From an uncultured Actinomycetota bacterium (lineage in GTDB: Bacteria; Actinomycetota; Actinomycetes; DATJPE01), in assembly GCA_963805505.1 (NCBI GenBank), contig CAWDUP010000002.1:700493-764492 (forward strand): 64,000 nt of DNA, read 5' to 3'. Positions 1-64,000 of the stretch are shown here, in pieces. The position numbers were made by a program, and so were the translations under genes. Under the pieces are notes generated by a model. That model searched no databases, was not told the origin of the DNA, and saw only the letters and a list, made by a program, of their open reading frames with translations. The stretch's first letter is position 1. Every line of letters begins with the position of its first letter.

Positions 1-2
1 TC

Positions 3-593
3 GGTGCACCGATCTATGAGTCGTTCACCAAGGCGACGACCACCGACGTCAGGATCGTCGCAGCGCTGATGATCTTGGCGATGACCGCGTCGACGTTCAT
101 CACCCAGCGCCAGCTCATGGTCAAGAACATGCCTGCGGGCGCGGACAATCCGATGGCCCAGCAGCAGAAGATCCTGCTGTACGTGTTCCCGGTGATGTTC
201 GCCGTGTTCGGCATCAACTTCCCGATCGGCGTCCTGGTGTACTGGTTGACGACCAACCTCTGGACGATGGGTCAACAGTTCTGGGTCATCCGACGCAATC
301 CCACGCCCGGTTCGGCGGCCTGGGACGAGCTTCAGCAACGTAAGGCGGCCAAGGGCCAGTTGACCGAGACCAGCAACGGAGGTGGTGCGGTGGACGTCGC
401 GCCCGCTCCGGCGGTCGTCAGATCTCAACCGAAGCGGCAGTCCAAGAGTCAGCGCAAGGGCGGTCCCCGGGGCCCGAAGAATGGCACGGCCGCAGGCGCC
501 ACGACGAGCAACGCTCCCTCGAGCGAGGCGCCCGACGAACAGGCGTCAACCCCCGATCCACAAGCCGGCCAGACCGGCAAGGAGACTTCATGA
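3..593 (+). CDS. yidC: Membrane protein insertase YidC (3' part; truncated by window edge)
   Basis: C-terminal TM motif [20 protein letters not shown], basic tail, directly upstream of jag-rsmG-parAB. Confidence 0.93.
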
Positions 594-1252
594 CCGAGAT
601 GGATCCGGACCAGACCGCTGTGACTGAGGTTGATGAGCTAACTGAGGTTGATAAAACTGAGGTTGGTGAAACGGACGTGACAGAGGAGACCCCTGTGCCT
701 GACGAGGCAGCTGAGGGTGACGAGGCTGAGAGTGACGAAGGCGGCGAGACTGACGGTATCGAGGCCGAGGGTGACGGCACGGCGTCGTTGAGCCCAGCCG
801 AACGACTCGAGCGCGAAGGCGACATCGCGGCGGACTACCTCGAGGGTCTGCTGGACATTGCTGACCTGGACGGCGACATCGACATGGATGTCGAGCGAGA
901 TCGAGCGCTGGTGTCCATCGTCGGGTCCGGCCTGGACGACCTGGTCGGCCGCGATGGTGAGGTCTTGGACGCGTTGCAGGAGCTCACCCGGCTGGCGGTG
1001 CTGCGCGAAACCGGCGAACGCAGTCGGCTGATGCTCGACATCGCCGGCCATCGGGCGCGGGTTCGTGAGCTGCTCACCGAACGGGGACGACAGGCCAGCG
1101 CGCAGGCCAAGGAGTCGGGTGAACCCGTCCGGCTGGAGCCGATGAATCCCTTTGAACGCAAGATCGTGCACGACGCGGTGGCTGCGGCCGGACTCACGAG
1201 CGAGTCCGAGGGCGTGGAGCCTTCCCGCTACGTCGTCGTACTTCCCAGCTGA
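590..1252 (+). CDS. jag: Jag/KhpB-like RNA-binding protein (KH + R3H)
   Basis: [26 protein letters not shown] and R3H motif [12 protein letters not shown]; synteny. Confidence 0.93.
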
Positions 1253-1255
1253 CCG

Positions 1256-1966
1256 TTGTTTCACGTGAAACCAGCCGACCCGGCAGCCCACTCCGTCGTG
1301 GCCGGGGGTGCACCAGACCCGCCCCCCGTGGCTGCGCAGCTGTTTGGCGCCCGACTGGACCTCGCCTGCCGGTATGCCGACCTGGTGGCCGGGGCCGGAG
1401 TGGAACGAGGGCTGGTGGGGCCGCGTGAGGTGCCGCGGCTGTGGGAGCGACACCTGCTGAACTGTGCGGTCCTGACCGAGCTGATCGAGGCCGACGCCCT
1501 GGTCGCGGACGTGGGGAGCGGAGCCGGGCTGCCCGGCATCGTGCTGGCGCTGGCGCGCCCCGACCTGCGGGTGCAGCTCATCGAGCCGCTGCTGCGCCGG
1601 TCGACCTTCCTGACCGAGGTGGTGAACGAGCTGGGCCTGACCCAAACCCAGGTGGTCCGCGAGCGAGCTGAACTGATGGATGGGGGCGTCTTCGACGTCG
1701 TGACCGCGCGAGCCGTTGCACCCCTCGGCAAGCTGCTGGGCTGGACCCTGCCCCTGCTGCGTCCCGGTGGCACGGTGTTGGCGCTGAAGGGTTCGTCGGC
1801 CGCCACCGAGCTCGAGGGTGCGCAACCCGAACTGAGACGCTGGCCGGGGGCGCAGGCCGATCTGGTGACGGTCGGAGCCGGCATCCTCGAGGTGCCGGCC
1901 ACGGTTGTGCGGGTCCGGCTGGCTCAAGCCCAGGGGAATCGCCTTGGCTTGCGGGAGACGCCATGA
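1256..1966 (+). CDS. rsmG: 16S rRNA m7G527 methyltransferase RsmG (GidB)
   Basis: RLWERHLLNC, DVGSGAGLPG, VTARAVAPL motifs; exact start uncertain. Confidence 0.95.
   Translation: MFHVKPADPAAHSVVAGGAPDPPPVAAQLFGARLDLACRYADLVAGAGVERGLVGPREVPRLWERHLLNCAVLTELIEADALVADVGSGAGLPGIVLALARPDLRVQLIEPLLRRSTFLTEVVNELGLTQTQVVRERAELMDGGVFDVVTARAVAPLGKLLGWTLPLLRPGGTVLALKGSSAATELEGAQPELRRWPGAQADLVTVGAGILEVPATVVRVRLAQAQGNRLGLRETP
1258..1271. promoter_or_regulatory. parS site (ParB loading site)
   Basis: Perfect palindrome GTTTCACGTGAAAC at the jag/rsmG junction. Confidence 0.93.
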
Positions 1967-3003
1967 CTGAGCCAGGCGCCGCAGCGGACCCGAGCGAGGT
2001 TTCACGTGAAACATCGCTCTCGGACACTCCCATCGGGCAGGCGGCCGCCACCGCCGTGCAGGTACGGTCCGGTCGCATGGGCGAACTGCCGAGGCCGGAG
2101 CGCACCCGAGTCATCACAGTGGCCAACCAGAAGGGTGGAGTCGGCAAGACGACGAGCACCGTGAACGTGGCTGCCTCGCTGGCTTTGCACGGTCTGCGGG
2201 TCCTGGTCGTCGATCTCGATCCGCAGGGCAATGCCTCGACCGCCCTGGGAGTCCCCCATGCGTCGGGCACGCCCAGCGTCTACGAGGTGCTGGTCGACGG
2301 AGCCAGCCTCGCCTCGGTCGTCCAGCCGGCCCCTGACCTGGCTGGTCTTCGGGTGGTGCCGGCCACTCTCGACCTGGCCGGCGCCGAGATCGAGCTCGTG
2401 TCCTTGGTCGCCCGGGAGAGCAGGTTGCAGCGCGCGTTGCGCTCGTTCTTGATGACCGAGGCGATCGAGGGCCGCCGGTTGGACTACGTGTTCATCGACT
2501 GCCCGCCCTCGCTGGGCCTGCTCACCGTCAACGCCTTCGTCGCGGCGGAAGAAGTACTCATCCCGATCCAGTGCGAGTACTACGCCCTCGAGGGCCTGGG
2601 TCAATTGATCCGTAACGTTGACCTGGTGAAGGTGCACCTGAATCCCGACCTGGCCGTCTCGACGATCTTGCTGACGATGTATGACGGTCGCACCAAGCTG
2701 GCGGCCCAGGTGGCCGAAGAGGTCCGGAGGCATTTCGGCGACGTCGTGCTTCGCACGGCCGTGCCTCGCTCGGTGCGGGTCTCTGAAGCGCCCAGCTATG
2801 CCCAGACGGTCATGACCTACGACCCCGGTTCCAGCGGCGCCCTGTCCTACCTCGAGGCGGCGCGCGAGCTGGCCCGTCGGCCCGTGGTCGGTGCAAGCAG
2901 GACCCGGGCTCGCGCCGGCACGTCCGACGCCGGGCCAGCCAACCCAGCCAACCCAGCCTCTCCGACTAGGCCGGATCCCGACCAGCAGCAGGAGCGATCA
3001 TGA
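1963..3003 (+). CDS. parA: Chromosome partitioning ATPase ParA
   Basis: Deviant Walker [39 protein letters not shown]. Confidence 0.96.
1999..2012. promoter_or_regulatory. parS site inside the parA 5' end
   Basis: Perfect GTTTCACGTGAAAC, encoding VSRET. Confidence 0.93.
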
Positions 3004-3968
3004 GTGAACGGCGACGGGGTCTGGGCAGGGGTCTGGGAGCGCTCATCCCCAGCCATCCGGAGCCGCCCGAGACGGCACGAGCGTCGAATGACCCTTCTGT
3101 CCGGTTATCACCCGATTCATCCCCGGTTTCCGAGCACTTGATGGGCCGCTCGTCTGGCTCACACTTCGCCGAGCTCCCGGTCGACGCCATCGTCGCCAAC
3201 CCTCGTCAGCCCAGGCAGGTCTTCGACGAGGAGGCCCTCGAAGAGCTGGTCCACAGCATTCGTGAGATCGGCCTGCTGCAGCCGATCGTGGTTCGTCCCA
3301 GCGGCTCGGGAACCTACGAGCTGGTCATGGGCGAGCGTCGGTGGCGGGCTACTGCGCGTGCCGGTCTGGACATCATCCCCGCCATCGTGCGAGACACCGG
3401 CGATGAAGCCATGCTGCGCGACGCCCTGCTGGAGAATCTGCACCGCAGCCAGCTGAATCCGCTCGAAGAGGCGGCGGCCTACGATCAGCTGCTCCAGGAC
3501 TTCGGGTGCACCCACGACGAGCTCGCCGAACGGATCGGCCGGTCGAGGCCGCAGATCTCGAACACGATCCGACTGCTCCGCTTGCCGCCGGGTGCCCAGC
3601 GTCGGGTAGCCGCTGGAGTGATCAGTGCTGGGCATGCCCGGGCGCTGCTCGGCCTGGACGACGCCGACGCGATCGAGCGGTTGGCGACCCGGATCGTCGC
3701 CGAGGGGCTTTCGGTGCGGGCCGTGGAGGAGATCGTGGCCCTCGGTGGGGACGATGCGCCCGCCGCCGTACGTCACCGCCAGCGCAAGCCGGTCGCCCCC
3801 GGTCTGACTGAGCTGGCCGCCCGGCTGTCGGACCGGCTGGAGACCCGCGTACGCGTCCAGCTCGGGAAGAACAAGGGCACCGTCACGATCGACTTCGGCA
3901 ACCTGGAAGACCTCGATCGCATCGTCTCGGTCATCGAGGCCAGGGCAGCCGAGGCCGACGGAGCCTGA
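3000..3968 (+). CDS. parB: Chromosome partitioning CTPase ParB
   Basis: [14 protein letters not shown]-terminus, NPRQPR, GERRWRA box, LLENLHR, HTH. Confidence 0.96.
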
Positions 3969-4112
3969 CAGGGCTCATCGCAAGGGTGGCGGGGGCCGAG
4001 AGCGGCACGCTGGTCCACCCCGCCGCATGGTCATGCGGCCACCTGGCAGGCCCAGCCACGCTCGCTTACCCGCTCCGGGCCCCCCGACAACGGTCCATCC
4101 AGGGCCGCGGCG

Positions 4113-5075
4113 TCACGCTCCGCGAGTGACGGCGCGTTCCACCAGAGTTCTGAACGTGGCACCGAGCTCGAGGTCGGCCGCCGTCACAGCCTGCGGAAAC
4201 AGGGACGTCTCGGTCATCCCGGGGGCCACGTTCGTCTCGAGGAACCATGGCAGTCCCCGGTCGTCCACGATCAGATCCGTGCGGGACAGATCGCGCAGGC
4301 CGAGGGTCTGGTGCGCTGTGACCGCGGCCTTCGCGCAGGCCGCGGCGCTGTCCTTCGTGAGGCGGGCCGGCGCGAAGAACTCCGTGGCGCCGGCGGTGTA
4401 GCGAGCCGCGTAGTCGTACAGCCCGCCGTCGGGAGCGATCTCCACGGCGGGCAGCGCGGTGGGGACGCCGTCGAGCTCGACCACCGAAACGGCCACCTCG
4501 ACGCCGTCCACACAGCGCTCGACGAGAGCGGTGTCGGCGTAGGCGAACGCCGCAACCATGGCCGCTGGGAGGTCCCGCTCATCTCGGACGACGGACAGAC
4601 CCAGGGCAGAACCTCCGCGTGAGGGTTTGACGACCAGCGGCAGGCCTAGACGTGAGGTCAAGGCCGAGAGCACGGTCGTGGCACCCAGCTCGCGAAACGT
4701 GGCGTGCGGGAGCACGACACCTTCGGGGACCAAGACGTCTGCCCTGGCCAGCGCTGCCTTGGCGACCGGCTTGTCGAAGGCGACCCGGCAGGCAGGTGCC
4801 ATGGATCCGACGTAGGGGATGCCGACCAGATCAAGCACGTCCCGCAGGGCGCCGTCCTCACCCGCCTGTCCATGCAGCAAGGGCAGCACGACATCGGGGT
4901 GCCGGGCGGCCAGCGCGGGTAGCAGCGCCGCGTCGGCGTCCAGGACGGCGACCTCCAGACCGCAATCGCGCAACGCCTCGGCCACCCGGCGCCCGGAGCG
5001 CAAGGACACGTCCCGTTCGTGCGACAGCCCGCCAGCGATCACGACCACGGTATGAGGAGTGGTGGGTTGGTTCAT
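4113..5075 (-). CDS. D-Ala-D-Ala ligase-family ATP-grasp protein
   Basis: GGLSHERDVSLRSG, LHGQAGEDG, VVKPSRGGSALG, ETNVAPGMT; omega loop reads YDYAARY. Confidence 0.85.
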   Translation of the reverse strand: MNQPTTPHTVVVIAGGLSHERDVSLRSGRRVAEALRDCGLEVAVLDADAALLPALAARHPDVVLPLLHGQAGEDGALRDVLDLVGIPYVGSMAPACRVAFDKPVAKAALARADVLVPEGVVLPHATFRELGATTVLSALTSRLGLPLVVKPSRGGSALGLSVVRDERDLPAAMVAAFAYADTALVERCVDGVEVAVSVVELDGVPTALPAVEIAPDGGLYDYAARYTAGATEFFAPARLTKDSAAACAKAAVTAHQTLGLRDLSRTDLIVDDRGLPWFLETNVAPGMTETSLFPQAVTAADLELGATFRTLVERAVTRGA

Positions 5076-6412
5076 GCCAGATCCGGGGACGGCGAGTCAC
5101 CCAGCGAGGAACGGGGATGCCCTGAGGTGGTCCCGAACGTGCGGGTGAGCTCCAACTCTTCTTCGACGACCGCGGCCAACCGACGCACTCCCTCTCGAAT
5201 CCGCTCAGCGGGGGGATAGCAATAAGACAGCCGCATGGAGGACCTCGCTGTCGGTTGGTCCTTGGCCGTGCCCGCGTAGAAGGCCGTCCCGGGCACGTAC
5301 GCCACCCGCGCCGTGATCGCGCGCGCGAGCATGGCGCCGGCATCAAGGCCCTCGGGGAGGGTGACCCACGAGTAGAAGCCACCACCTGGTGCGGTCCACG
5401 TCGTACCGGCTGGCATCTGCGTCCTCAGCGACTCGAGCAGGCTGTCGCGTCGCTCGCGATAGAGCTCGCGGAACACCTTGACCTGCTCCAACCACGGTTG
5501 ACTCGCGAGATAGGTGGACACCGTGAGCTGGCTGTAGGCGGACGGACAAAGGACCGACGCCTCAGCTGCGAGAACCAGCTTCTCGCGGATCCCGTGCGGT
5601 GCCACGGCGTAGCCGACTCGAAGGCCGGCAGCGAAGATCTTGGAGAACGAGCCGAGGTAGATCACTCCATCGGAGTCCGACGCTCGAAGGGCCTGGGGTA
5701 CGACCCCGTCGAATCCCAGCAGCCCGTAGGGGTCGTCCTCGACGAGGAGGACCCCCGCGCTTCGGGCTACCTCAAGGACCGCTTCACGACGTTGCGGACC
5801 CTGGGTGACCCCAGCCGGGTTGTGGTAGCTGGGAACGGTGTAGATGAACTTCACCGACCGACCCGCTGCGCGCGCGGTGCGGAGCGCTTGATCCAAGGAC
5901 GCCGGGTCCAGGCCTTCGGCGTCCATCGGCACCTGAACGACGTCCACCTCGTAGGCGGCGAAGGTTGACAGGGCCCCGACGTACGACGGCGCTTCGGCCA
6001 CCACCACATCACCGGGGTCGCAGAACACCCGCGTCACGAGGTCGAGCGCCTGCTGGGAACCCGTGGTCACGACGACGTCGTCGGGGTGAGCCGACACCCC
6101 TACGGTCGGCAAGATCTCGGCAGTGATCTGCTCGCGGAGTCCGATGTCGCCCTGCCCGGAGCCGTACTGCAAAGCCTGCTCGCCACGCTCGGAGATCAGC
6201 TTCTGAACGGTGTCGGCCACCACGTCGAGGGGCAACGCGCCGACGTAGGGCATCCCGCCCGCCAGGGACACCACCTCGGGCCGGGCGGCCACCGCAAACA
6301 GGGCTCGTACCTCTGACGCTGTCATCCCTGCGGTCCGCGTCGCGTAGCTGTCGACCCAGGGGTCGAGTCGGTTTCCGCGCCCGAGGTGGGTCGGGGCGCT
6401 GTCGGGGAGCAT
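5072..6412 (-). CDS. PLP-dependent aminotransferase, class I/II
   Basis: VSLAGGMP, TTGSQQALDL, YHNPAG, EDDPYG, GSFSKIFAAGLRVG; start set at ATG 6412. Confidence 0.9.
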   Translation of the reverse strand: MLPDSAPTHLGRGNRLDPWVDSYATRTAGMTASEVRALFAVAARPEVVSLAGGMPYVGALPLDVVADTVQKLISERGEQALQYGSGQGDIGLREQITAEILPTVGVSAHPDDVVVTTGSQQALDLVTRVFCDPGDVVVAEAPSYVGALSTFAAYEVDVVQVPMDAEGLDPASLDQALRTARAAGRSVKFIYTVPSYHNPAGVTQGPQRREAVLEVARSAGVLLVEDDPYGLLGFDGVVPQALRASDSDGVIYLGSFSKIFAAGLRVGYAVAPHGIREKLVLAAEASVLCPSAYSQLTVSTYLASQPWLEQVKVFRELYRERRDSLLESLRTQMPAGTTWTAPGGGFYSWVTLPEGLDAGAMLARAITARVAYVPGTAFYAGTAKDQPTARSSMRLSYCYPPAERIREGVRRLAAVVEEELELTRTFGTTSGHPRSSLGDSPSPDLA

Positions 6413-6471
6413 GGCTCTACGATGCCTCATGTCGGACGCTCGTCCGTCGCAGGTCGTCGAGGAGGTTCGCC

Positions 6472-6663
6472 ATGCGTGTCGCGCGCTGGGCCGCCTGGGT
6501 CCTCCTCGGTGTCCTGGTTGCGGCTGCGCTCAGCTTCCTGCTGCGCCTGCTGGCACCTCGACGGACGATTCGTGGCGGCGAAGTCGCCTACCAGGCTCCG
6601 GTCCCGTCCGATGGCGGTGATGTTGCGGTCGAGCACGCAGTACCGCTGCTCCCGCTGCGCTAG
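6472..6663 (+). CDS. Small single-pass membrane protein (63 aa)
   Basis: Strong GAGGAGG RBS, ATG start, one hydrophobic helix; fills the gap between the aminotransferase and cwlM. Confidence 0.6.
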   Translation: MRVARWAAWVLLGVLVAAALSFLLRLLAPRRTIRGGEVAYQAPVPSDGGDVAVEHAVPLLPLR

Positions 6664-7811
6664 CTGACCAGCTCCGGCAGGCGAAGCACACCGGTCGGGT
6701 GGTCGTCGTCTGGGGCGAGGTACAGCCGTTGCACCGCGACGGCGACCGCTTCGGCGACGGTGTCGCGGAAAGCACCATCGGCCAACCTCGCGGCGTCCCC
6801 GGGGTTGGTCAGGTAGCCGAGCTCCAGGCGCACCGCCGGCATGCGGGTGTGTCGGAGGATGTCCCAGGTCTTGCCGTGGATACGACAGTCCAGCAGGTCG
6901 GTGCGCGCCACGATCTCCCGCTGGACGAGGGCGGCGAATTCCTCGCCAACGGCCGAGTGCGCGCCACCACCGACCCCGTAGTAGTAGCACGCGACACCGC
7001 TCGCTCGTTCGTCGGTCGAGGTGTCGCAGTGCAGGGAGATCAACAGGTCGGCGTCGGTCTGGTTGGCGAATGCTGCCCGTTCCGCCTCGGTCGGCCCGGG
7101 CCGGTCGGCTGTCGGTAGCCCTCTCGTCAGATAGGCAGTGACGCCCATCGTGGCCAGCCGACCCTCGATGCGAGCCGCCAGGTCTGCCGCCACCTCGGCC
7201 TCGCACAGGTCGCCGGCCACGACCCCGCCGTCCGTGCCGCCGTGGCCGGGGTCGATGACGATGACCTTGCCGGCCAGACGTGGCCCGCTGTTGCGGATCG
7301 TTTCCGCCTCGCGCAAGGCGTGCGGTGCGCCGCCGGTGACCGTCCGGCTCAGCCGGTCGAGGGCCTTGAACGTCAGTGGGCCACACGTGCCGTCGTCGAC
7401 CAAGCCGACGTTGGCCTGGAACTCGCGCAGGGCATGATCGGTGCGCCGCCCCAGGATGCCGTCCACCCGGCCGCAGTCGAAGCCCATGTCGAGCAGTCGT
7501 TGCTGCAGCGCCGCGACATCGTCGCCGGCGAGTGGCTGTCCTACGACGTGCTGGAGCACCCGGTCACCGAGTTCCCACCGGGCCTCGTCGAGCAGCCGCC
7601 ACGTCTGCGGACCAACCACTCCATCGACCGTGGTGCCGCGCTCTTGCTGGAACTGGCGGACCGCACGATCGAGGCCGTCGTCGAAGGTCGCGTCTGCGCT
7701 GTGCTGCTGGGTCGTGGCGGGCCGCCCCGGCAAGAGCCCGAGCAGCACGAGCCGACCGCGGATGTCGGCGACGGCCGGTCCGTGGTCGCCACGGCGGTAG
7801 ACCTCCTGCAC
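6660..7811 (-). CDS. cwlM: CwlM-like N-acetylmuramoyl-L-alanine amidase with two PG-binding domains
   Basis: Two PG_binding_1 repeats (FQQERG..VDGVVGPQT; FQANVGL.DDGTCGPLT), Amidase_3 IDPGHGG, C-terminal PTG; downstream of trxA; start GTG 7811 after GAGAGGA. Confidence 0.88.
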   Translation of the reverse strand: MQEVYRRGDHGPAVADIRGRLVLLGLLPGRPATTQQHSADATFDDGLDRAVRQFQQERGTTVDGVVGPQTWRLLDEARWELGDRVLQHVVGQPLAGDDVAALQQRLLDMGFDCGRVDGILGRRTDHALREFQANVGLVDDGTCGPLTFKALDRLSRTVTGGAPHALREAETIRNSGPRLAGKVIVIDPGHGGTDGGVVAGDLCEAEVAADLAARIEGRLATMGVTAYLTRGLPTADRPGPTEAERAAFANQTDADLLISLHCDTSTDERASGVACYYYGVGGGAHSAVGEEFAALVQREIVARTDLLDCRIHGKTWDILRHTRMPAVRLELGYLTNPGDAARLADGAFRDTVAEAVAVAVQRLYLAPDDDHPTGVLRLPELVS

Positions 7812-7957
7812 GCGTCGCGTCCTCTCAACGTCGTCAGCGGTGACGTCTGCCGACTGCTGATCTCCGGTCAAACCCGATCAACGGATGAACTCGTGTCGTC
7901 TCACGATGGTAGGCGACCGAATGTCCAGATGACAGGGAACAACGTCCCGTGCGCGGG

Positions 7958-8284
7958 TCAGAGGTATGCCTCGAGGTCTTTGAGCAGGGCCGCTTTCGGC
8001 TTGGCGCCAACGATCGTCTTGACGACCTGGCCACCGGAATAGACGTTCAGGGTGGGAATCGAGGTGATGCCGTAGGAGGCTGACGTCTGCGGGTTCTCGT
8101 CGACATTGAGCTTGACGACGCTGATCTTGTCCGCGTGGGCACCAGCGATCTCATCGAGGATCGGCGAGACCTGGCGGCACGGACCGCACCACTCGGCCCA
8201 GAAGTCGACGATCACCGGCTTGTCGCTCTGCAGCACATCGGCGGTGAATGAGGCGTCGGTGACGGCTTTGGTGTGGGTGCCCAC
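7958..8284 (-). CDS. trxA: Thioredoxin
   Basis: DFWAEWCGPCR active site. Confidence 0.97.
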   Translation of the reverse strand: MGTHTKAVTDASFTADVLQSDKPVIVDFWAEWCGPCRQVSPILDEIAGAHADKISVVKLNVDENPQTSASYGITSIPTLNVYSGGQVVKTIVGAKPKAALLKDLEAYL

Positions 8285-8340
8285 AGTTCGTCTCTCCTGT
8301 TCGGTGATGGTTCGTTGGATGAGCTTGGACGGTTCCGCTT

Positions 8341-9354
8341 TCAGACTGCTGCGGGGACGGCTTGGGCGACGGAGTCGGGCAGTGCTTCGTCCTCGAGGTC
8401 GGCAAGGAAGCGTTCGGCGTCGAGCGCCGCTGCACAGCCTGTGCCAGCCGCCGTGACCGCTTGCCGGTAGACGTGATCGACGAGATCTCCGCAGGCGAAG
8501 ACCCCGGCCAGGTTGGTTCGCTGGGTGCGTCCCTCAACCAGGACATAGCCTTCGTCGTCGAGGTCGACCTGCCCAGCCATCAGCTCCGAGCGAGGGTCGT
8601 GGCCGATGGCTACGAACAAACCGGTCGCCTCGAGGTCGCGCTCTTCCCCGGACAGCACGTCGCGCAGCCGAACGCCAGTCACCTTGTCGTCGCCATGGAT
8701 CTCGACGACCTCGCTGTTCCAGGCAAAGGAGATCTTGTCGTTGGCGAAGGCCCGGTCCTGCATGACCTTGGACGCCCGCAGCGAGCTACGACGGTGGACG
8801 ACGGTGACGGTGGCCGCAAAGCGCGTCAGGAAGGTCGCTTCCTCCATGGCCGTGTCGCCACCACCGACGACCACGATGTGCTGGTTCTTGAAGAAGAAGC
8901 CGTCACAGGTGGCACACCAGGAGACGCCGCGGCCCGACAGCCGCTTCTCGTCTGGCAATCCGAGCTCTCGGTAGCCGGAGCCAGTCGCCAGGATCACGGC
9001 GTGCGCGCGGTGCGTGTTGCCGGATCCGTCCTTCACCAGCTTCACCGGACCGGTGAGCGTGACGTCGGTGACGTCGTCGGCGATCAGCTCCGCCCCGAAT
9101 CGTTCGGCCTGACCGCGCAGCTTGTCCATGAGGTCTGGCCCCATGACCCCCTCGGGGAACCCGGGGAAGTTTTCCACGTCAGTGGTGTTCATCAAGGCGC
9201 CACCAGCCGTGACCGAACCCTCGAAGACCAACGGCGCCAGGTTGGCTCGCGCGGCGTAGATCGCCGCGGTGTAGCCCGCCGGGCCAGAGCCGATGATGAT
9301 CACGTTGCGGATCTCGTCGGTGCTGCCGTCGTCGGTAGTGATCTCGTCAGTCAC
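8341..9354 (-). CDS. trxB: Thioredoxin reductase
   Basis: [28 protein letters not shown]. Confidence 0.97.
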
Positions 9355-9386
9355 GAATGCCTCTTCCGGTGCCGATATGGGGTATC

Positions 9387-9412
9387 AACCCAGGGTACGG
9401 CTCCAGCATTCC
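9387..9412 (-). promoter_or_regulatory. SigR/SigH-type (thiol-stress) promoter of trxBA
   Basis: GGAAT-N18-GTT on the minus strand, about 33 nt upstream of trxB. Confidence 0.75.
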
Positions 9413-9447
9413 GCCCAACGACAGGTTCGGCGCGCTGCGTGACGGGT

Positions 9448-10338
9448 TCAGCGCTTCTTGACGAAGGCGAAGTAGAGGACGTGGGCGTCGAGGTCGCTGG
9501 CGTCGGCGCACTTCGCGCCGACCACGAAGACCGCTACCTGGGTGGGGTCGTCGTCAGTGAGGACCACCACGACCGCAGGCACGGAACCGGATCCGGAGGA
9601 CTGACTCGGCGACTGGCCGGGTGAGGGGCTGAGGGGTGTACCGGACCACGTGCCGGAGTCAACAGCAAGGGGTTGCTCACGGGGATTGTCGACCAGCTTG
9701 GTGACGCATGCGTTGCGGGCGGTGTCATCGACGACGACGTCCGTGGCGGAGTAGCTCGTGGCGCCTGCGGACGGGTCCGGACTGGCATCGGTCTCGGTGT
9801 CCAGCGTCCTCAACGGCGCGCCGGGCGCGGACGCGGCGCTGACCAGGCTCGTCACTCGGGAGTCGATGTCGGCCGGCGTATAGCTCGCCCCGGACGTCGT
9901 GAGCAGCGTGCCCTGGGCCTCTGGAAGGGCAGCGTCGGCCGGATTGGCCCCCCCGGCCACGCTCGAGGTGTCCGGCTCGGAACTGTTGAAGAATTGGGTG
10001 CCGACGGCGATCGTGCCCAAAACGAGCGCCAGACCGGCGGCGCCGGAGAGAACGCGCGTCCCCAGCTTGCGTCGTCGCTGGTCGCGTTCGCGCTGCGAGG
10101 GCAGCACGCTGACGTTGGTCTCGCCTCCCGCGGCCCACGCCGGCACCGGGCCGGAGAGGGGCAGCTCCGCGGCAAGGGCAGCCGCGATGCGCTGAGCCAC
10201 GTCGTCGGGAAGCTCGATCTCGGGCAACCCGGCCAGCGCTGCCGTGACCGCGGCCTCCGTCTCGGGGTCGAGAAGGGGAGCGACGAGGAGCTGGTCGTCA
10301 AGGTCAGCCCTGTTGGCGTCGTGGGGGCCGTCACTCAT
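9448..10338 (-). CDS. Membrane anti-sigma factor (RsmA/RstA-like)
   Basis: LPDDVAQRIAAALAAE motif, one TM helix, extracytoplasmic domain with two Cys; overlaps the sigma gene stop; start ATG 10338. Confidence 0.8.
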   Translation of the reverse strand: MSDGPHDANRADLDDQLLVAPLLDPETEAAVTAALAGLPEIELPDDVAQRIAAALAAELPLSGPVPAWAAGGETNVSVLPSQRERDQRRRKLGTRVLSGAAGLALVLGTIAVGTQFFNSSEPDTSSVAGGANPADAALPEAQGTLLTTSGASYTPADIDSRVTSLVSAASAPGAPLRTLDTETDASPDPSAGATSYSATDVVVDDTARNACVTKLVDNPREQPLAVDSGTWSGTPLSPSPGQSPSQSSGSGSVPAVVVVLTDDDPTQVAVFVVGAKCADASDLDAHVLYFAFVKKR

Positions 10339-11005
10339 CGCGCTCACCTCCGCTCGGGGGCTGGTCTTGGACGTGCGGTGGGCCGGCTGGCTCATCCGGG
10401 CTCGAGGGTGGGACGTCGTCGTAGGCCTCCTGGTTCCCGAGGCTCGGCCGCAGGTGAGCCAGCAACGGCGCCAGCTTTGCTCGGCCGCGAAAGCAGCGGC
10501 TCTTGACCGTTCCCGGAGCACACCCCAGAACTCTTGCCGCGTCGTCGACCGACCAGCCCTGGACATCGACCAGGACCAAGGCGGCGCGCTGCTCTGGGGG
10601 AAGCTGGGCCAGAGCTTCCTGGATCTGCATGGAGGTCTCGCTCGCGGCCATCGCATCACCTTGCGCGGGAATGCGCTCGGCATCGTCGGGCAACGGGACC
10701 GACGGCCGCGCCGCGTGGCGCCGCAAGACGTCGAGGCTGGCGTTGACGACGATGCGATGCAGCCACGTGGTGACAGCGGCATCTCCGCGGTAGGAAGCGG
10801 CGTTGCGGTAGGCCGACACCATGGCCTCCTGGACGGCGTCGGCGGCATCTTCACGGTTGCCGGTGGTGCGCAGCGCCAGGTTCCAGAGGCGGGTCTGGTG
10901 TCGACGGACCAGCGCGCTGAAGGCGTGCGGATCTCCAGTGACGTGTGCCGCGAGCAGTGCTTTGTCGTCGCGCGACTCGAGCGCGTCGTCGACGATCTGG
11001 GTCAC
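10331..11005 (-). CDS. sigM: ECF sigma factor SigM/SigT family
   Basis: DAADAVQEA, TWLHRIVVNASLD, PGTVKSRCFRGRAKL; conserved position upstream of trxB. Confidence 0.9.
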   Translation of the reverse strand: MTQIVDDALESRDDKALLAAHVTGDPHAFSALVRRHQTRLWNLALRTTGNREDAADAVQEAMVSAYRNAASYRGDAAVTTWLHRIVVNASLDVLRRHAARPSVPLPDDAERIPAQGDAMAASETSMQIQEALAQLPPEQRAALVLVDVQGWSVDDAARVLGCAPGTVKSRCFRGRAKLAPLLAHLRPSLGNQEAYDDVPPSSPDEPAGPPHVQDQPPSGGERDE

Positions 11006-11042
11006 AACGGGCCAGCCTAGGGGGTCTATCGGCACGGAACCG

Positions 11043-12461
11043 TCAGGCGCGTGCGACCGTGATCTCCGCGATACCACCTCGAAAGGTCGTGCCGTCCGCA
11101 GGCAGCTGGGTCAGCCAGACCAGTACGTAGCGCGCCTGCACCGGAGTCGGGCTGCGAAGGGCGACGAGGTCACCCAGGTTGTTTGCCGAACCGAACTTCT
11201 CGAAGTCCTTGGGCCGCGTCCCGAGCTCCTTGGATACCCGCACCTGCAGCGTCGTACCTGCTCCGAGCAGATTAAGCCGGACGGCTCCGACCGCCTCGAC
11301 CTGTCCCAGGTCGAACACGACTCCCACCCCGGACTTCGGCGCCAGGTCGGCTTGTTGGTAGGACAGCGTCGTCCATGCGGTGGCGAGGTTGTCGTCGAAG
11401 GCCAACGGCACCTGGTTGGGATGCTCGTGCCCGTTGCCGGAGGGGTCGAAGTCGGCGCCGGCCACGACGGGGACCCGGCCTGTGGGGTCGGGTTCGATGC
11501 TCCGCGCCGGCGTGGGGTCCGGGTCGGTCGGGCCGACGCTGCTGGCAGGCGGCTGGCCCGGTGCCTCGGTGGGCTCCTGAGCGAGCGTGAAGCCGATCCA
11601 GGCCGCGGCGACCAGAGCAACGGCCAGGACACCGGCGCCGACGCGACGCCACGGAAGATCGTTGGGAGTGTCCGGGTCTGGCTCGGTGGGCACCGGATGG
11701 TCAGAGATCCGGCGACCCAGCCCGGGGAGGACTGTCGACAGGGCCTCGGCCACCGTGACGGGTCGCGCCGGTGGATCTTCCAGGGCGGCGACGATCGCGT
11801 CGTCGAGCGACCCGGGGACACCGGCCCGTACCTGGCGGGGGCGAGGACGCGGTCCCGGATCAGTGCCTGGCATACCGTCGCGGGCTGGGCCGGGCCAGCG
11901 CCCGGTGAGCGCCGCGTACGTCACGGCCGCAGCCGCCCAGGCGTCCAGGCTGCTCGCGGCGTCCGGACCGTCCGGGTCACCTGATTGCGTCAAGGCCGGA
12001 TCGGCCGGCTCGAGAACCTGCCTGATCCCCAGACCACGGATCTTCGTCCGTCCGTCCTCGGTGAGCACGACATCGCCAGGTCCGAGAGCTCCGTGCCGAA
12101 CACCGACAGAAGCAGCGCTGTCGAGGGCATTGGCGACGTGGATCCCCAGCAGACAAGCCTCCTGAGGGGTCAGCGGGGCTTCGGCGACCTGCTCTACCAG
12201 GCTCGCCCCGGCGGTCCACTCGCCGACGATGGCCAGGCCGCCGTCGACCCGGTCCTCCACGTCATAGACGTGGAGGAATTTCTGATCGGTCACGCACGCA
12301 GCCATCCTGGCGGCCTCGGCGGCCTCGGCCCGGCGCGGGTGGTACTGCTCGACCAGCGTCACGCTGACGTCTCGGCTCAAGACCACGTCGGTGGCCCGCC
12401 ACGAGGACCACGCGGACCCTTCCACCACGCGGTCGACGAGGAGATAGCGGTCGACGGCCAC
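11043..12461 (-). CDS. Pseudokinase-domain membrane protein (MviN/MurJ-associated) with extracellular galactose-binding-like domain
   Basis: Kinase fold (RYLL..WRATDVVLSRDV) with HRD replaced by HGA and DFG by GLG; TM; C-terminal AFDDNLATAWTT..Y..PKSGVG; start GTG 12461 after a TACCCT -10. Confidence 0.8.
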   Translation of the reverse strand: MAVDRYLLVDRVVEGSAWSSWRATDVVLSRDVSVTLVEQYHPRRAEAAEAARMAACVTDQKFLHVYDVEDRVDGGLAIVGEWTAGASLVEQVAEAPLTPQEACLLGIHVANALDSAASVGVRHGALGPGDVVLTEDGRTKIRGLGIRQVLEPADPALTQSGDPDGPDAASSLDAWAAAAVTYAALTGRWPGPARDGMPGTDPGPRPRPRQVRAGVPGSLDDAIVAALEDPPARPVTVAEALSTVLPGLGRRISDHPVPTEPDPDTPNDLPWRRVGAGVLAVALVAAAWIGFTLAQEPTEAPGQPPASSVGPTDPDPTPARSIEPDPTGRVPVVAGADFDPSGNGHEHPNQVPLAFDDNLATAWTTLSYQQADLAPKSGVGVVFDLGQVEAVGAVRLNLLGAGTTLQVRVSKELGTRPKDFEKFGSANNLGDLVALRSPTPVQARYVLVWLTQLPADGTTFRGGIAEITVARA

Positions 12462-12496
12462 GGTCTGAGGGTATGCGGCCTCGCAGCGCGCAGATG

Positions 12497-13603
12497 CTAG
12501 GTGCCGGGCCGAGTGGCTCCGATGTACCCGTCGAGGTACATCGGGGCGTAGCGCACCACGTCGCCGGTGTGCGGCGCGTGGATCATCCATCCGTTCCCGA
12601 CGTAAAGAGCCACGTGATGGATGGTCGCGGGGTCGTTGACGTTGTTCGCCCAGAACAGCAGGTCCCCTGGCTGGAGCTGCCCGAGGCTGGGGTGCGAACC
12701 CACCCACCACTGCTGCCGCGAGGTCCGAGGAAGCTGGACACCGGCATGCCCGTAGGCCCAGACGGTCAGCCCGCTGCAGTCGAAGCTGCTAGGGCCGTTG
12801 CCCGCGTAGACGTACGGCACTCCGAGCACGCTGTCGGCCGCTCGCAGGACCGTGCCCGCGACGGTGTCGGTCGGCGGCAGGGTGGTCGGCCGCGGACCGG
12901 AGACCCCGAGTTGCAGAGCCGCCCGCGCCGCGGCGGCCCTGGCCTGCTCCTGCCGCCAGGCTTCGGTGAGAGCAACGACCTGGGACCCAGCCTTGTCGAG
13001 GGCTCGTTGACGTTCGTCGAGCAAGCTGCGCACCTGCGTCTCAGCCGTCCGCGCCTTGGCTTCGAGCTGGGTCTGTTGCGTGGCCAGCGCGCTGAGCTCG
13101 GACTGCAAGGCGCTGGCGTCGGCGACTGCCGCGCCCGCGGCGACCTCGGTCGAGCGGTCGCGGTCCAAGACCCGACCGACAGCGTCGACCCGGGCCAGCA
13201 CATCGGTCAGGGATCCGCCGTCGAGCACCGTCGCGTACAAGCCTGCCTGGCCGCCACTCATGTACAGGGCGCGGATGCGCTCGTTGGTCGCCGTGCGGCT
13301 TTCCTGCGCCGCGGTCGACAGCTCGGCCAGCTTCTGGTTCGCGGAGATCTGTCGAGAGACGACGCCCCCGAGCTCTCCTTGGGCTGCCGCCAGGTCCTCG
13401 CCGGCCACCTCCACCTGCGACTCCAGCTGCTGGACCTGCGCGGCTAGAGCCTTCGCCTTCGCCTTGGCGGCCGACAGCGAGTCCGGCTCAGCGCTGGCAC
13501 TGCTGCTGGTGAGCAGCGTGATGGCCAGCACAGCGGCCGCTGCGCCGGCGACGGCGCCACGGCGCGAGGTGACGGAGCCGACGTGCATGAACGATGACAT
13601 CAA
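12497..13603 (-). CDS. Secreted NlpC/P60 peptidoglycan endopeptidase with coiled-coil (RipC/PcsB-like)
   Basis: Signal peptide ending ASA-E, long coiled coil, FDCSGL...HHVALYVG...MIHAP catalytic Cys-His-His. Confidence 0.9.
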   Translation of the reverse strand: MMSSFMHVGSVTSRRGAVAGAAAAVLAITLLTSSSASAEPDSLSAAKAKAKALAAQVQQLESQVEVAGEDLAAAQGELGGVVSRQISANQKLAELSTAAQESRTATNERIRALYMSGGQAGLYATVLDGGSLTDVLARVDAVGRVLDRDRSTEVAAGAAVADASALQSELSALATQQTQLEAKARTAETQVRSLLDERQRALDKAGSQVVALTEAWRQEQARAAAARAALQLGVSGPRPTTLPPTDTVAGTVLRAADSVLGVPYVYAGNGPSSFDCSGLTVWAYGHAGVQLPRTSRQQWWVGSHPSLGQLQPGDLLFWANNVNDPATIHHVALYVGNGWMIHAPHTGDVVRYAPMYLDGYIGATRPGT

Positions 13604-13622
13604 GCGCCCCCCTCGCGGTCGA

Positions 13623-14027
13623 TCAGGAGCTCGGGGCGGCGGAGTCGGTCTTGATGTCGACGGAGATGTCGGTCATCGAGCGGGTGAATCCCAGCTGCTG
13701 GGCGATGAGCGTCGAGGCGGTGGTGGTGACGGTGAACGACACGGTGTCGTCGTCTTTGACGATCTGGAAGGTCCCCGGCACGATGTGCTCCCCGGTGGGG
13801 TTGAGCTTGCCCTGGGCGGCCTCGTAAGCCTTCTGGATGTCGCCGGTCTCGCGCCAGACGTCACCCGCTGTGTCAGCCGCGCTCTTGCCATGGTTGCTCG
13901 CCGAGAACTTGGTGTAGCCGATGGCGATGCCGTCGTAGGCGACCACGCCGACGACGAGCAGCAGCAACAGGAGCTTGGTCAGCCCGCCCACCACGACGCT
14001 GCCGCGCTCCGAACGGAGGGCGTTCAT
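13623..14027 (-). CDS. Pilin-like (TadE/TadG-like) small membrane protein
   Basis: N-terminus RSERG followed by about 25 hydrophobic residues, resembling a class III prepilin signal; AADTAG helix. Confidence 0.6.
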   Translation of the reverse strand: MNALRSERGSVVVGGLTKLLLLLLVVGVVAYDGIAIGYTKFSASNHGKSAADTAGDVWRETGDIQKAYEAAQGKLNPTGEHIVPGTFQIVKDDDTVSFTVTTTASTLIAQQLGFTRSMTDISVDIKTDSAAPSS

Positions 14028-14035
14028 GTCAGTAG

Positions 14036-14064
14036 ATGTCGGCGCGCTGAGCGCTGGTCTTGAG
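14036..14064 (-). promoter_or_regulatory. Sigma-28 (FliA/WhiG)-type promoter of the pilin-like/NlpC cassette
   Basis: CTCAAG-N15-GCCGACAT, 8 nt before the ATG. Confidence 0.65.
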
Positions 14065-14084
14065 CCAGGTGCGTGTCCTGCCGA

Positions 14085-15791
14085 CTAGCGGCGAAGCCTG
14101 CCGCCGACCAGATCCATGAGCTCAGAGACCTCGGCCACACGCATGCGCAGGGCGACCGCGATGAACGTGACTGCTCCGAGGACCAAGCCGACCATGGCCT
14201 GGGCGAAGGCTGCAGCGTTCGACGTCCCGAGCGCGGTCGTCAGGAGCGTCGCTGCCAGGTAGGCGGGGATGCAGGCGATCACCGAGGCGACCAGAACCCG
14301 CACCAGGGTCTGCACGGTCCGCCTGGTGGCCAGCCCGCCAAGCCGCCGCCCGAGTCGGCGCCAGGTCACGACGGCCGTGCATGCGTAGGCGAGGGAGTAG
14401 CCCAGCGCCAGGGCGGGCACCTTGAACGGGACGGGCGACAAGACGTACAGACCGAGGGCGAACACCGCATTGAGCACATTCAGGACGAGGTTGAGGAAGA
14501 ACGGGGTGCGGGTGTCCTCGAAGGCGAAATAGCCGCGGAGCGCAAGGTAGAAGACGGTGAACGGAACAAGACCGAGCGCGAACATCTGGACGACGAGCCC
14601 GATCTGACCAGCCTCGGCTCGGCTGGTGTTGCCGTAGGCCGTGAGCACCTGGGTGATCCGTGGGCCGAGCACGAGGAGGGCGGCTGCTGTCGGGACGACG
14701 AACGCCGACGCAGTGCGCAATCCGCGCGCGACGTCCGCGGCGACCCCCGCCCGATCGCCCGCGTGAGCCGCAGCGGACATCCGCGGGAGCAGCGCCGCGG
14801 CAAGGGAGACCGTCACCACGCTGTGCGGGAGGATGAACAACAGGTGGGCTCGCATATAGCTGGTGAGTCCGGTGGAGAGCTCGCCGCCGTCCTGGGCCGC
14901 GATGTTTGCCGCGTTGGCCAGGTTGACGATGACCAGGTAGGTGAGCTGGTTGACCGCGACAAAGGCGATCGTCCAGCGGGCCAGCCGCCAGGCGTGGCCC
15001 AGGCCGTGGCCGCGAAAGTCGAAGCGTGGACGCCAGTGGTAGCCCACGCGCCAGGCGAAGGGGATCAGTACGGCGGCCTGCAGGGCGACACCCAGCGTGG
15101 CTCCGACCCCGAGCAAGGCGATTTCCGAAGAGCTGATGGTTGCGGTCGTTGGATCGACTCCGGCGGCCCGCAGGAACAGCAGCGCTGCCGCGGACATCAC
15201 GACGTTGTTCACCACCGGGGCGTAGGCCGGGGCGGCGAACGACCCACGGCTGTTCAGCACCTGGGTCAGCATCGTGAAGACGCCGTAGAACAGGATCTGG
15301 GGGAGGCAATATCGCGCGAAGGCCGCCGAGACCTCCAGATCGGTGGCCGAGAACGATCGCGCATAGAGGCTCACGATCCATGGAGCCAGGACGACGGCCA
15401 TCGCCGAGATCCCCAGGAGCACCAGCCCCACCAACGTCAACAGGCGGTCCGCGTAGCCGTTCCCCCCGTCCGCATCGGTGCGCGCATGTCGCACCAGCTG
15501 CGGGACGAACACCGCATTGAGGGCGCCTCCGACCGCCAGGATGTAGATGATGTTGGGCAGCGTGTTGGCCGTTGAGAATGTGTCGGCGAGAACGCCCACC
15601 CCGAGCGCCGCGCTGATGAGCATGTCGCGGACGACCCCGCTGACCCGCGACACGATCGTGCCGATCGCCATGCCCCCGCTGGATCGCAGGACGCCCGCCT
15701 GCACGCCTGCTACCGCATCGGTCTCAGCATCGGCCTGAGCGCCGGCCTGCGGATCTCGCTCCGGGCCGACGACATCACCGTCGTGGGTCAC
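14085..15791 (-). CDS. murJ: Lipid II flippase MurJ (MviN)
   Basis: MAIGTIVSRVSG, ANTLPNIIY, GGALNAVFVPQLV, DTRTPF; multi-TM. Confidence 0.94.
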   Translation of the reverse strand: MTHDGDVVGPERDPQAGAQADAETDAVAGVQAGVLRSSGGMAIGTIVSRVSGVVRDMLISAALGVGVLADTFSTANTLPNIIYILAVGGALNAVFVPQLVRHARTDADGGNGYADRLLTLVGLVLLGISAMAVVLAPWIVSLYARSFSATDLEVSAAFARYCLPQILFYGVFTMLTQVLNSRGSFAAPAYAPVVNNVVMSAAALLFLRAAGVDPTTATISSSEIALLGVGATLGVALQAAVLIPFAWRVGYHWRPRFDFRGHGLGHAWRLARWTIAFVAVNQLTYLVIVNLANAANIAAQDGGELSTGLTSYMRAHLLFILPHSVVTVSLAAALLPRMSAAAHAGDRAGVAADVARGLRTASAFVVPTAAALLVLGPRITQVLTAYGNTSRAEAGQIGLVVQMFALGLVPFTVFYLALRGYFAFEDTRTPFFLNLVLNVLNAVFALGLYVLSPVPFKVPALALGYSLAYACTAVVTWRRLGRRLGGLATRRTVQTLVRVLVASVIACIPAYLAATLLTTALGTSNAAAFAQAMVGLVLGAVTFIAVALRMRVAEVSELMDLVGGRLRR

Positions 15792-17878
15792 GAGGTGAGG
15801 GTCTCACCGTCAGAGGTCCCCGCCGCCCTGATCCGGCGCGCCACGCGGACGACCACCGCGATCGCCAGGAGCACCAATGCTCCACCCACGACGATTCGGG
15901 CTACCTGGCCGTACCCGGTCGCGCGGACGGTGAACTCCACCGAGTCGCCGAGGGGTTGACCCGTAGCGCTCAGCAGCGTTGCTACGACTGGGAAGCGCGC
16001 GTTCGCGGCGGCCTCTGCGGTGACGTTGACCGTGGCAGTACGGCCGGCTGGAACGGTGATCAGCTCCGAGGGACGGCTGGTCAGGCGGACCGACGGGATC
16101 GACCGGAGACTGACCCGGACGGTCACGTCCTGGTCGAGGTCGTTGTGCACAGCCAAGGGGATGACGCCCGTGTTGCTGGACAGCGTGACCTGCCCGCGCT
16201 CCAGCAGGCGCACTGACGTGACGTCTGCGGTGACCGCGCGGGTGAGGTTGGCGGTGTAGGCGCGTCCCGCGGATCGCCCCTTCCCCCGCCAGGCGGTGGA
16301 CTGTGCACTCAGCAGCGCCGGTTCGTAGGCCGAGACGAACGGTTCGGGAAAGGCGAGCGCCGGCGCGAAAGCCGCTACCCGCTCGCGATCTCTGGCAACG
16401 ACCGCGAGCTGGCTGGCCGAGACCTCGGCCAGCCGATCGGCCTTCGTGTACCGCTCGGTCGTCCGTTCGGGCGCGTCACTGGGAGCCGCCGCCAGCTCGG
16501 CGAGGGTCTGGTTGGTGAGCCATGGCGCTTGCAGACCCAGGACGGTGGTGGTCCAGCCCGGACTGGCCTTCCAGCGTCGTGGGGGTGCGACCGCGATTCC
16601 CCGGGGGTCGCTCGGGCGCTCTGCGGCGATCAGCGCGGTCTCGGCGAGCAGTCGTTGCTTGGCAAGGACGGGACCTCCGAGGCTGCCGGGGCCGGCGTCG
16701 AGCAGGGCTGCGAGCGTGGCGTCGGACGTCACGACCGGTAGGTCAGGTAGGTCGACCAGAGTGGTCATCGAGTCAGGGGTCCCGGAAAGCTCGGTCTGGG
16801 GGACCAGCCCGGAAGCGCTGAGCAGGACCGACCCAAAACCTTGAGCGGCGAGGCTCCGGAGGGTCGCTCGGTTGGACAAGCCCGACCCCGGCCAGGCGGG
16901 GGCCTCCTGCAGCTCACCGCCGAGCAGCTCGCCCGCGATGCGCTTCCCGAGGTTTCTGGCGGTGGCTAGGTCGCCCCCGAGCCCGGCTCGCTGGCTGGCG
17001 ACCAGATCCGGATCCGCGTAGGGAACGACTTCGACATCGGATCCCGCGCGGGCTCGCTCGGCCGCCAAGGCCGCTAACCAGCTGGCCGCGGTTGGATCCG
17101 GTTGTGCGCCAGCGGCAAGATCGCGGCCGGTCGCGAGGCTCCGGACGTCCTCGAGCAGGGCAGCGTCGACCAGGAACGTGACCGCCCGTCCACTGCCCGC
17201 GGCGAGCAAGGCCCCAAGGCGGCCGTCGGGTTGCAACGCCGCAGCGAGCTTCGTGGCTGCCTCAACCGGGAGGATGCCATTGGCGAGCCGTCCGGGCGTG
17301 CCGATCAAGGGGACGAACCAGGTGACCTGCACCTGAGGCGTCTCGCCCGGACCGTCAGTGACCAAGAACGTCCGCGCCGAGCCGGCGGTCCGACGCACAC
17401 CGGTTGGCTCGGCGACCCTGAGCTCGAGGGTCAAGGCGTGGACGCCGAACCCTGGGATCAGCCCGAGCTGATCGGCAGGAACCTCGATCCGAACCTGTGC
17501 GCTCGCTCCTGGCGCCAATGTCGGCGCGACGTCCACCAGCGAGGCGACCGGTACGGTCCCGACCGGCACCAGCGAGTCGCCGCCGATGAAAGCCGCCAGC
17601 TCCGCGCGCGAGGTGAGCGGGAGCGAGCCGACGCGCAGGCGCGCGCCCACGGCGACCAGGGTCTGATCGGAGGCGTTGATGACGCGAGCGCTCAAAACGA
17701 GGTTGCCTGCCGGGTCGAGCAGGGTAGGTGCCAACTCGGTCACGGTGACCCGGATGTCGTCGCCCGAGGGATCCTCGGCGCCACGGTCGAGGCCGTGGGC
17801 GGCCGACGTAGTCAGCAGGAGCCCGCACATCGAGATGGTCGCCGCAGCAAGGGCGGCCGCCGCGCGTCCCAGATTCAC
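15788..17878 (-). CDS. DUF6049-type secreted/membrane-anchored protein
   Basis: Signal peptide, PYADPDL motif, C-terminal TM; conserved position between NUDIX and murJ. Confidence 0.75.
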
Positions 17879-18372
17879 GCGCTCTCGCTGAGCAGGGCAA
17901 CCGCCTTGGTGACCAAGGCTCGTTCGTCGGCGTAGGCAAGGCGTCGGTTGACCTCGTCCAGTGGCACCCAGGCGACCTCGACCACTTCGATGTCGGCATC
18001 GCTGAGCTCGCCGCCCACCGCCTCCAGAAGGTGATGGTGGACGGTCTTGTGCACCCGCCGGTCCTCGGCCACGAACCAGAAGTCGATCTGGCCCAGCGAT
18101 GCCAGGATGCGCCCCTCGATGCCGGTTTCTTCGCGCACCTCACGGACGGCGGCGTCCTCGGCCGTCTCTCCCGCCTCGACGTGTCCTTTGGGGAGGGACC
18201 AGATCAACCGACCTCGGCGGTCGTGGCGCGCGATCAACGCTGCCTGCTCGTGTCCAGGCGCGCGACGGTCGACCACGAGACCCCCGGCGGAAGTCTCCTC
18301 GACGGTCCGCAGGCGTGGGCGGGGTCGAGGAGTGCGCGGCGGTTCTGGTGCGGGATGCGCACGGTCGACCAT
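17875..18372 (-). CDS. NUDIX hydrolase
   Basis: Nudix box [24 protein letters not shown]; start ATG 18372. Confidence 0.92.
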
Positions 18373-18415
18373 CCAGCCAGGGTAGCCATGGCGGGAAGTT
18401 CCTAGACTGACCACC

Positions 18416-19864
18416 ATGCCCACCCCGGAGGCCGCCGCACCCTCGCGTCCGCAGACCTTGTCCGAGGCGCAGCGCCGGGCCGTGCACGAACTGCTTCGGG
18501 TTGCACCGGTCGCGGACCATCTGGGAAGGCTCTTCGAGAGCGCCGGTCACCACCTGGCCCTGGTGGGCGGGAGCGTGCGCGATGCGCTCCTTGGCCGGCT
18601 GGGCAACGACTTGGACTTCACCACGGACGCCCGGCCTGAAGAGATTCTGCGGCTGGTCAAGCCGTGGGCTGACGCCGTGTGGGAGGTCGGCATCGCCTTC
18701 GGGACGGTGGGCGCCCGCAAGGACGATTTCACTATCGAGATCACCACCTACCGCGCCGAGACCTATGAGACCGGCTCACGTAAGCCCGAGGTGACCTACG
18801 GCAAGAGCCTTGAAGGCGACCTGCTCCGGCGCGACTTCACGGTCAACGCCATGGCCGTTCGCCTGCCGGGCACGCAGTTCGTGGATCCGCACGGGGGTCT
18901 CGAAGACCTCGCGAACGGGTCTCTGCGAACGCCGGGACGGCCCGGCGACTCGTTCTCCGACGATCCGCTGCGAATGATGCGGGCGGCCCGGTTCGCCGCG
19001 CAGCTCGGCTTCGAGGTCGCGGCCGACGTGGTCGACGCGATCGAGGCCATGGCCGAGCGCATCGACATCGTCAGCGCCGAGCGGATCCGCGACGAGCTGG
19101 TCAAGCTCATGCTGAGCCCGGATCCGCGAGCCGGACTGGCCCTGCTCGTGGACACGGGGTTGGCGGACCGCGTCCTTCCCGAGCTGCCCCGGCTGCGCCT
19201 GGAGATCGATGAGCATCATCGCCACAAGGACGTCTACGAACACACCCTGACCGTGGTCGAACAAGCGATCGCTCTCGAGCCGGGCGAACCCGATTTCGTG
19301 CTCCGCTTCGCGGCGCTCATGCACGATGTAGGCAAGCCGAAGACCCGACGGTTCGAGCCCGGCGGTGGCGTGAGCTTCCACCACCATGAGGTCGTCGGCG
19401 CCAAGCTCACCCGCAAGCGGATGACGACCCTGCGATTCAGCAACGAGATCATCGACGCGGTCAGTGGCCTCGTCGCTTTGCACCTTCGCTTCCATGGGTA
19501 CGGCTCCGGTGAGTGGACGGACTCCGCAGTCCGGCGCTATGTGCGCGACGCCGGCCCGCTCCTCGAACGGCTGCATGTCCTGACTCGCGCCGACTGCACG
19601 ACGCGCAACCGCCGAAAGGCGTTGATTTTGTCGGCCACCTACGACGACCTCGAGGAGCGCATCGAACGGCTGGGTGCAGAGGAGGAGCTCGCGTCCTTGC
19701 GGCCAGACCTAGACGGGTCCCAGATCATGGAGATCCTCGAGATCCCCCCCGGACCGCTCGTCGGAGAGGCCTACCGTTTCCTTCTCGACCTGCGGCTCGA
19801 CCGTGGGCCGATGCCAGCCGAGGAGGCCGAGCGTGAGCTGCGCACCTGGTACTCCTCGAGATAG
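18416..19864 (+). CDS. pcnA: CCA tRNA nucleotidyltransferase with HD domain
   Basis: [41 protein letters not shown]. Confidence 0.93.
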
Positions 19865-19874
19865 ATCGTGGCGC

Positions 19875-21170
19875 TCACGGTCGCGACTGCGCGGTCCGGC
19901 GTGAGATCCACACGTATCCACCCAAGCCCAGCAGCCAGCACCCCACCGCGATCCAGACCACTCCGGCCGAGCGTCCGTTCGCCGGCAGCACCAAGGCGGC
20001 GATCAACCCGCCAACCACGAAGGTGAGGTTGAACACGACGTCGTAGACGGCAAACACCCGTCCCCGATAGACGTCCTCGAGCTCCTGCTGGACCAAGGTG
20101 TCAGCGCTGATCTTGACGACCTGACCCGCCGCCGTGGCGAGGAAAGCGACCGCGAACAGCGTGGCCTGGGTGAACTGCAGTCCCAGCACCAGCTCGCCAA
20201 CCGCCGCGCTGCCCAATGCGGTGGAGATGACCGGCGGCGTCCCCCAGCGCCGTACGAGCGGCGGCGCCACCAGCGCCGCCGCAAAGACCCCGATCCCGCC
20301 GAAGAAGAACGCAGTACCCAAAGCGCTGAGCCCGGCGTCGGGGTCATCAGGTGCGTTGTAGGTCTCCCGGAACAACAGCACGCCCCCCACGGTCACGATG
20401 CCCCAGCCGAACCGGAAGGCACCCAGCGCCGCGATCGCCGACGCTGCTCGCGGGCGTTCCCGAAGGTGCGCGAGCCCTTCGACGAACCCTCGGGTGACCG
20501 ACGTCACCGCTGCCCGCACGGCGGCCGTGGCCTCGTCCAGGGCGGGGCCAAGCTGAGCTCGATCGAGGCCCAGCGCGGCCAGCGCGCCCGCCAGGGCATA
20601 TCCGAGTGCTGCGACCGTGACGACGAGAGCGACCCTGGTGTCCGACCCGCCGCCGAGCAGGCGGACGACGACTCCGAGGCCCACCCCGGCCACCGTCGAC
20701 AAGGTGCCGATCGTGGTTGACACCGCATTGGCCGTGATGAGCACCCCGTCCGGGACGACCCGGGGCAGTGCTGCGGAAAGCCCGGACAGGATGAAGCGGT
20801 TGACGCCGATCACGGCCAACGACACGGCGAGGAACGCCGCGTCGTCACGACCACCGAGGACGAGTCCCGCCACGCCTAGGCACAAGACTGCGCGGCCTAG
20901 GTTGGCGGCGACCAGGACGCGCTGCCGGCTCCACCGGTCGAGCAGCACTCCTGCGAACGGGCCGAGGAGTGAGTAGGGCACCAAGATGACGGCGAAGGCC
21001 AGCGCGATGCGCAGCGCCGACGTCTGACGCTCGGGGGAGAAGAAGACGAAGGACGCCAGAGCCGCCTGGAAGCAACCGTCGGACACCTGCCCGGCCACGC
21101 GAACCGACAGCAGACGTCGGAAACCCGTGCCCCTGAACAGGGCAACGACTGGCCGTTCGGTCGTCCTCAG
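19875..21170 (-). CDS. MFS transporter (start ambiguous: CTG 21170 or GTG 21098)
   Basis: FRRLLSVRVAGQVSDG N-terminal motif, GPFAGVLLDRWSRQR motif A, about 12 TM. Confidence 0.85.
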   Translation of the reverse strand: MRTTERPVVALFRGTGFRRLLSVRVAGQVSDGCFQAALASFVFFSPERQTSALRIALAFAVILVPYSLLGPFAGVLLDRWSRQRVLVAANLGRAVLCLGVAGLVLGGRDDAAFLAVSLAVIGVNRFILSGLSAALPRVVPDGVLITANAVSTTIGTLSTVAGVGLGVVVRLLGGGSDTRVALVVTVAALGYALAGALAALGLDRAQLGPALDEATAAVRAAVTSVTRGFVEGLAHLRERPRAASAIAALGAFRFGWGIVTVGGVLLFRETYNAPDDPDAGLSALGTAFFFGGIGVFAAALVAPPLVRRWGTPPVISTALGSAAVGELVLGLQFTQATLFAVAFLATAAGQVVKISADTLVQQELEDVYRGRVFAVYDVVFNLTFVVGGLIAALVLPANGRSAGVVWIAVGCWLLGLGGYVWISRRTAQSRP

Positions 21171-21194
21171 GGCCGACCCGCGGCGCTCGCCTGG

Positions 21195-22565
21195 TCAGGC
21201 AAGCGCCGGCTCCGGCGTGGTGCCGTGGTCTGCGGGGGGCGGGGACAGCTTCGCCCGTGCTGCCGGGCTTGCGGCCGCCAGGATGTCGATGAGGAGCCAG
21301 GCCACGGCGGCAGCCGACACCGACCACACGACGTTCTGCCAGGTGGCGTGGCCACCGAGGATGAAGACGACGATGACGATGACGAGCACGGCGGTGCGAA
21401 GCGCCATCCGGCCTTTGGCTACCACGCGACCCAGCCGCTGCATGGGCTCCCAGCGACCTGCCGTCTCTCCCAGCGCCGAGGTCGCGCGGGACTCGAGGTC
21501 GCGCAACCAGCCTGCTGGCTGGGACGGTCCGGCCAGCCAGGCGAAGAAGGCGGCGACGATGCCGAGCGCGGCGAGGGCCCCCAGCGAGTCCCAGAGATAG
21601 CGCAGCATCGTGTCGTAGAACACGGTAAGTGCGGCACCGAACGTTGTGTCGTTGGTGGCGTCGACGTAGGCCGATCGGGCGATCCCCAGGGCGGCCGCGA
21701 GCAGGATCATCGCGGCCACCACGACGAGCCCGCTGATCAGCAGCATGCGCCGGCGTTGCGGGGCCACCATGATGGCGGCGAGATAGAGCAGGAAGACCAC
21801 GGGCAGCAGCCACCTGGCGATGGGGTCGGTGAACGTCCACACCTGTTGTGCCGCATCCAGCTGCGGTGAGGTGAGCAGGACGATCTCGTGCCCGGTCGCT
21901 GCCGGTGGGTTGACCCGCTCGAAGACGGTGAGGCCGCGATCGATGAGGGCCTGGCGTACGGCTTCGATCACGACTGACAAGTCGAGATAGACGGTGCCGT
22001 CTCGGACCGTCACTGTCCCTGTCGTGTCGCCCTCGAGAGCCTGGACCACACCCTGCTGCACCTGCGTGTTCACCTGGATCCACAGGTTGTCGAAGGCCTG
22101 GCTGGACACGATCTTGAGAACGGTGGACTGCACGAAGCTGGTGATCGCCCCGGTGATGGCGGGCGTCAGGGGCGCTGCCTCCGGTGGCAGGTTCGTCGTG
22201 ACGAAACCCTGGAGGTCGACGCGTGACAGCAGTTCGTCCGTGACCTCGGTCGCTACCGCCTGTTGGATGACTGCAGACTGAGCCAGCGGGCCGACCGTGG
22301 ACAGATAGCGCTGCGAGTCCACGATGGTGCGGCGCCCCCAGAAACCCACCAGGGCCGGGGGTGTGAGGAGGGCAGCGATCACCAGGAGGGCGACCGCCGC
22401 CGTCCAGCGCCAGCGTCGGTGCGCCGTGGGTGGCCGGTCGAGAACGAGGGTGGGCGAATCGTGCCGAAGGTGCTCGTTCTCATCGCGCAGCCGAGCGACC
22501 TCGGCCTCGAGCGCGGCGATGTCCGCAGGGTCGGGATCGGGTGCCTGTGCCTCGATGCCGGTCAT
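21195..22565 (-). CDS. Integral membrane protein with N-terminal coiled coil
   Basis: 456-aa ORF, AALEAEVARLRDENEHL coil, several TM helices. Confidence 0.75.
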   Translation of the reverse strand: MTGIEAQAPDPDPADIAALEAEVARLRDENEHLRHDSPTLVLDRPPTAHRRWRWTAAVALLVIAALLTPPALVGFWGRRTIVDSQRYLSTVGPLAQSAVIQQAVATEVTDELLSRVDLQGFVTTNLPPEAAPLTPAITGAITSFVQSTVLKIVSSQAFDNLWIQVNTQVQQGVVQALEGDTTGTVTVRDGTVYLDLSVVIEAVRQALIDRGLTVFERVNPPAATGHEIVLLTSPQLDAAQQVWTFTDPIARWLLPVVFLLYLAAIMVAPQRRRMLLISGLVVVAAMILLAAALGIARSAYVDATNDTTFGAALTVFYDTMLRYLWDSLGALAALGIVAAFFAWLAGPSQPAGWLRDLESRATSALGETAGRWEPMQRLGRVVAKGRMALRTAVLVIVIVVFILGGHATWQNVVWSVSAAAVAWLLIDILAAASPAARAKLSPPPADHGTTPEPALA

Positions 22566-22638
22566 GGGAGACCTCTCAAGCTGCGGACGACGGGTGCATT
22601 TCCGAGCGAGAGCCTAGGCGTCCGGCGCCAACAACACA

Positions 22639-22669
22639 GCGACTCCCCGGGATTGCCCCGGGGAGTCGC
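22639..22669 (-). terminator. Hairpin/terminator after ino1
   Basis: 13-bp perfect stem GCGACTCCCCGGG/CCCGGGGAGTCGC followed by TGTGTTGTT on the minus strand. Confidence 0.7.
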
Positions 22670-22677
22670 CAGTGGCT

Positions 22678-23748
22678 CTATTCGCCGGCGATGAAGTCCT
22701 CGACGGCTTGGCGCGCCTCGTCGTCGTTGTACTGCACGGGCGGGCTCTTCATGAAGTACGACGCCGGACCGAGCAAGGGTCCCCCGATACCGCGATCGAG
22801 CGCGATCTTGGCGCAGCGGATCGCGTCGATGATGACTCCGGCTGAGTTCGGGGAGTCCCAGACCTCGAGCTTGTACTCCAGGCTGAGCGGTACGTCGCCG
22901 AAGGCGCGGCCCTCGAGGCGGACGAAGGCCCACTTGCGGTCATCGAGCCATGCGACGTAGTCCGACGGACCGATGTGGACGTTGCGGGCGCCGATGTCAC
23001 GGGTGAGCTGGGAAGTGACCGACTGGGTCTTGGAGATCTTCTTGGACTCCAGGCGCTCACGCTCCAGCATGTTCATGAAGTCCATGTTGCCGCCGACGTT
23101 GAGCTGATAGGTGCGGTCAACGGTGACGCCTCGGTCCTCGAAGAGCTTGGCGAGGACGCGGTGGGTGATCGTGGCGCCGACCTGGCTCTTGATGTCGTCT
23201 CCGACGATCGGCACGCCGGCCGCGGTGAACTTGTCGGCCCACGCCTTGGTCCCTGCGATGAAGACCGGCAGGGCGTTCACGAAGCCGACTCCGGCATCGA
23301 TGGCGCACTGGGCGTAGAACTTGGCAGCTTCCTCGGACCCGACCGGCAGGTAGCACACCAAGACGTCAACCCGTGCCTCGCGGAGCGCGGCGACCACGTC
23401 GACCGGTTCGTCGTCGGACTCGGTGATCGTCTCGCGGTAGTACTTCCCGAGGCCGTCGAGGGTGTGGCCGCGCTGGACCGTCACGCCGGTCGGCGGCACC
23501 TCGGCGATCTTGATCGTGTTGTTCTCCGAGGCGCCGATGGCGTCGGACAGGTCGTGACCCACCTTCTTGGCGTCGACATCGAAGGCGGCCACGAACGTGA
23601 CATCACCGACGTGATAGTCGCCGAGCTGGACGTGCATCAGTCCCGGGACCTTGGCAGTGGTGTCGGCGTCCTTGTAGTACTCGACGCCCTGGACGAGCGA
23701 CGCGGCGCAGTTGCCGACGCCGACGATGGCTACTCGAACCTGACCCAT
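22678..23748 (-). CDS. ino1: Myo-inositol-1-phosphate synthase
   Basis: [33 protein letters not shown]. Confidence 0.96.
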
Positions 23749-23754
23749 GTCCGG

Positions 23755-24366
23755 CTACTCCTTGTTTTGTACGGTGCCGGGAACGGCCCGGTCAGCCTTG
23801 TTCGGGATGGTGGCTTCGTGGTGCTGGCTGGTGCGTTCGTCACTGATCAGCTCGTTGAGCCAGCGCACCTCGCGCTCGACTCCTTCGAGTCCGTGCTTGT
23901 GCAGCTCGAGGGTGTAGCCGTCAAGACGCTCGCGCGTGCGGGACAGCGATGAGCGGACGTTGTCGAGGCGCTCCTCGAGCCGGCTACGCCGACCTTCCAG
24001 GATCCGCAGGCGGACGCTCGCGTCGGTCTGGCTGAAGAACGCGAAATGCACGCCGAAGCTTTCGTCCTCCCAGGCGGCCGGCCCGGAAGTGTCCAGCAGA
24101 TCCTGCAGATGCTCCTTGCCTTCGGCGGTGAGCTTGTAGACGATCTTGGCCCGCCCGCCAGCAGGCGGCGCGCTGTCTGGTGCGTCCTGGGCGATGAGCC
24201 CGCGCGCGAGAAGCTCCTTCAGGCAGGGGTACAGCGACCCGTAGGAGAAGGCGCGGAACGTGCCCAGCATGGTGTTGAGCCGTTTGCGGAGCTCGTAGCC
24301 ATGCATCGGTGACTCGTGGAGCAGCCCGAGAACGGCGAGCTCCAGAACCCCTGCACGCTTGCTCAC
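23755..24366 (-). CDS. PadR-family transcriptional regulator
   Basis: LAVLGLLHESPMHGYELRKRL, SYGSLYP; co-transcribed with ino1. Confidence 0.93.
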   Translation of the reverse strand: MSKRAGVLELAVLGLLHESPMHGYELRKRLNTMLGTFRAFSYGSLYPCLKELLARGLIAQDAPDSAPPAGGRAKIVYKLTAEGKEHLQDLLDTSGPAAWEDESFGVHFAFFSQTDASVRLRILEGRRSRLEERLDNVRSSLSRTRERLDGYTLELHKHGLEGVEREVRWLNELISDERTSQHHEATIPNKADRAVPGTVQNKE

Positions 24367-24396
24367 GCGAGCTCCTCAGTGAGATGGACGTCGTAG

Positions 24397-24419
24397 CGAT
24401 GTATCGCGTCGATACATCG
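24397..24419. promoter_or_regulatory. Palindromic operator upstream of padR-ino1
   Basis: CGATGTATCG-cgt-CGATACATCG perfect inverted repeat 30 nt upstream of the padR start. Confidence 0.7.
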
Positions 24420-24565
24420 GACCCTAGACGACTGCCGGCGCACTTGGCAAACCTCAGCTCGCCGCCCGGCGGGTCGAAAGCCCCGAAATGCCGCGCTGCG
24501 CCCGTTCGGAGGGTTACCCACAGGTTCTTCGCGTGCGTCGGTGGAATCGACGTAGGCTTTTGCGC

Positions 24566-24967
24566 ATGTGGTCCCAGCGGGCCGTCGTCGACTACGCGCT
24601 GCAGAAGCGCTCGACCTTGGCTGCCTTCCGCACCGGGCTGGCCTCGACGACCGACGTGTGCGACCCGGACCCCTACACGCTGCGAGCCGCACGGCATCAC
24701 GGTGAACCAACCCAGCGGTTGTGCCCGTTGTGCCGCAAGGACCCTCTGGTCGAGCTCGGCTACACCTTCGGGGACGAGCTCGGCCCCTACTCCGGCCGGA
24801 TCAAGTCGGTGGCCGAGCAGGCCGTGATGGCTCGCGAGCACGGCGAGTTCCGTGTCTACGTGCTCGAGATCTGCCTGGGTTGTGGGTGGAACCACCTGCA
24901 CCGTTCGTACGTCTTGGGAGATGGGGTGCCCCGCACCCCACCACGGCGCCGTCGGGCCGCGGAGTAG
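24566..24967 (+). CDS. DUF5318-family protein
   Basis: VVDYALQKR, DVCDPDPY, CPLC, VYVLEICLGCGWNHL; conserved position upstream of ponA. Confidence 0.85.
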   Translation: MWSQRAVVDYALQKRSTLAAFRTGLASTTDVCDPDPYTLRAARHHGEPTQRLCPLCRKDPLVELGYTFGDELGPYSGRIKSVAEQAVMAREHGEFRVYVLEICLGCGWNHLHRSYVLGDGVPRTPPRRRRAAE

Positions 24968-25019
24968 CCAGCGCCGGAGGCCGGTTCGCCGGCTTGCCGA
25001 AGCAGTGGGTGTCGTCGGA

Positions 25020-25081
25020 GACACTTGAGGGTTGTGGACACTTGAGTGCTACCGACACTCGAGTCCGTAGGGACACTGGAG
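25020..25081 (+). repeat. Four phased copies of GACACT(T/C/G)GAG upstream of ponA
   Basis: Copies at 25020, 25037, 25054 and 25072 (period 17/17/18). Confidence 0.8.
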
Positions 25082-25085
25082 GACC

Positions 25086-27170
25086 GTGAAGATCGACTAC
25101 CCGCGCTCGCAGCGGAGCGGTGTCCTGCGCTTCTGGCCGTCCTGGCGGCAGTGGCTGGCGATGTTCTGCCTAGGGGTGTTCCTCGCGGTCGGTGCTTTCG
25201 CGGTCGCGTACGCCAAGATCGACGTGCCCGCGCCCAACGAGCAGGCCACAGCCCAGGCCACCAAGATCTATTGGTCTGACGGCAAGACGCTGCTGGCGCA
25301 GATCGGTGAGGCCAACCGCACGTCCGTGCCCCTGGCCGAGGTGCCCGAGCACGTGCAAAAGGCCGTGCTGGCTGCCGAAGACCGCGGGTTCTACGGGCAC
25401 GGGGGATTGTCCCCTCGCGGCATCGCTCGGGCTTTCTGGAACAACCTCCGTGGCGGTGACCAGCAGGGTGGCTCGACGATCACCCAGCAGCTGGCCAAGA
25501 ACTACTACCTGAATCAGGACCAGACCTATACCCGCAAGATCCGCGAGGCCGTGGTGTCGCTCAAGATGGAGCAGACCCTGAGCAAGGATCAGATCCTCGA
25601 GGACTACCTCAACACGATCTATTTCGGGCGCAGCGCCTACGGCATCCAGGCGGCAGCTCAGGCCTACTACGGCAAAGACGTCCAAGAGCTGACAGTGTCC
25701 GAGGGAGCGATGCTGGCCGCCATCTTGCGCAACCCGGGCCTCTACAACCCCGAGGACCACCTCGACAACCTGGAGGGGCGGTGGGCCTACGTCGTCGACG
25801 GCATGGTGTCCGAGGGCTGGCTGACTGCCGACGAGCGCGCCTCCCTGACCTTTCCCATGCCGATCAAGCTCAAGCCCTCGGCGACCTATGCCGGCACTCG
25901 TGGCTATCTCATCGACTCGGTGAAGCGTGACCTGGCCAGCATCGGCTTCGACGAGGAAACGGTGAATACGGCCGGCCTGCGGGTGGTCTCGACCTTCGAC
26001 CGCTCGGCGCAGCGGTCTGCGGTCGCTGCGGTCAAGGGTCAGCGGCCGAGTGAGAAGGACGTCCACGTCGGGCTCGCGACCGTGGATCCCGCGACCGGTG
26101 CAGTCGTCGCGATGTACGGCGGACCGGATTTCCTCAAGCGGCAGTACAACGACGCGACGCAGGCGCGCGCTCAGGCCGGGTCGACCTTCAAGCCCTTTGC
26201 CCTCGCTGCCGGGCTGGAGGACGACATCGGGCTCAACTCGGTGTGGAACGGGGCCAACCGACAGACCTTCAAGAATCCGCCCTGCGCCGACTACACGGTG
26301 AACAACTACGGCGGGGAATCCTTCGGAAAGCTGACCCTGCTGCAGGCGACCGAGAAGTCCGTCAACTCCGTCTACGTCCCGATGTCCATCCAGGCGGGAA
26401 CGAAGACCGTCGCCGAGACGGCCCATCGCATCGGTATCCCGGAAGACGTGCCTATCGATCCCTGTTCCACCGTCAGTCTGGGCACCGCGTCGCCGACGGC
26501 GCTGGAGATGGCCGGTGCCTACGCCACGTTCGCCGGCGGAGGCCTCGTGCACCAGCCCTACACGGTGACCTCGGTGACCTCGGCCAACGGTGGAGTGCTC
26601 TATACGGCAGACACGACTGGCCGCCAGGAGCTGACCGCGGATGTCGTGGCCGACGTCGACTATGCCCTTCAGCAGGTCGTGGCCGTCGGTACTGGTTTCG
26701 CTGCTAGGGCGCTCGGGCGGCCCTCGGCCGGCAAGACGGGCACCACGAATGATGGCCTTTCGGCTTGGTACGTCGGCTATACCCCTCAGCTGTCGACCGC
26801 GGTGGTGCTCTTCCGGCCGAACAAGGCCGGCAACCTCATCTCCCTCGATGGGGTGGGTGGTCTCTCGACGGTCACCGGAGGGTCGTTCCCGGCGCGGATC
26901 TGGACGGACATGATGCGCGGCGCGTTGGCGGATGAGCCGGTGGTCAGATTCCCGCCGCCGGCCTGGATCGGCGGACAACCCGCCCCGTCCTCGTCTCCGA
27001 CGAAGTCGTCGTCGCCGAGCGGGACCCCGAGTCCCAGCGAGACGGCATCCCCGACAGCCAGTCCCTCGACGAGCCCCACCCCCACACCTACTCCCACTCC
27101 AACCCCGACCCCCACCCCGACGACCTCAGGTACGCCCGCCCCCGACGAGGACACCTCACCCGAACCCTGA
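25086..27170 (+). CDS. ponA: Class A penicillin-binding protein (transglycosylase/transpeptidase)
   Basis: AAEDRGFY, GGSTITQQLAKN, STFK (SxxK), SVN, KTG; Pro/Thr-rich tail. Confidence 0.94.
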   Translation: MKIDYPRSQRSGVLRFWPSWRQWLAMFCLGVFLAVGAFAVAYAKIDVPAPNEQATAQATKIYWSDGKTLLAQIGEANRTSVPLAEVPEHVQKAVLAAEDRGFYGHGGLSPRGIARAFWNNLRGGDQQGGSTITQQLAKNYYLNQDQTYTRKIREAVVSLKMEQTLSKDQILEDYLNTIYFGRSAYGIQAAAQAYYGKDVQELTVSEGAMLAAILRNPGLYNPEDHLDNLEGRWAYVVDGMVSEGWLTADERASLTFPMPIKLKPSATYAGTRGYLIDSVKRDLASIGFDEETVNTAGLRVVSTFDRSAQRSAVAAVKGQRPSEKDVHVGLATVDPATGAVVAMYGGPDFLKRQYNDATQARAQAGSTFKPFALAAGLEDDIGLNSVWNGANRQTFKNPPCADYTVNNYGGESFGKLTLLQATEKSVNSVYVPMSIQAGTKTVAETAHRIGIPEDVPIDPCSTVSLGTASPTALEMAGAYATFAGGGLVHQPYTVTSVTSANGGVLYTADTTGRQELTADVVADVDYALQQVVAVGTGFAARALGRPSAGKTGTTNDGLSAWYVGYTPQLSTAVVLFRPNKAGNLISLDGVGGLSTVTGGSFPARIWTDMMRGALADEPVVRFPPPAWIGGQPAPSSSPTKSSSPSGTPSPSETASPTASPSTSPTPTPTPTPTPTPTPTTSGTPAPDEDTSPEP

Positions 27171-27193
27171 CGGCGGCTGACATCATCGGCCCG

Positions 27194-28627
27194 GTGACCT
27201 GGAACCCGGGGCGGCATCTGGTGCTCCCCAGTCGAGACGACTCGGTCGTGGCGCAGGCCAGTGAAGCTGTCGGTGGTCGAGCCGGATCCCGGGTCATCTC
27301 GGCCACCGGGTGGTGGACGCCGGTTCGTGTGGTCCTGGCGATGGTCGCCGTGGCCTGCGCGTTGGGGTTCCTGCAAAAGGTTCCCTGCCGTTCCGGAGAC
27401 TTCGCAGAAAACGTCTACCAGCGCATGTGCTACACCGACATCGCCCCGCTGTACGGCGATCGCGGTTTCGCACAGGGGGCTTGGCCCTACGTCGACACGG
27501 GATCATGGGAACCCTTGGAGTACCCCGTGCTCACCGGCGGGCTCATGACCTTGGCGGCATGGATCACTCGTGCCGTGGACCAGCCCGGCGGTCAACCTGC
27601 CTACGTGACGTTCTTCGACGTGAACGTCGTCCTGCTCAGCGCGTTCGCACTGCTCGCCTGCTGGTTCGTCGCGAACACGCACCGCCGGCGACCGTGGGAC
27701 GCCGCGATGCTGGCTCCGGGCCTGGTTCTCGCCGCGTTCATCAACTGGGACCTCCTCGTCGTGGCCCTGGCGGCCGGTGCCCTATGGGCCTGGGCCCGTG
27801 GCCGGCCGGTGCTCGCGGGTGTGCTCATCGGTCTCGGGGCGGCGGCGAAGCTCTATCCGCTGTTCCTGTTGGGGCCACTGCTTCTCGTCTGCCTCCGCGG
27901 GCGCCGGATGCCGGTGTTCGTCCGGGTCCTGTTCGGAGCGCTGTCGACCTGGCTGATCGTCAACGTCCCGGTCCTGCTGGCTGCCCCGGAGGGGTGGGCG
28001 ACCTTCTACACGTTCAGCCGGGAGCGGCCCGCGTCCTTCGGTTCCCTCTGGTATGCCCTCAGCGACCTGGGGCACGGGATTCCGGCGGACCGCCTCAACC
28101 TGGTGGCAGGTGGGCTGTTCGTCTTGGCCTGCCTGGCGATTGCCTGGCTCGCCCTTGCGGCTCCATACCCCCCGCGACTGGCGCAGCTGACGTTCTTGGT
28201 CGTGGCGGCTTTCCTGCTGACCAACAAGGTCTACTCCCCGCAGTACGCGCTCTGGCTGGTATTCCTCTTCCCCCTGGCCAGACCGAGATGGCGAGACTTT
28301 CTGATCTGGCTGTTCTTCGAGGCGGTCTACTTCGCCGCGATCTGGTGGTATCTGGAAGGGCTGACCAACCCCGACCTGGCCCTACCGACCTGGCCGCACA
28401 CGTGGGCCACGCTGATGCGGATGGCGGCCACGTTGGTCGTGTGCGGGCTGATCACGCGAGACATCTGGTGGCCGGAGCACGATCCGGTCAGAGGAGTCGA
28501 CCCGGACACAGGCGAGGTCCTCACGATCGACCCCGGGAGCCCGTCCGTGCCTGAGCGAGCTGTTCCTTCCCATACCGGACAGCGAACAGCTCCTGCGCCC
28601 GCTCCCGACCGAGGAACTCCGCGCTGA
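27194..28627 (+). CDS. GT87/DUF2029-family membrane glycosyltransferase
   Basis: CYTDI, LEYPVLTG, INWDL, AAKLYP, NKVYSPQY. Confidence 0.88.
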   Translation: MTWNPGRHLVLPSRDDSVVAQASEAVGGRAGSRVISATGWWTPVRVVLAMVAVACALGFLQKVPCRSGDFAENVYQRMCYTDIAPLYGDRGFAQGAWPYVDTGSWEPLEYPVLTGGLMTLAAWITRAVDQPGGQPAYVTFFDVNVVLLSAFALLACWFVANTHRRRPWDAAMLAPGLVLAAFINWDLLVVALAAGALWAWARGRPVLAGVLIGLGAAAKLYPLFLLGPLLLVCLRGRRMPVFVRVLFGALSTWLIVNVPVLLAAPEGWATFYTFSRERPASFGSLWYALSDLGHGIPADRLNLVAGGLFVLACLAIAWLALAAPYPPRLAQLTFLVVAAFLLTNKVYSPQYALWLVFLFPLARPRWRDFLIWLFFEAVYFAAIWWYLEGLTNPDLALPTWPHTWATLMRMAATLVVCGLITRDIWWPEHDPVRGVDPDTGEVLTIDPGSPSVPERAVPSHTGQRTAPAPAPDRGTPR

Positions 28628-28649
28628 TGGAGTTCATCGGGTCTAGGTC

Positions 28650-29726
28650 CTATTCGGCCTCGTCCGGCCAGCCGACGTCGGAGAGATCCACGGCGTCGAA
28701 GGTGCTGGTCGTGAATCTGACCTCACAGGACACCTCGTCGCCGACGGTGACCTCGAGGTCGTCGGGGACGAGCAGCAGGGAGCACTGCATGTGCGGCGGC
28801 TCGGCGAACCAGCGCTGCTTTCCCCCGACGGCGAACGGTGACAGCACCCGCCCGGCGGCCTCGAGGCCACCCAGGGCGGCAACCTTTCCGCGCGCCACCA
28901 TCCCCGACACCGGCTTGGGCGCCTCCAGCCCGACGCCGTGGGCGGTTCCCCCACTGACGACGACCAGCTGGGATCCGCCGGGGGATCGACGCTGCCGGTA
29001 GCCGAATCGGTCACCGCGGCGCATGCGGTGCACGTCGAGCACGGTGCCGGTGACGCGCAGCGAGCCTCGATCCCCCAGCCACAGCCGGGTGCCGACACGG
29101 GGACGTACATCCATGCTTTGGTGAGCGGCTCGCACCGACTCGAGCTCGGCGTCGGCGAGGTGCGACACCCAAAGCCGGTTCACGGCCAGCCCAGCTCCCC
29201 ACAGCCGGGCGATGGTCGCCTCGGTCTCTTCGGCCCGACCCAGTACGGGGGGAGCCAGAGGCAAGTGAACGGCATAACCCTCTACGGCGATGCCGTTGAG
29301 CAGCTCGGACACCTCGCCGAGCCGGTCGTGCTCGATGCCATGGCGTCGCATCGAGCTGGCCACCTCGATCACCACGCGCCGCCGATCACCGCGCTGGGTC
29401 TCGCCGGCCAACGCGGCGAGAGCCTCAACCGTGCTCACGGTCAAGATCACGCGGGCGTCTGCGTCGGGTAGCGGCCCGGTCGCCGGGTGCCAGGGCGTGA
29501 GGACGAGGACGTCGCCGTCGTAGGTCTCCCGCAGCGCAGCGATCTCTGACGACGTGCCCACCGCGGCCGCGGTGCAGCCCAGTCTGGTGACCTCAGCGCC
29601 GAGCCGAGCACCTCCGAAGCCGTAGCCGTTCCCCTTGACCACCGGGACCAGCCCGGGCACGGCTAGCGCCAGCTGGTCGAGGTGGGAGCGCCACCGGGGA
29701 CCGTCGACGTGCAAGGTGAACGTCAT
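28650..29726 (-). CDS. Alanine-racemase-fold PLP protein
   Basis: PVVKGNGYGFG PLP-lysine motif, RPRVGTRLW; start ATG 29726 overlaps the femX stop. Confidence 0.82.
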   Translation of the reverse strand: MTFTLHVDGPRWRSHLDQLALAVPGLVPVVKGNGYGFGGARLGAEVTRLGCTAAAVGTSSEIAALRETYDGDVLVLTPWHPATGPLPDADARVILTVSTVEALAALAGETQRGDRRRVVIEVASSMRRHGIEHDRLGEVSELLNGIAVEGYAVHLPLAPPVLGRAEETEATIARLWGAGLAVNRLWVSHLADAELESVRAAHQSMDVRPRVGTRLWLGDRGSLRVTGTVLDVHRMRRGDRFGYRQRRSPGGSQLVVVSGGTAHGVGLEAPKPVSGMVARGKVAALGGLEAAGRVLSPFAVGGKQRWFAEPPHMQCSLLLVPDDLEVTVGDEVSCEVRFTTSTFDAVDLSDVGWPDEAE

Positions 29727-30844
29727 CGTCGTCCGGTCCGTGCGAGGTAGGCGGTGAAACCCTTGTAGAGCAACGAATTCAACGGGTAGTCCCACTCCCC
29801 TACGTACTCCACGGCGGCACCTCCGGTGCCGAGCTTGAACTGGATGAGACCGAACAGCGGGTCGTCCGGGTCGAGCGTGTCGGAGATACCGCGCAGGTCA
29901 TAGGTCTCGGCGCCGACCGACAGCGCTCCCTCGATCATCGCCCACTGGATGGCATTGCTGGGGCGTACCTCTCGCTTGTGGTCGGCACTCGCGCCGTAGG
30001 AATACCAGACGTGACGTCCGGAGCGGACGGCCGTCGTCGCTGCCAGCACCTCTCCCTCATGGCGGGCCAGGTAGAGGCGGATGCGGTCAGGGTCCTCGGC
30101 CTGCATGGCGTCCCACATCCGCTGCATGTAGGACAAAGCCCGCGGGGTGAACCCGTCTCGTTCGGCGGTCACCGTGTAGACGCGATGGAAGTCGGGCAGG
30201 TCTTCGCGCGAACCGAGGCTCACTTCGACGCCGCTCTTGGCCGCCTTTTTGATGTTGCGCCGCCACAGCTGGTTGAACCCGGCAAGCACCTCGTCGGGGC
30301 TACGCCCGGCGAGGGAGAGCTGGAACACGTAACGCGGCTGGACGTCCCCGAAGCCAGAGCCGGTGTCGGGAGCCTGCCGCCAGCCGCCGGCGCGCAGGGA
30401 CTCGACGAGCTTGGCTCCGTCCGCTGACGTGATGTCGGGTTGCACGGCGCCCAGGCGCTTGGCCGAGCCCTCCGCGATGGCTCTCTTGAGGGTGTCGGCC
30501 GACCAGCGACGGACCTCCACCTGCGGACCGATCTTGATCGCGAACGCCCGGTGGTTCTTCAGGACTTCCGCCAGCGGGGTGAGTACGTCTGCCGAGTCGT
30601 AGGCGCTCCAGTCGAGCACGGGGCCTTCCGGCAGGTAGGCGAGGTATCGGTTGATCCTCGGCACTGCTCGGAGCAGGACCAGCCCGGCGCCGACCAGCTC
30701 GCTTCCGTCGTACCACCCGAGGGAGAGGCTGCCCCACTCCGCTTTCACGCCCGCCCAGGAGGGCAGCTGCAAGAACGACCCCGAGCGCTTCTCGACGAAC
30801 GCCACCTGGGTCTCGGCATCGATGAGACGAACGTCGAGCGGCAT
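29723..30844 (-). CDS. femX: FemAB/FemX-family peptidoglycan peptidyl (glycyl) transferase
   Basis: SFLQLPSWAGVK, LAYLPEGPV, WRRNIKKA, YSYGAS, YDLRGI, FKLGTGG; start ATG 30844. Confidence 0.9.
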   Translation of the reverse strand: MPLDVRLIDAETQVAFVEKRSGSFLQLPSWAGVKAEWGSLSLGWYDGSELVGAGLVLLRAVPRINRYLAYLPEGPVLDWSAYDSADVLTPLAEVLKNHRAFAIKIGPQVEVRRWSADTLKRAIAEGSAKRLGAVQPDITSADGAKLVESLRAGGWRQAPDTGSGFGDVQPRYVFQLSLAGRSPDEVLAGFNQLWRRNIKKAAKSGVEVSLGSREDLPDFHRVYTVTAERDGFTPRALSYMQRMWDAMQAEDPDRIRLYLARHEGEVLAATTAVRSGRHVWYSYGASADHKREVRPSNAIQWAMIEGALSVGAETYDLRGISDTLDPDDPLFGLIQFKLGTGGAAVEYVGEWDYPLNSLLYKGFTAYLARTGRR

Positions 30845-30944
30845 GGCCGCCACCCTAGGCGGCACAGACGGTTGGGCGCGCACGACGTCGGACGGTAGGG
30901 GAGGCAGGCGGGCGGTCGCGCAGGACCGCCACGAGGCCGCCGCG

Positions 30945-31739
30945 CTAGAGGGCGAGGTCGACAACCACCGGCGCGTGGTCGCTGGGCCCCTTGCCTTCCT
31001 TGAGCGATCCCTTGCGGGCCTCGCGATCGACGTAGGCGTCGGTGACGGCACCGGCAAAAGCCGCGTTGGCATAGACGAGGTCGATGCGCATCCCCATGTT
31101 CTTGTGGAAATTGCCGCCGCGGTAGTCCCAGTAGGTGAAGGGGTGATCGTGCTTGAGCGGCCGGGGGAACACGTCGCTCAGGCCCAGAGCGCGCAGCGCT
31201 GCCAGCGCGGCCCGTTCGGGTTCGGTCACGTGGGTTGCACCGGCGAAGGCGGCACGATCCCAGACGTCGGCGTCGGTGGGTGCCACGTTGAAGTCACCCA
31301 GCACGGCGAACGGCGCAGACCCGGTGGCCTCATCAGCCACGGTCTGCCGCAAGGCGTCCAACCAGGCGAGCTTGTAGCCGTAGTGCGCGTGCTCGGGTTC
31401 GCGACCGTTGGGCACATAGACCGACCACAGGCGTACGCCGCCGCACGTGGCCCCGATCGCGCGCGGTTCGACAGCGCCCTCATAGCCTGGCTGCTGGTCG
31501 AGGCCAAGGACCACATCGGACAGTCCGACGCGGGACAGGATCCCGACGCCGTTCCACCGGCCTTCGGCGTTGATCGCCGCTTGGTAGCCCAGCGCCGCTA
31601 ACTGCTCATCGGGGAAGGCTTCCGGCGGATTCTTCAGCTCCTGAAGGCAGACGACATCTGGTGCGGAGCCCGCGAGCCAGTCGAGCATTTTCGGCAGGCG
31701 GACCGTGACCGAGTTGACGTTCCAGGTGGCGACGCGCAC
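30945..31739 (-). CDS. xth: Exodeoxyribonuclease III
   Basis: ATWNVNS, LQELK, YVPNG, GDFNVAP, RIDL, SDHAP. Confidence 0.94.
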   Translation of the reverse strand: MRVATWNVNSVTVRLPKMLDWLAGSAPDVVCLQELKNPPEAFPDEQLAALGYQAAINAEGRWNGVGILSRVGLSDVVLGLDQQPGYEGAVEPRAIGATCGGVRLWSVYVPNGREPEHAHYGYKLAWLDALRQTVADEATGSAPFAVLGDFNVAPTDADVWDRAAFAGATHVTEPERAALAALRALGLSDVFPRPLKHDHPFTYWDYRGGNFHKNMGMRIDLVYANAAFAGAVTDAYVDREARKGSLKEGKGPSDHAPVVVDLAL

Positions 31740-31792
31740 TCGCCGACCCTACGACGTGGGGCGGACAGCCCGACGAGTCGGCTCGCCTGAGC

Positions 31793-32167
31793 TCAGAAGC
31801 CGAACCCCCCGTGCGCCAGGGAAAGGCCGAGCCCGACTGCTGCGGCGCCGGTGCCGATGATGTCGACCCAGCGCTGGTTGGTGTTTTCGGAGGTGAGCTG
31901 GGAGTAGAAGCCGATCACCACGCCGATGGCGCCCAGGATCGCGCCCGCCACGTGCGCGTCCTCGATGAATCCGCACACGAGCGCAGCGACGCCGATGACC
32001 ATGGTCGCGCCAGTCAGGATCTGCTGACGCTGGTGGTGGCCGGAGGGGGTGTCGGTGGCTGAGTGACCGAGCAGCTTCGGGTCGTTCGGCAGCACTGCCC
32101 ACGTGCCCTCAGCTGGTTCGGAAGGCTCGGGGAAGTCGCGGTTCGCGGTGGCGCCGGGCTCGGTCAT
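31793..32167 (-). CDS. Small membrane protein (3 TM)
   Basis: Hydrophobic C-terminal half ending LAHGGF; divergent from rpsF; start ATG 32167. Confidence 0.7.
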
Positions 32168-32293
32168 GGAAGGAGCGTGGCGCGATCGGTGGACGATTTC
32201 AAGCGGACGCGCACCGTCGGGTATCCTCAGCCGCTGGGCGCGCTGCCACAGGCGCTCGACGTAGAGCACGTTCCGCCCCGGCGGATCGCGCTG

Positions 32294-32340
32294 ACCCTCC
32301 TGCCACGGATCGACCGTGGCCGCCAAGTCCAGAGGAGGTG
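32294..32340 (+). promoter_or_regulatory. rpsF leader (S6:S18-type cis-regulatory RNA)
   Basis: Stem GCCACGG/CCGTGGC enclosed by CCTCCT (32296-32301) pairing with the AGGAGG RBS (32333-32338). Confidence 0.65.
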
Positions 32341-32349
32341 GGTTCTCAC

Positions 32350-32640
32350 ATGCGTCGCTATGAGCTGATGGTCATCCTCGACCCCGATCTCGAGGAGCGC
32401 ACCGTCGCCCCGTCGCTCGATACGTTCCTCAACGTCGTCCGCAAGGATGGCGGGACGGTCGAGAACATCGACATCTGGGGCCGACGACGACTGGCCTACG
32501 AGATCAACAAGAAGCCGGACGGGATCTACGCCGTCGTAGACCTGACCTGCGAGCCGGCCACCGTGAAGGAGCTGGACCGCCAGCTCAACCTCAACGAGTC
32601 GGTCATGCGCACCAAGGTGCTCCGACCGGCAGCGAAGTAG
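32350..32640 (+). CDS. rpsF: 30S ribosomal protein S6
   Basis: [36 protein letters not shown]. Confidence 0.97.
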
Positions 32641-32649
32641 GCGATCCAG

Positions 32650-33147
32650 ATGGCCCAAGGAGATGTCTCCGTCACCATCGTCGGCAACCTCACCGCCGAC
32701 CCCGAGCTGCGGTTCACCCCGAGCGGGGCGGCTGTGGCCAACTTCACGATCGCCTCGACCACTCGGCTGCTGGACAAGCAGACCAACGAGTGGAAGGACG
32801 GCGACACGATCTTCATGCGCTGCGCCGTGTGGCGGCAGTACGCAGAGAACGTCGCGGAGTCCCTCACCAAGGGATCGCGAGTCATCGCGACCGGGCGTCT
32901 CAAGCAGCGCTCCTACGAGACCAAGGAAGGCGAGAAGCGCACGGTGGTGGAGCTCGACGTCGATGACGTCGGCCCGGCGCTGAAGAACGCCACCGCCAAG
33001 GTCAGCAAGGTCGCGCGCCAAGGCGGCGGCGGGGGCTTCGGCGGAGCGCCGTCGGACGACCCGTGGGCCAGTCCGGTCGACAGCAGCGCCGGCTCGGCGC
33101 AATCCACGTCCGGAGGCTCCGCCTCCTACGACGAGCCTCCCTTCTAG
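32650..33147 (+). CDS. ssb: Single-stranded DNA-binding protein
   Basis: [17 protein letters not shown]-terminal DEPPF. Confidence 0.97.
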
Positions 33148-33206
33148 ACCCTTCCCCCTTCCTCCCCGCTCTTGCGAGCGACCAGCAGCGAAAGAGACTC
33201 CACGCG

Positions 33207-33446
33207 ATGGCCACCAAGCCCCCGATCCGCAAACCGAAGAAGAAGAGCAACCCGCTCAAGGCGGCGAAGATCGACTACGTCGACTACAAGGACACTGCTC
33301 TGCTTCGCAAGTTCATCTCCGACCGAGGCAAGATCCGGGCCCGTCGGGTCACCGGCGTATCCGTCCAGCAGCAGCGCGAGATCGCCAAGGCGGTCAAGAA
33401 CGCCCGCGAGATGGCGCTGCTCCCCTACACCTCAACTGCTCGCTGA
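33207..33446 (+). CDS. rpsR: 30S ribosomal protein S18 (Cys-less form)
   Basis: [34 protein letters not shown]; start ATG 33207. Confidence 0.97.
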
Positions 33447-33461
33447 GGGCTGGGAGACACC

Positions 33462-33911
33462 ATGAAGATCATCCTCACGCACGAGGTCGCCAGTCTTGGC
33501 GCTCCGGGCGACGTCGTCGAGGTCAAGGACGGCTACGCCCGCAACTATCTCGTGCCCCGCGGTGATGCGATCCGGTGGACCAAGGGCGCTGAGAAGGAGA
33601 TCGTCTCGATCAAGCGCGCCCGCGAGGTTCGCTCGGTCCACGACCTTGGGCACGCCCAGGAGATCAAGGGTCAGCTCGAGGCGCTCGACGTCACGTTGGC
33701 TGCGCGAGCAGGCGACGGCGGTCGACTCTTCGGGTCTGTGACGGTCAGTGACGTGGCCGACGCGGTCAAGGCCGCCGGCGGTCCCGACGTCGACAAGCGC
33801 CGCATCGAGATCGGAAACCCGATCAAGACGGTTGGCTCACACCAGGTCAACGTGCGGATTCACCCCGAGGTCGTGGCTACCGTCGCCGTGGACATCGTCG
33901 CAGCGAGCTAG
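33462..33911 (+). CDS. rplI: 50S ribosomal protein L9
   Basis: [34 protein letters not shown]. Confidence 0.97.
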
Positions 33912-33921
33912 GTCCTCTCGA

Positions 33922-33961
33922 CGGGAAGCGTGTCGCGCCGAGGGCATCGACACGCTTCCCG
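33922..33961. terminator. Hairpin between convergent rplI and MATE genes
   Basis: 14-bp perfect stem CGGGAAGCGTGTCG/CGACACGCTTCCCG. Confidence 0.75.
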
Positions 33962-33968
33962 ACGTGAC

Positions 33969-35324
33969 CTATCCACGGGTCGCCCCGGTGACGAGCCAGT
34001 CGTCAGAGCGCTCGCGGTGCACGAGCAGGAAAAGTCGGACAACCATGAACCACAACAGCGCCAACCACAGTCCGACCAACCCTCGAGTGCCGTCCAGCAG
34101 CCATGGAACCGCCAGGGCGGCGGGGACGTACGCGGCGAGCATCACGAGCTGAGCCCAGGCCAGCCAGCGACTGTCCCCGGCTCCGATCAGCACCCCGTCG
34201 AGGACGAAGACCGGGCCGGCGATCGGCTGATGCAGCGCGACCACGACCAAGGCCGCCGAGACGGCTGCGGCCACGTCTGGCTCAAGCGAGAACAGCGGTG
34301 CGAAGAACGGCCGAGCCAGGAGTACGGCGCCGCCGAGCGCCACGCCGCCCCAGACGCCCCACTGCATCATCCGGTCGACGGCGGCTCGGGTCCCAGGGAT
34401 GTCGCCGGAGCCGAGGCTTCGCCCGACGATGGCCTGACCGGCGATGGCCAGGGCGTCGAGAGCGAGCGCCAGGAGGATCCAGGTGAGGAAAGCCACCTGG
34501 TAGGCAGCCACCTCGGCATCGCCCAGCCGGGCAGCGAGGGCAACGGTGAGCAAGAACACCGCGCGAAGCGCGACCGTTCGGACGAACAAAGCGAACCCGT
34601 CTCGGGCAGAGCGCAAGACGGCGCTCGTGCCCGAGCGGAGCGGGACGCCCGCCTCCTGGGCGTTGGCCCTGATCAGCAGCAGGTAGACGACGGCGGCACC
34701 GAACTGGGTGGCTACCGTCGCCCAGGCCGAGCCGGCCACGCCCCAGTGCAGGCCAAGCACCAGCGCTGCGGACAGAGCGAGGTTGACCACGGCGGCGATC
34801 ACCGCGATCACCAAGGGCGTCCTGGTGTCCTGAAGTCCGCGACGAACGCCGGTCCCGGCCAAGACGACCAGCATGAAGGGGAGCCCGAGGGCCGAGATCG
34901 TTAGATACGTGACCCCGAAACCTTCGATCTCGGGTGAGGCGCCGAGGGCTCGAACCAGAGGGGTGGCGGTCGCCACCAACGCGATGAGCAAGCCGACGCC
35001 GAGGCCGAGAGCCAGCCAGACTCCGGCGACGCCGTCGCGCACGGCACCCGGGTGATCTTCTGCCCCGACCCGACGGGCGACGGCGGCGGTCGTGCCGTAG
35101 GCGAGAAAGACGCACAAGCCGACCACCGTGCCGAGCAGGGTGCTGGCCACGGCGACTCCCGCGAGCTGCGCCGTCCCCAACCGAGCCACGACCGCCGCGT
35201 CGCCGAGCAGGAAGAGCGGCTCGGCCACAAGCGCACCGAACGCGGGGATCGCGAGCCGCAAGATCTCCCGGTCGGTGCCGCTGCGCGCCACTCCGGGCAG
35301 CCGTCGTCCCCAGTGTTTGTCCAC
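33969..35324 (-). CDS. MATE (DinF-like) efflux transporter
   Basis: DREILRLAIPAFGALVAEPL, RGLQDTRTPL, FVLDGVLIGAGD. Confidence 0.9.
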   Translation of the reverse strand: MDKHWGRRLPGVARSGTDREILRLAIPAFGALVAEPLFLLGDAAVVARLGTAQLAGVAVASTLLGTVVGLCVFLAYGTTAAVARRVGAEDHPGAVRDGVAGVWLALGLGVGLLIALVATATPLVRALGASPEIEGFGVTYLTISALGLPFMLVVLAGTGVRRGLQDTRTPLVIAVIAAVVNLALSAALVLGLHWGVAGSAWATVATQFGAAVVYLLLIRANAQEAGVPLRSGTSAVLRSARDGFALFVRTVALRAVFLLTVALAARLGDAEVAAYQVAFLTWILLALALDALAIAGQAIVGRSLGSGDIPGTRAAVDRMMQWGVWGGVALGGAVLLARPFFAPLFSLEPDVAAAVSAALVVVALHQPIAGPVFVLDGVLIGAGDSRWLAWAQLVMLAAYVPAALAVPWLLDGTRGLVGLWLALLWFMVVRLFLLVHRERSDDWLVTGATRG

Positions 35325-35561
35325 AGGGCGGCAGGCTAGTGCCTCACCGCGCGGTCACCGATCGGCCGGTCCGGGGAGAACACGCCCGACATGAGTTTTC
35401 CTCCCCACCCTGAGGAAGGGCATCGTCGCAGGTCAGAGGGGGTGTACCTGGGAAACAATCTTCACTGTCCACACCCTCATCCACAGGATGCGGCCGACTG
35501 TCAACAGGGACAGCGGCGCGTCACGCACAGCGGAACGACACGTTGTCCACACCCGTCCACA
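35317..35561 (+). promoter_or_regulatory. Cluster of co-oriented DnaA boxes upstream of dnaB
   Basis: TTGTCCACA at 35317 and 35543; variants CTGTCCACA 35465, TCATCCACA 35477, CTGTCAACA 35498, CCGTCCACA 35553. Confidence 0.8.
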
Positions 35562-35784
35562 GGCCCGCTGGACTGCGTGGCCGACCCGCCCGTACGGTCG
35601 CGCGGGCGCAACACTCCAACGGCAGATCCGAGCCTCGGACTTCGCGACGGGTCATGCGTCCGTGATCGCGTCCAAACGATGAAAGTGTCGGTGCCGCAAG
35701 GTTGGCTGGCCCCGGTCGCCAGCCCATCGATGATCTCGGCAGGTTGTTCACGCTACGCCCGCAAGCCAACGATCTGGAGGTCGA

Positions 35785-37158
35785 GTGAGCGTCATCGAGT
35801 TGCGTGACCACGACGGCTCATCCGACGGCTCAGCCGGTTTCGACCGGCAACCGCCGCAGGACCTCGGCGCCGAGCAGTGCGTCCTCGGCGCGATGCTGCT
35901 CAGCAAGGATGCGATCGCCGACGTCGTCGAGGTGCTGCGGCCCGGAGACTTCTACAAGCCGGCCCACCAGACCGTCTACGACACCGTCCTCGACCTCTAC
36001 GGGCGCGGTGACCCAGCCGATGCCATCACCGTGTCCAACGCGCTGCAGACGCGCGGAGAGATCGCCCGGATCGGCGGCGCCCCCTACCTGCACACGCTGC
36101 TCGCGTCCGTGCCCACGGCGGCCAACGCCGGCTACTACGCCAAGATCGTTCGCGAGCGAGCGATCCTGCGCCGCCTGGTCGAGGCGGGCACACGTATCGT
36201 CCAGATGGGCTACGCGTCTGACGGGGGCGAGGCCGACGAGCTGGTCGACCGGGCGCAGGCCGAGGTCTACTCCGTCACCGAGCGTCGCACGTCAGAGGAC
36301 TACCTCCCGCTGTCAGCGATCATGGAGGGGACCCTCGACGAGATCGAGGCGATCTCCAGCCGGGGTGGCGCCATGGTGGGGGTGCCCACCGGGTTCACCG
36401 ATCTCGACCAGCTGACCAACGGACTGCACGGGGGGCAGATGATCGTCCTCGCGGCGAGACCGGCAGTCGGGAAGTCAACACTGGCTCTGGATGTGTGCCG
36501 GTCCGCCTCGATCAAGCACGGCCTCACTTCGGTGATCTTCTCCTTGGAGATGAGCCGCAACGAGATCACCATGCGTCTGCTGTCGGCGGAGGCCAAGGTC
36601 GCGCTGCACAAGATGCGCTCCGGTCAGCTCGGTGAGACCGACTGGAACCATCTCGCTCGCACGATGTCGGCCGTGGCTGAAGCGCCGCTGTTCATCGACG
36701 ACAGCCCCAACATGTCGATGATGGAGATCAGAGCCAAGTGCCGGCGCCTCAAGCAGCGTCACGACCTTCGGCTCGTGGTCATCGACTACCTCCAGTTGAT
36801 GTCCAGTGGCAAGAAGGTCGAGTCACGTCAACAGGAGGTGTCGGAGTTCTCTCGTTCTCTCAAGCTGCTCGCCAAGGAGCTCGACGTCCCCGTCATCGCG
36901 GTCAGCCAGCTCAACCGTGGTCCGGAACAGCGCACGGACAAGAAGCCGTTGATGTCCGACCTGCGTGAGTCGGGCTCGATCGAGCAGGACAGCGACATCG
37001 TCATCTTGTTGCACCGTGAGGATCAGTACGAAAAGGAGTCCCCCCGTGCGGGAGAGGCTGACTTCATCGTTGCCAAGCACCGCAACGGCCCGACCGCCAC
37101 GGTGACGGTCGCCTTCCAGGGTCACTACTCCCGCTTCGTCGACATGGCGCAGATCTAG
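35785..37158 (+). CDS. dnaB: Replicative DNA helicase DnaB (no intein)
   Basis: PPQDLGAEQ, AARPAVGKS, IDYLQLM, SQLNR, DLRESGSIEQD, KHRNGPT. Confidence 0.97.
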   Translation: MSVIELRDHDGSSDGSAGFDRQPPQDLGAEQCVLGAMLLSKDAIADVVEVLRPGDFYKPAHQTVYDTVLDLYGRGDPADAITVSNALQTRGEIARIGGAPYLHTLLASVPTAANAGYYAKIVRERAILRRLVEAGTRIVQMGYASDGGEADELVDRAQAEVYSVTERRTSEDYLPLSAIMEGTLDEIEAISSRGGAMVGVPTGFTDLDQLTNGLHGGQMIVLAARPAVGKSTLALDVCRSASIKHGLTSVIFSLEMSRNEITMRLLSAEAKVALHKMRSGQLGETDWNHLARTMSAVAEAPLFIDDSPNMSMMEIRAKCRRLKQRHDLRLVVIDYLQLMSSGKKVESRQQEVSEFSRSLKLLAKELDVPVIAVSQLNRGPEQRTDKKPLMSDLRESGSIEQDSDIVILLHREDQYEKESPRAGEADFIVAKHRNGPTATVTVAFQGHYSRFVDMAQI

Positions 37159-37184
37159 CCCATCGGAGAGGAAGTGACGACACC

Positions 37185-37673
37185 GTGTCGGTTGAACTCG
37201 AGGCTCTCCTCGATTCACTTGACGGGCGGCGCAGGCATGTCCTGACCGCCGTAGAGGGCCTTGGGGAGTCCGACCTGAGACGGCCGGTGCTGCCGTCGGG
37301 ATGGAGTTGTCTCGGGCTCGTTCAGCACCTCACGGTCGACGTCGAGACCTTCTGGTTCCGCTGCGTCGTCGCGGGAGATCGGCCCGCCATCGATGCCCTC
37401 GGTGACGAGAGCGGTTGGGCGGTCGACCCCGATCGCAGCTCCGCGCAGATCCTTGACGCCTACCGGCTCGAGACCGCGGAGGCTGACCGTCTCGTCCGGG
37501 CGGCTGGACTGGACGCCGCCCCCCTGTGGTGGCCGGACTTCTTCGGTTCGTTTCGGCTGGAGTCGGTGCGCGAAGTGGCGCTCCATGTGCTGACCGAGAC
37601 GGCCACCCATGCCGGTCACCTCGATGTGGTCCGCGAGCTGCTCGACGGCCGACAGCATCTCGTGCTCACCTGA
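37185..37673 (+). CDS. DinB/DUF664-family protein
   Basis: PSGWSCLGLVQHL..VE..WF, HVLTETATHAGHLD. Confidence 0.85.
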   Translation: MSVELEALLDSLDGRRRHVLTAVEGLGESDLRRPVLPSGWSCLGLVQHLTVDVETFWFRCVVAGDRPAIDALGDESGWAVDPDRSSAQILDAYRLETAEADRLVRAAGLDAAPLWWPDFFGSFRLESVREVALHVLTETATHAGHLDVVRELLDGRQHLVLT

Positions 37674-37809
37674 GCTGACCGGCGGGCTGGACGACCCAGC
37701 AGGCGGCCCTGGGTGAGCCGGCGATCCGCGCTGCGGGCTCCTCGGCCGCGGAGGATGGCACGATGGCTGGGCGCTGCCGACTGGAACAACGAGTGAGTGA
37801 GGAATTCGC

Positions 37810-38607
37810 GTGGCCGCACCCGTCTTGGTGACCGGAGGCACCGGTGTCCTGGGCCGGCGCGTGGTCGACCAGCTGCTCGCTCGAGGGTCGCACGTGCGCG
37901 TCATGAGTCGAAACGCCCAGGCCCCTCGAGACGGCGTCGAGCAGGTCGTCGCCGACCTGAGCACCGGAGACGGTGCCGAGGCGAGCCTGCGTGACGTCGA
38001 GACGATCGTGCACTGCGCGGGCAGCGCGAAGGGTGACGACGACAAGGCGCGCAACCTGATCCGAGCCGTCCCCTCCGGTACGGCGCCGCACGTGGTCTTC
38101 ATCTCCATCGTCGGAGTCGATCGGATCCCGGTCAGCAGCATGGCCGATCGCGCGATGTTCGGCTTCTATGCAACCAAGTTCGCCGCCGAGAGAGTTGTGG
38201 CCGACTCCGGACTGCCATGGACAACGGTGCGCACGACCCAGTTCCACGACTTGCTGCTCACCATGGTGCAAGAGATGGCCAAGGTGCCTGTGGTGCCGCT
38301 TCCCAGTGGCTTCCGCTTCCAACCGATCGATGTGGACGAAGTGGCGGGCCGCCTTGTCGAGCTCGCCCTGAGCGGGCCGGCCGGTCGGGTCCCCGATCTC
38401 GGAGGCCCGCAGATCTTGTCCATCAAGGAGCTGGTCAGCAGCTATCTGCGGGTCACTCATCGCCGGCGCCCGATGCTCCCGATCCGGTTGCCGGGCAAGG
38501 CTGCCAAGGCCTACCGGGAAGGTGCCAACCTGGCGCCCGAGCACGCAGTCGGCGCACTCACCTGGGAAGGATTTCTGGCCACCCGGGTGCGCCGCGTAGG
38601 TGGCTGA
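37810..38607 (+). CDS. Atypical SDR / NAD(P)H-binding oxidoreductase
   Basis: VLVTGGTGVLG, ISIVG, YATK, RTTQFH, FQPID. Confidence 0.88.
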   Translation: MAAPVLVTGGTGVLGRRVVDQLLARGSHVRVMSRNAQAPRDGVEQVVADLSTGDGAEASLRDVETIVHCAGSAKGDDDKARNLIRAVPSGTAPHVVFISIVGVDRIPVSSMADRAMFGFYATKFAAERVVADSGLPWTTVRTTQFHDLLLTMVQEMAKVPVVPLPSGFRFQPIDVDEVAGRLVELALSGPAGRVPDLGGPQILSIKELVSSYLRVTHRRRPMLPIRLPGKAAKAYREGANLAPEHAVGALTWEGFLATRVRRVGG

Positions 38608-38632
38608 GGTCGTCCGGCCGGGCAAGGCTGGA

Positions 38633-39175
38633 CTACCAGACGTCCCCCGAACGCCAGTCGCAGGCCAGGTCGCCGTCAAGGTCGAGAGCCACTGTGTCGT
38701 CGGCACGCTGGAGGACGTAGACCGAACCGTCCTCGTCGGGGGTGGGCCGTAATCCCTGGGGCGTGAGCACCGACGTCGTACCACGCCAAGCCGTCCAGCC
38801 GCGGGCGACGTAGAGCTCGGCGGCCATCTTCGAGGCGGACAACGCTCCCAGGTGATACGCCGCCCTGATGACCCGCTCGCTCTCGTCCATCAGCGAAGTG
38901 AACAGCCCACGTCGCCGGAAGTCCGGGCGTACGCCGACACCCTCCACATAGCCAACGCGCAGCACGCGGTGTGCGTGCAACAGCCCTCGCTGGACGACAG
39001 CTGCATGGCCGACCAGCTCGCCCCCGTCCCAGATCATGGCGTGGATGCCACCCAGGGCGTGCTCGAGGTCGTCATCGCTGAAGCGGTCGCCGAAGGCTTG
39101 GTCAAGGAGCGGCCGGATGGCCCGCAGCTCCTTGGGTCTGAGATCAGCGGTGTGCAGGGTACGCAGGTCGGTCAC
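38633..39175 (-). CDS. Aminoglycoside 2'-N-acetyltransferase-like GNAT (AAC(2')-I family)
   Basis: HTADL, FSDDDLEHALGG, HAAVVQR, GYVEGVGVR, CDWRSGDVW C-terminus; start GTG 39175. Confidence 0.85.
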   Translation of the reverse strand: MTDLRTLHTADLRPKELRAIRPLLDQAFGDRFSDDDLEHALGGIHAMIWDGGELVGHAAVVQRGLLHAHRVLRVGYVEGVGVRPDFRRRGLFTSLMDESERVIRAAYHLGALSASKMAAELYVARGWTAWRGTTSVLTPQGLRPTPDEDGSVYVLQRADDTVALDLDGDLACDWRSGDVW

Positions 39176-39224
39176 GCCAAAAGTGTCGCGCACCGACAGG
39201 CATGCAGGTCGTACGGTGTCGTTC

Positions 39225-40049
39225 GTGACCGACTACCGAGCCGTCAACCGGCTGAGCTGGGACGAGCGTGCGCCGGCGCACGCGGCATCGCCGGACTACT
39301 CCTGGGACGAGTTCGTCGCTGACCCGGAGTTCCTGAGCGGCGTCGTCAGGTTCGACCTGCCGCGCCTCGGTGACATCGCGGGGCTGCGCGGGGTGCACCT
39401 GCAGTGCCACATCGGCACGGACACGCTGTCCTTGGCCAGACTGGGTGCCGAGATGATTGGCCTGGACTTCTCGTCGGCCGCCATCGAGCAGGCCCGTCGG
39501 CTTTCCGCGGAGGCGGGGCCGCACGTCGACTTCGTGGAGTCAGACCTCTATTCCGCCCTAGACGTCCTCGAGGGCGGTTCCTTCGATCTGGTGTTCACCG
39601 GGATCGGGGCGCTGTGCTGGCTGCCAGACGTCCGGCGTTGGGCCGAGATCGTTGCGGCGCTGCTGGCCCCCGGTGGGCGATTGTTCATCCGGGAGGGCCA
39701 TCCCATGCTCTGGGCCCTCGAAGACAGTCGGGAGGACGGTCTGCTCGTCGTTGGGTATCCCTACTTCGAGACGGCGGAGCCGCAGATCTTCGACGAGGAC
39801 GGCACCTACGTCGAGACCGACGTCACGTTTCGGCACAACGTCACTCACTCCTGGAACCACGGGTTGGGCGAGATCGTGACAGCTCTGCTCGACGAGGGGC
39901 TGACGCTGACCATGCTCGAGGAGCACGACAGCGTCCCGTGGGATGCCCAACCCGGCTTGATGACCCGAGACGAGCTCGGCGAATATCGCTTCACCGTCGG
40001 CCCCGATCGGGTGGCCGCCAGCTACACCCTGCAGGCCGTACGTCGCTGA
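39225..40049 (+). CDS. Class I SAM-dependent methyltransferase
   Basis: NRLSWDERA, HLQCHIGTDTLSL, GLDFS, GALCWLPD; start GTG 39225. Confidence 0.88.
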   Translation: MTDYRAVNRLSWDERAPAHAASPDYSWDEFVADPEFLSGVVRFDLPRLGDIAGLRGVHLQCHIGTDTLSLARLGAEMIGLDFSSAAIEQARRLSAEAGPHVDFVESDLYSALDVLEGGSFDLVFTGIGALCWLPDVRRWAEIVAALLAPGGRLFIREGHPMLWALEDSREDGLLVVGYPYFETAEPQIFDEDGTYVETDVTFRHNVTHSWNHGLGEIVTALLDEGLTLTMLEEHDSVPWDAQPGLMTRDELGEYRFTVGPDRVAASYTLQAVRR

Positions 40050-40075
40050 CACTGGCAGGTCTCGGGGCTTGCTGA

Positions 40076-40885
40076 TCACCGACCGAGGAAAGCCTGGAGG
40101 GCGTCGGCGAAGGCGACTGCCTCGGACTGCCGGAAGGCCTTCGACCTCATCCGTCTGGCGTCGGTGGCGTTGCGCATGTTGCCCGTCTCCACCAGCACGG
40201 CGGGGACGGTGGCCAGATTGAGGGTCGCCAGGTCCTTGCGGTAGATCAACGCGTCTCCGCCCCCCGCGTAGTTGGCGTAAGGCATGCCCGTCACCCGGTG
40301 GAACTTCCCGCGCACGACCTTGGCCAGGTGATGCGATCGCCTGGTGACCCCGGCACCCTTCAGCTGATGGGTCGACGCGATCACGGTGAATCCGCGGGCG
40401 CCGGGTGCGGTCGAGCCGTCGGCATGAATCGACAACATGGCGTCCGCGTGGAAGCGGGTGGCGGTGGCAGCGCGCACCGGAGTGCAAGGTCCGACGCCGG
40501 AGTTGCTGTGGCGGGTGAGGTGAACAGTTGCCCCGCGAAGTCTCAGAACGGCCGCAGTGCGCTTGGCGACATCCCACGTGTAGGCGGCCTCGGTGTAGCC
40601 GCCGTTTGTCGCTGTTCCCGTGGTGTTGCAAGCCTTGTAGACACCGTTGCCCGCAAAGATCGTCCGGTTGATGATCTCCGGGTGCGCCCAGTTGCGGCCG
40701 TTGTGTCCCGGATCGATGACGATGACGACGCCAGTCATCGCCAACGTCGGCTCGGCTGGTGGGGGGCCAACGAACGCGCACAGGCTCAGCGCGACGGTGG
40801 CCGTGGCCAGCCCGACCAGCAGCCGACGAGCCCGGCCCCGAGATGAGTGCGACGGCCCGACGACGGCGGAGACTGGTGATGTCAT
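40076..40885 (-). CDS. Secreted N-acetylmuramoyl-L-alanine amidase (Amidase_3)
   Basis: Signal peptide, IDPGHNG, TE, SIHAD, LVETGNMRN. Confidence 0.9.
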   Translation of the reverse strand: MTSPVSAVVGPSHSSRGRARRLLVGLATATVALSLCAFVGPPPAEPTLAMTGVVIVIDPGHNGRNWAHPEIINRTIFAGNGVYKACNTTGTATNGGYTEAAYTWDVAKRTAAVLRLRGATVHLTRHSNSGVGPCTPVRAATATRFHADAMLSIHADGSTAPGARGFTVIASTHQLKGAGVTRRSHHLAKVVRGKFHRVTGMPYANYAGGGDALIYRKDLATLNLATVPAVLVETGNMRNATDARRMRSKAFRQSEAVAFADALQAFLGR

Positions 40886-40921
40886 CCCGACCAGACTACG
40901 GCGGCGCTTGTACGCGGGCGG

Positions 40922-42313
40922 TCAGTGGACCGACTCGAGCGTGGTGCCCTTGGTCTCCTTGATCATCTTGAGCACGAAGAAGAACGAGCCGATGGCGGCC
41001 GCGGTGTAGATGCCATAGGCCAGGGACAGCGATACACCGGACAAGGTCGGGAAGGTCGTGGACACGACGAAGTTCGCGATCCATTGAGCTGCAGCCGCCA
41101 CTGCGAGCGCTGCCGCGCGGATGCTGTTGGGGAACATCTCGCCGAGCAGCACCCAGACGACCGGGCCCCAGGAGAACGCGAAGAAGAACACGAAGACGTT
41201 CGCCGCGAGCAGCGCGACAGTGGCAGCGGTGTGGCTGAGCGCGGGACTGTCGTTCACGATCGGGGCGTTGCCGAAGACGTAGGTCAAGGTGCCTAGTCCC
41301 ACGATCATCCCCAGCGAGCCCACCAGCAGCAGGGGGCGTCTGCCCACCTTGTCGATGATGGAGATGGCCAGCACGGTTCCGGCGATGTTGACCAGGGCGC
41401 TGATGATCGAGATGAGCAGGGACTGGTCCTCGCCGATTCCCACGCTCTGCCAAAGGACCGAGGAGTAGTAGAAGATCACGTTGATGCCGACGAGTTGTTG
41501 GAACGCGCTCAGCACGATTCCGACCCAGACCACGGGCAGCAGCCCGAAGCGTGGTCCACGCAGGTCGGAGAAGACCGGCTTGTGCTCGGCATCGATCGAG
41601 GCCTGGATCGACGCCAGCAGCGGGCGTACGTCCCCGTCGTTGACCTGCTCGAGAACCTCCAGCGCCTCCTCGCTACGGGCTTGCGCCACGAGCCAGCGCG
41701 GCGACTCCGGGATGCGTAGGGCCATCAGGCCGTAGATGAGGGCAGGAAGCGCCTCGATCATCAGCATCCATCGCCAGGCGCTCAGGCCCCAGAGCTGGCT
41801 GCTCGCCGAGCCGGCCATGCGGACGATGACGTAGTTGACGATCTGGCTGATCGCGATGCCCAGGACGATGGCCATCTGTTGAAGTGATCCGAGGCGTCCG
41901 CGCAGCGCGGGAGGTGCTATCTCGGCTATGTAGGCAGGGGCGATGACGGAGGCCACACCGATGGCGCATCCGCCGAGCATCCGCCAGATGATGAGATCGG
42001 TGACCCCGAACGACAGACCGGAGCCGATCCCGCTGACGAAGAACAGCGCGGCTGCAACGACCATGACCTTGACGCGACCATGCACATCCGCGAGCGCGCC
42101 TGCTGACCAAGCGCCCACCGCCGCCCCGAGGAGTGCGGACGACACGACGAAGCCGGTCAGCCCAGAACCGATCCCGAACTGCTGCTGGATGGCGTCGACC
42201 GCACCGTTGATGACGGCGCTGTCGTAGCCGAAGAGGAAACCACCCATCGCCGCCGTGGCAGCGAGTGACACGACCCGACGCGTGCTCGAACGACCCTCGG
42301 TGGCCATCGTCAT
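40922..42313 (-). CDS. Sugar porter MFS (GlcP-like)
   Basis: GGFLFGYDSAVINGA, PESPRWL, FQQLVGINVIFYY, ETKG. Confidence 0.93.
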   Translation of the reverse strand: MTMATEGRSSTRRVVSLAATAAMGGFLFGYDSAVINGAVDAIQQQFGIGSGLTGFVVSSALLGAAVGAWSAGALADVHGRVKVMVVAAALFFVSGIGSGLSFGVTDLIIWRMLGGCAIGVASVIAPAYIAEIAPPALRGRLGSLQQMAIVLGIAISQIVNYVIVRMAGSASSQLWGLSAWRWMLMIEALPALIYGLMALRIPESPRWLVAQARSEEALEVLEQVNDGDVRPLLASIQASIDAEHKPVFSDLRGPRFGLLPVVWVGIVLSAFQQLVGINVIFYYSSVLWQSVGIGEDQSLLISIISALVNIAGTVLAISIIDKVGRRPLLLVGSLGMIVGLGTLTYVFGNAPIVNDSPALSHTAATVALLAANVFVFFFAFSWGPVVWVLLGEMFPNSIRAAALAVAAAAQWIANFVVSTTFPTLSGVSLSLAYGIYTAAAIGSFFFVLKMIKETKGTTLESVH

Positions 42314-42362
42314 GCCCGCAGGCTAGGGCCTGCGAGGTCGAAGGGAACCGGCTTTGAGCGGG

Positions 42363-43247
42363 CTAGTCGTGGTTGGCCGCGGCCAGCGTCGCGACCTGAG
42401 CAGAAGTCAGCTGCGAGGACCAGATGGCCACCTCGTCGAGGGTCCCCGTGGGGACCGGGGCGGCGGCGCTGAGCGCCGGCCAGAGGTTGAGGTTGTCCCA
42501 ACCCACCCGCCAGTAGCCGGTAAAGCCTTGCTCGCCCTGGGTGACGCCGGGGTTCACATCGGTTTGGAGCACTCCATCCACGTAGAGCCGCATCCCAGCC
42601 GCGCCGAGAGTTGCCGCGATGTGGTGGCGACCCCCGGTGATCGGCGCATTGCTGCGAATCGTCGTCGCGCTGCCGGTCCAGATGCCGAAACGAAGGTAGC
42701 CGGCGTTGTCGAGGTACAGGTGGCGGTCGTAGCGCGAGGAAGAGCCGTTGGGCTGGTTGGAGAATCCGATCAGGCGTCCGTCGCCGCTGGACAGATTCGT
42801 CCACATGCTGAGGGTGAACTGGTCGGGTCCGTTGATGGCTGCCCCGCCGGTGCGTACCTGTGGTTGACCGGTCCCGTTCAGGGACAGGGCTGTCGAGCTG
42901 CTGCAGGCCAGGAGGCCGGGAGCACCCCACGTCAGACCGGCCCCCGCCGGTGTGGCGTTGGGCGGTCCAGCGGAGTCGACGACGCTGACGACCAGTCCCG
43001 TGTCGTCCAGTCGCAGGTAGTTGCGGGGTCCGCCTGCCATGGCCTGCACCGTGGCGGGATAGACGTTGGTGCCGCACCATGTGCCGGTCTTGAAGGTGCT
43101 GGACTTGACCGTGTCTGAGCTGGTAAACGCCGCAGCGGTCATTCCGGGGGCGTGAGCCAGGAAGGCGAGGCCGGCGATGAGCGCAGCCGCCGTGAGGCGT
43201 CGGTGCTGATCACGACGCGCGATATCACGCAGGAGAAGCGACGGCAT
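42363..43247 (-). CDS. LamG/concanavalin-like domain protein with SipW-type signal peptide
   Basis: AAAFTSSDTVKSSTFKTGTW N-terminal motif; LamG motifs YLRLDD, FTLSMW, HHIAATL, MRLYVDG, LDEVAIW; start ATG 43247 after AAGGAG. Confidence 0.82.
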   Translation of the reverse strand: MPSLLLRDIARRDQHRRLTAAALIAGLAFLAHAPGMTAAAFTSSDTVKSSTFKTGTWCGTNVYPATVQAMAGGPRNYLRLDDTGLVVSVVDSAGPPNATPAGAGLTWGAPGLLACSSSTALSLNGTGQPQVRTGGAAINGPDQFTLSMWTNLSSGDGRLIGFSNQPNGSSSRYDRHLYLDNAGYLRFGIWTGSATTIRSNAPITGGRHHIAATLGAAGMRLYVDGVLQTDVNPGVTQGEQGFTGYWRVGWDNLNLWPALSAAAPVPTGTLDEVAIWSSQLTSAQVATLAAANHD

Positions 43248-43863
43248 CGCGCTGCTCCTTCCCATCACGGGCCGAGGCGCCTGCAGCGGGTCGGCGGCGC
43301 CAGGACAGGAGCTCGGCGGTGAGGAGCAGGATGAGGGGTGGAGCGAAGACCAGGAATCGGCCCAGCGGCGAGTGGGCGTAGCCGAGGAAGTATCCCCAGC
43401 CGGGCTTCACGTCGGCGACCGCGCCGCGGACGTTGGCGACTGGTGTCAGGTCGGGGTCGGGCGAGCCGTTGCTGTCACCCTTGGTCCGGATGTATCGCGT
43501 GGTGGTGCCCAGGTCCTTGCCGTTCTCGAGGTCTTCGCGTTCGACGAGGTCGATGATCCGGTGAGTGGTGAGTGTGCTGTGTCCGGCATCCCAGAAGGTG
43601 ACGACCTGTCCGGTGCGCAGCTCGGTCGGGGCGATCGTGGTGATCACCACGGCATCCCCGGTGTTGAACTGCCCCGGCTGGACCGGCTGCCCGGGCTGGC
43701 GCTCCATCGACCCGCTCGTGACGACCAGGATCCGCTGACCGTGCACGTGGTACCAGAGGGGCAGGCCGTACGCGAACAGGGCAACACTCAAGGAGACGGC
43801 GAACACGAGGCGAAAGGTCCACCGTCGTGCTCGCCGTCCCCAGGAGATGCCTGCCGTGCTCAC
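43225..43863 (-). CDS. sipW: SipW-like (ER-type) signal peptidase I
   Basis: VVTSGSM (Ser), GDAVV, TTHRII (His in place of Lys), TKGDSN..PD; N- and C-terminal TM helices. Confidence 0.87.
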   Translation of the reverse strand: MSTAGISWGRRARRWTFRLVFAVSLSVALFAYGLPLWYHVHGQRILVVTSGSMERQPGQPVQPGQFNTGDAVVITTIAPTELRTGQVVTFWDAGHSTLTTHRIIDLVEREDLENGKDLGTTTRYIRTKGDSNGSPDPDLTPVANVRGAVADVKPGWGYFLGYAHSPLGRFLVFAPPLILLLTAELLSWRRRPAAGASARDGKEQRDAVASPA

Positions 43864-43882
43864 GAGGATCGCTCCGCTTCGG

Positions 43883-44527
43883 CTAGTTGTTCCGGGTCTG
43901 CTCGGCGTCGAACGTGAACGTCACCACGGTCGTCGCGGCCTGGAAAGCATTCCCCGTGCTCAGTGGGAGCGAGGCGACGACACAGAGGTCTTCGTTCGCA
44001 CCGGCACCCAGCGTGCGGTCGCCGGCCTGAGCCCCTTGGCTGACGCTGCCGAACAGGTCGTTGGCAGCACCGATCGGTCCAGGAACGTTGCTCACGACCA
44101 GGGTGCCACCCGGGTGGGCGCCGCCGGTGCACGCGGCAGCGTTGACACCGTCGTAGACCGAGAAGTCCAGCTGGTCGCGGAGGTTCTTGCCATCCGTGTT
44201 GTCGGCCGTGGCTGTCGCCGCGTAGCGCAGGCCGAGCGTTCCGGTGTTCTCCAGGTTGATGTTCCCGGAGACCGTGTCACCAGGAGCCATGTTGCCGGCG
44301 TTGAAACCCACGGTCGCTGGGCCGGCTGTCAGCTGGAGCGTTCCAGTGACGAAGCCGGCGCTGTCGACGGAGTCGCTGTCGGTGAACAGCGCGTTGGTCG
44401 TGAGACTGCCGAGCGCTACGAGCGAGAGCCCGGCGATGCCGAAGGCCGCGAAGAGCCGGCGACGGCGCTCCTTGTCCTCCGGGGTGTCCTGCCGAGGTCT
44501 TTCGAACTCAGCGAGCAAGTCGTCCAT
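43883..44527 (-). CDS. TasA/camelysin-family fibre subunit
   Basis: Basic-hydrophobic leader then TNALFTDSDS....F.TGTLQL; NMAPGD, NLENTGTLGLRY, GNAFQ, FTFDAEQ; start ATG 44527. Confidence 0.82.
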   Translation of the reverse strand: MDDLLAEFERPRQDTPEDKERRRRLFAAFGIAGLSLVALGSLTTNALFTDSDSVDSAGFVTGTLQLTAGPATVGFNAGNMAPGDTVSGNINLENTGTLGLRYAATATADNTDGKNLRDQLDFSVYDGVNAAACTGGAHPGGTLVVSNVPGPIGAANDLFGSVSQGAQAGDRTLGAGANEDLCVVASLPLSTGNAFQAATTVVTFTFDAEQTRNN

Positions 44528-44610
44528 GGTTGAAGTTCCTTCCCCCACAAGTCGGGATGACGTCGATGAACAGGTGGATCGCGCCGGGCGTGGTCTGACC
44601 CCCAGTTCTC

Positions 44611-44638
44611 CCATCGGCGGAGCCGGACGATCCCTTGA
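44611..44638 (-). promoter_or_regulatory. Sigma-28 (FliA/WhiG)-type promoter of the tasA-like operon
   Basis: TCAAG-N15-GCCGATGG about 85 nt upstream of the ATG. Confidence 0.62.
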
Positions 44639-44656
44639 ATCGCCTACCCTGGTGAG

Positions 44657-45736
44657 GTGCCCCCCGACGTGGTTCTGCGCTCAGTCCTGAGCGGCGTGCC
44701 CGACTATCGGGCGGGTCGTCCGGCGCCAGAGGGCGCCTACAAGATCTCCTCCAACGAGAATCCCTACCCACCGCTGCCCTCGGTGATCGAGGCACTCACC
44801 CGTTCGGCTCAATCGGTGAACCGTTATCCGGACTTCGCGTCGACGGCCCTGGTCACCCGCTTGGCGCAGCGTTTCGAGGTGCCCGTGTCCGACGTGGCGG
44901 TGGGCACGGGATCGGTGGGGGTCTGCCAGCAGATCGTCCAGTCGGTCGCCGGCCCCGGAGACGAAGTCGTGTTCGCCTGGCGTTCCTTCGAGGCCTATCC
45001 GATCATCGTGCAGGTCGCCGGTGCGACGGCCGTCCGCGTGCCCCTGCTCGAGGATGCGAGCCACGACCTGGACGCGATGAGCGCGGCCATCACGCCGCGG
45101 ACCCGGCTGGTGCTCGTCTGCAACCCCAACAACCCGACCGGGACCGCCGTACGCAGGGCGCCGCTCGAGGCGTTCCTCGATTCAGTGCCTCGCGAGGTGC
45201 TCGTCGTCGTGGACGAGGCCTACCGAGAGTTCATCACTGACACTGAGGTCCCTGATGGCCTCGACCTCTACCGGGACCGCCCGAATGTCGCCGTGCTCAG
45301 AACCTTCTCCAAGGCCTACGGCCTCGCTGCGCTCAGGGTCGGTTTCGCCATTGCCCATGAGCCGGTTGCCGCAGCCCTGCGCAAGACTGCCGTTCCGTTC
45401 GGAGTGTCCACGCTGGCCCAGGATGCCGCCGTGGCATCACTCGACGCGGAGGACGAGTTGTTGGTGCGGGTCGAGGCGCTCGTGGCGGAGCGAGCCCGGG
45501 TGTGTGATCTGCTGCGCGAGCAGGGCTGGGACGTCCCCGAGACTCAGGCCAACTTCGTCTGGCTTCCCACCGGCGAGGCTTCAATGGAGTTCGCGCAGAC
45601 CTGCGCCGAGGCTGGCGTCGTGGTGCGACCGTTCCCCGGCGAGGGGGTGCGGGTGACCATAGGTGAGCCGCAGGCCACGGACCGTTTCTTGAAGGTGGCG
45701 GGCGGCTTCCTCGACACCCGCAGAGACAGCCGCTGA
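44657..45736 (+). CDS. hisC: Histidinol-phosphate/aromatic aminotransferase (HisC2/Pat)
   Basis: [40 protein letters not shown]. Confidence 0.9.
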
Positions 45737-45742
45737 GACCGA

Positions 45743-46708
45743 TCAGTCGCAGCCCGGTTCACCCGAGTCGCCTGTCTCCATGACGGGGATCTCGACGGCA
45801 GCGGCTGGCGGCCGTTCACCGCGAACGACGAGGGCGACGCCGGCCACCACGACGGTCCCACCCAGCACGGTCCACCGGGTGAGCGGCTCGGAGAGGATCA
45901 GCACGCCAAGGAGCACCGCCACCACCGGATTGACGTAGGCGTAGGTGGAGGCCAGTGAGATCGGGGCATGGCCGATGACCCAGACGAAGGCCGTGAAGCC
46001 CACCAGGGACCCGATCAGGACGAGATAGAACCAGGCGCCGATCGAGCGGGCGCTGTAGGTGCCCCAACCGACGTCTTCGCCGTGCAGGACGCCCAGCACG
46101 GTCAGGATGACGCTTCCGCAGAGCATCTCGTAGCACGTGAGGACGCGGGCGTCGCGAGGCAGCGGGAGGCGACCGGTCAAGAAGGTGCCCAACGCCCAGC
46201 AGAACGTACCCACCAAGACGATGCCGACCGCGACCAGCTGAGCGCTCCCGGTCCAGCCGCCGGGAAGGACCAGTACGGCAAGGCCGGCGAATCCGACAAG
46301 CACCCCCGTCACGGTGGAGGAGGACGGCCGCTCGCCGGAAGCGCGGCGAAGGATGACGACCCACAAAGGTGTGGCCGCCACCAGCATGGCCGCCAGACCC
46401 GAGGGAATGCGGGCCTCGGCCAGGGTCACTCCGCCCAGGCCGATCCCGAGCAGCAAGAAGGCGATGAGCGAGGTAGCGAGCAACTCGCGCCGAGTGATGC
46501 GCAGCACGCCAAAACCGTTTCGCACCAAAAGATATCCGGCCATCAACAAGCCAGCCGCCAAGAATCGACTGCCCATCGCGAGCAGCGGAGGCATCGACTC
46601 GATGAGGATCGCGATGCCCAGGTAGGTCGAGCCCCAGACGACGTAGACGATCGACAGCGCGGTCCACACCTGGCCCGTGCTCGCACGCTGCTCACTGGCC
46701 GTCGGCAC
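45743..46708 (-). CDS. EamA/DMT transporter (YedA-like)
   Basis: IVYVVWGSTYLGI, STYAYVNPVVAV; about 10 TM; start uncertain. Confidence 0.9.
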   Translation of the reverse strand: MPTASEQRASTGQVWTALSIVYVVWGSTYLGIAILIESMPPLLAMGSRFLAAGLLMAGYLLVRNGFGVLRITRRELLATSLIAFLLLGIGLGGVTLAEARIPSGLAAMLVAATPLWVVILRRASGERPSSSTVTGVLVGFAGLAVLVLPGGWTGSAQLVAVGIVLVGTFCWALGTFLTGRLPLPRDARVLTCYEMLCGSVILTVLGVLHGEDVGWGTYSARSIGAWFYLVLIGSLVGFTAFVWVIGHAPISLASTYAYVNPVVAVLLGVLILSEPLTRWTVLGGTVVVAGVALVVRGERPPAAAVEIPVMETGDSGEPGCD

Positions 46709-46722
46709 CTGCCGATCCTCGC

Positions 46723-48150
46723 CTACGGGTGTCGCACCCTCCGCGGCAGGCCAACTCCGGCGGCGATGGCTCCCGCGACGCACAACCCGGCGGCAGCCAC
46801 CATGGAGGGCCCGAAGGCGCTCGGGCTGCCGACCTCCTCGCCGCCCAGGGATCCGGCCAGCGGGAGCACCGCGATCGTCAGGAGGCTGCCGACCCGGGCA
46901 ATGGCGTTGTTGGCGCCCGACGCCACCCCGGATCGATCCGGCGGCACGTCACCCAGCGCGGTGGTCGTCACAGGAGCGACGACGAGCACCAGACCGAGAC
47001 CGAACAGCGTCATCGGGGCGATCACTCCCAGCCAGAAGGAGGAGCCGGGACTCACTCGCGAGAGCAGCAAGAGCGCGCCGGCCATCACCGACGGCCCGGT
47101 GACGAGCAGAATGCGCGGGCCGAGCACGGGCACCAGGCCACCGACCCGCGACGACAACAACGCCAAGGCAATAGTGAGCGGGATCCCGACCAACCCCGAC
47201 TGCAGCGCGCTGTAGCCGAGGTCCCTCTGGACGTGCACGATGAGCAGGAACAGCGCGGCCCCCATGGCGCCGTACACGACGAAAGTCACCAGATTGGCCA
47301 CGGTGAAGGTCCGGACGCGGAAGAGGCTGGGAGGCAGCATCGGGGCAGCGCTCTTGGCCTCGACGACGCCGAATGCGATCAGCAGGAGGACCCCACTGCC
47401 AGTCATGCCGAGGAGCTGGGGCAAGGACAGCCGCTCGACCTCGATGAGCGGATAGACGATGAGCCCCAGAGCGGAAGCGGCGAGCACAACCCCTGGCACG
47501 TCGAGCTGGCGGATGAGTCCTCCCGGCGTACGCCTGCCCGGCAGCGCCATCACACCGGTCCGGGTGAACCACCACGCAAGCAGCAGCAGCGGCGGGTTGA
47601 TGAGGAAGATCGCGCGCCATCCCCAGCTGACCGAGTCGACGAGCAGGCCTCCGACCAGCGGGCCGAGGGCGGTGAACAGCCCACTGAGCCCTGACCAGGC
47701 CCCGATGGCGCGACCACGGTCGGCGCCGACGAACGATCCGCTGAGGATGGCCAGCGATCCGGGCACCAACAGCGCAGCGGCAACTCCCTGCAGCAGCCGC
47801 CCCACGACGAGGAGAGGCGCCGTCGGCGCGAAGGCACACATCGTCGAGGTGAGGGCAAAGCCGAACAGCCCCCAGACGAAGACCAACCGACGCCCGAGGA
47901 GGTCGCCGAGAGATCCGCCGACGAGAACCAGCGCGCCCAGGGTCAGCAGGTATCCGTCGAGGATCCATTGCAGCGTCGAGAATCCTCCCCCTAGATCCGC
48001 CCCCATCCTGGGCAGCGCCACTGTGACCACACTGGAATCGAGAAAGGCCACCCCGGAGGCGATGATCGTCGCGGCGAGCGTGCGCCGCGCCCGGGGGCTG
48101 CCCCAGTCGAGGGGCACCGACGAGTCGCGGTCAGCGGGCGGGTTCGTCAT
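46723..48150 (-). CDS. DHA2-type MFS drug transporter
   Basis: FLDSSVVTVALP, GGSLGDLLGRR, GRLLQGVAAA, WRAIFLIN; about 14 TM. Confidence 0.9.
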   Translation of the reverse strand: MTNPPADRDSSVPLDWGSPRARRTLAATIIASGVAFLDSSVVTVALPRMGADLGGGFSTLQWILDGYLLTLGALVLVGGSLGDLLGRRLVFVWGLFGFALTSTMCAFAPTAPLLVVGRLLQGVAAALLVPGSLAILSGSFVGADRGRAIGAWSGLSGLFTALGPLVGGLLVDSVSWGWRAIFLINPPLLLLAWWFTRTGVMALPGRRTPGGLIRQLDVPGVVLAASALGLIVYPLIEVERLSLPQLLGMTGSGVLLLIAFGVVEAKSAAPMLPPSLFRVRTFTVANLVTFVVYGAMGAALFLLIVHVQRDLGYSALQSGLVGIPLTIALALLSSRVGGLVPVLGPRILLVTGPSVMAGALLLLSRVSPGSSFWLGVIAPMTLFGLGLVLVVAPVTTTALGDVPPDRSGVASGANNAIARVGSLLTIAVLPLAGSLGGEEVGSPSAFGPSMVAAAGLCVAGAIAAGVGLPRRVRHP

Positions 48151-48344
48151 CGCCCGAGAGCCTGGCACAGGCCCCACGACCCGCAGGGTTCGGCGTGGTC
48201 CGGCGTCGACTGGTCCTCGGCAGGGTGCCAGGATGGAGCCGAAGGCCGTACTCCCGGCGCCATACCCCGCGACGGCGTACGGTCGCCGTGCAGGCCGCGA
48301 TCTCGGCGATCCCGAGGCCGGCTGACCAGCGATGAGGAGGCTGC

Positions 48345-49487
48345 GTGTCCGAGACGAGACCGGCTGGAGAGCACGTCGAGCTCGTCCAGCTCCTCACGCC
48401 CGAGGGTGAGCGGATCACGCACCCTGACTACAGCATCGACCTGACCGACGAGGAATACCGCGCGCTGTTTCGCGACCTCGTGCTCACCAGGCGCGTCGAC
48501 CTCGAGGCCACCGCTTTGCAGCGCCAGGGCGAACTAGGGCTTTGGGCTGGCTGTCTCGGGCAAGAGGCGGCCCAGGTCGGATCCGGTCGGGCCATGCACG
48601 AGGACGACTTCGCCTTTCCCACCTACCGTGAGCACGGCGTCGCGCTCACCCGAGGCGTAGACCCGCTGTCCTTGCTCGGTTTGTTCCGCGGCGTCTCCAA
48701 CGGAGGCTGGAACCCCTTCGAGCGAAACTTCGCGCTCTACACGATCGTGATCGGCAACCAGTGCCTGCATGCAGTCGGTTATGCGATGGGTGCTCAGATG
48801 GAGGCGGCGAGGTCCGGGGACTCGGAGCACTCGGCCGCCGTCGTCGCCTACTTCGGTGACGGTGCGTCGAGCCAGGGGGATGTCAACGAGTCCTTCATCT
48901 GGGCCAGCGTGTTCAACGCCCCAGTGGTGTTCTTCTGCCAGAACAACCAGTGGGCCATCTCCGAACCCTTGGAGAAGCAGACTCGTATCCCGCTCTACCG
49001 GCGGGCCAACGGATTCGGTTTCCCGGGCGTCCGGGTGGACGGCAACGACGTCTTGGCGGTCCTCGCGGTCACCAGGGCACATCTGCAGGCTGCTCGCGAA
49101 GGAGCCGGTCCGGCTCTGATCGAGGCGTTCACCTACCGGATGGGGGCGCACACGACGTCGGACGACCCGACGCGCTACCGGCTGGCCAGCGACCTCGAGG
49201 CCTGGAAGCTCAAGGACCCGATCGAACGGATGCGGTCGTTCCTCTGGAAGAACCAGCTCGTCGATCAAGCGTTCTTCGACGCGCTGGACGTGGAGTCGGA
49301 GGAACTGGCGGTCCGGCTGCGCGCGGGGTGTCGGGCCATGCCGGACCCGGACCCGCTGGAGATCTTCGACCACGTGTATTCGGGGCCGCACTCCCTGGTC
49401 AGCGAGGAACGCGCAGCCTTCGCGCACTATCTCGAGTCCTTCGAAGGAGCCGACGAGCACGCGGTCCCGCAAGGAGCGACCCGATGA
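48345..49487 (+). CDS. pdhA: 2-oxoacid (pyruvate/branched-chain) dehydrogenase E1 alpha
   Basis: GQEAAQVG, TPP motif GDGASSQGD..QNNQWAIS, HTTSDDP. Confidence 0.93.
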   Translation: MSETRPAGEHVELVQLLTPEGERITHPDYSIDLTDEEYRALFRDLVLTRRVDLEATALQRQGELGLWAGCLGQEAAQVGSGRAMHEDDFAFPTYREHGVALTRGVDPLSLLGLFRGVSNGGWNPFERNFALYTIVIGNQCLHAVGYAMGAQMEAARSGDSEHSAAVVAYFGDGASSQGDVNESFIWASVFNAPVVFFCQNNQWAISEPLEKQTRIPLYRRANGFGFPGVRVDGNDVLAVLAVTRAHLQAAREGAGPALIEAFTYRMGAHTTSDDPTRYRLASDLEAWKLKDPIERMRSFLWKNQLVDQAFFDALDVESEELAVRLRAGCRAMPDPDPLEIFDHVYSGPHSLVSEERAAFAHYLESFEGADEHAVPQGATR

Positions 49488-50467
49488 GCGCGCAGACGCT
49501 GACCATGGCCAAGGCGCTCAACCTGAGCCTTCGACGATGCCTGGAGAAGGACGACTCGACGCTGATCATGGGCGAGGACGTGGGCAAGCTCGGTGGAGTG
49601 TTCCGGGTCACCGACGGTTTGCAGAAAGACTTCGGTGAACACCGCGTCATCGACACCCCCCTCGCCGAGAGCGCAATCCTCGGGACCGCGATCGGGCTGG
49701 CGATGCACGGCCACCGGCCCATCGTCGAGATCCAGTTCGACGGGTTCGTCTACCCCGCCTACGACCAGATCGTCAGCCAGCTGGCCAAGATGAATGCCCG
49801 ATCCCGTGGCCAAGTTCCGATGCCGGTCGTCGTCCGGATCCCCTACGGCGGAGGGATCGGCGCGGTCGAGCACCACAGCGAGAGTCCGGAGGCGTACTTC
49901 TCCCACACCCCAGGCCTGCGCGTCGTTTCCCCCTCTCACCCAGCCGACGCCTACTGGATGCTGCGCGAGGCGGTGGCCTGCGATGACCCCGTCATCTTCT
50001 TCGAGCCGAAGCGCCGCTACTGGGACAAGGCCGACGTCGACGAGGACGATCCGGCTCCGCTTCCGATGTCGTCGGCGCGGGTGGCCCGCGAGGGCACAGA
50101 TCTCACGTTGGTCTGTTATGGCCCCATGGTGCGGACGTGTCTGGAGGCGGCGGCGGCCGCGGAGGCCGACGGGTGCAGTCTTGAGGTCGTCGACCTGCGC
50201 AGTCTCTCCCCGGTGGACCTCGACCTGGTCTGCTCGTCGGTGGAACGCACGGGGCGACTCGTGGTGGTCCACGAAGCACCGGTCTGGCTCGGGATGGGCG
50301 CCGAGATCGCGGCGCGAGTGCAGGAGCGCTGCTTCTACTCCCTGGAGGCGCCGGTGCTTCGCGTTGGCGGCTTCCACTCGCCCTATCCGCCGTCTCGCGT
50401 GGAAGACCACTACCTCCCGGACCTCGACCGAATCCTGGACGCGGTCGACCGAGCGCTGGAGCACTGA
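49484..50467 (+). CDS. pdhB: 2-oxoacid dehydrogenase E1 beta
   Basis: GEDVGKLGGVFR, DTPLAE, EIQFDGF, HHSESPE; start ATG 49484. Confidence 0.93.
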   Translation: MSAQTLTMAKALNLSLRRCLEKDDSTLIMGEDVGKLGGVFRVTDGLQKDFGEHRVIDTPLAESAILGTAIGLAMHGHRPIVEIQFDGFVYPAYDQIVSQLAKMNARSRGQVPMPVVVRIPYGGGIGAVEHHSESPEAYFSHTPGLRVVSPSHPADAYWMLREAVACDDPVIFFEPKRRYWDKADVDEDDPAPLPMSSARVAREGTDLTLVCYGPMVRTCLEAAAAAEADGCSLEVVDLRSLSPVDLDLVCSSVERTGRLVVVHEAPVWLGMGAEIAARVQERCFYSLEAPVLRVGGFHSPYPPSRVEDHYLPDLDRILDAVDRALEH

Positions 50468-50468
50468 C

Positions 50469-51947
50469 GTGTCGCGGATGCAGGACTTCAAGCTCCCCGA
50501 TGTCGGCGAGGGACTGACGGAGGGCGAGATCCTCACGTGGTACGTCGCCGTCGGCGACCTCGTCGTGGTCAACCAGACCATCGTCGAGGTGGAGACGGCC
50601 AAGGCGGCCGTGGAATTGCCCTCTCCCTATGCGGGACGGGTCACCGCCCTGCACGCGGCAGCCGGCGACACCGTGGACGTCGGAACGGTGATCATCACCA
50701 TCGACACCGAGCCGGACGCGGAGCAAGCCAACCAGCCCGACACAGGGCCGGACGAAGGGCCGGAGGCCCAGCCGGACGGTCAGCCCTCAACGAGTGCCGC
50801 TGACGCCGGAGCTGACCCCGCCACCGACGAAGGGCCGGACGCAACGCGAGGTCCGGAAGCAGAGTTCGTCCCGGCTGGCGCCGGCCCCAAGCGCGAGGCG
50901 GTCCTCGTCGGCTATGGCGTCCGCGAATCAGCGGTCCACCGGCGGCCGCGGCGGCCGGCGGGTGGGTCGACCCGACCGGTGCAGCCGACTCGCCATGGCG
51001 GGCTCGAGGTCGGTCGGGCAGTCGAGGCGAAAGCCGTGCGCGGGGACGGCCCCACGCGCGCCAAGCCCCCCGTTCGTCGCCTCGCCAAGGACCTCGGTGT
51101 CGATCTGTCCTCCGTGACTGCGTCCGGCCCCGACGGCACCGTCACCCGAGAGGACGTCCTCGGGGCGCACGGGCAGTCGCCCGCGGAAGGCGGGGTTCTC
51201 GAGGGCACCGTCGAGCACGTGCCTTCGTCGGCCCTCGCGTTTGTGCACGGTGAGCGACGGGAGCCGGTCAAGGGGATCCGCAAGCACATGGCGGAGGCCA
51301 TGGTGCGAAGTGCCTTCTCCGCCCCGCACGTGACGGAGTGGGTCGAGGTCGACGTGACCCGTTCGGTCAAGCTCGTCCGGCGTCTCCGCGAGACTCCTGG
51401 CTTCGCAGAGTCGCGGGTCAGTCCGCTGCTGCTCGTGGCGAGGGCCGTGCTGCTCGGTTTGCGCCGTACGCCAGACCTGAATGCCTACTTCGACGCGGAG
51501 GCGCAGGAGGTGGTCTATCGCGAGTCGGTGAACCTCGGCATCGCCGCGGCCACGCCTCGCGGCCTGATCGTCCCCAACGTGAAGGGGGCCGGGCGAATGT
51601 CCCTTCCCGAGCTGGCCCACGCCTTGGACGGACTGGTTCGGACGGCTCGTGAGGGCAAGACGACGCCAGCGGATCTCACGGGTGGGACCTTCACCATCAC
51701 CAACGTCGGCGTCTTCGGGATCGACGGTGGCACGCCGATCATCAACCCCGGCGAGGGAGCGATCCTGGCGGTCGGCGCGTTCCGGGAGAAGCCTTGGGTG
51801 CACAAGCACAAGGTGAAGGTCCGGATCGTGGCGCAGCTGACCGTGAGCTTCGACCACCGCCACATCGATGGCGCGCTGGGCTCGCGCTTCCTGGCCGACG
51901 TGGCCAGCGTCCTGGAGGATCCGGCAGCAGCGATCTCCTGGGCCTGA
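50469..51947 (+). CDS. pdhC: Dihydrolipoamide acyltransferase E2
   Basis: Lipoyl domain VETAKA, E3-binding AKPPVRRLAKDLG, catalytic FDHRHIDG. Confidence 0.93.
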   Translation: MSRMQDFKLPDVGEGLTEGEILTWYVAVGDLVVVNQTIVEVETAKAAVELPSPYAGRVTALHAAAGDTVDVGTVIITIDTEPDAEQANQPDTGPDEGPEAQPDGQPSTSAADAGADPATDEGPDATRGPEAEFVPAGAGPKREAVLVGYGVRESAVHRRPRRPAGGSTRPVQPTRHGGLEVGRAVEAKAVRGDGPTRAKPPVRRLAKDLGVDLSSVTASGPDGTVTREDVLGAHGQSPAEGGVLEGTVEHVPSSALAFVHGERREPVKGIRKHMAEAMVRSAFSAPHVTEWVEVDVTRSVKLVRRLRETPGFAESRVSPLLLVARAVLLGLRRTPDLNAYFDAEAQEVVYRESVNLGIAAATPRGLIVPNVKGAGRMSLPELAHALDGLVRTAREGKTTPADLTGGTFTITNVGVFGIDGGTPIINPGEGAILAVGAFREKPWVHKHKVKVRIVAQLTVSFDHRHIDGALGSRFLADVASVLEDPAAAISWA

Positions 51948-52042
51948 CCTCAGTACCCGCTGATACGTCAGTACGTCCTGACCTCAGTGCGTCTTGACCT
52001 CAGTGCACCTTGACCTCAGTGCGCCTTGACCTCAGTGCACCT
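51945..52042. repeat. 16-bp tandem array TTGACCTCAGTGC(A/G)CC
   Basis: TGACCTCAGT core at 51945, 51979, 51995, 52011 and 52027, plus a degenerate copy at 51961. Confidence 0.85.
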
Positions 52043-53321
52043 TCAGGACGATCTTCTTGCTGACCGCGGCCTTGAAGTCAGGCCCGGCAACCTTGGTCCT
52101 CCACGTGTAGTCCTTCTTGGACTTCGCCTTCCAGGTGATGGAGTATTTCGGCAAAGAGCCGGTGGTCTTCTTGGTGACCCACTCCCCGTGCTCCTTGCGT
52201 TGCAGCTTGACGACCGTCGCCGACGAGGGCCGGGCCTTTCCATGGAACTGCACCCGGGTGCCCGACTTCACCGACTTGTCGTGCAGGTGGATCCCCACCT
52301 TCCCGATCACCCTGACGTGCGTCACGTCGCTGTCGACGCCGCTGCCAGCCGGCGCGGTGGAGACGTACCAGTCGGTCGTTGCCTTGGGGTCGAAGGAGAA
52401 GGAGAAGTTCCCGTCCGAGTTCGTCGTCGCCTGCACGCCCCAGTTGACGTAACCCGACCCAGCCTTGGGTGCCCCGAACAGGTAGATGGGCTCGTTGTCG
52501 TAGGGGGCTCCGGTGGCGCCGTCGGTGACCGATCCGCTGACATCGATCGCTTCGCCGATGACCAGAGACTTAGGCCCGATGGTCGCGGACAGGAACGGCC
52601 CGGCCTGCGGCTTGGTGATCGACACATAGTCGATGTCGCCGCTGAAGTAGTCGCAGGTCACCTCGATCTGGTCGCATTCCAGCTTGCCGCCGATGGTCAT
52701 CGGCTTCTTGTTGTCCATCAAGCCGATGGCGCGGTTCTTCTGGTTGCGGAATTCGCCGTCGACGTACAGCGACACCGAGGTGGGCGTCTTCACGCAGGTC
52801 AAGGTGTGCCACGCGTTGTCGTTGATCGGAGTGACGGCTCCGGTGGCGGCCCGGCCGAGGGACCCCTTGAACAGGCAGGAGGGGATGCCGTGAGGTGCTT
52901 GCACCTTCCACTGGCCGCCGTAGGAGTGGGCTTGCCCCTTCTGGATGATGTTCCCGAAGTTTTCCTTGGTGCGGTAGCGGATCTCGAGGGTGAACGTTCC
53001 GGCGCCGGCGTCGAGCATCGGGTCATCGGGCACGGAGATGATTCGGTTCGCGGCGACCGGCAAGGTATCCGGGGGGCGACGGTCCCAGTGGTAGCCGGTG
53101 GCCCCGTCGTAGCTGAACCCGGTGGTGACGCCGGTCGGGTCCACGGAGCCGTTCAGATGCAGTGGACCGCTGTCGTGCATGACCGCAGCACCGGCAGACT
53201 CGTTCATGTCCCACTGCGCAGTCACCGTCGGTGGATCCGCGGCGGTGACCGGATCAGCCTGGACGGCTATGGCGACCGGACAGGCAGCGACGGCGACGGC
53301 CAGTGCCAGCACACGTCGCAC
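52032..53321 (-). CDS. Secreted LamG/concanavalin-like domain protein with Ig-like and Lys-rich C-terminal regions
   Basis: Signal peptide, AQWDMNE, WHTLTCVK, LYVDG, FSGDIDYV. Confidence 0.8.
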   Translation of the reverse strand: MRRVLALAVAVAACPVAIAVQADPVTAADPPTVTAQWDMNESAGAAVMHDSGPLHLNGSVDPTGVTTGFSYDGATGYHWDRRPPDTLPVAANRIISVPDDPMLDAGAGTFTLEIRYRTKENFGNIIQKGQAHSYGGQWKVQAPHGIPSCLFKGSLGRAATGAVTPINDNAWHTLTCVKTPTSVSLYVDGEFRNQKNRAIGLMDNKKPMTIGGKLECDQIEVTCDYFSGDIDYVSITKPQAGPFLSATIGPKSLVIGEAIDVSGSVTDGATGAPYDNEPIYLFGAPKAGSGYVNWGVQATTNSDGNFSFSFDPKATTDWYVSTAPAGSGVDSDVTHVRVIGKVGIHLHDKSVKSGTRVQFHGKARPSSATVVKLQRKEHGEWVTKKTTGSLPKYSITWKAKSKKDYTWRTKVAGPDFKAAVSKKIVLKVH

Positions 53322-53486
53322 GAAAGATCCTCAGGCTCGGTCTGCACGCGGTCCCTCCACGTACGGCCACCCTACGAACCGCTCGGCGGATCTGTCGATC
53401 GGTCGATCGGTCGATGAGGGGGCGCTTGGGCGAGCGAACCACCACGCACAGTGACGCGTTCGCCACGATGGAGTGACGTCTCGTGG

Positions 53487-53570
53487 GTTGGGCGGAGTGA
53501 GTTGGGCGGAGTGAGTTGGGCGGAGTGAGTTGGGCAGGGTGAGTTGGGCAGGGTGAGTTGGGCAGACTGA
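53487..53570 (+). repeat. 14-bp tandem array, 6 copies of GTTGGGC(G/A)G(A/G)GTGA
   Basis: 3x GTTGGGCGGAGTGA, 2x GTTGGGCAGGGTGA, 1x GTTGGGCAGACTGA, ending 4 nt before the next start. Confidence 0.9.
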
Positions 53571-53574
53571 CCGC

Positions 53575-55033
53575 GTGACTTCGAAGCCGCACGGCACCAA
53601 CCTGCCCTCGCTTCCCGCCGGCTGGCTGCGACGGTGGCGAGATGACCCCGACGCACCTGCGTTGCTCGACCCGTCCGGCGCCACGGTCACGGCCGGTGGT
53701 TTGGCGGCCCGAAGCGAGCAGGTGGCCAGGCGCCTTGGGGCGGCAGGCGTAAGGCCCGGCGATCGCGTCTTGGTCTCAGCTGACCCGTCGATCGACCTCG
53801 TGGTCGCCTACGTCGCCTTGTTGAGGATGGGCGCGGTGGTAGTGCCCGCCAATACCGGCTACACGCGCGTCGAGCTCGAACATGTCGTGCAGGATGCCTC
53901 CCCGGTGTTGGCGGTGCTCGATGAGCCGGACCGGGTCTCGGGGATGGGTCTGTCGGCGGTTGCTCCGCGTGCCGACGTGCCCGATGCCGGCCCGGTGATG
54001 CTCGACCGGGCCACCGGAGACGATCTCGCCTGGATCTGCTACACCTCCGGCACGACGGGTCGGCCGAAGGGTGCGATGCTCAGCCACGCCAACCTGGCGG
54101 CCGGCGCGCAGGCGGTGATCGATGCGTGGGGCTGGACCCGGAAGGACCGCCTTGTCCTTGCCCTGCCCCTGTTCCACATGCACGGGCTGGGCATCGGCAT
54201 CAATGCGAGCCTGAGCGCGGGCGCGAGCGTCGTCGTACTGCCACGCTTCGACGTCGACGCGGTGCTGGACGCTCGGCGTGACCTCTCGGCATCGATGTTC
54301 TTCGGTGTGCCGACCATGTATGCGCGGCTCGCGGAGTCCCCTCGGCACGGCGAGCTGGCCGGGTTCCGGTTGTGCGTCAGCGGGTCGGCTCCCCTGGCTC
54401 CGGACCTCTGGACGAAGGTGCGAGAGGGGTCGGGCATCGAGATCCTCGAACGGTATGGCATGACTGAGACGGTGATGATCTGCTCCAATCCGCTGGGCGG
54501 CCCTCGGGTGCCCGGGTCGGTCGGTGCGCCGTTGCCGGGTGTCGAGCTTCGCCTGGGCGAGGCAGGGCAGGTGGAGGTGCGGGGACCGGCGGTCTTCGGC
54601 GGCTACTGGCAACAGGCCCGAAGCCACGGCCAAGGCGTTCACGTCCGACGGATGGTTCCAGACCGGGGACGTTGGAGCTTGGCTCGTGGAAGGGTCCTCG
54701 CTGGCCATCGTCGGCAGGACGTCGGAGCTCATCATCACCGGTGGCTACAACGTCTACCCGCGCGAGGTCGAGGACGCCATTCGCGAGCACCCGGGTGTCG
54801 TGGACGCTGCCGTCGTGGGCATTCCTGACCCCACTTGGGGGGAGACGGTCGTCGCCTACCTGGTCGGAGACTCCAGGTCCCCTCGTGCTGACGACTCCCA
54901 GCTCAACGACCTTGCGGCGTCGCGCCTCGCGGCGTACAAGCGCCCGCGGAGATGGGTCTGGATCGATGCGCTGCCGCGCAACGCCATGGGCAAGGTCCAA
55001 CGCGACGCACTCCGTGCCGGCTTCGACTCCTAG
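53575..55033 (+). pseudogene. MatB-like (malonyl-CoA) acyl-CoA synthetase, frameshifted at about 54610
   Basis: YTSGTTGRPKG and ERYGMTE in one frame; [19 protein letters not shown] and LPRNAMGK in another; one extra C in TGG-C-AAC-AGG. Confidence 0.8.
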
Positions 55034-55050
55034 GTGGCATGGTGGGGGTT

Positions 55051-55824
55051 GTGCGCATCGACGTCCTGCAGCTCGCCCCGGACTACGACGGGGTCATCGA
55101 GGACCGACGGGTAGCGGCCGCCGAGGCCGTACGGGGATGTGTGGGCGCGGACCTCGTGGTGCTGCCGGAGCTCTGGCCGCAGGGGGGGTTCATCTACGAG
55201 GCGTGGGAGGCAGGCGCGGAGCCCCTCGAGGGCGCCACCTTGCAGGCCATCAGCTCAGCCGCGCGCGATGTCGGTGCGTACGTCCATGCCGGCTCGATCA
55301 TCGAGCGCACCGTCGACGGTCGGCTCTTCAACACCTCCATGCTGGTCGATCCCTCGGGTGCACTGGTCGCGCACTATCGCAAGATCCACCTCTTCGGCTT
55401 CTCCGAGGGCGAACCGGCCTTGCTGACCGCTGGTGATCAAGTGGTGGTCGTGAGCACCGACGTGGGGCGTATCGGTCTGGCGACCTGCTATGACCTGCGA
55501 TTTCCGGAGCTGTTCAGAGCCCTCGCCGACGCTGACGCCGAACTGGTGCTGGTCCCTGCTGCTTGGCCGGCCAAGCGCGTGGCGCACTGGTCGCTGCTGG
55601 CCCGCGCGCGAGCCGTGGAGGACCAGTTCGTCGTCGTGGCCGCGAACACCTGTGGGGTTCAGGTAGGCAAGGCCATGGGTGGGATGTCGGTCGTGGTCGA
55701 TGCTCGCGGAGACGTACTCGGCGAGGCTGGTGCCGACGAGCAGACCTTGAGCGTGGATGTTGACCTCGACGACGTCTCGGCCTGGCGCAAGCGCTTCCCC
55801 GTCCTGGCCGACCGCCGCCTCTGA
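55051..55824 (+). CDS. Carbon-nitrogen hydrolase (nitrilase family)
   Basis: VLPELW, YRKIHLF, TCYDLRFPE (E-K-C triad). Confidence 0.92.
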   Translation: MRIDVLQLAPDYDGVIEDRRVAAAEAVRGCVGADLVVLPELWPQGGFIYEAWEAGAEPLEGATLQAISSAARDVGAYVHAGSIIERTVDGRLFNTSMLVDPSGALVAHYRKIHLFGFSEGEPALLTAGDQVVVVSTDVGRIGLATCYDLRFPELFRALADADAELVLVPAAWPAKRVAHWSLLARARAVEDQFVVVAANTCGVQVGKAMGGMSVVVDARGDVLGEAGADEQTLSVDVDLDDVSAWRKRFPVLADRRL

Positions 55825-55849
55825 CCTGCCGTAGGCCCCCCAAGGCGTA

Positions 55850-55892
55850 CGTCCGACCCAAGCGTGGGCAATAGCGCGCACTTCGTCGGACG
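55850..55892. repeat. REP-like hairpin element, copy 1
   Basis: CGTCCGAC...GTCGGACG ends; near-identical to 59792-59833. Confidence 0.8.
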
Positions 55893-55920
55893 CAACCGAA
55901 TGAGGGTGCTGGCTAGCGGG

Positions 55921-55947
55921 TGAACCGATCAGGGGCTTCGACTCGTC
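55921..55947 (+). promoter_or_regulatory. ECF-type promoter (probably autoregulatory)
   Basis: TGAACC-N17-CGTC about 50 nt upstream of the ECF sigma gene. Confidence 0.6.
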
Positions 55948-55999
55948 ATGGAGGTGAACAGTCCCCCGACGCTAGCCACGACACGACCGAAGGTCGACA

Positions 56000-56563
56000 G
56001 TGACTCCCATGGACGGCTCGCCCATCAGCTCCGGGCTCAGTGACGCCGACCTGGTCCGCGCGTTGTCCGAGGACGACCGGTCGGCGCTCGAGGCGTTGTA
56101 CCACCGACACGCTCCCTGGTTGCTGCTCCGTCTGCAGCGGCGCTGCGCAGACCAGGGGCTTGTCGAGGAGGTGGTGCAGGACGCCTTCCTCGCCGTGTGG
56201 CGATCGGCCGGGTCTTGGAAGGCTGACGGGGAGTTCGGGGCCTGGCTGTGGGGGATCGCGGTGCGCCGACTGATCGACGGCCTGCGCCGAAGCCGCCCGG
56301 CAACGACCCGCAGTGGCGTCCTTGGGGACGCAACACTGTCAGAGGTCGAGTCTGCTGAAGACCGCGTGCTCGTGGGCGTGCATTTCGGCGATCTGGGGGG
56401 TGCGCTCGAACGTCTGTCACCGGAACTGCGAGCCGTTGTCCAGGCGACCGTCCTGGACGGACTGACGACGAGGGAAGCCGGGCGCCTGCTGGACATTCCG
56501 GCTGGAACGGTGAAGACCCGCATGATGCGCGCCCGCGCTCAGCTGAGGGAGGAGCTCGCATGA
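56000..56563 (+). CDS. ECF RNA polymerase sigma factor
   Basis: EEVVQDAFLAVWR, WLWGIAVRRLID, PAGTVKTRMMRAR. Confidence 0.92.
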   Translation: MTPMDGSPISSGLSDADLVRALSEDDRSALEALYHRHAPWLLLRLQRRCADQGLVEEVVQDAFLAVWRSAGSWKADGEFGAWLWGIAVRRLIDGLRRSRPATTRSGVLGDATLSEVESAEDRVLVGVHFGDLGGALERLSPELRAVVQATVLDGLTTREAGRLLDIPAGTVKTRMMRARAQLREELA

Positions 56564-57381
56564 CGGACTGGCACATCAACGAGAAGCTGGCAAGCGCGTA
56601 CGCCACGGGTTCGCTCGGCCTCCCGGCAGCCGCATCGCTCGAAGCCCACGTGATGGGCTGCGCGCCGTGTCAGTCACTGCTGCGTCCAATGGCGTCGGCC
56701 GAGCGTCTGGGGGCGCTGTGGATCGAGGTTGTAGAGCGGATGGATACGCCGCGGCTCGGCTGGTTCGAGCGCGGTGTCCACCGGCTGGGTCTGTCCGAGT
56801 CCGACGCCAGACTTGCCGTGTCTGCTCCGGCGCTCCGAGGCGCCTGGCTGTTGTCAGTCGTGTTCTTGCTGGCGTTCTCTGTGCTTGCTGCGGAGGCGCC
56901 ACGGACGGGGCCGGATCTCTTCCTCCTGCTGGCACCTGTGCTTCCGGTCCTCGGCGTCGGCCTGGCCTATGGCCCTTGGGTCGACGCGACCTTCGAGACG
57001 ACGCTCGCGGCGCCGTACTCCTCGGTGCGTCTGATCATCCTGCGCACGGGGTCGGTCTTGTTGTTCACGACTGCGTTGGTGGCTGTGGCCGGTCTCGTGG
57101 TGCCTGGTCACGGGACTGCGGTGGTCTGGCTGCTTCCTTCCGCAGCCCTCGTTGCTGTCGCTCTGGCGTTGACTGCATGGTTGCCTGCCCTCGCGTCCGC
57201 CCTGCTGGTCACGGTGGTTTGGGCAGGGTCCGTCTTCACGGTGTGGGCCAACGGTCGCAGTCTCGACCCGCTCTTCTCTCGTGACGCGCAGCTAGCGGCG
57301 CTCGTACTGCTCGCCCTTGCCATCGCGACGTGCGCCGGCGCTCACCGCGCACAGGCGTACGACCTCCGGAGGTTCATGTGA
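56560..57381 (+). CDS. Zinc-finger (zf-HC2) membrane anti-sigma factor
   Basis: HVMGCAPC (HxxxCxxC) followed by about 6 TM; overlaps the sigma stop. Confidence 0.87.
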   Translation: MTDWHINEKLASAYATGSLGLPAAASLEAHVMGCAPCQSLLRPMASAERLGALWIEVVERMDTPRLGWFERGVHRLGLSESDARLAVSAPALRGAWLLSVVFLLAFSVLAAEAPRTGPDLFLLLAPVLPVLGVGLAYGPWVDATFETTLAAPYSSVRLIILRTGSVLLFTTALVAVAGLVVPGHGTAVVWLLPSAALVAVALALTAWLPALASALLVTVVWAGSVFTVWANGRSLDPLFSRDAQLAALVLLALAIATCAGAHRAQAYDLRRFM

Positions 57382-58244
57382 CCAGCAACCCCGCCCTGCG
57401 CGTCGAGGGGCTGACAAAGAGGTACGTGAGGCGGCGCGCTCTTGATGGGGCAACATTCTCCGTCCAAGGTGGAGTCGTCGGACTGCTCGGGCCGAACGGG
57501 GCCGGCAAGACGACGCTCCTGCGCATCCTCGCCACGGTGCTGGCCCCCGACGATGGCGCCGTGCGAGTTCTTGGATACGACCCGGGCCGTGCAGACGAGC
57601 GGCTGGAGCTGCGCCGCCGCCTCGGCTATCTCCCACAAGACCCTGGATTCCAGCGTGGGTTTACTGCATTCGAGTTCGTGGACTACGTAGCGATCTTGAA
57701 AGAGTGGGGCGATCGTCGGGCCCGCCACGACGAGGTTCGCCGCGTTCTCGATGTCGTTTCCCTTACCAAGGAGTCGGGCCGGCGGATCCGAAAGCTGTCC
57801 GGCGGGATGAAGCGCCGGGTCGCGTTGGCCGCCGCTTTGATCGGTGATCCCGCGCTGCTCATCCTCGATGAGCCGACAGTGGGCCTCGACCCCGAGCAGC
57901 GGCTGCGCTTCCGCGACTTGCTGTCGCGCGCCGGCGAGGGCCGCACCACCGTGCTCTCAACCCATCAGACCGAGGACGTCAGTGCCATGTGTGGCGAGGT
58001 CGTCGTGCTGCACGACGGCGCGGTTCGGTTCCAGGGCAGCCCGCAGTCGCTGTCGGCCCTTGCAGACGGACGCGTGTGGCTCGCCGCGCACCGAGATCCT
58101 GCTGCGCAGTTGGCCTGGCGCACGGGAGATGGTCAGCATCGCAACTTGGGGGACCCGCCGGTCGGCGCCGACATCCTCCCCCCGACCTTGGAGGACGGGT
58201 ACCTCCTGCTGGTCGGGACCGAGCAGGAGGTGGTGCCGGCGTGA
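57378..58244 (+). CDS. ABC transporter ATP-binding protein
   Basis: GPNGAGKTT, LSGGMKRR, ILDEPT; start GTG 57378. Confidence 0.93.
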   Translation: MTSNPALRVEGLTKRYVRRRALDGATFSVQGGVVGLLGPNGAGKTTLLRILATVLAPDDGAVRVLGYDPGRADERLELRRRLGYLPQDPGFQRGFTAFEFVDYVAILKEWGDRRARHDEVRRVLDVVSLTKESGRRIRKLSGGMKRRVALAAALIGDPALLILDEPTVGLDPEQRLRFRDLLSRAGEGRTTVLSTHQTEDVSAMCGEVVVLHDGAVRFQGSPQSLSALADGRVWLAAHRDPAAQLAWRTGDGQHRNLGDPPVGADILPPTLEDGYLLLVGTEQEVVPA

Positions 58245-59098
58245 GCGCCGACCTCGTCGAGGGTCGCGCTGTGTCCTGGCCGCGACTGAACGCACTGGGG
58301 ATGTTGCCGCTGGCCCAGCGTGAGGCTTGGCGGATGCTCACGTCGCCAGCGCTCGCCGTCGTGGGCGCCTACCTGCTGGTGACTGTGGGGATGTCCAGTG
58401 TCGCCGGTGAGCACTGGTCTCGGGGCCTGGTAGCGGAGTTCGCGGCGATCTGGGGCATCTTCTTCGGAATCGCTGTCTTTCCGGCCGTCCACCTGACGGC
58501 CACCTCTGCCCGGCGCACCGGGGCGGAAGGCCAGCTGGCAGCGGCGCCTCAAGGGCCGCTGCACCGAGACCTGGCCCTGTGCCTAGGTGTAGTGCTGGGG
58601 CCGGGACTCGTGGGCCTCGTGACCGCACTGCTCGGCAAGTGGGCGGCTGGCGACGGCGTCGAGGACACCGTCAACGACATCCAGATGCAGGCGTGGACAC
58701 TGACCGATGTGCTCCAGCTACCTGCTCTGGCGATCGGGTCGGGAATCCTCGCGGTCGTCATCGCACGATGGTTGCCGTTCCCGGGTTCGCTCCTCATCGG
58801 GCTGTTCGGCATGGTGTTCTTGACTTTGTGGGTGGCTGACCAAGGAAAGTTCGCGTGGCTTTCGTGGTTCGTCGTTTCGTCGGACTCAGTCGATGACACC
58901 CTGGTCGCGCCAGGAAAGTACCTCGGCTGGCACACGGTCTACCTGTTCGCGTGGTCCGCACTCGGCTTATGTGCCGTCGGACTTCGGCAGGCGTCGCGTA
59001 AGCGCGGCTGGTTCGTAGCGATGGTTCTGTCGTTGGCTGTAGTCGTCGCCGCGGGGATCCTGCAGATACCTCCCTACGCCGTTGAGCTCTTCAGCTGA
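58241..59098 (+). CDS. ABC-type permease / membrane protein
   Basis: About 6 TM; start GTG overlaps the ATPase stop. Confidence 0.75.
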   Translation: MSADLVEGRAVSWPRLNALGMLPLAQREAWRMLTSPALAVVGAYLLVTVGMSSVAGEHWSRGLVAEFAAIWGIFFGIAVFPAVHLTATSARRTGAEGQLAAAPQGPLHRDLALCLGVVLGPGLVGLVTALLGKWAAGDGVEDTVNDIQMQAWTLTDVLQLPALAIGSGILAVVIARWLPFPGSLLIGLFGMVFLTLWVADQGKFAWLSWFVVSSDSVDDTLVAPGKYLGWHTVYLFAWSALGLCAVGLRQASRKRGWFVAMVLSLAVVVAAGILQIPPYAVELFS

Positions 59099-59101
59099 CC
59101 G

Positions 59102-59815
59102 ATGGACCCCCATGGGTCGGGTTCGACGAGCCGTTCAACGGTCGTGCCACCTCGGTCGTCCCCGCGTACGCCGCCCATGCTGGACCGGGCGCAAGCCCAG
59201 GCTCGCTCGGTCCGCTGGGACGCGCCAGCCATCGCGGCCGGTCTGGTCCTGGTGATCCTGGTCTGGCGGCGGGACGATCTGACCGACGCAGCCGTTGCCC
59301 TTGCGGTCACCCGTGCTGTCGGCGTGATCCTTGTCGCCGGCTCCCTGGCCCTGCTGGACGACGCGGGCTTCGACCAGGTGGCCGCGGCGACGTTGCCGCT
59401 GTGGCGGCGGGAGCTGCCAAGGCTGGCTGTGATGGTCCTGCTGGTGGTCGGACCGGTGCTCGTCCTGGCTATGGTCGCCGACATTCCGTGGCGTGGAGTC
59501 ACCCTCGAGTGCACCGCCCTGCTGGCCCTGGCCGCTGCCGTTGCGATCGTGCTGCGCACGCGAGCGGGTCACCTCGAGCCCTCCGTCCCGGTGTCTGTGG
59601 TGCTCCTGGTGCTGGTGGGTGCTCTCGCGGCCATTCCCTCGCGCTATCAGATGTGGGTGCAACCGGGACCGGAGTGGTCCGACGCCCACCGACGTTGGGC
59701 GGCTCTTCTCGTGGTGAGCCTGGCTGCGGGGACGTACGCGCTGCGCGACCCCGCCGCCAGGTCCGTGCGGCGCGCACTCCCGCGCTCCTTGCGTCCGACC
59801 CAAGGTGCGCAATAG
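59102..59815 (+). CDS. ABC-associated membrane protein
   Basis: Multi-TM with LLDD and LRDP motifs; start uncertain. Confidence 0.7.
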   Translation: MDPHGSGSTSRSTVVPPRSSPRTPPMLDRAQAQARSVRWDAPAIAAGLVLVILVWRRDDLTDAAVALAVTRAVGVILVAGSLALLDDAGFDQVAAATLPLWRRELPRLAVMVLLVVGPVLVLAMVADIPWRGVTLECTALLALAAAVAIVLRTRAGHLEPSVPVSVVLLVLVGALAAIPSRYQMWVQPGPEWSDAHRRWAALLVVSLAAGTYALRDPAARSVRRALPRSLRPTQGAQ

Positions 59816-59833
59816 CGCGCACTTCGTCGGACG
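59792..59833. repeat. REP-like hairpin element, copy 2
   Basis: CGTCCGACCCAAGGTGCGCAATAGCGCGCACTTCGTCGGACG; supplies the stop codon of the upstream ORF. Confidence 0.8.
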
Positions 59834-59921
59834 TACGGCGCGCGACGGTGCTTGCGGACGGTGCCGCGGGCCTCGCTGGCTGTAATCACGACTTGACTCA
59901 TCCGGCAGCCTTCCACGTAAC

Positions 59922-60848
59922 GTGGTCGAGATCGTGGGGGGCCACGAAAGGAATCCCTTGTTCAGGACATCTGCTCGACTGCTGCCCGCTGGCGGTCGCT
60001 CGCGCGTCGTCGGCGGCCGCTCGGCCCTGGTCGTCGGGGCCGTTGCCGTGCTGGCTGCTGGTTCCGTGGTGGCCACGCTGCTGCCCGCCGCCCAGGCGCA
60101 GGTCGCCAAGACCCCAGCCACCAAGTCGCGGGTCATCAAGGACCCGGCGATCGTCGAGTCGAGCAGTCTGGCCCGCAGCTACTACGTCAAGTCCCGGCTA
60201 TGGACGGCCAACGACAGCGGCGGTGGTACGACCATCTATGCGATCGGCAAGCGCGGCGGGACCACCGCAAAGTTCGAGCTCCGGGGCGCATCGCACAAGG
60301 ACTGGGAGGGCATGGCCCGCACCGTCATCCACGGGGTGAGCTATCTCTACGTCGGGGACATCGGCGACAACGGCAAGAAGCGGTCGAGCATCTTCGTGCA
60401 CCGGTTGAAGGAGCCGAAACCGAGCAGGCACCACGGTTCGGTGAAGTACAAGACCTATGAGTTCAAGTACCCCGACGGAGCGCACAACGCCGAGGGCCTC
60501 ATGGTCAAGCCCGGACGATCCCACCGACTGTTCATCGTTTCCAAGGGCAAGAAGGTCGACGGCGCCATCTACCGTGCCCCGAAGAAGCTCTCGACCAGCG
60601 GCGTGAACTGGTTGAAGAAGGTGCAGACCGCCCCGCCCGGCATGTCTGATGCCGTCTTCTTGCCCGGTGGACGATTCATCTTGCGTGGCTACGTCAACGG
60701 GTGGTTGTACAAGAAGATTGGCGCTACCCCCACCGGCTTTGCGCTGCCCATTAAAGGCGAGAGCATCACCACCGCACGAAACAAGGACTTCGTGTTCGTG
60801 GGCCAAGAGGGCAGGCGCTCCAGCATCTGGCGGGTCAAGCTGCCTTGA
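59922..60848 (+). CDS. Secreted putative beta-propeller protein, paralog 1 (Lys-rich)
   Basis: Signal peptide; ESSSLA, WTANDSGG, DWEGMA, YVGDIGDN, YPDGAHNAE; start uncertain. Confidence 0.75.
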   Translation: MVEIVGGHERNPLFRTSARLLPAGGRSRVVGGRSALVVGAVAVLAAGSVVATLLPAAQAQVAKTPATKSRVIKDPAIVESSSLARSYYVKSRLWTANDSGGGTTIYAIGKRGGTTAKFELRGASHKDWEGMARTVIHGVSYLYVGDIGDNGKKRSSIFVHRLKEPKPSRHHGSVKYKTYEFKYPDGAHNAEGLMVKPGRSHRLFIVSKGKKVDGAIYRAPKKLSTSGVNWLKKVQTAPPGMSDAVFLPGGRFILRGYVNGWLYKKIGATPTGFALPIKGESITTARNKDFVFVGQEGRRSSIWRVKLP

Positions 60849-61720
60849 TCGACGACACCAGGTCTGGAGCGTTGCGAAGGAGTTCTGACCGGCGGGGCCG
60901 TACGGCTGCCGCCGTCGGTCTCGTTGGGCTGTCCCTGCTCTGCGTCGCGGGACTCGCGACTGCGGCAGCGGCCAAGGTGGCGGTGACGCCGTCGAGCAAA
61001 GTGCTGACCATCCAGGACCCGGCCATCGATGAGTCCAGCGGCCTGGCGACCAGCGGCTTCAGTACCAGCCGACTGTGGACGCACAACGACAGTGGCGGCG
61101 GCACGACGATCTACGCCCTGGGAGCGGATGGGCGAACGACGGCCCGCTTCGAACTGACCGGGGCATCCCACAAGGACTGGGAAGGAATGGCCCGCGCGGT
61201 CAGCGGCGGGGTCAGCTATCTCTACGTCGGGGACATCGGCGACAACGGCAAGAAGCGGTCGAGCATCTTCGTGCACCGCGTCAAGGAGCCGAGCCTGTCA
61301 ACGTCGGGCGGGTCCTTGGTGCCGACGACCTACGAGTTCACCTACCCAGACGGTCGGCACAACGCAGAGGGACTGATGGTCGACCCACGCACGTCCCGGA
61401 TCTACATCGTCAGCAAGGTCAAAGGCGCAGCGGGAGCGATCTACGCGGCACCCACGACCTTGTCCACGACAAAGGTGAACAAGTTGACTCGAGTCGGCGC
61501 GGCGCCGGCGGGCATGTCGGACGCGACCTTCCTGGCTGATGGGCGGTTCGTCCTGCGCGGCTATGTCAACGCCTGGCTGTACTCGTCCCTGAAGGCCACG
61601 CCGGTGGGATTCGCCTTGCCGCTCAAGGGCGAATCGATCACCCAGGACGGCACGTCGAAGCGGGTGCTTGTCGGGAGCGAGAAGCCACACTCGAGCATCT
61701 GGCGCGTGGCGCTCCCCTAG
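60845..61720 (+). CDS. Secreted putative beta-propeller protein, paralog 2
   Basis: Same motifs as the upstream paralog (ESSGLA, WTHNDSGG, DWEGMA, YVGDIGDN). Confidence 0.78.
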   Translation: MIDDTRSGALRRSSDRRGRTAAAVGLVGLSLLCVAGLATAAAAKVAVTPSSKVLTIQDPAIDESSGLATSGFSTSRLWTHNDSGGGTTIYALGADGRTTARFELTGASHKDWEGMARAVSGGVSYLYVGDIGDNGKKRSSIFVHRVKEPSLSTSGGSLVPTTYEFTYPDGRHNAEGLMVDPRTSRIYIVSKVKGAAGAIYAAPTTLSTTKVNKLTRVGAAPAGMSDATFLADGRFVLRGYVNAWLYSSLKATPVGFALPLKGESITQDGTSKRVLVGSEKPHSSIWRVALP

Positions 61721-61762
61721 CGCGCGGCGCGCAGCGGCCGGGCAGGGGGAGCCTTCGCCTGG

Positions 61763-62080
61763 TCAGTCCGGCGGATCCGCACCCTCCACGTGAATCGTGA
61801 GGGCGCTGAAGGGAATCCGTCGGCAGTCGTCGACGGTCTGCCCCTGATCGCGATGTCCTGGAGACCATGCCTCGACGGCCCGGTATGCGTAGCCGTCCTG
61901 CTCGGCCTCCTCGAACACGAACTCGACGATCTCTTGTGCCGCAAGAGAACGGAAGCCGGAACCCGAGACAGCGGCGAAGAGACACCAACAGCCGCCAGGT
62001 GTCTGTGGCGAGTCGAGAACACCCCAGCCCTGCTCCGAGTGCCACTCCCTGACGACACCCTTAGCTGGTCCCTGGGTCAC
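61763..62080 (-). CDS. Divergent cold-shock (CSD/OB-fold) domain protein
   Basis: KGVVREWHSEQGWGVL..CWCLFAAV..GFRSL....VEF pattern resembling RNP1/RNP2; start uncertain. Confidence 0.65.
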   Translation of the reverse strand: MTQGPAKGVVREWHSEQGWGVLDSPQTPGGCWCLFAAVSGSGFRSLAAQEIVEFVFEEAEQDGYAYRAVEAWSPGHRDQGQTVDDCRRIPFSALTIHVEGADPPD

Positions 62081-62170
62081 CCGAACATTCTTCCATGACG
62101 GCATCCCACAAACGGGAACGATCGGATCACCGCTGGGCAAGGTCATCGTGTTCGCCTCGAACTGGTCGGA

Positions 62171-63193
62171 TCAGCCTTCCTTGCCGAGCCACCAGAAGCT
62201 AAAGCCGGTCAACAGGCCGGACAGCAGCACAAGCAGCCCGGTCTCGGCCCACTGCAACGGCCAGAAGGCGCTTGCGGGCTGGTAGACGAGGAGCTGCCGG
62301 TACCCCTCGTCGTTCAACCTCGCGAAGCAGCTGTCTAGAGGGTCAGCGCCATTCGGTCGGCCGGCCCGCTGCTGCTCGTCGACCTTCGGCAGACAGTCGG
62401 CGAACCATGCTGGTGTGCTCGTCGCGCTTCCGGTGTTGTCGACCATCCGTTGAGACAGGATCCACGCATCGGAAGTCCCCGACGTCATCGCGATCTGGGG
62501 GATGGCCCCGTTGGGGTTGTTGCGGATGTAGTCGAGGTGAGCGCGATCGAAGGCGACCACCGTCGTCTCAGCTGGAATCAGGTGCGGACGCACCACAAGG
62601 GGCATGACGATCTGCACCGCGGCGACGAGGCCGAACACGATGGCCATAGCCGGAACCGTGCGCCGTAGGACCAGTCCTGCAGCCACGCCGATGCATATCG
62701 CGAGGACGGCGTAGCCGACGGGTACCAGCCCGCGCATGGAGAACGCGATGGGTGTCATCCGTGCCGGGAGGCTGCCGCCGCGCTCTCCCTCGGCCCCGTC
62801 CAGGAGAGCCGACCACCAGGTGATGACCCATGACAGGAGGCCGACGGCGGCAGCCGCCACTGCGGCGACTGCCGCCAGACGGAATCCGAGCCATCGGCGT
62901 CGAGTGATGGACTGGTTCCACACCAGTCGATGGGTGCCGTGCTCCAGCTCACGGGCGACCAGGGGCGCCCCGAGGAAGGCCCCGATGATGGCCGGGGCGA
63001 GGGCCAGCAGCATGACGCCGGCGTAGTAGAGGCGGCGGTCGTTCGGCGAGAGCAGGTCGTAGACGGCCGTACCGGTCCCTGCCAGCCGGACGAGGTGTGC
63101 GTGAGTGAAGACGCCGATCGCTGCGAGGACGACAACGCCGAGGAACAAGACGTAGGCAGGCGTTCGAGTCTGTCGCCAGGTGAGCCAGGTCAT
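62171..63193 (-). CDS. ABC transporter permease
   Basis: MTWLTWRQ, GAPLVARELEHGTHRLVWNQS, YQPASAFWPLQWAE; start ATG 63193. Confidence 0.85.
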   Translation of the reverse strand: MTWLTWRQTRTPAYVLFLGVVVLAAIGVFTHAHLVRLAGTGTAVYDLLSPNDRRLYYAGVMLLALAPAIIGAFLGAPLVARELEHGTHRLVWNQSITRRRWLGFRLAAVAAVAAAAVGLLSWVITWWSALLDGAEGERGGSLPARMTPIAFSMRGLVPVGYAVLAICIGVAAGLVLRRTVPAMAIVFGLVAAVQIVMPLVVRPHLIPAETTVVAFDRAHLDYIRNNPNGAIPQIAMTSGTSDAWILSQRMVDNTGSATSTPAWFADCLPKVDEQQRAGRPNGADPLDSCFARLNDEGYRQLLVYQPASAFWPLQWAETGLLVLLSGLLTGFSFWWLGKEG

Positions 63194-63999
63194 CGAACGG
63201 CCGCCAGAGGCTGGCGCTTGTCCCGATCGCCCTTGGCGGCCTGCATGTAGGCCAGGACCAGGTCTTCGAGGTCGAGCCGGCCGACGGTCCATGCAGGGTC
63301 CAGAGCGGGTTGCTGGGTACGAACGACGAAGCTCGACTGCCTGTCGGTGTGGCTTTCGGTGACCACTTCTTGGTCCGCGGGCAGGCGTGCGGCGTCTCGT
63401 CTCGGTCCGGTCAGGCGCACGTGGTCTTCCAACAGCTCGCTTACGTCCCCCTCGACGCGCACGAGGGACTCGACAAGCAGGATCAGGTGGTCGCAGACCC
63501 GCTCGAGGTCGGACACCACGTGAGAGGACAGGACGACGCTGAGCTCGTGCTCTGCGGCAGCCTCCATCAGGGTCTGCAAGAACTCGCGCCGGGCCAGCGG
63601 GTCGAGGCTGGCCACGGGCTCGTCCAAGACCAGCAGTTCTGGCCGTTTAGCCAGCCCAAGGGTCAGTGCGAGCTGGGCGCGTTCGCCGCCGGAGAGCCGC
63701 CCGGCTCGTTGATGCGGGTCCAGGCCGAGCTGTTCGATCCGGGTTCGGGCGATCGAGTCGTCCCAGCGCGGGTTGAGGTGGGAGCCAAGGCGAAGGTGCT
63801 CCTGCACGGTCATGCCCGCGTAGGTGGGTGTGTTCTGTGCGACGAAGCCCACCTTGGCGAGCTGATCGGCGGACGCTGCGGGCGCGCCCCCGCACGTCTC
63901 CACCGTGCCGGCGCTTGGCTTGATCATGCCGACCGCCAGACTGAGGAACGTCGTCTTGCCCGCCCCGTTGGGGCCGACCAGCCCGGTGACCTTGCCCGC
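63190..63999 (-). CDS. ABC transporter ATP-binding protein (5' truncated by window edge)
   Basis: GPNGAGKTT near the window end, LSGGERAQ, VLDEP, SSH. Confidence 0.9.
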   Translation of the reverse strand, partial: AGKVTGLVGPNGAGKTTFLSLAVGMIKPSAGTVETCGGAPAASADQLAKVGFVAQNTPTYAGMTVQEHLRLGSHLNPRWDDSIARTRIEQLGLDPHQRAGRLSGGERAQLALTLGLAKRPELLVLDEPVASLDPLARREFLQTLMEAAAEHELSVVLSSHVVSDLERVCDHLILLVESLVRVEGDVSELLEDHVRLTGPRRDAARLPADQEVVTESHTDRQSSFVVRTQQPALDPAWTVGRLDLEDLVLAYMQAAKGDRDKRQPLAAVR

Positions 64000-64000
64000 T

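Follow-up and report, generated by a model that had tools for sequence, protein, structure and literature searches.

Two distant gene cassettes in the window, i.e. the whole 64-kb stretch of DNA analyzed here, are preceded by closely similar sigma-28-type motifs, which raises the question of whether one sigma factor governs both. The features concerned are listed in Table 1. Each motif was located on the coding strand of its downstream gene with identical spacing between the boxes, as a sequence-only reading had described, and a search for YTCAAG-N15-GCCGA returned exactly 2 matches in the window, these two sites. The mean expectation from 100 dinucleotide-preserving shuffles was 0.08 matches, and 2 or more were obtained in 0/100 shuffles. 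At site 1, the -35 box begins 20 nt past the murJ stop codon and 8 nt (ctactgac) lead from GCCGACAT to the ATG at 14027 of a 134-aa ORF; since the -10 box is only 8 nt before this ATG, the mRNA from site 1 is probably leaderless. At site 2, 83 nt lie between GCCGATGG and the ATG at 44527 of a gene of the camelysin/TasA family (PF12389), and a divergent aminotransferase gene starts 30 nt away. At their ends the two -10 boxes carry CAT and TGG in place of the canonical TAA.

Table 1. Features at the two sigma-28-type motif sites and in the adjoining genes (positions in the window)
Feature	Position	Strand	Evidence
Site 1, -35 box CTCAAG	14059..14064	minus	motif read on minus strand
Site 1, -10 box GCCGACAT	14036..14043	minus	15-nt spacer from -35 box CTCAAG
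Site 2, -35 box TTCAAG	44634..44639	minus	motif read on minus strand
Site 2, -10 box GCCGATGG	44611..44618	minus	15-nt spacer from -35 box TTCAAG
murJ (lipid II flippase), upstream neighbour of site 1	14085..15791	minus	PF03023 303 bits
Small membrane protein, 134 aa, unnamed family	13623..14027	minus	one transmembrane helix
Coiled-coil NlpC/P60 peptidoglycan endopeptidase	12497..13600	minus	PF00877 90.7 bits; PcsB-type coiled coil 26.5 bits
472-aa protein, pseudokinase-like region and weak F5/8 type C domain	11043..12461	minus	PknB-type model, PF00754
5' leader of tasA-like mRNA, probable	44528..44610	minus	alignment A2
TasA/camelysin-like secreted protein, SipW-type signal peptide	43883..44527	minus	PF12389 43.7 bits vs 22.5
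SipW-type signal peptidase I	43225..43806	minus	TIGR02228 67 bits vs 51.85
LamG-domain secreted protein	42363..43247	minus	PF13385 68.7 bits

The published actinobacterial WhiG consensus comprises a -35 box xT(C/A)Ax, a 16-nt spacer and a -10 box GCCGA (PMC13595943), N16 being the spacing given for WhiG vs N15 for true flagellar sigmas (PMC7005675). Both sites satisfy its -35 box (CTCAA and TTCAA) and carry its spacer and -10 box as TCAA-N16-GCCGA; the published N16 and the observed N15 agree, because TCAA-N16-GCCGA is the same as TCAAG-N15-GCCGA. A WhiG sigma factor is encoded once in the genome: one of seven matches to the FliA/WhiG model TIGR02479 was above cut-off (284 bits vs 189.6), and this protein also scored 420.8 bits with the WhiG equivalog NF004935 (cut-off 343). 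Furthermore, an RsiG anti-sigma factor was found at G000:C4:435286-435789, matching PF22802 with 115.2 bits in two stretches and bearing two E-x3-S-x2-R-x3-Q-x3-D motifs; a second RsiG paralogue has a single motif (55 bits).

When the 3.07-Mb genome was scanned, intergenic TCAAG-Nx-GCCGA occurred at 7 sites with x=15 and 5 sites with x=16, compared with 0-3 sites (mean 1.6) at each of 14 other spacings. In gene-oriented upstream regions, exact TCAAG-N16-CCGA was found 14 times and the N17 form 5 times, against 0-5 (mean 1.2) at 12 other spacings, and TCAA-N16-xxCGA gave 27 sites vs 2-9 at ten other spacings. The upstream and intergenic regions were taken from a purpose-made codon-usage gene caller (2926 genes, 90.7% coding), so gene boundaries are approximate. 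Over the whole genome TCAAG-N15-GCCGA had 23 matches, and the 16 of these that fall within genes are probably due to chance. The genes behind the motif include four type IV pilus operons, a second PilT, CheB and several GGDEF/EAL enzymes. The pilus genes (pilBTCMNO, pilin and PilD) are of the type IV kind, and neither flagellin nor FlhA was found in the genome (97.4% complete). The enrichment that the sequence-only reading had proposed to look for before tad, flagellar and pilin genes was seen before pilus genes, which are neither tad nor flagellar, and before chemotaxis and c-di-GMP genes.

Conservation of site 1 was evaluated upstream of orthologues of the small membrane protein gene. The strict motif was present at 40/45 loci from over 20 families. 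In a first set, strict TCAAG-N15-[GT]CCGA occurred within 150 nt upstream in 26/30 loci and the published rule held in 29/30, the remaining locus reading TGAAG-N15-GCCGATAC; no strict hits were found in the 199,080 other bases of these 30 loci. A later, separate set gave 14/15 and 15/15, respectively. Each base of the -35 box C-T-C-A-A-G was retained in 29-30 of 30 orthologous upstream regions, while in the -10 box CGA was invariant and GC was kept in 27/30. The distance from the -10 box to the ATG was 7-8 nt in 6/6 genomes of the genus. The small membrane protein was present in 114/301 sampled genomes of the class; in a tally made by eye over related and not independent genomes, 110 of these 114 encoded WhiG at E<=1e-60, whereas only 4/143 genomes without WhiG had the small protein. 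Two of the four exceptions are marginal hits (E ~1e-6), and the other two come from assemblies fragmented into 430 and 570 contigs. The cassette is not universal, since it was absent in 48/158 WhiG-bearing genomes, including all 20 of a large-genome, WhiG-positive family (f29).

These results bear on whether a factor other than WhiG, either another sigma or a two-box DNA-binding regulator, reads conserved regulatory sites at both loci. The genome does encode other sigma-70-family proteins that resemble the FliA/WhiG model in part, with scores under its cut-off (125 and 114 bits), as well as several ECF sigmas, including one inside the window at 10331-11005; WhiG is linked to the two sites by sequence. 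However, in sequence, 16-nt spacing and strict orientation toward the genes the boxes agree with the WhiG consensus (PMC13595943, PMC7005675), the targets (type IV pili, GGDEF/EAL enzymes and CheB) correspond to WhiG regulons described or predicted in Rubrobacter and other families (PMC8325347), and the site 1 cassette is nearly confined to genomes with WhiG. We regard a different reader as very unlikely and WhiG as the preferred one.

A tasA-like match was detected in 10/61 relatives. The site 2 motif was kept in 7/7 genomes of family f1 and also stood before the first paralogue in a genome of another family (G058), while it was absent directly upstream of two distant tasA-like hits (L063 and L064). 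In the 7-genome alignment A2, TCAAG and GCCGA were invariant and the 15-nt spacer was variable; spacers drift between conserved boxes in the orthologues of both sites. The same alignment revealed a conserved block, CCACGCCCGG, at 44593-44584 and further conserved stretches in the 83-nt leader, which also contains a Shine-Dalgarno-like GGGGGAAGGA. An Rfam search with the leader gave no match at E<=1. The conserved block hints at further regulation of the tasA-like gene.

Such regulation is at the core of a second alternative, in which both promoters are of the WhiG type and the two units are still not co-expressed owing to extra dominant control, namely a leader element or repressor acting on the tasA-like operon and murJ read-through into the cassette. 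The conserved leader next to a variable promoter spacer fits this, as do the nearby divergent aminotransferase gene and the arrangement at site 1, where read-through is possible because the site starts so close to the end of murJ and a search of the minus strand between 10800 and 14300 showed nothing resembling a terminator. On the other hand, conservation of the site 1 boxes over more than 20 families argues for their use, and added regulatory layers would leave membership in the regulon intact; we judge uncoupled expression of the two units to be very unlikely. That both matches are chance, functionless similarities in GC-rich DNA, as the short fixed part of the motif (5 + 5 bases) and the 16/23 matches inside genes might suggest, is exceedingly improbable in view of the window expectation and the sharp spacing peak, and appears effectively refuted by boxes that stay invariant around drifting spacers in 45 regions orthologous to site 1 and 8 to site 2.

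The first gene behind site 1 had been read as pilin-like, an identity that was not borne out beyond topology. The 134-aa protein matched no Pfam or NCBIfam family, and its relatives are annotated as hypothetical proteins. Its N-terminus carries a conserved (D/E)RG(S/D)-xxx-G-W-L-T-K. Searches for a prepilin leader gave no hit to PF07963, PF07811 or PF13400 at E<=1, and where the G/xxxxE motif of Flp/TadE would call for E, five residues past the invariant G9, there is an invariant G instead. An AlphaFold2 model (pLDDT 84) has a long N-terminal helix (3-61) followed by a small sheet. Foldseek against PDB returned nothing at E<=0.001 for this model, and in a VIA wide search pilins scored Z 4.7-6.1, under an unrelated best hit of Z 8.1. 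Among neighbour clusters in the ESM Atlas, some had PF13400 in 11% of members and one had TadE in 78%, and one orthologue scored 13.4 bits with NF041390 TadE_Rv3655c. The protein lacks the prepilin leader of a type IV pilin or TadE-type pseudopilin.

The endopeptidase that the same reading placed in this cassette was recovered as an NlpC/P60 protein. Its gene follows after a 22-nt gap and is probably co-transcribed with the small membrane protein gene; the catalytic residues C275 (in DCSG), H328 and H329 were invariant in 15 orthologues. The RipC model aligned over residues 21-354 with 104.7 bits (cut-off 425) and the RipA model gave 61.5 bits vs 625, so it was rejected as a RipC/RipA orthologue: the architecture is alike and the orthologous group is different. 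An NlpC/P60 gene lay downstream of the small-protein gene in 17/23 relatives tested, and MurJ was upstream of the cassette in 13/13. The gene for the 472-aa protein, 35 nt further on, is a possible third member of the unit; in this protein a PknB-type kinase model covered residues 4-159 with 44 bits (cut-off 450) and PF00754 scored 21.4 bits, below cut-off.

Behind site 2, the tasA-like gene proposed by the sequence-only reading was recovered with PF12389, the match spanning only residues 32-114 of 214. It is not a TasA orthologue, because the NCBIfam TasA equivalog scored 25.9 bits, far under its cut-off of 450. The signal region ...TNALFTD is conserved, and the signal model TIGR04088 reached 13.7 bits, below its cut-off of 19. 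With a structure model of pLDDT 70, Foldseek matched B. subtilis TasA (5of2/5of1) at E 1.9e-5 to 6.9e-5 over 197-207 columns with TM 0.35-0.47, which gives moderate support to a TasA-like jelly-roll fold in the modelled protein. The next gene encodes the signal peptidase, for which the SipW model gave 54.9 bits, below the cut-off of 190. The LamG protein has an N-terminus similar to that of the TasA-like protein, was matched in this part by tblastn with the tasA-like gene as query, and gave a weak score (13.9 bits) with the SipW-dependent signal model.

Taken together, it is highly probable that both sites are promoters read by WhiG and that the fibre operon and the endopeptidase cassette belong to one pilus/c-di-GMP regulon. 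The single sigma-28 regulon for attachment or motility put forward in the sequence-only reading fits, since the sigma gene, motif conservation upstream of orthologues of both genes and genome-wide enrichment were all found; this support is at the level of sequence. If the system works as in Streptomyces and Rubrobacter, RsiG would keep WhiG inactive when c-di-GMP is bound. Freed WhiG with RNA polymerase would then start transcription at about 14-20 (C)TCAAG-N15/16-(G)CCGA promoters. Its predicted targets are the four type IV pilus cluster operons, the second PilT-like ATPase, CheB, at least five GGDEF/EAL-type or GAF regulators, the tasA-like/sipW/LamG fibre operon through site 2, and the small membrane protein and endopeptidase genes through site 1. 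Peptidoglycan cleavage by the site 1 cassette would probably serve daughter-cell separation. If true, the set of predicted targets implies that WhiG couples pilus-based surface behaviour, secretion of a TasA-like matrix or fibre, and peptidoglycan cleavage.

Regulons in which WhiG drives pili and c-di-GMP enzymes are known from earlier work; the tasA-sipW operon and the murJ-linked cassette of small membrane protein and RipC-like NlpC/P60 enzyme are candidate new members. The (RsiG)2-(c-di-GMP)2-WhiG regulon of the non-sporulating Rubrobacter radiotolerans was defined with mapped start sites (Schumacher et al. 2021, PMC8325347), whereas the promoters here are predicted from sequence. Both organisms are unflagellated actinobacteria encoding WhiG and RsiG, with WhiG-type promoters before several GGDEF/EAL genes and inside the type IV pilus cluster (three in R. 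radiotolerans, four predicted here). In contrast, RsiG has two c-di-GMP motifs here (monomer type) and one in R. radiotolerans, the -35 box is TCAAG here and TAAA there, and neither cassette was met among the Rubrobacter targets that we took from PMC8325347. The Streptomyces venezuelae regulon, as reported by Gallagher et al. 2020 (PMC7005675), shares the sigma family, N16 spacing and RsiG type but consists of three genes for sporulation, whiH, whiI and vnz15005, as opposed to the pilus, c-di-GMP and envelope targets predicted here. The phylum-wide predicted WhiG regulons of Denis et al. 2026 (PMC13595943) agree with ours in consensus, search logic and the presence of c-di-GMP metabolism, chemotaxis and type IV pili, the latter in Cellulomonadaceae, Sanguibacteraceae, Jonesiaceae and others. 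Its Table S4 gives 131 clusters as accessions and broad categories only, and neither "peptidoglycan" nor "MurJ" occurs in its main text (0 hits each), which does not mention TasA either. The present lineage, uncultured and with MAG-derived relatives, is unlikely to have passed the genus filter of that study. The tasA-like operon itself bears a predicted sigma-28-type promoter.

This is unlike Bacillus subtilis, where the tapA-sipW-tasA matrix operon comes on while sigma-D-driven expression is shut down. LytF of that organism is an NlpC/P60 enzyme. The SigD regulon takes in flagella, motility and vegetative autolysins (PMC3865298). In B. subtilis, and by prediction here, a sigma-28-family factor couples a motility organelle, the flagellum there and the type IV pilus here, to a cell-separating peptidoglycan hydrolase. 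In Corynebacterium glutamicum, RipA (Cg1735) is released by the membrane protein Cg1604, and RipC works with FtsEX (Gaday et al. 2022, PMC9897464). The RipA system and the site 1 cassette alike pair a coiled-coil NlpC/P60 endopeptidase with a membrane-anchored partner. However, Cg1604, whose gene is not adjacent to ripA, shows a beta/alpha receiver-like fold, whereas the small membrane protein has a long helix and a small sheet and its gene adjoins that of the endopeptidase. As a working model based on this analogy, the small membrane protein may act on the endopeptidase as Cg1604 does on RipA.

Both promoter motifs were found on the minus strand of the window exactly as the sequence-only reading had claimed, with two shared boxes at one spacing. 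YTCAAG-N15-GCCGA matched only twice in the 64 kb, at site 1 upstream of a gene for a 134-aa small membrane protein and at site 2 upstream of a tasA-like operon, compared with a mean of 0.08 matches in shuffled sequences, none of which (0/100) contained at least two. In the accessible parts of the two papers, the published WhiG consensus is a -35 box xT(C/A)Ax, a 16-nt spacer and a -10 box GCCGA (PMC13595943), and the spacing N16 belongs to WhiG promoters and N15 to true flagellar sigmas (PMC7005675). Since TCAAG-N15-GCCGA is the same as TCAA-N16-GCCGA, the motif fits the WhiG consensus exactly; the promoter as such is ordinary for this sigma family. One TCAAG-N16-GCCGA match inside an ECF sigma gene of the window is probably due to chance.

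A genome-wide scan for the motif was carried out on the source genome (3.07 Mb, 67.7% GC, 7 contigs, 97.4% complete), in which a self-trained codon-usage scorer called 2926 genes (90.7% coding) with approximate boundaries. Intergenic TCAAG-Nx-GCCGA occurred 7 times at x=15 and 5 times at x=16, and 0-3 times at 14 other spacings. When gene-oriented upstream regions were searched (2078 regions, 293 kb), exact TCAAG-N16-CCGA was found 14 times, sites 1 and 2 being among these, with 5 matches at N17 and 0-5 (mean 1.2) at 12 other spacings. This spacing-specific peak indicates about 14-20 promoters of the WhiG type in the genome. A PWM built from seed sites was dropped as circular because the seeds had been chosen on fixed bases.

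The genome also contains the sigma-28 gene that such a regulon would use. A single locus exceeded the FliA/WhiG cut-off (TIGR02479, 284 bits vs 189.6), the remaining six matches to this model reaching 125 bits or less, and the same locus passed the WhiG equivalog model (420.8 vs 343). It is flanked by xerC and an M23 peptidase gene. The anti-sigma factor RsiG was identified as a 167-aa protein with two E-x3-S-x2-R-x3-Q-x3-D motifs, matching PF22802 with 115 bits in two stretches. A second RsiG-like protein (L074) has one intact c-di-GMP motif and a PF22802 score of 55 bits.

The predicted enrichment at tad, flagellar and pilin genes was borne out for pili. A complete type IV pilus cluster (L008), comprising pilB, PilT-like, pilC, pilin, Big_9/cadherin minor pilin, pilD, pilM, pilN and pilO, contains four WhiG-type sites, which precede the PilT-like ATPase (529 aa), the N_methyl pilin, the Big_9/cadherin minor pilin (an N16 variant) and pilM. 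In contrast, the flagellar part did not hold, as neither flagellin (PF00669) nor FlhA (PF00771) gave a match in the 97.4%-complete genome. The cluster also holds a further pilin-like gene and a Ricin-lectin protein, and its pilin site lies 189 nt from the called start. Other genes behind sites are included in the table, besides a CBM_4_9 protein, a GH18 protein and several proteins without Pfam match. The site before the 138-aa protein (L076) shares its near-leaderless layout and its -10 tail (GCCGACAT) with site 1.

Coordinates of the promoter sites, neighbouring genes and related loci (plain numbers, window, which is C2:700493-764492; C1-C7, contigs of the source genome)
Feature	Position	Strand	Remarks
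Site 1	14064-14036	minus	CTCAAG 14064-14059, N15, GCCGACAT 14043-14036, 8 nt, ATG 14027 of 134-aa ORF
Site 2	44639-44611	minus	TTCAAG 44639-44634, N15, GCCGATGG 44618-44611, 83 nt to ATG 44527 of camelysin/TasA-family gene
murJ	14085-15791	minus	first in order, then promoter
134-aa small protein gene	13623-14027	minus	
NlpC/P60 protein, 367 aa	12497-13600	minus	N-terminal coiled coil
472-aa protein	11043-12461	minus	pseudokinase-like region, weak F5/8-C domain
ECF sigma, possible anti-sigma, trxB, trxA, CwlM-like amidase		minus	in this order after the 472-aa gene
TCAAG-N16-GCCGA match	10481-10506	minus	inside ECF sigma gene, 143 nt before next gene (9448-10338)
TasA-like protein gene	43883-44527	minus	
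Leader block CCACGCCCGG	44584-44593	minus	leader 44528-44610
Aminotransferase gene	start 44669 (called)	plus	divergent
Amidase_3 gene	40076-40738		two genes downstream of tasA-like operon
Amidase_3 gene	6660-7811		CwlM-like, with PG_binding_1 domains
RsiG	C4:435286-435789		
Second RsiG-like protein (L074)	C2:521166-521645		
Type IV pilus cluster (L008)	C7:308411-323073		four WhiG-type sites
Second PilT-like ATPase	C1:44669		WhiG-type site upstream
CheB	C2:433162		WhiG-type site upstream
GGDEF-EAL proteins	C2:653351 and C1:208609		WhiG-type site upstream
GGDEF protein	C7:1010712		WhiG-type site upstream
GAF-GGDEF protein	C2:171683		WhiG-type site upstream
Receiver-GAF protein	C4:135519		WhiG-type site upstream
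DUF4388 protein, 755 aa (L078)	C4:436822-439089		about 1 kb from rsiG; CTCAAC-N15-TGCCGATGG 66 nt upstream
138-aa protein, no Pfam match (L076)	C2:201036-201452		CTCAAC-N15-GGCCGACATA ending 10 nt before start

Site 1 was conserved upstream of orthologues of the small protein. Within 150 nt upstream, the strict motif TCAAG-N15-[GT]CCGA was present at 26 of the first 30 loci, which represent 21 families, and 29 fitted the published rule; three had GTCGA and the last had TGAAG-N15-GCCGATAC. When three loci from genomes flagged unpublished (L041, L047 and L054, from G029, G037 and G041) were left out, the counts were 23/27 and 26/27, respectively. No strict motif was found in the rest of those 30 loci (199,080 bases, both strands). 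A later set of 15 further genomes gave 14 strict matches and 15 by the published rule. Across the 30 sites, the C before TCAAG was kept in 29, CGA in 30 and GC in 27, while all spacer columns varied. In each of the six genomes belonging to the genus, 7-8 nt separate the -10 box from the ATG and there is no Shine-Dalgarno, suggesting that the mRNA from site 1 would be leaderless. Scans of 10800-14300 gave no sigma-70 promoter-like site; the two terminator-like sites were on the plus strand, none on the minus strand, and have no bearing on these genes.

Of 61 relatives, 34 have an orthologue of the 134-aa protein, as do 114 of the 301 genomes sampled from the class, for example all genomes of f17 (20/20) and f40 (12/12) and 14/15 in f34, against 0/20 in each of f3, f29 and f39. 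The nearest public relatives of the source genome are MAGs that carry the label uncultured Actinomycetota or Actinomycetes, and a search of public genome contigs with the protein returned two MAG loci. MurJ was encoded upstream in all 13 loci tested. Of 23 loci tested for NlpC/P60, 17 had it downstream, and the remaining six had a gene for a 390-500-aa protein in that place, two of these with a weak kinase match. In M. tuberculosis, Rv3910 is a fusion of MurJ to a pseudokinase, in a conserved actinobacterial neighbourhood matching the site-1 locus. Here murJ and the pseudokinase-like/F5-8-C gene are split (11043-15791), and the two-gene cassette stands between the halves. In six relatives the next gene after that for the small protein is the pseudokinase-like one.

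The small protein occurred almost exclusively together with WhiG. WhiG was called at E<=1e-60 in 158 of the 301 genomes of the class sample; it accompanied the small protein in 110 of 114 genomes, and the small protein was present in 4 of 143 genomes without WhiG, both counts being tallied by eye over related, non-independent genomes and including the unpublished G029, G037 and G048. Two of the four exceptions are marginal matches (E 3e-6 and 8e-7); the other two, from fragmented assemblies (430 and 570 contigs), include G268, where the strict promoter is still present. In a smaller set, WhiG exceeded its cut-off in 31 of the 34 genomes that encode the small protein, compared with 15 of the 27 that do not.

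The small protein had been described as pilin-like. Its topology agrees with this description, whereas membership of a pilin family was not supported: no Pfam or NCBIfam match was obtained even at E<=1, and Foldseek of its model against the PDB returned nothing at E<=0.001. The alignment showed invariant G9 and G14 in (D/E)RG(S/D)xxxGWLTK, a single transmembrane helix and another helix rich in D/A. In the AlphaFold2 model (pLDDT 84), a long helix (3-61) is accompanied by a second helix and a small sheet. Results of the wide VIA search were mixed and middling: an aminopeptidase subdomain came out on top (Z 8.1), and numerous type IV pilins scored Z 4.7-6.1. Neighbours in the ESM Atlas were unnamed actinobacterial clusters, a few with Tad or TadE domains; relatives, among them proteins of Quadrisphaera and Angustibacter, are annotated as hypothetical protein, apart from a small number of IMG records with the names PilW or TadG. 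The endopeptidase has intact catalytic DCSG/HH residues, and its best NCBIfam alignment was to RipC (residues 21-354) with 104.7 bits, below the cut-off of 425. RipA works with the membrane partner Cg1604, according to the available part of PMC9897464, and by analogy the endopeptidase may be anchored or unlocked by the small protein.

Site 2 was conserved as well: in all seven genomes of family f1, TCAAG-N15-GCCGA precedes the ATG by 95-111 nt, and in their alignment both boxes are invariant and the spacer varies. In G058, from another family, the motif precedes the first of two tasA-like paralogues by 77 nt; it was absent upstream of two distant tasA-like matches, the second paralogue of G058 (L063) and L064. 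Of 61 relatives, only 10 yielded TasA-like orthologues. The TasA-like protein passes PF12389 (43.7 bits vs 22.5); its signal region, RRRRL-TM-...NALFTD, is conserved, and its C-terminus reads FDAEQTxNN. The best match of its model (pLDDT 70) was B. subtilis TasA over the full length (E 2e-5, TM 0.42-0.47). The second gene encodes a SipW-type signal peptidase (TIGR02228, 67 bits vs 51.85) and the third a LamG-domain protein whose N-terminus is similar to that of the TasA-like protein. A leader block, CCACGCCCGG, about 20 nt past the -10 box, is kept in six of the seven family genomes and nearly so in the seventh, and could act as an operator or as an RNA element; Rfam gave no match at E<=1 on 44300-44800. 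The divergent aminotransferase gene starts 30 nt from the site-2 -35 box, so that two promoters share the 141-nt intergenic region. Both Amidase_3 cell-wall amidases in the window lack the motif.

Taken together, sequence, enrichment, conservation, gene presence and co-occurrence support the proposal that the two units belong to one sigma-28 regulon, from which we infer dependence on WhiG itself. Free WhiG would direct RNA polymerase to these promoters, and c-di-GMP-loaded RsiG would, by homology, sequester WhiG, the sign of c-di-GMP control being presumed. Feedback on the c-di-GMP signal would come from the GGDEF/EAL genes within the regulon, and the regulon's outputs would be pili, a chemosensory component, a secreted TasA-like protein with a dedicated peptidase, and a peptidoglycan endopeptidase module. 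The start sites and physiological roles of the two units are likewise predicted.

A regulon of this kind, joining WhiG, pili and c-di-GMP, is already known from the accessible parts of PMC8325347 and PMC13595943, and the role of WhiG in non-sporulating, non-swimming actinobacteria has so far been answered for type IV pili and c-di-GMP enzymes only. New here are two candidate WhiG targets, proposed from their promoters: the lineage-restricted tasA-sipW operon and the murJ-linked cassette, whose promoter is kept in more than 20 families. Neither is named as a WhiG target in the accessible text of the literature searched, where Table S4 of PMC13595943 consists of accessions only and may already list them. 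Among the matches listed, none connected WhiG with NlpC or cell separation, and none on TasA, SipW or camelysin dealt with actinobacterial regulation. The locus would add two outputs, a TasA-like secreted fibre system and an endopeptidase cassette whose WhiG-type promoter is kept far beyond the genus. Confirmation would mean that in many Actinomycetes a sigma factor puts cell separation and matrix production under c-di-GMP control, and it would give the unnamed small membrane protein its first functional context.

Outside Streptomyces, the murJ-linked pair could be the direct WhiG target with the widest conservation; pair and promoter occur together in more than 20 families and are nearly confined to WhiG genomes. 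We advance tentatively, at somewhat less than even odds, this view together with ancestral control of peptidoglycan cleavage and pili by c-di-GMP, RsiG and WhiG, the TasA-like operon having been captured additionally here. If this is true, cell separation or chain length would be under the switch, an actinobacterial counterpart of the sigma-D-driven autolysins of Bacillus. Matrix fibres and cell separation would then be switched on together, in contrast to B. subtilis, where they stand in opposition.

The gene set found here agrees with both known systems as described in the accessible parts of the papers, namely three pil promoters and five DGC/PDE genes for Rubrobacter WhiG (PMC8325347) and c-di-GMP metabolism, chemotaxis and type IV pili for the phylum-wide predicted WhiG set (PMC13595943). 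B. subtilis sigma-D controls motility and vegetative autolysins (PMC3865298, available in part), and its likeness to the regulon described here is one of logic only.
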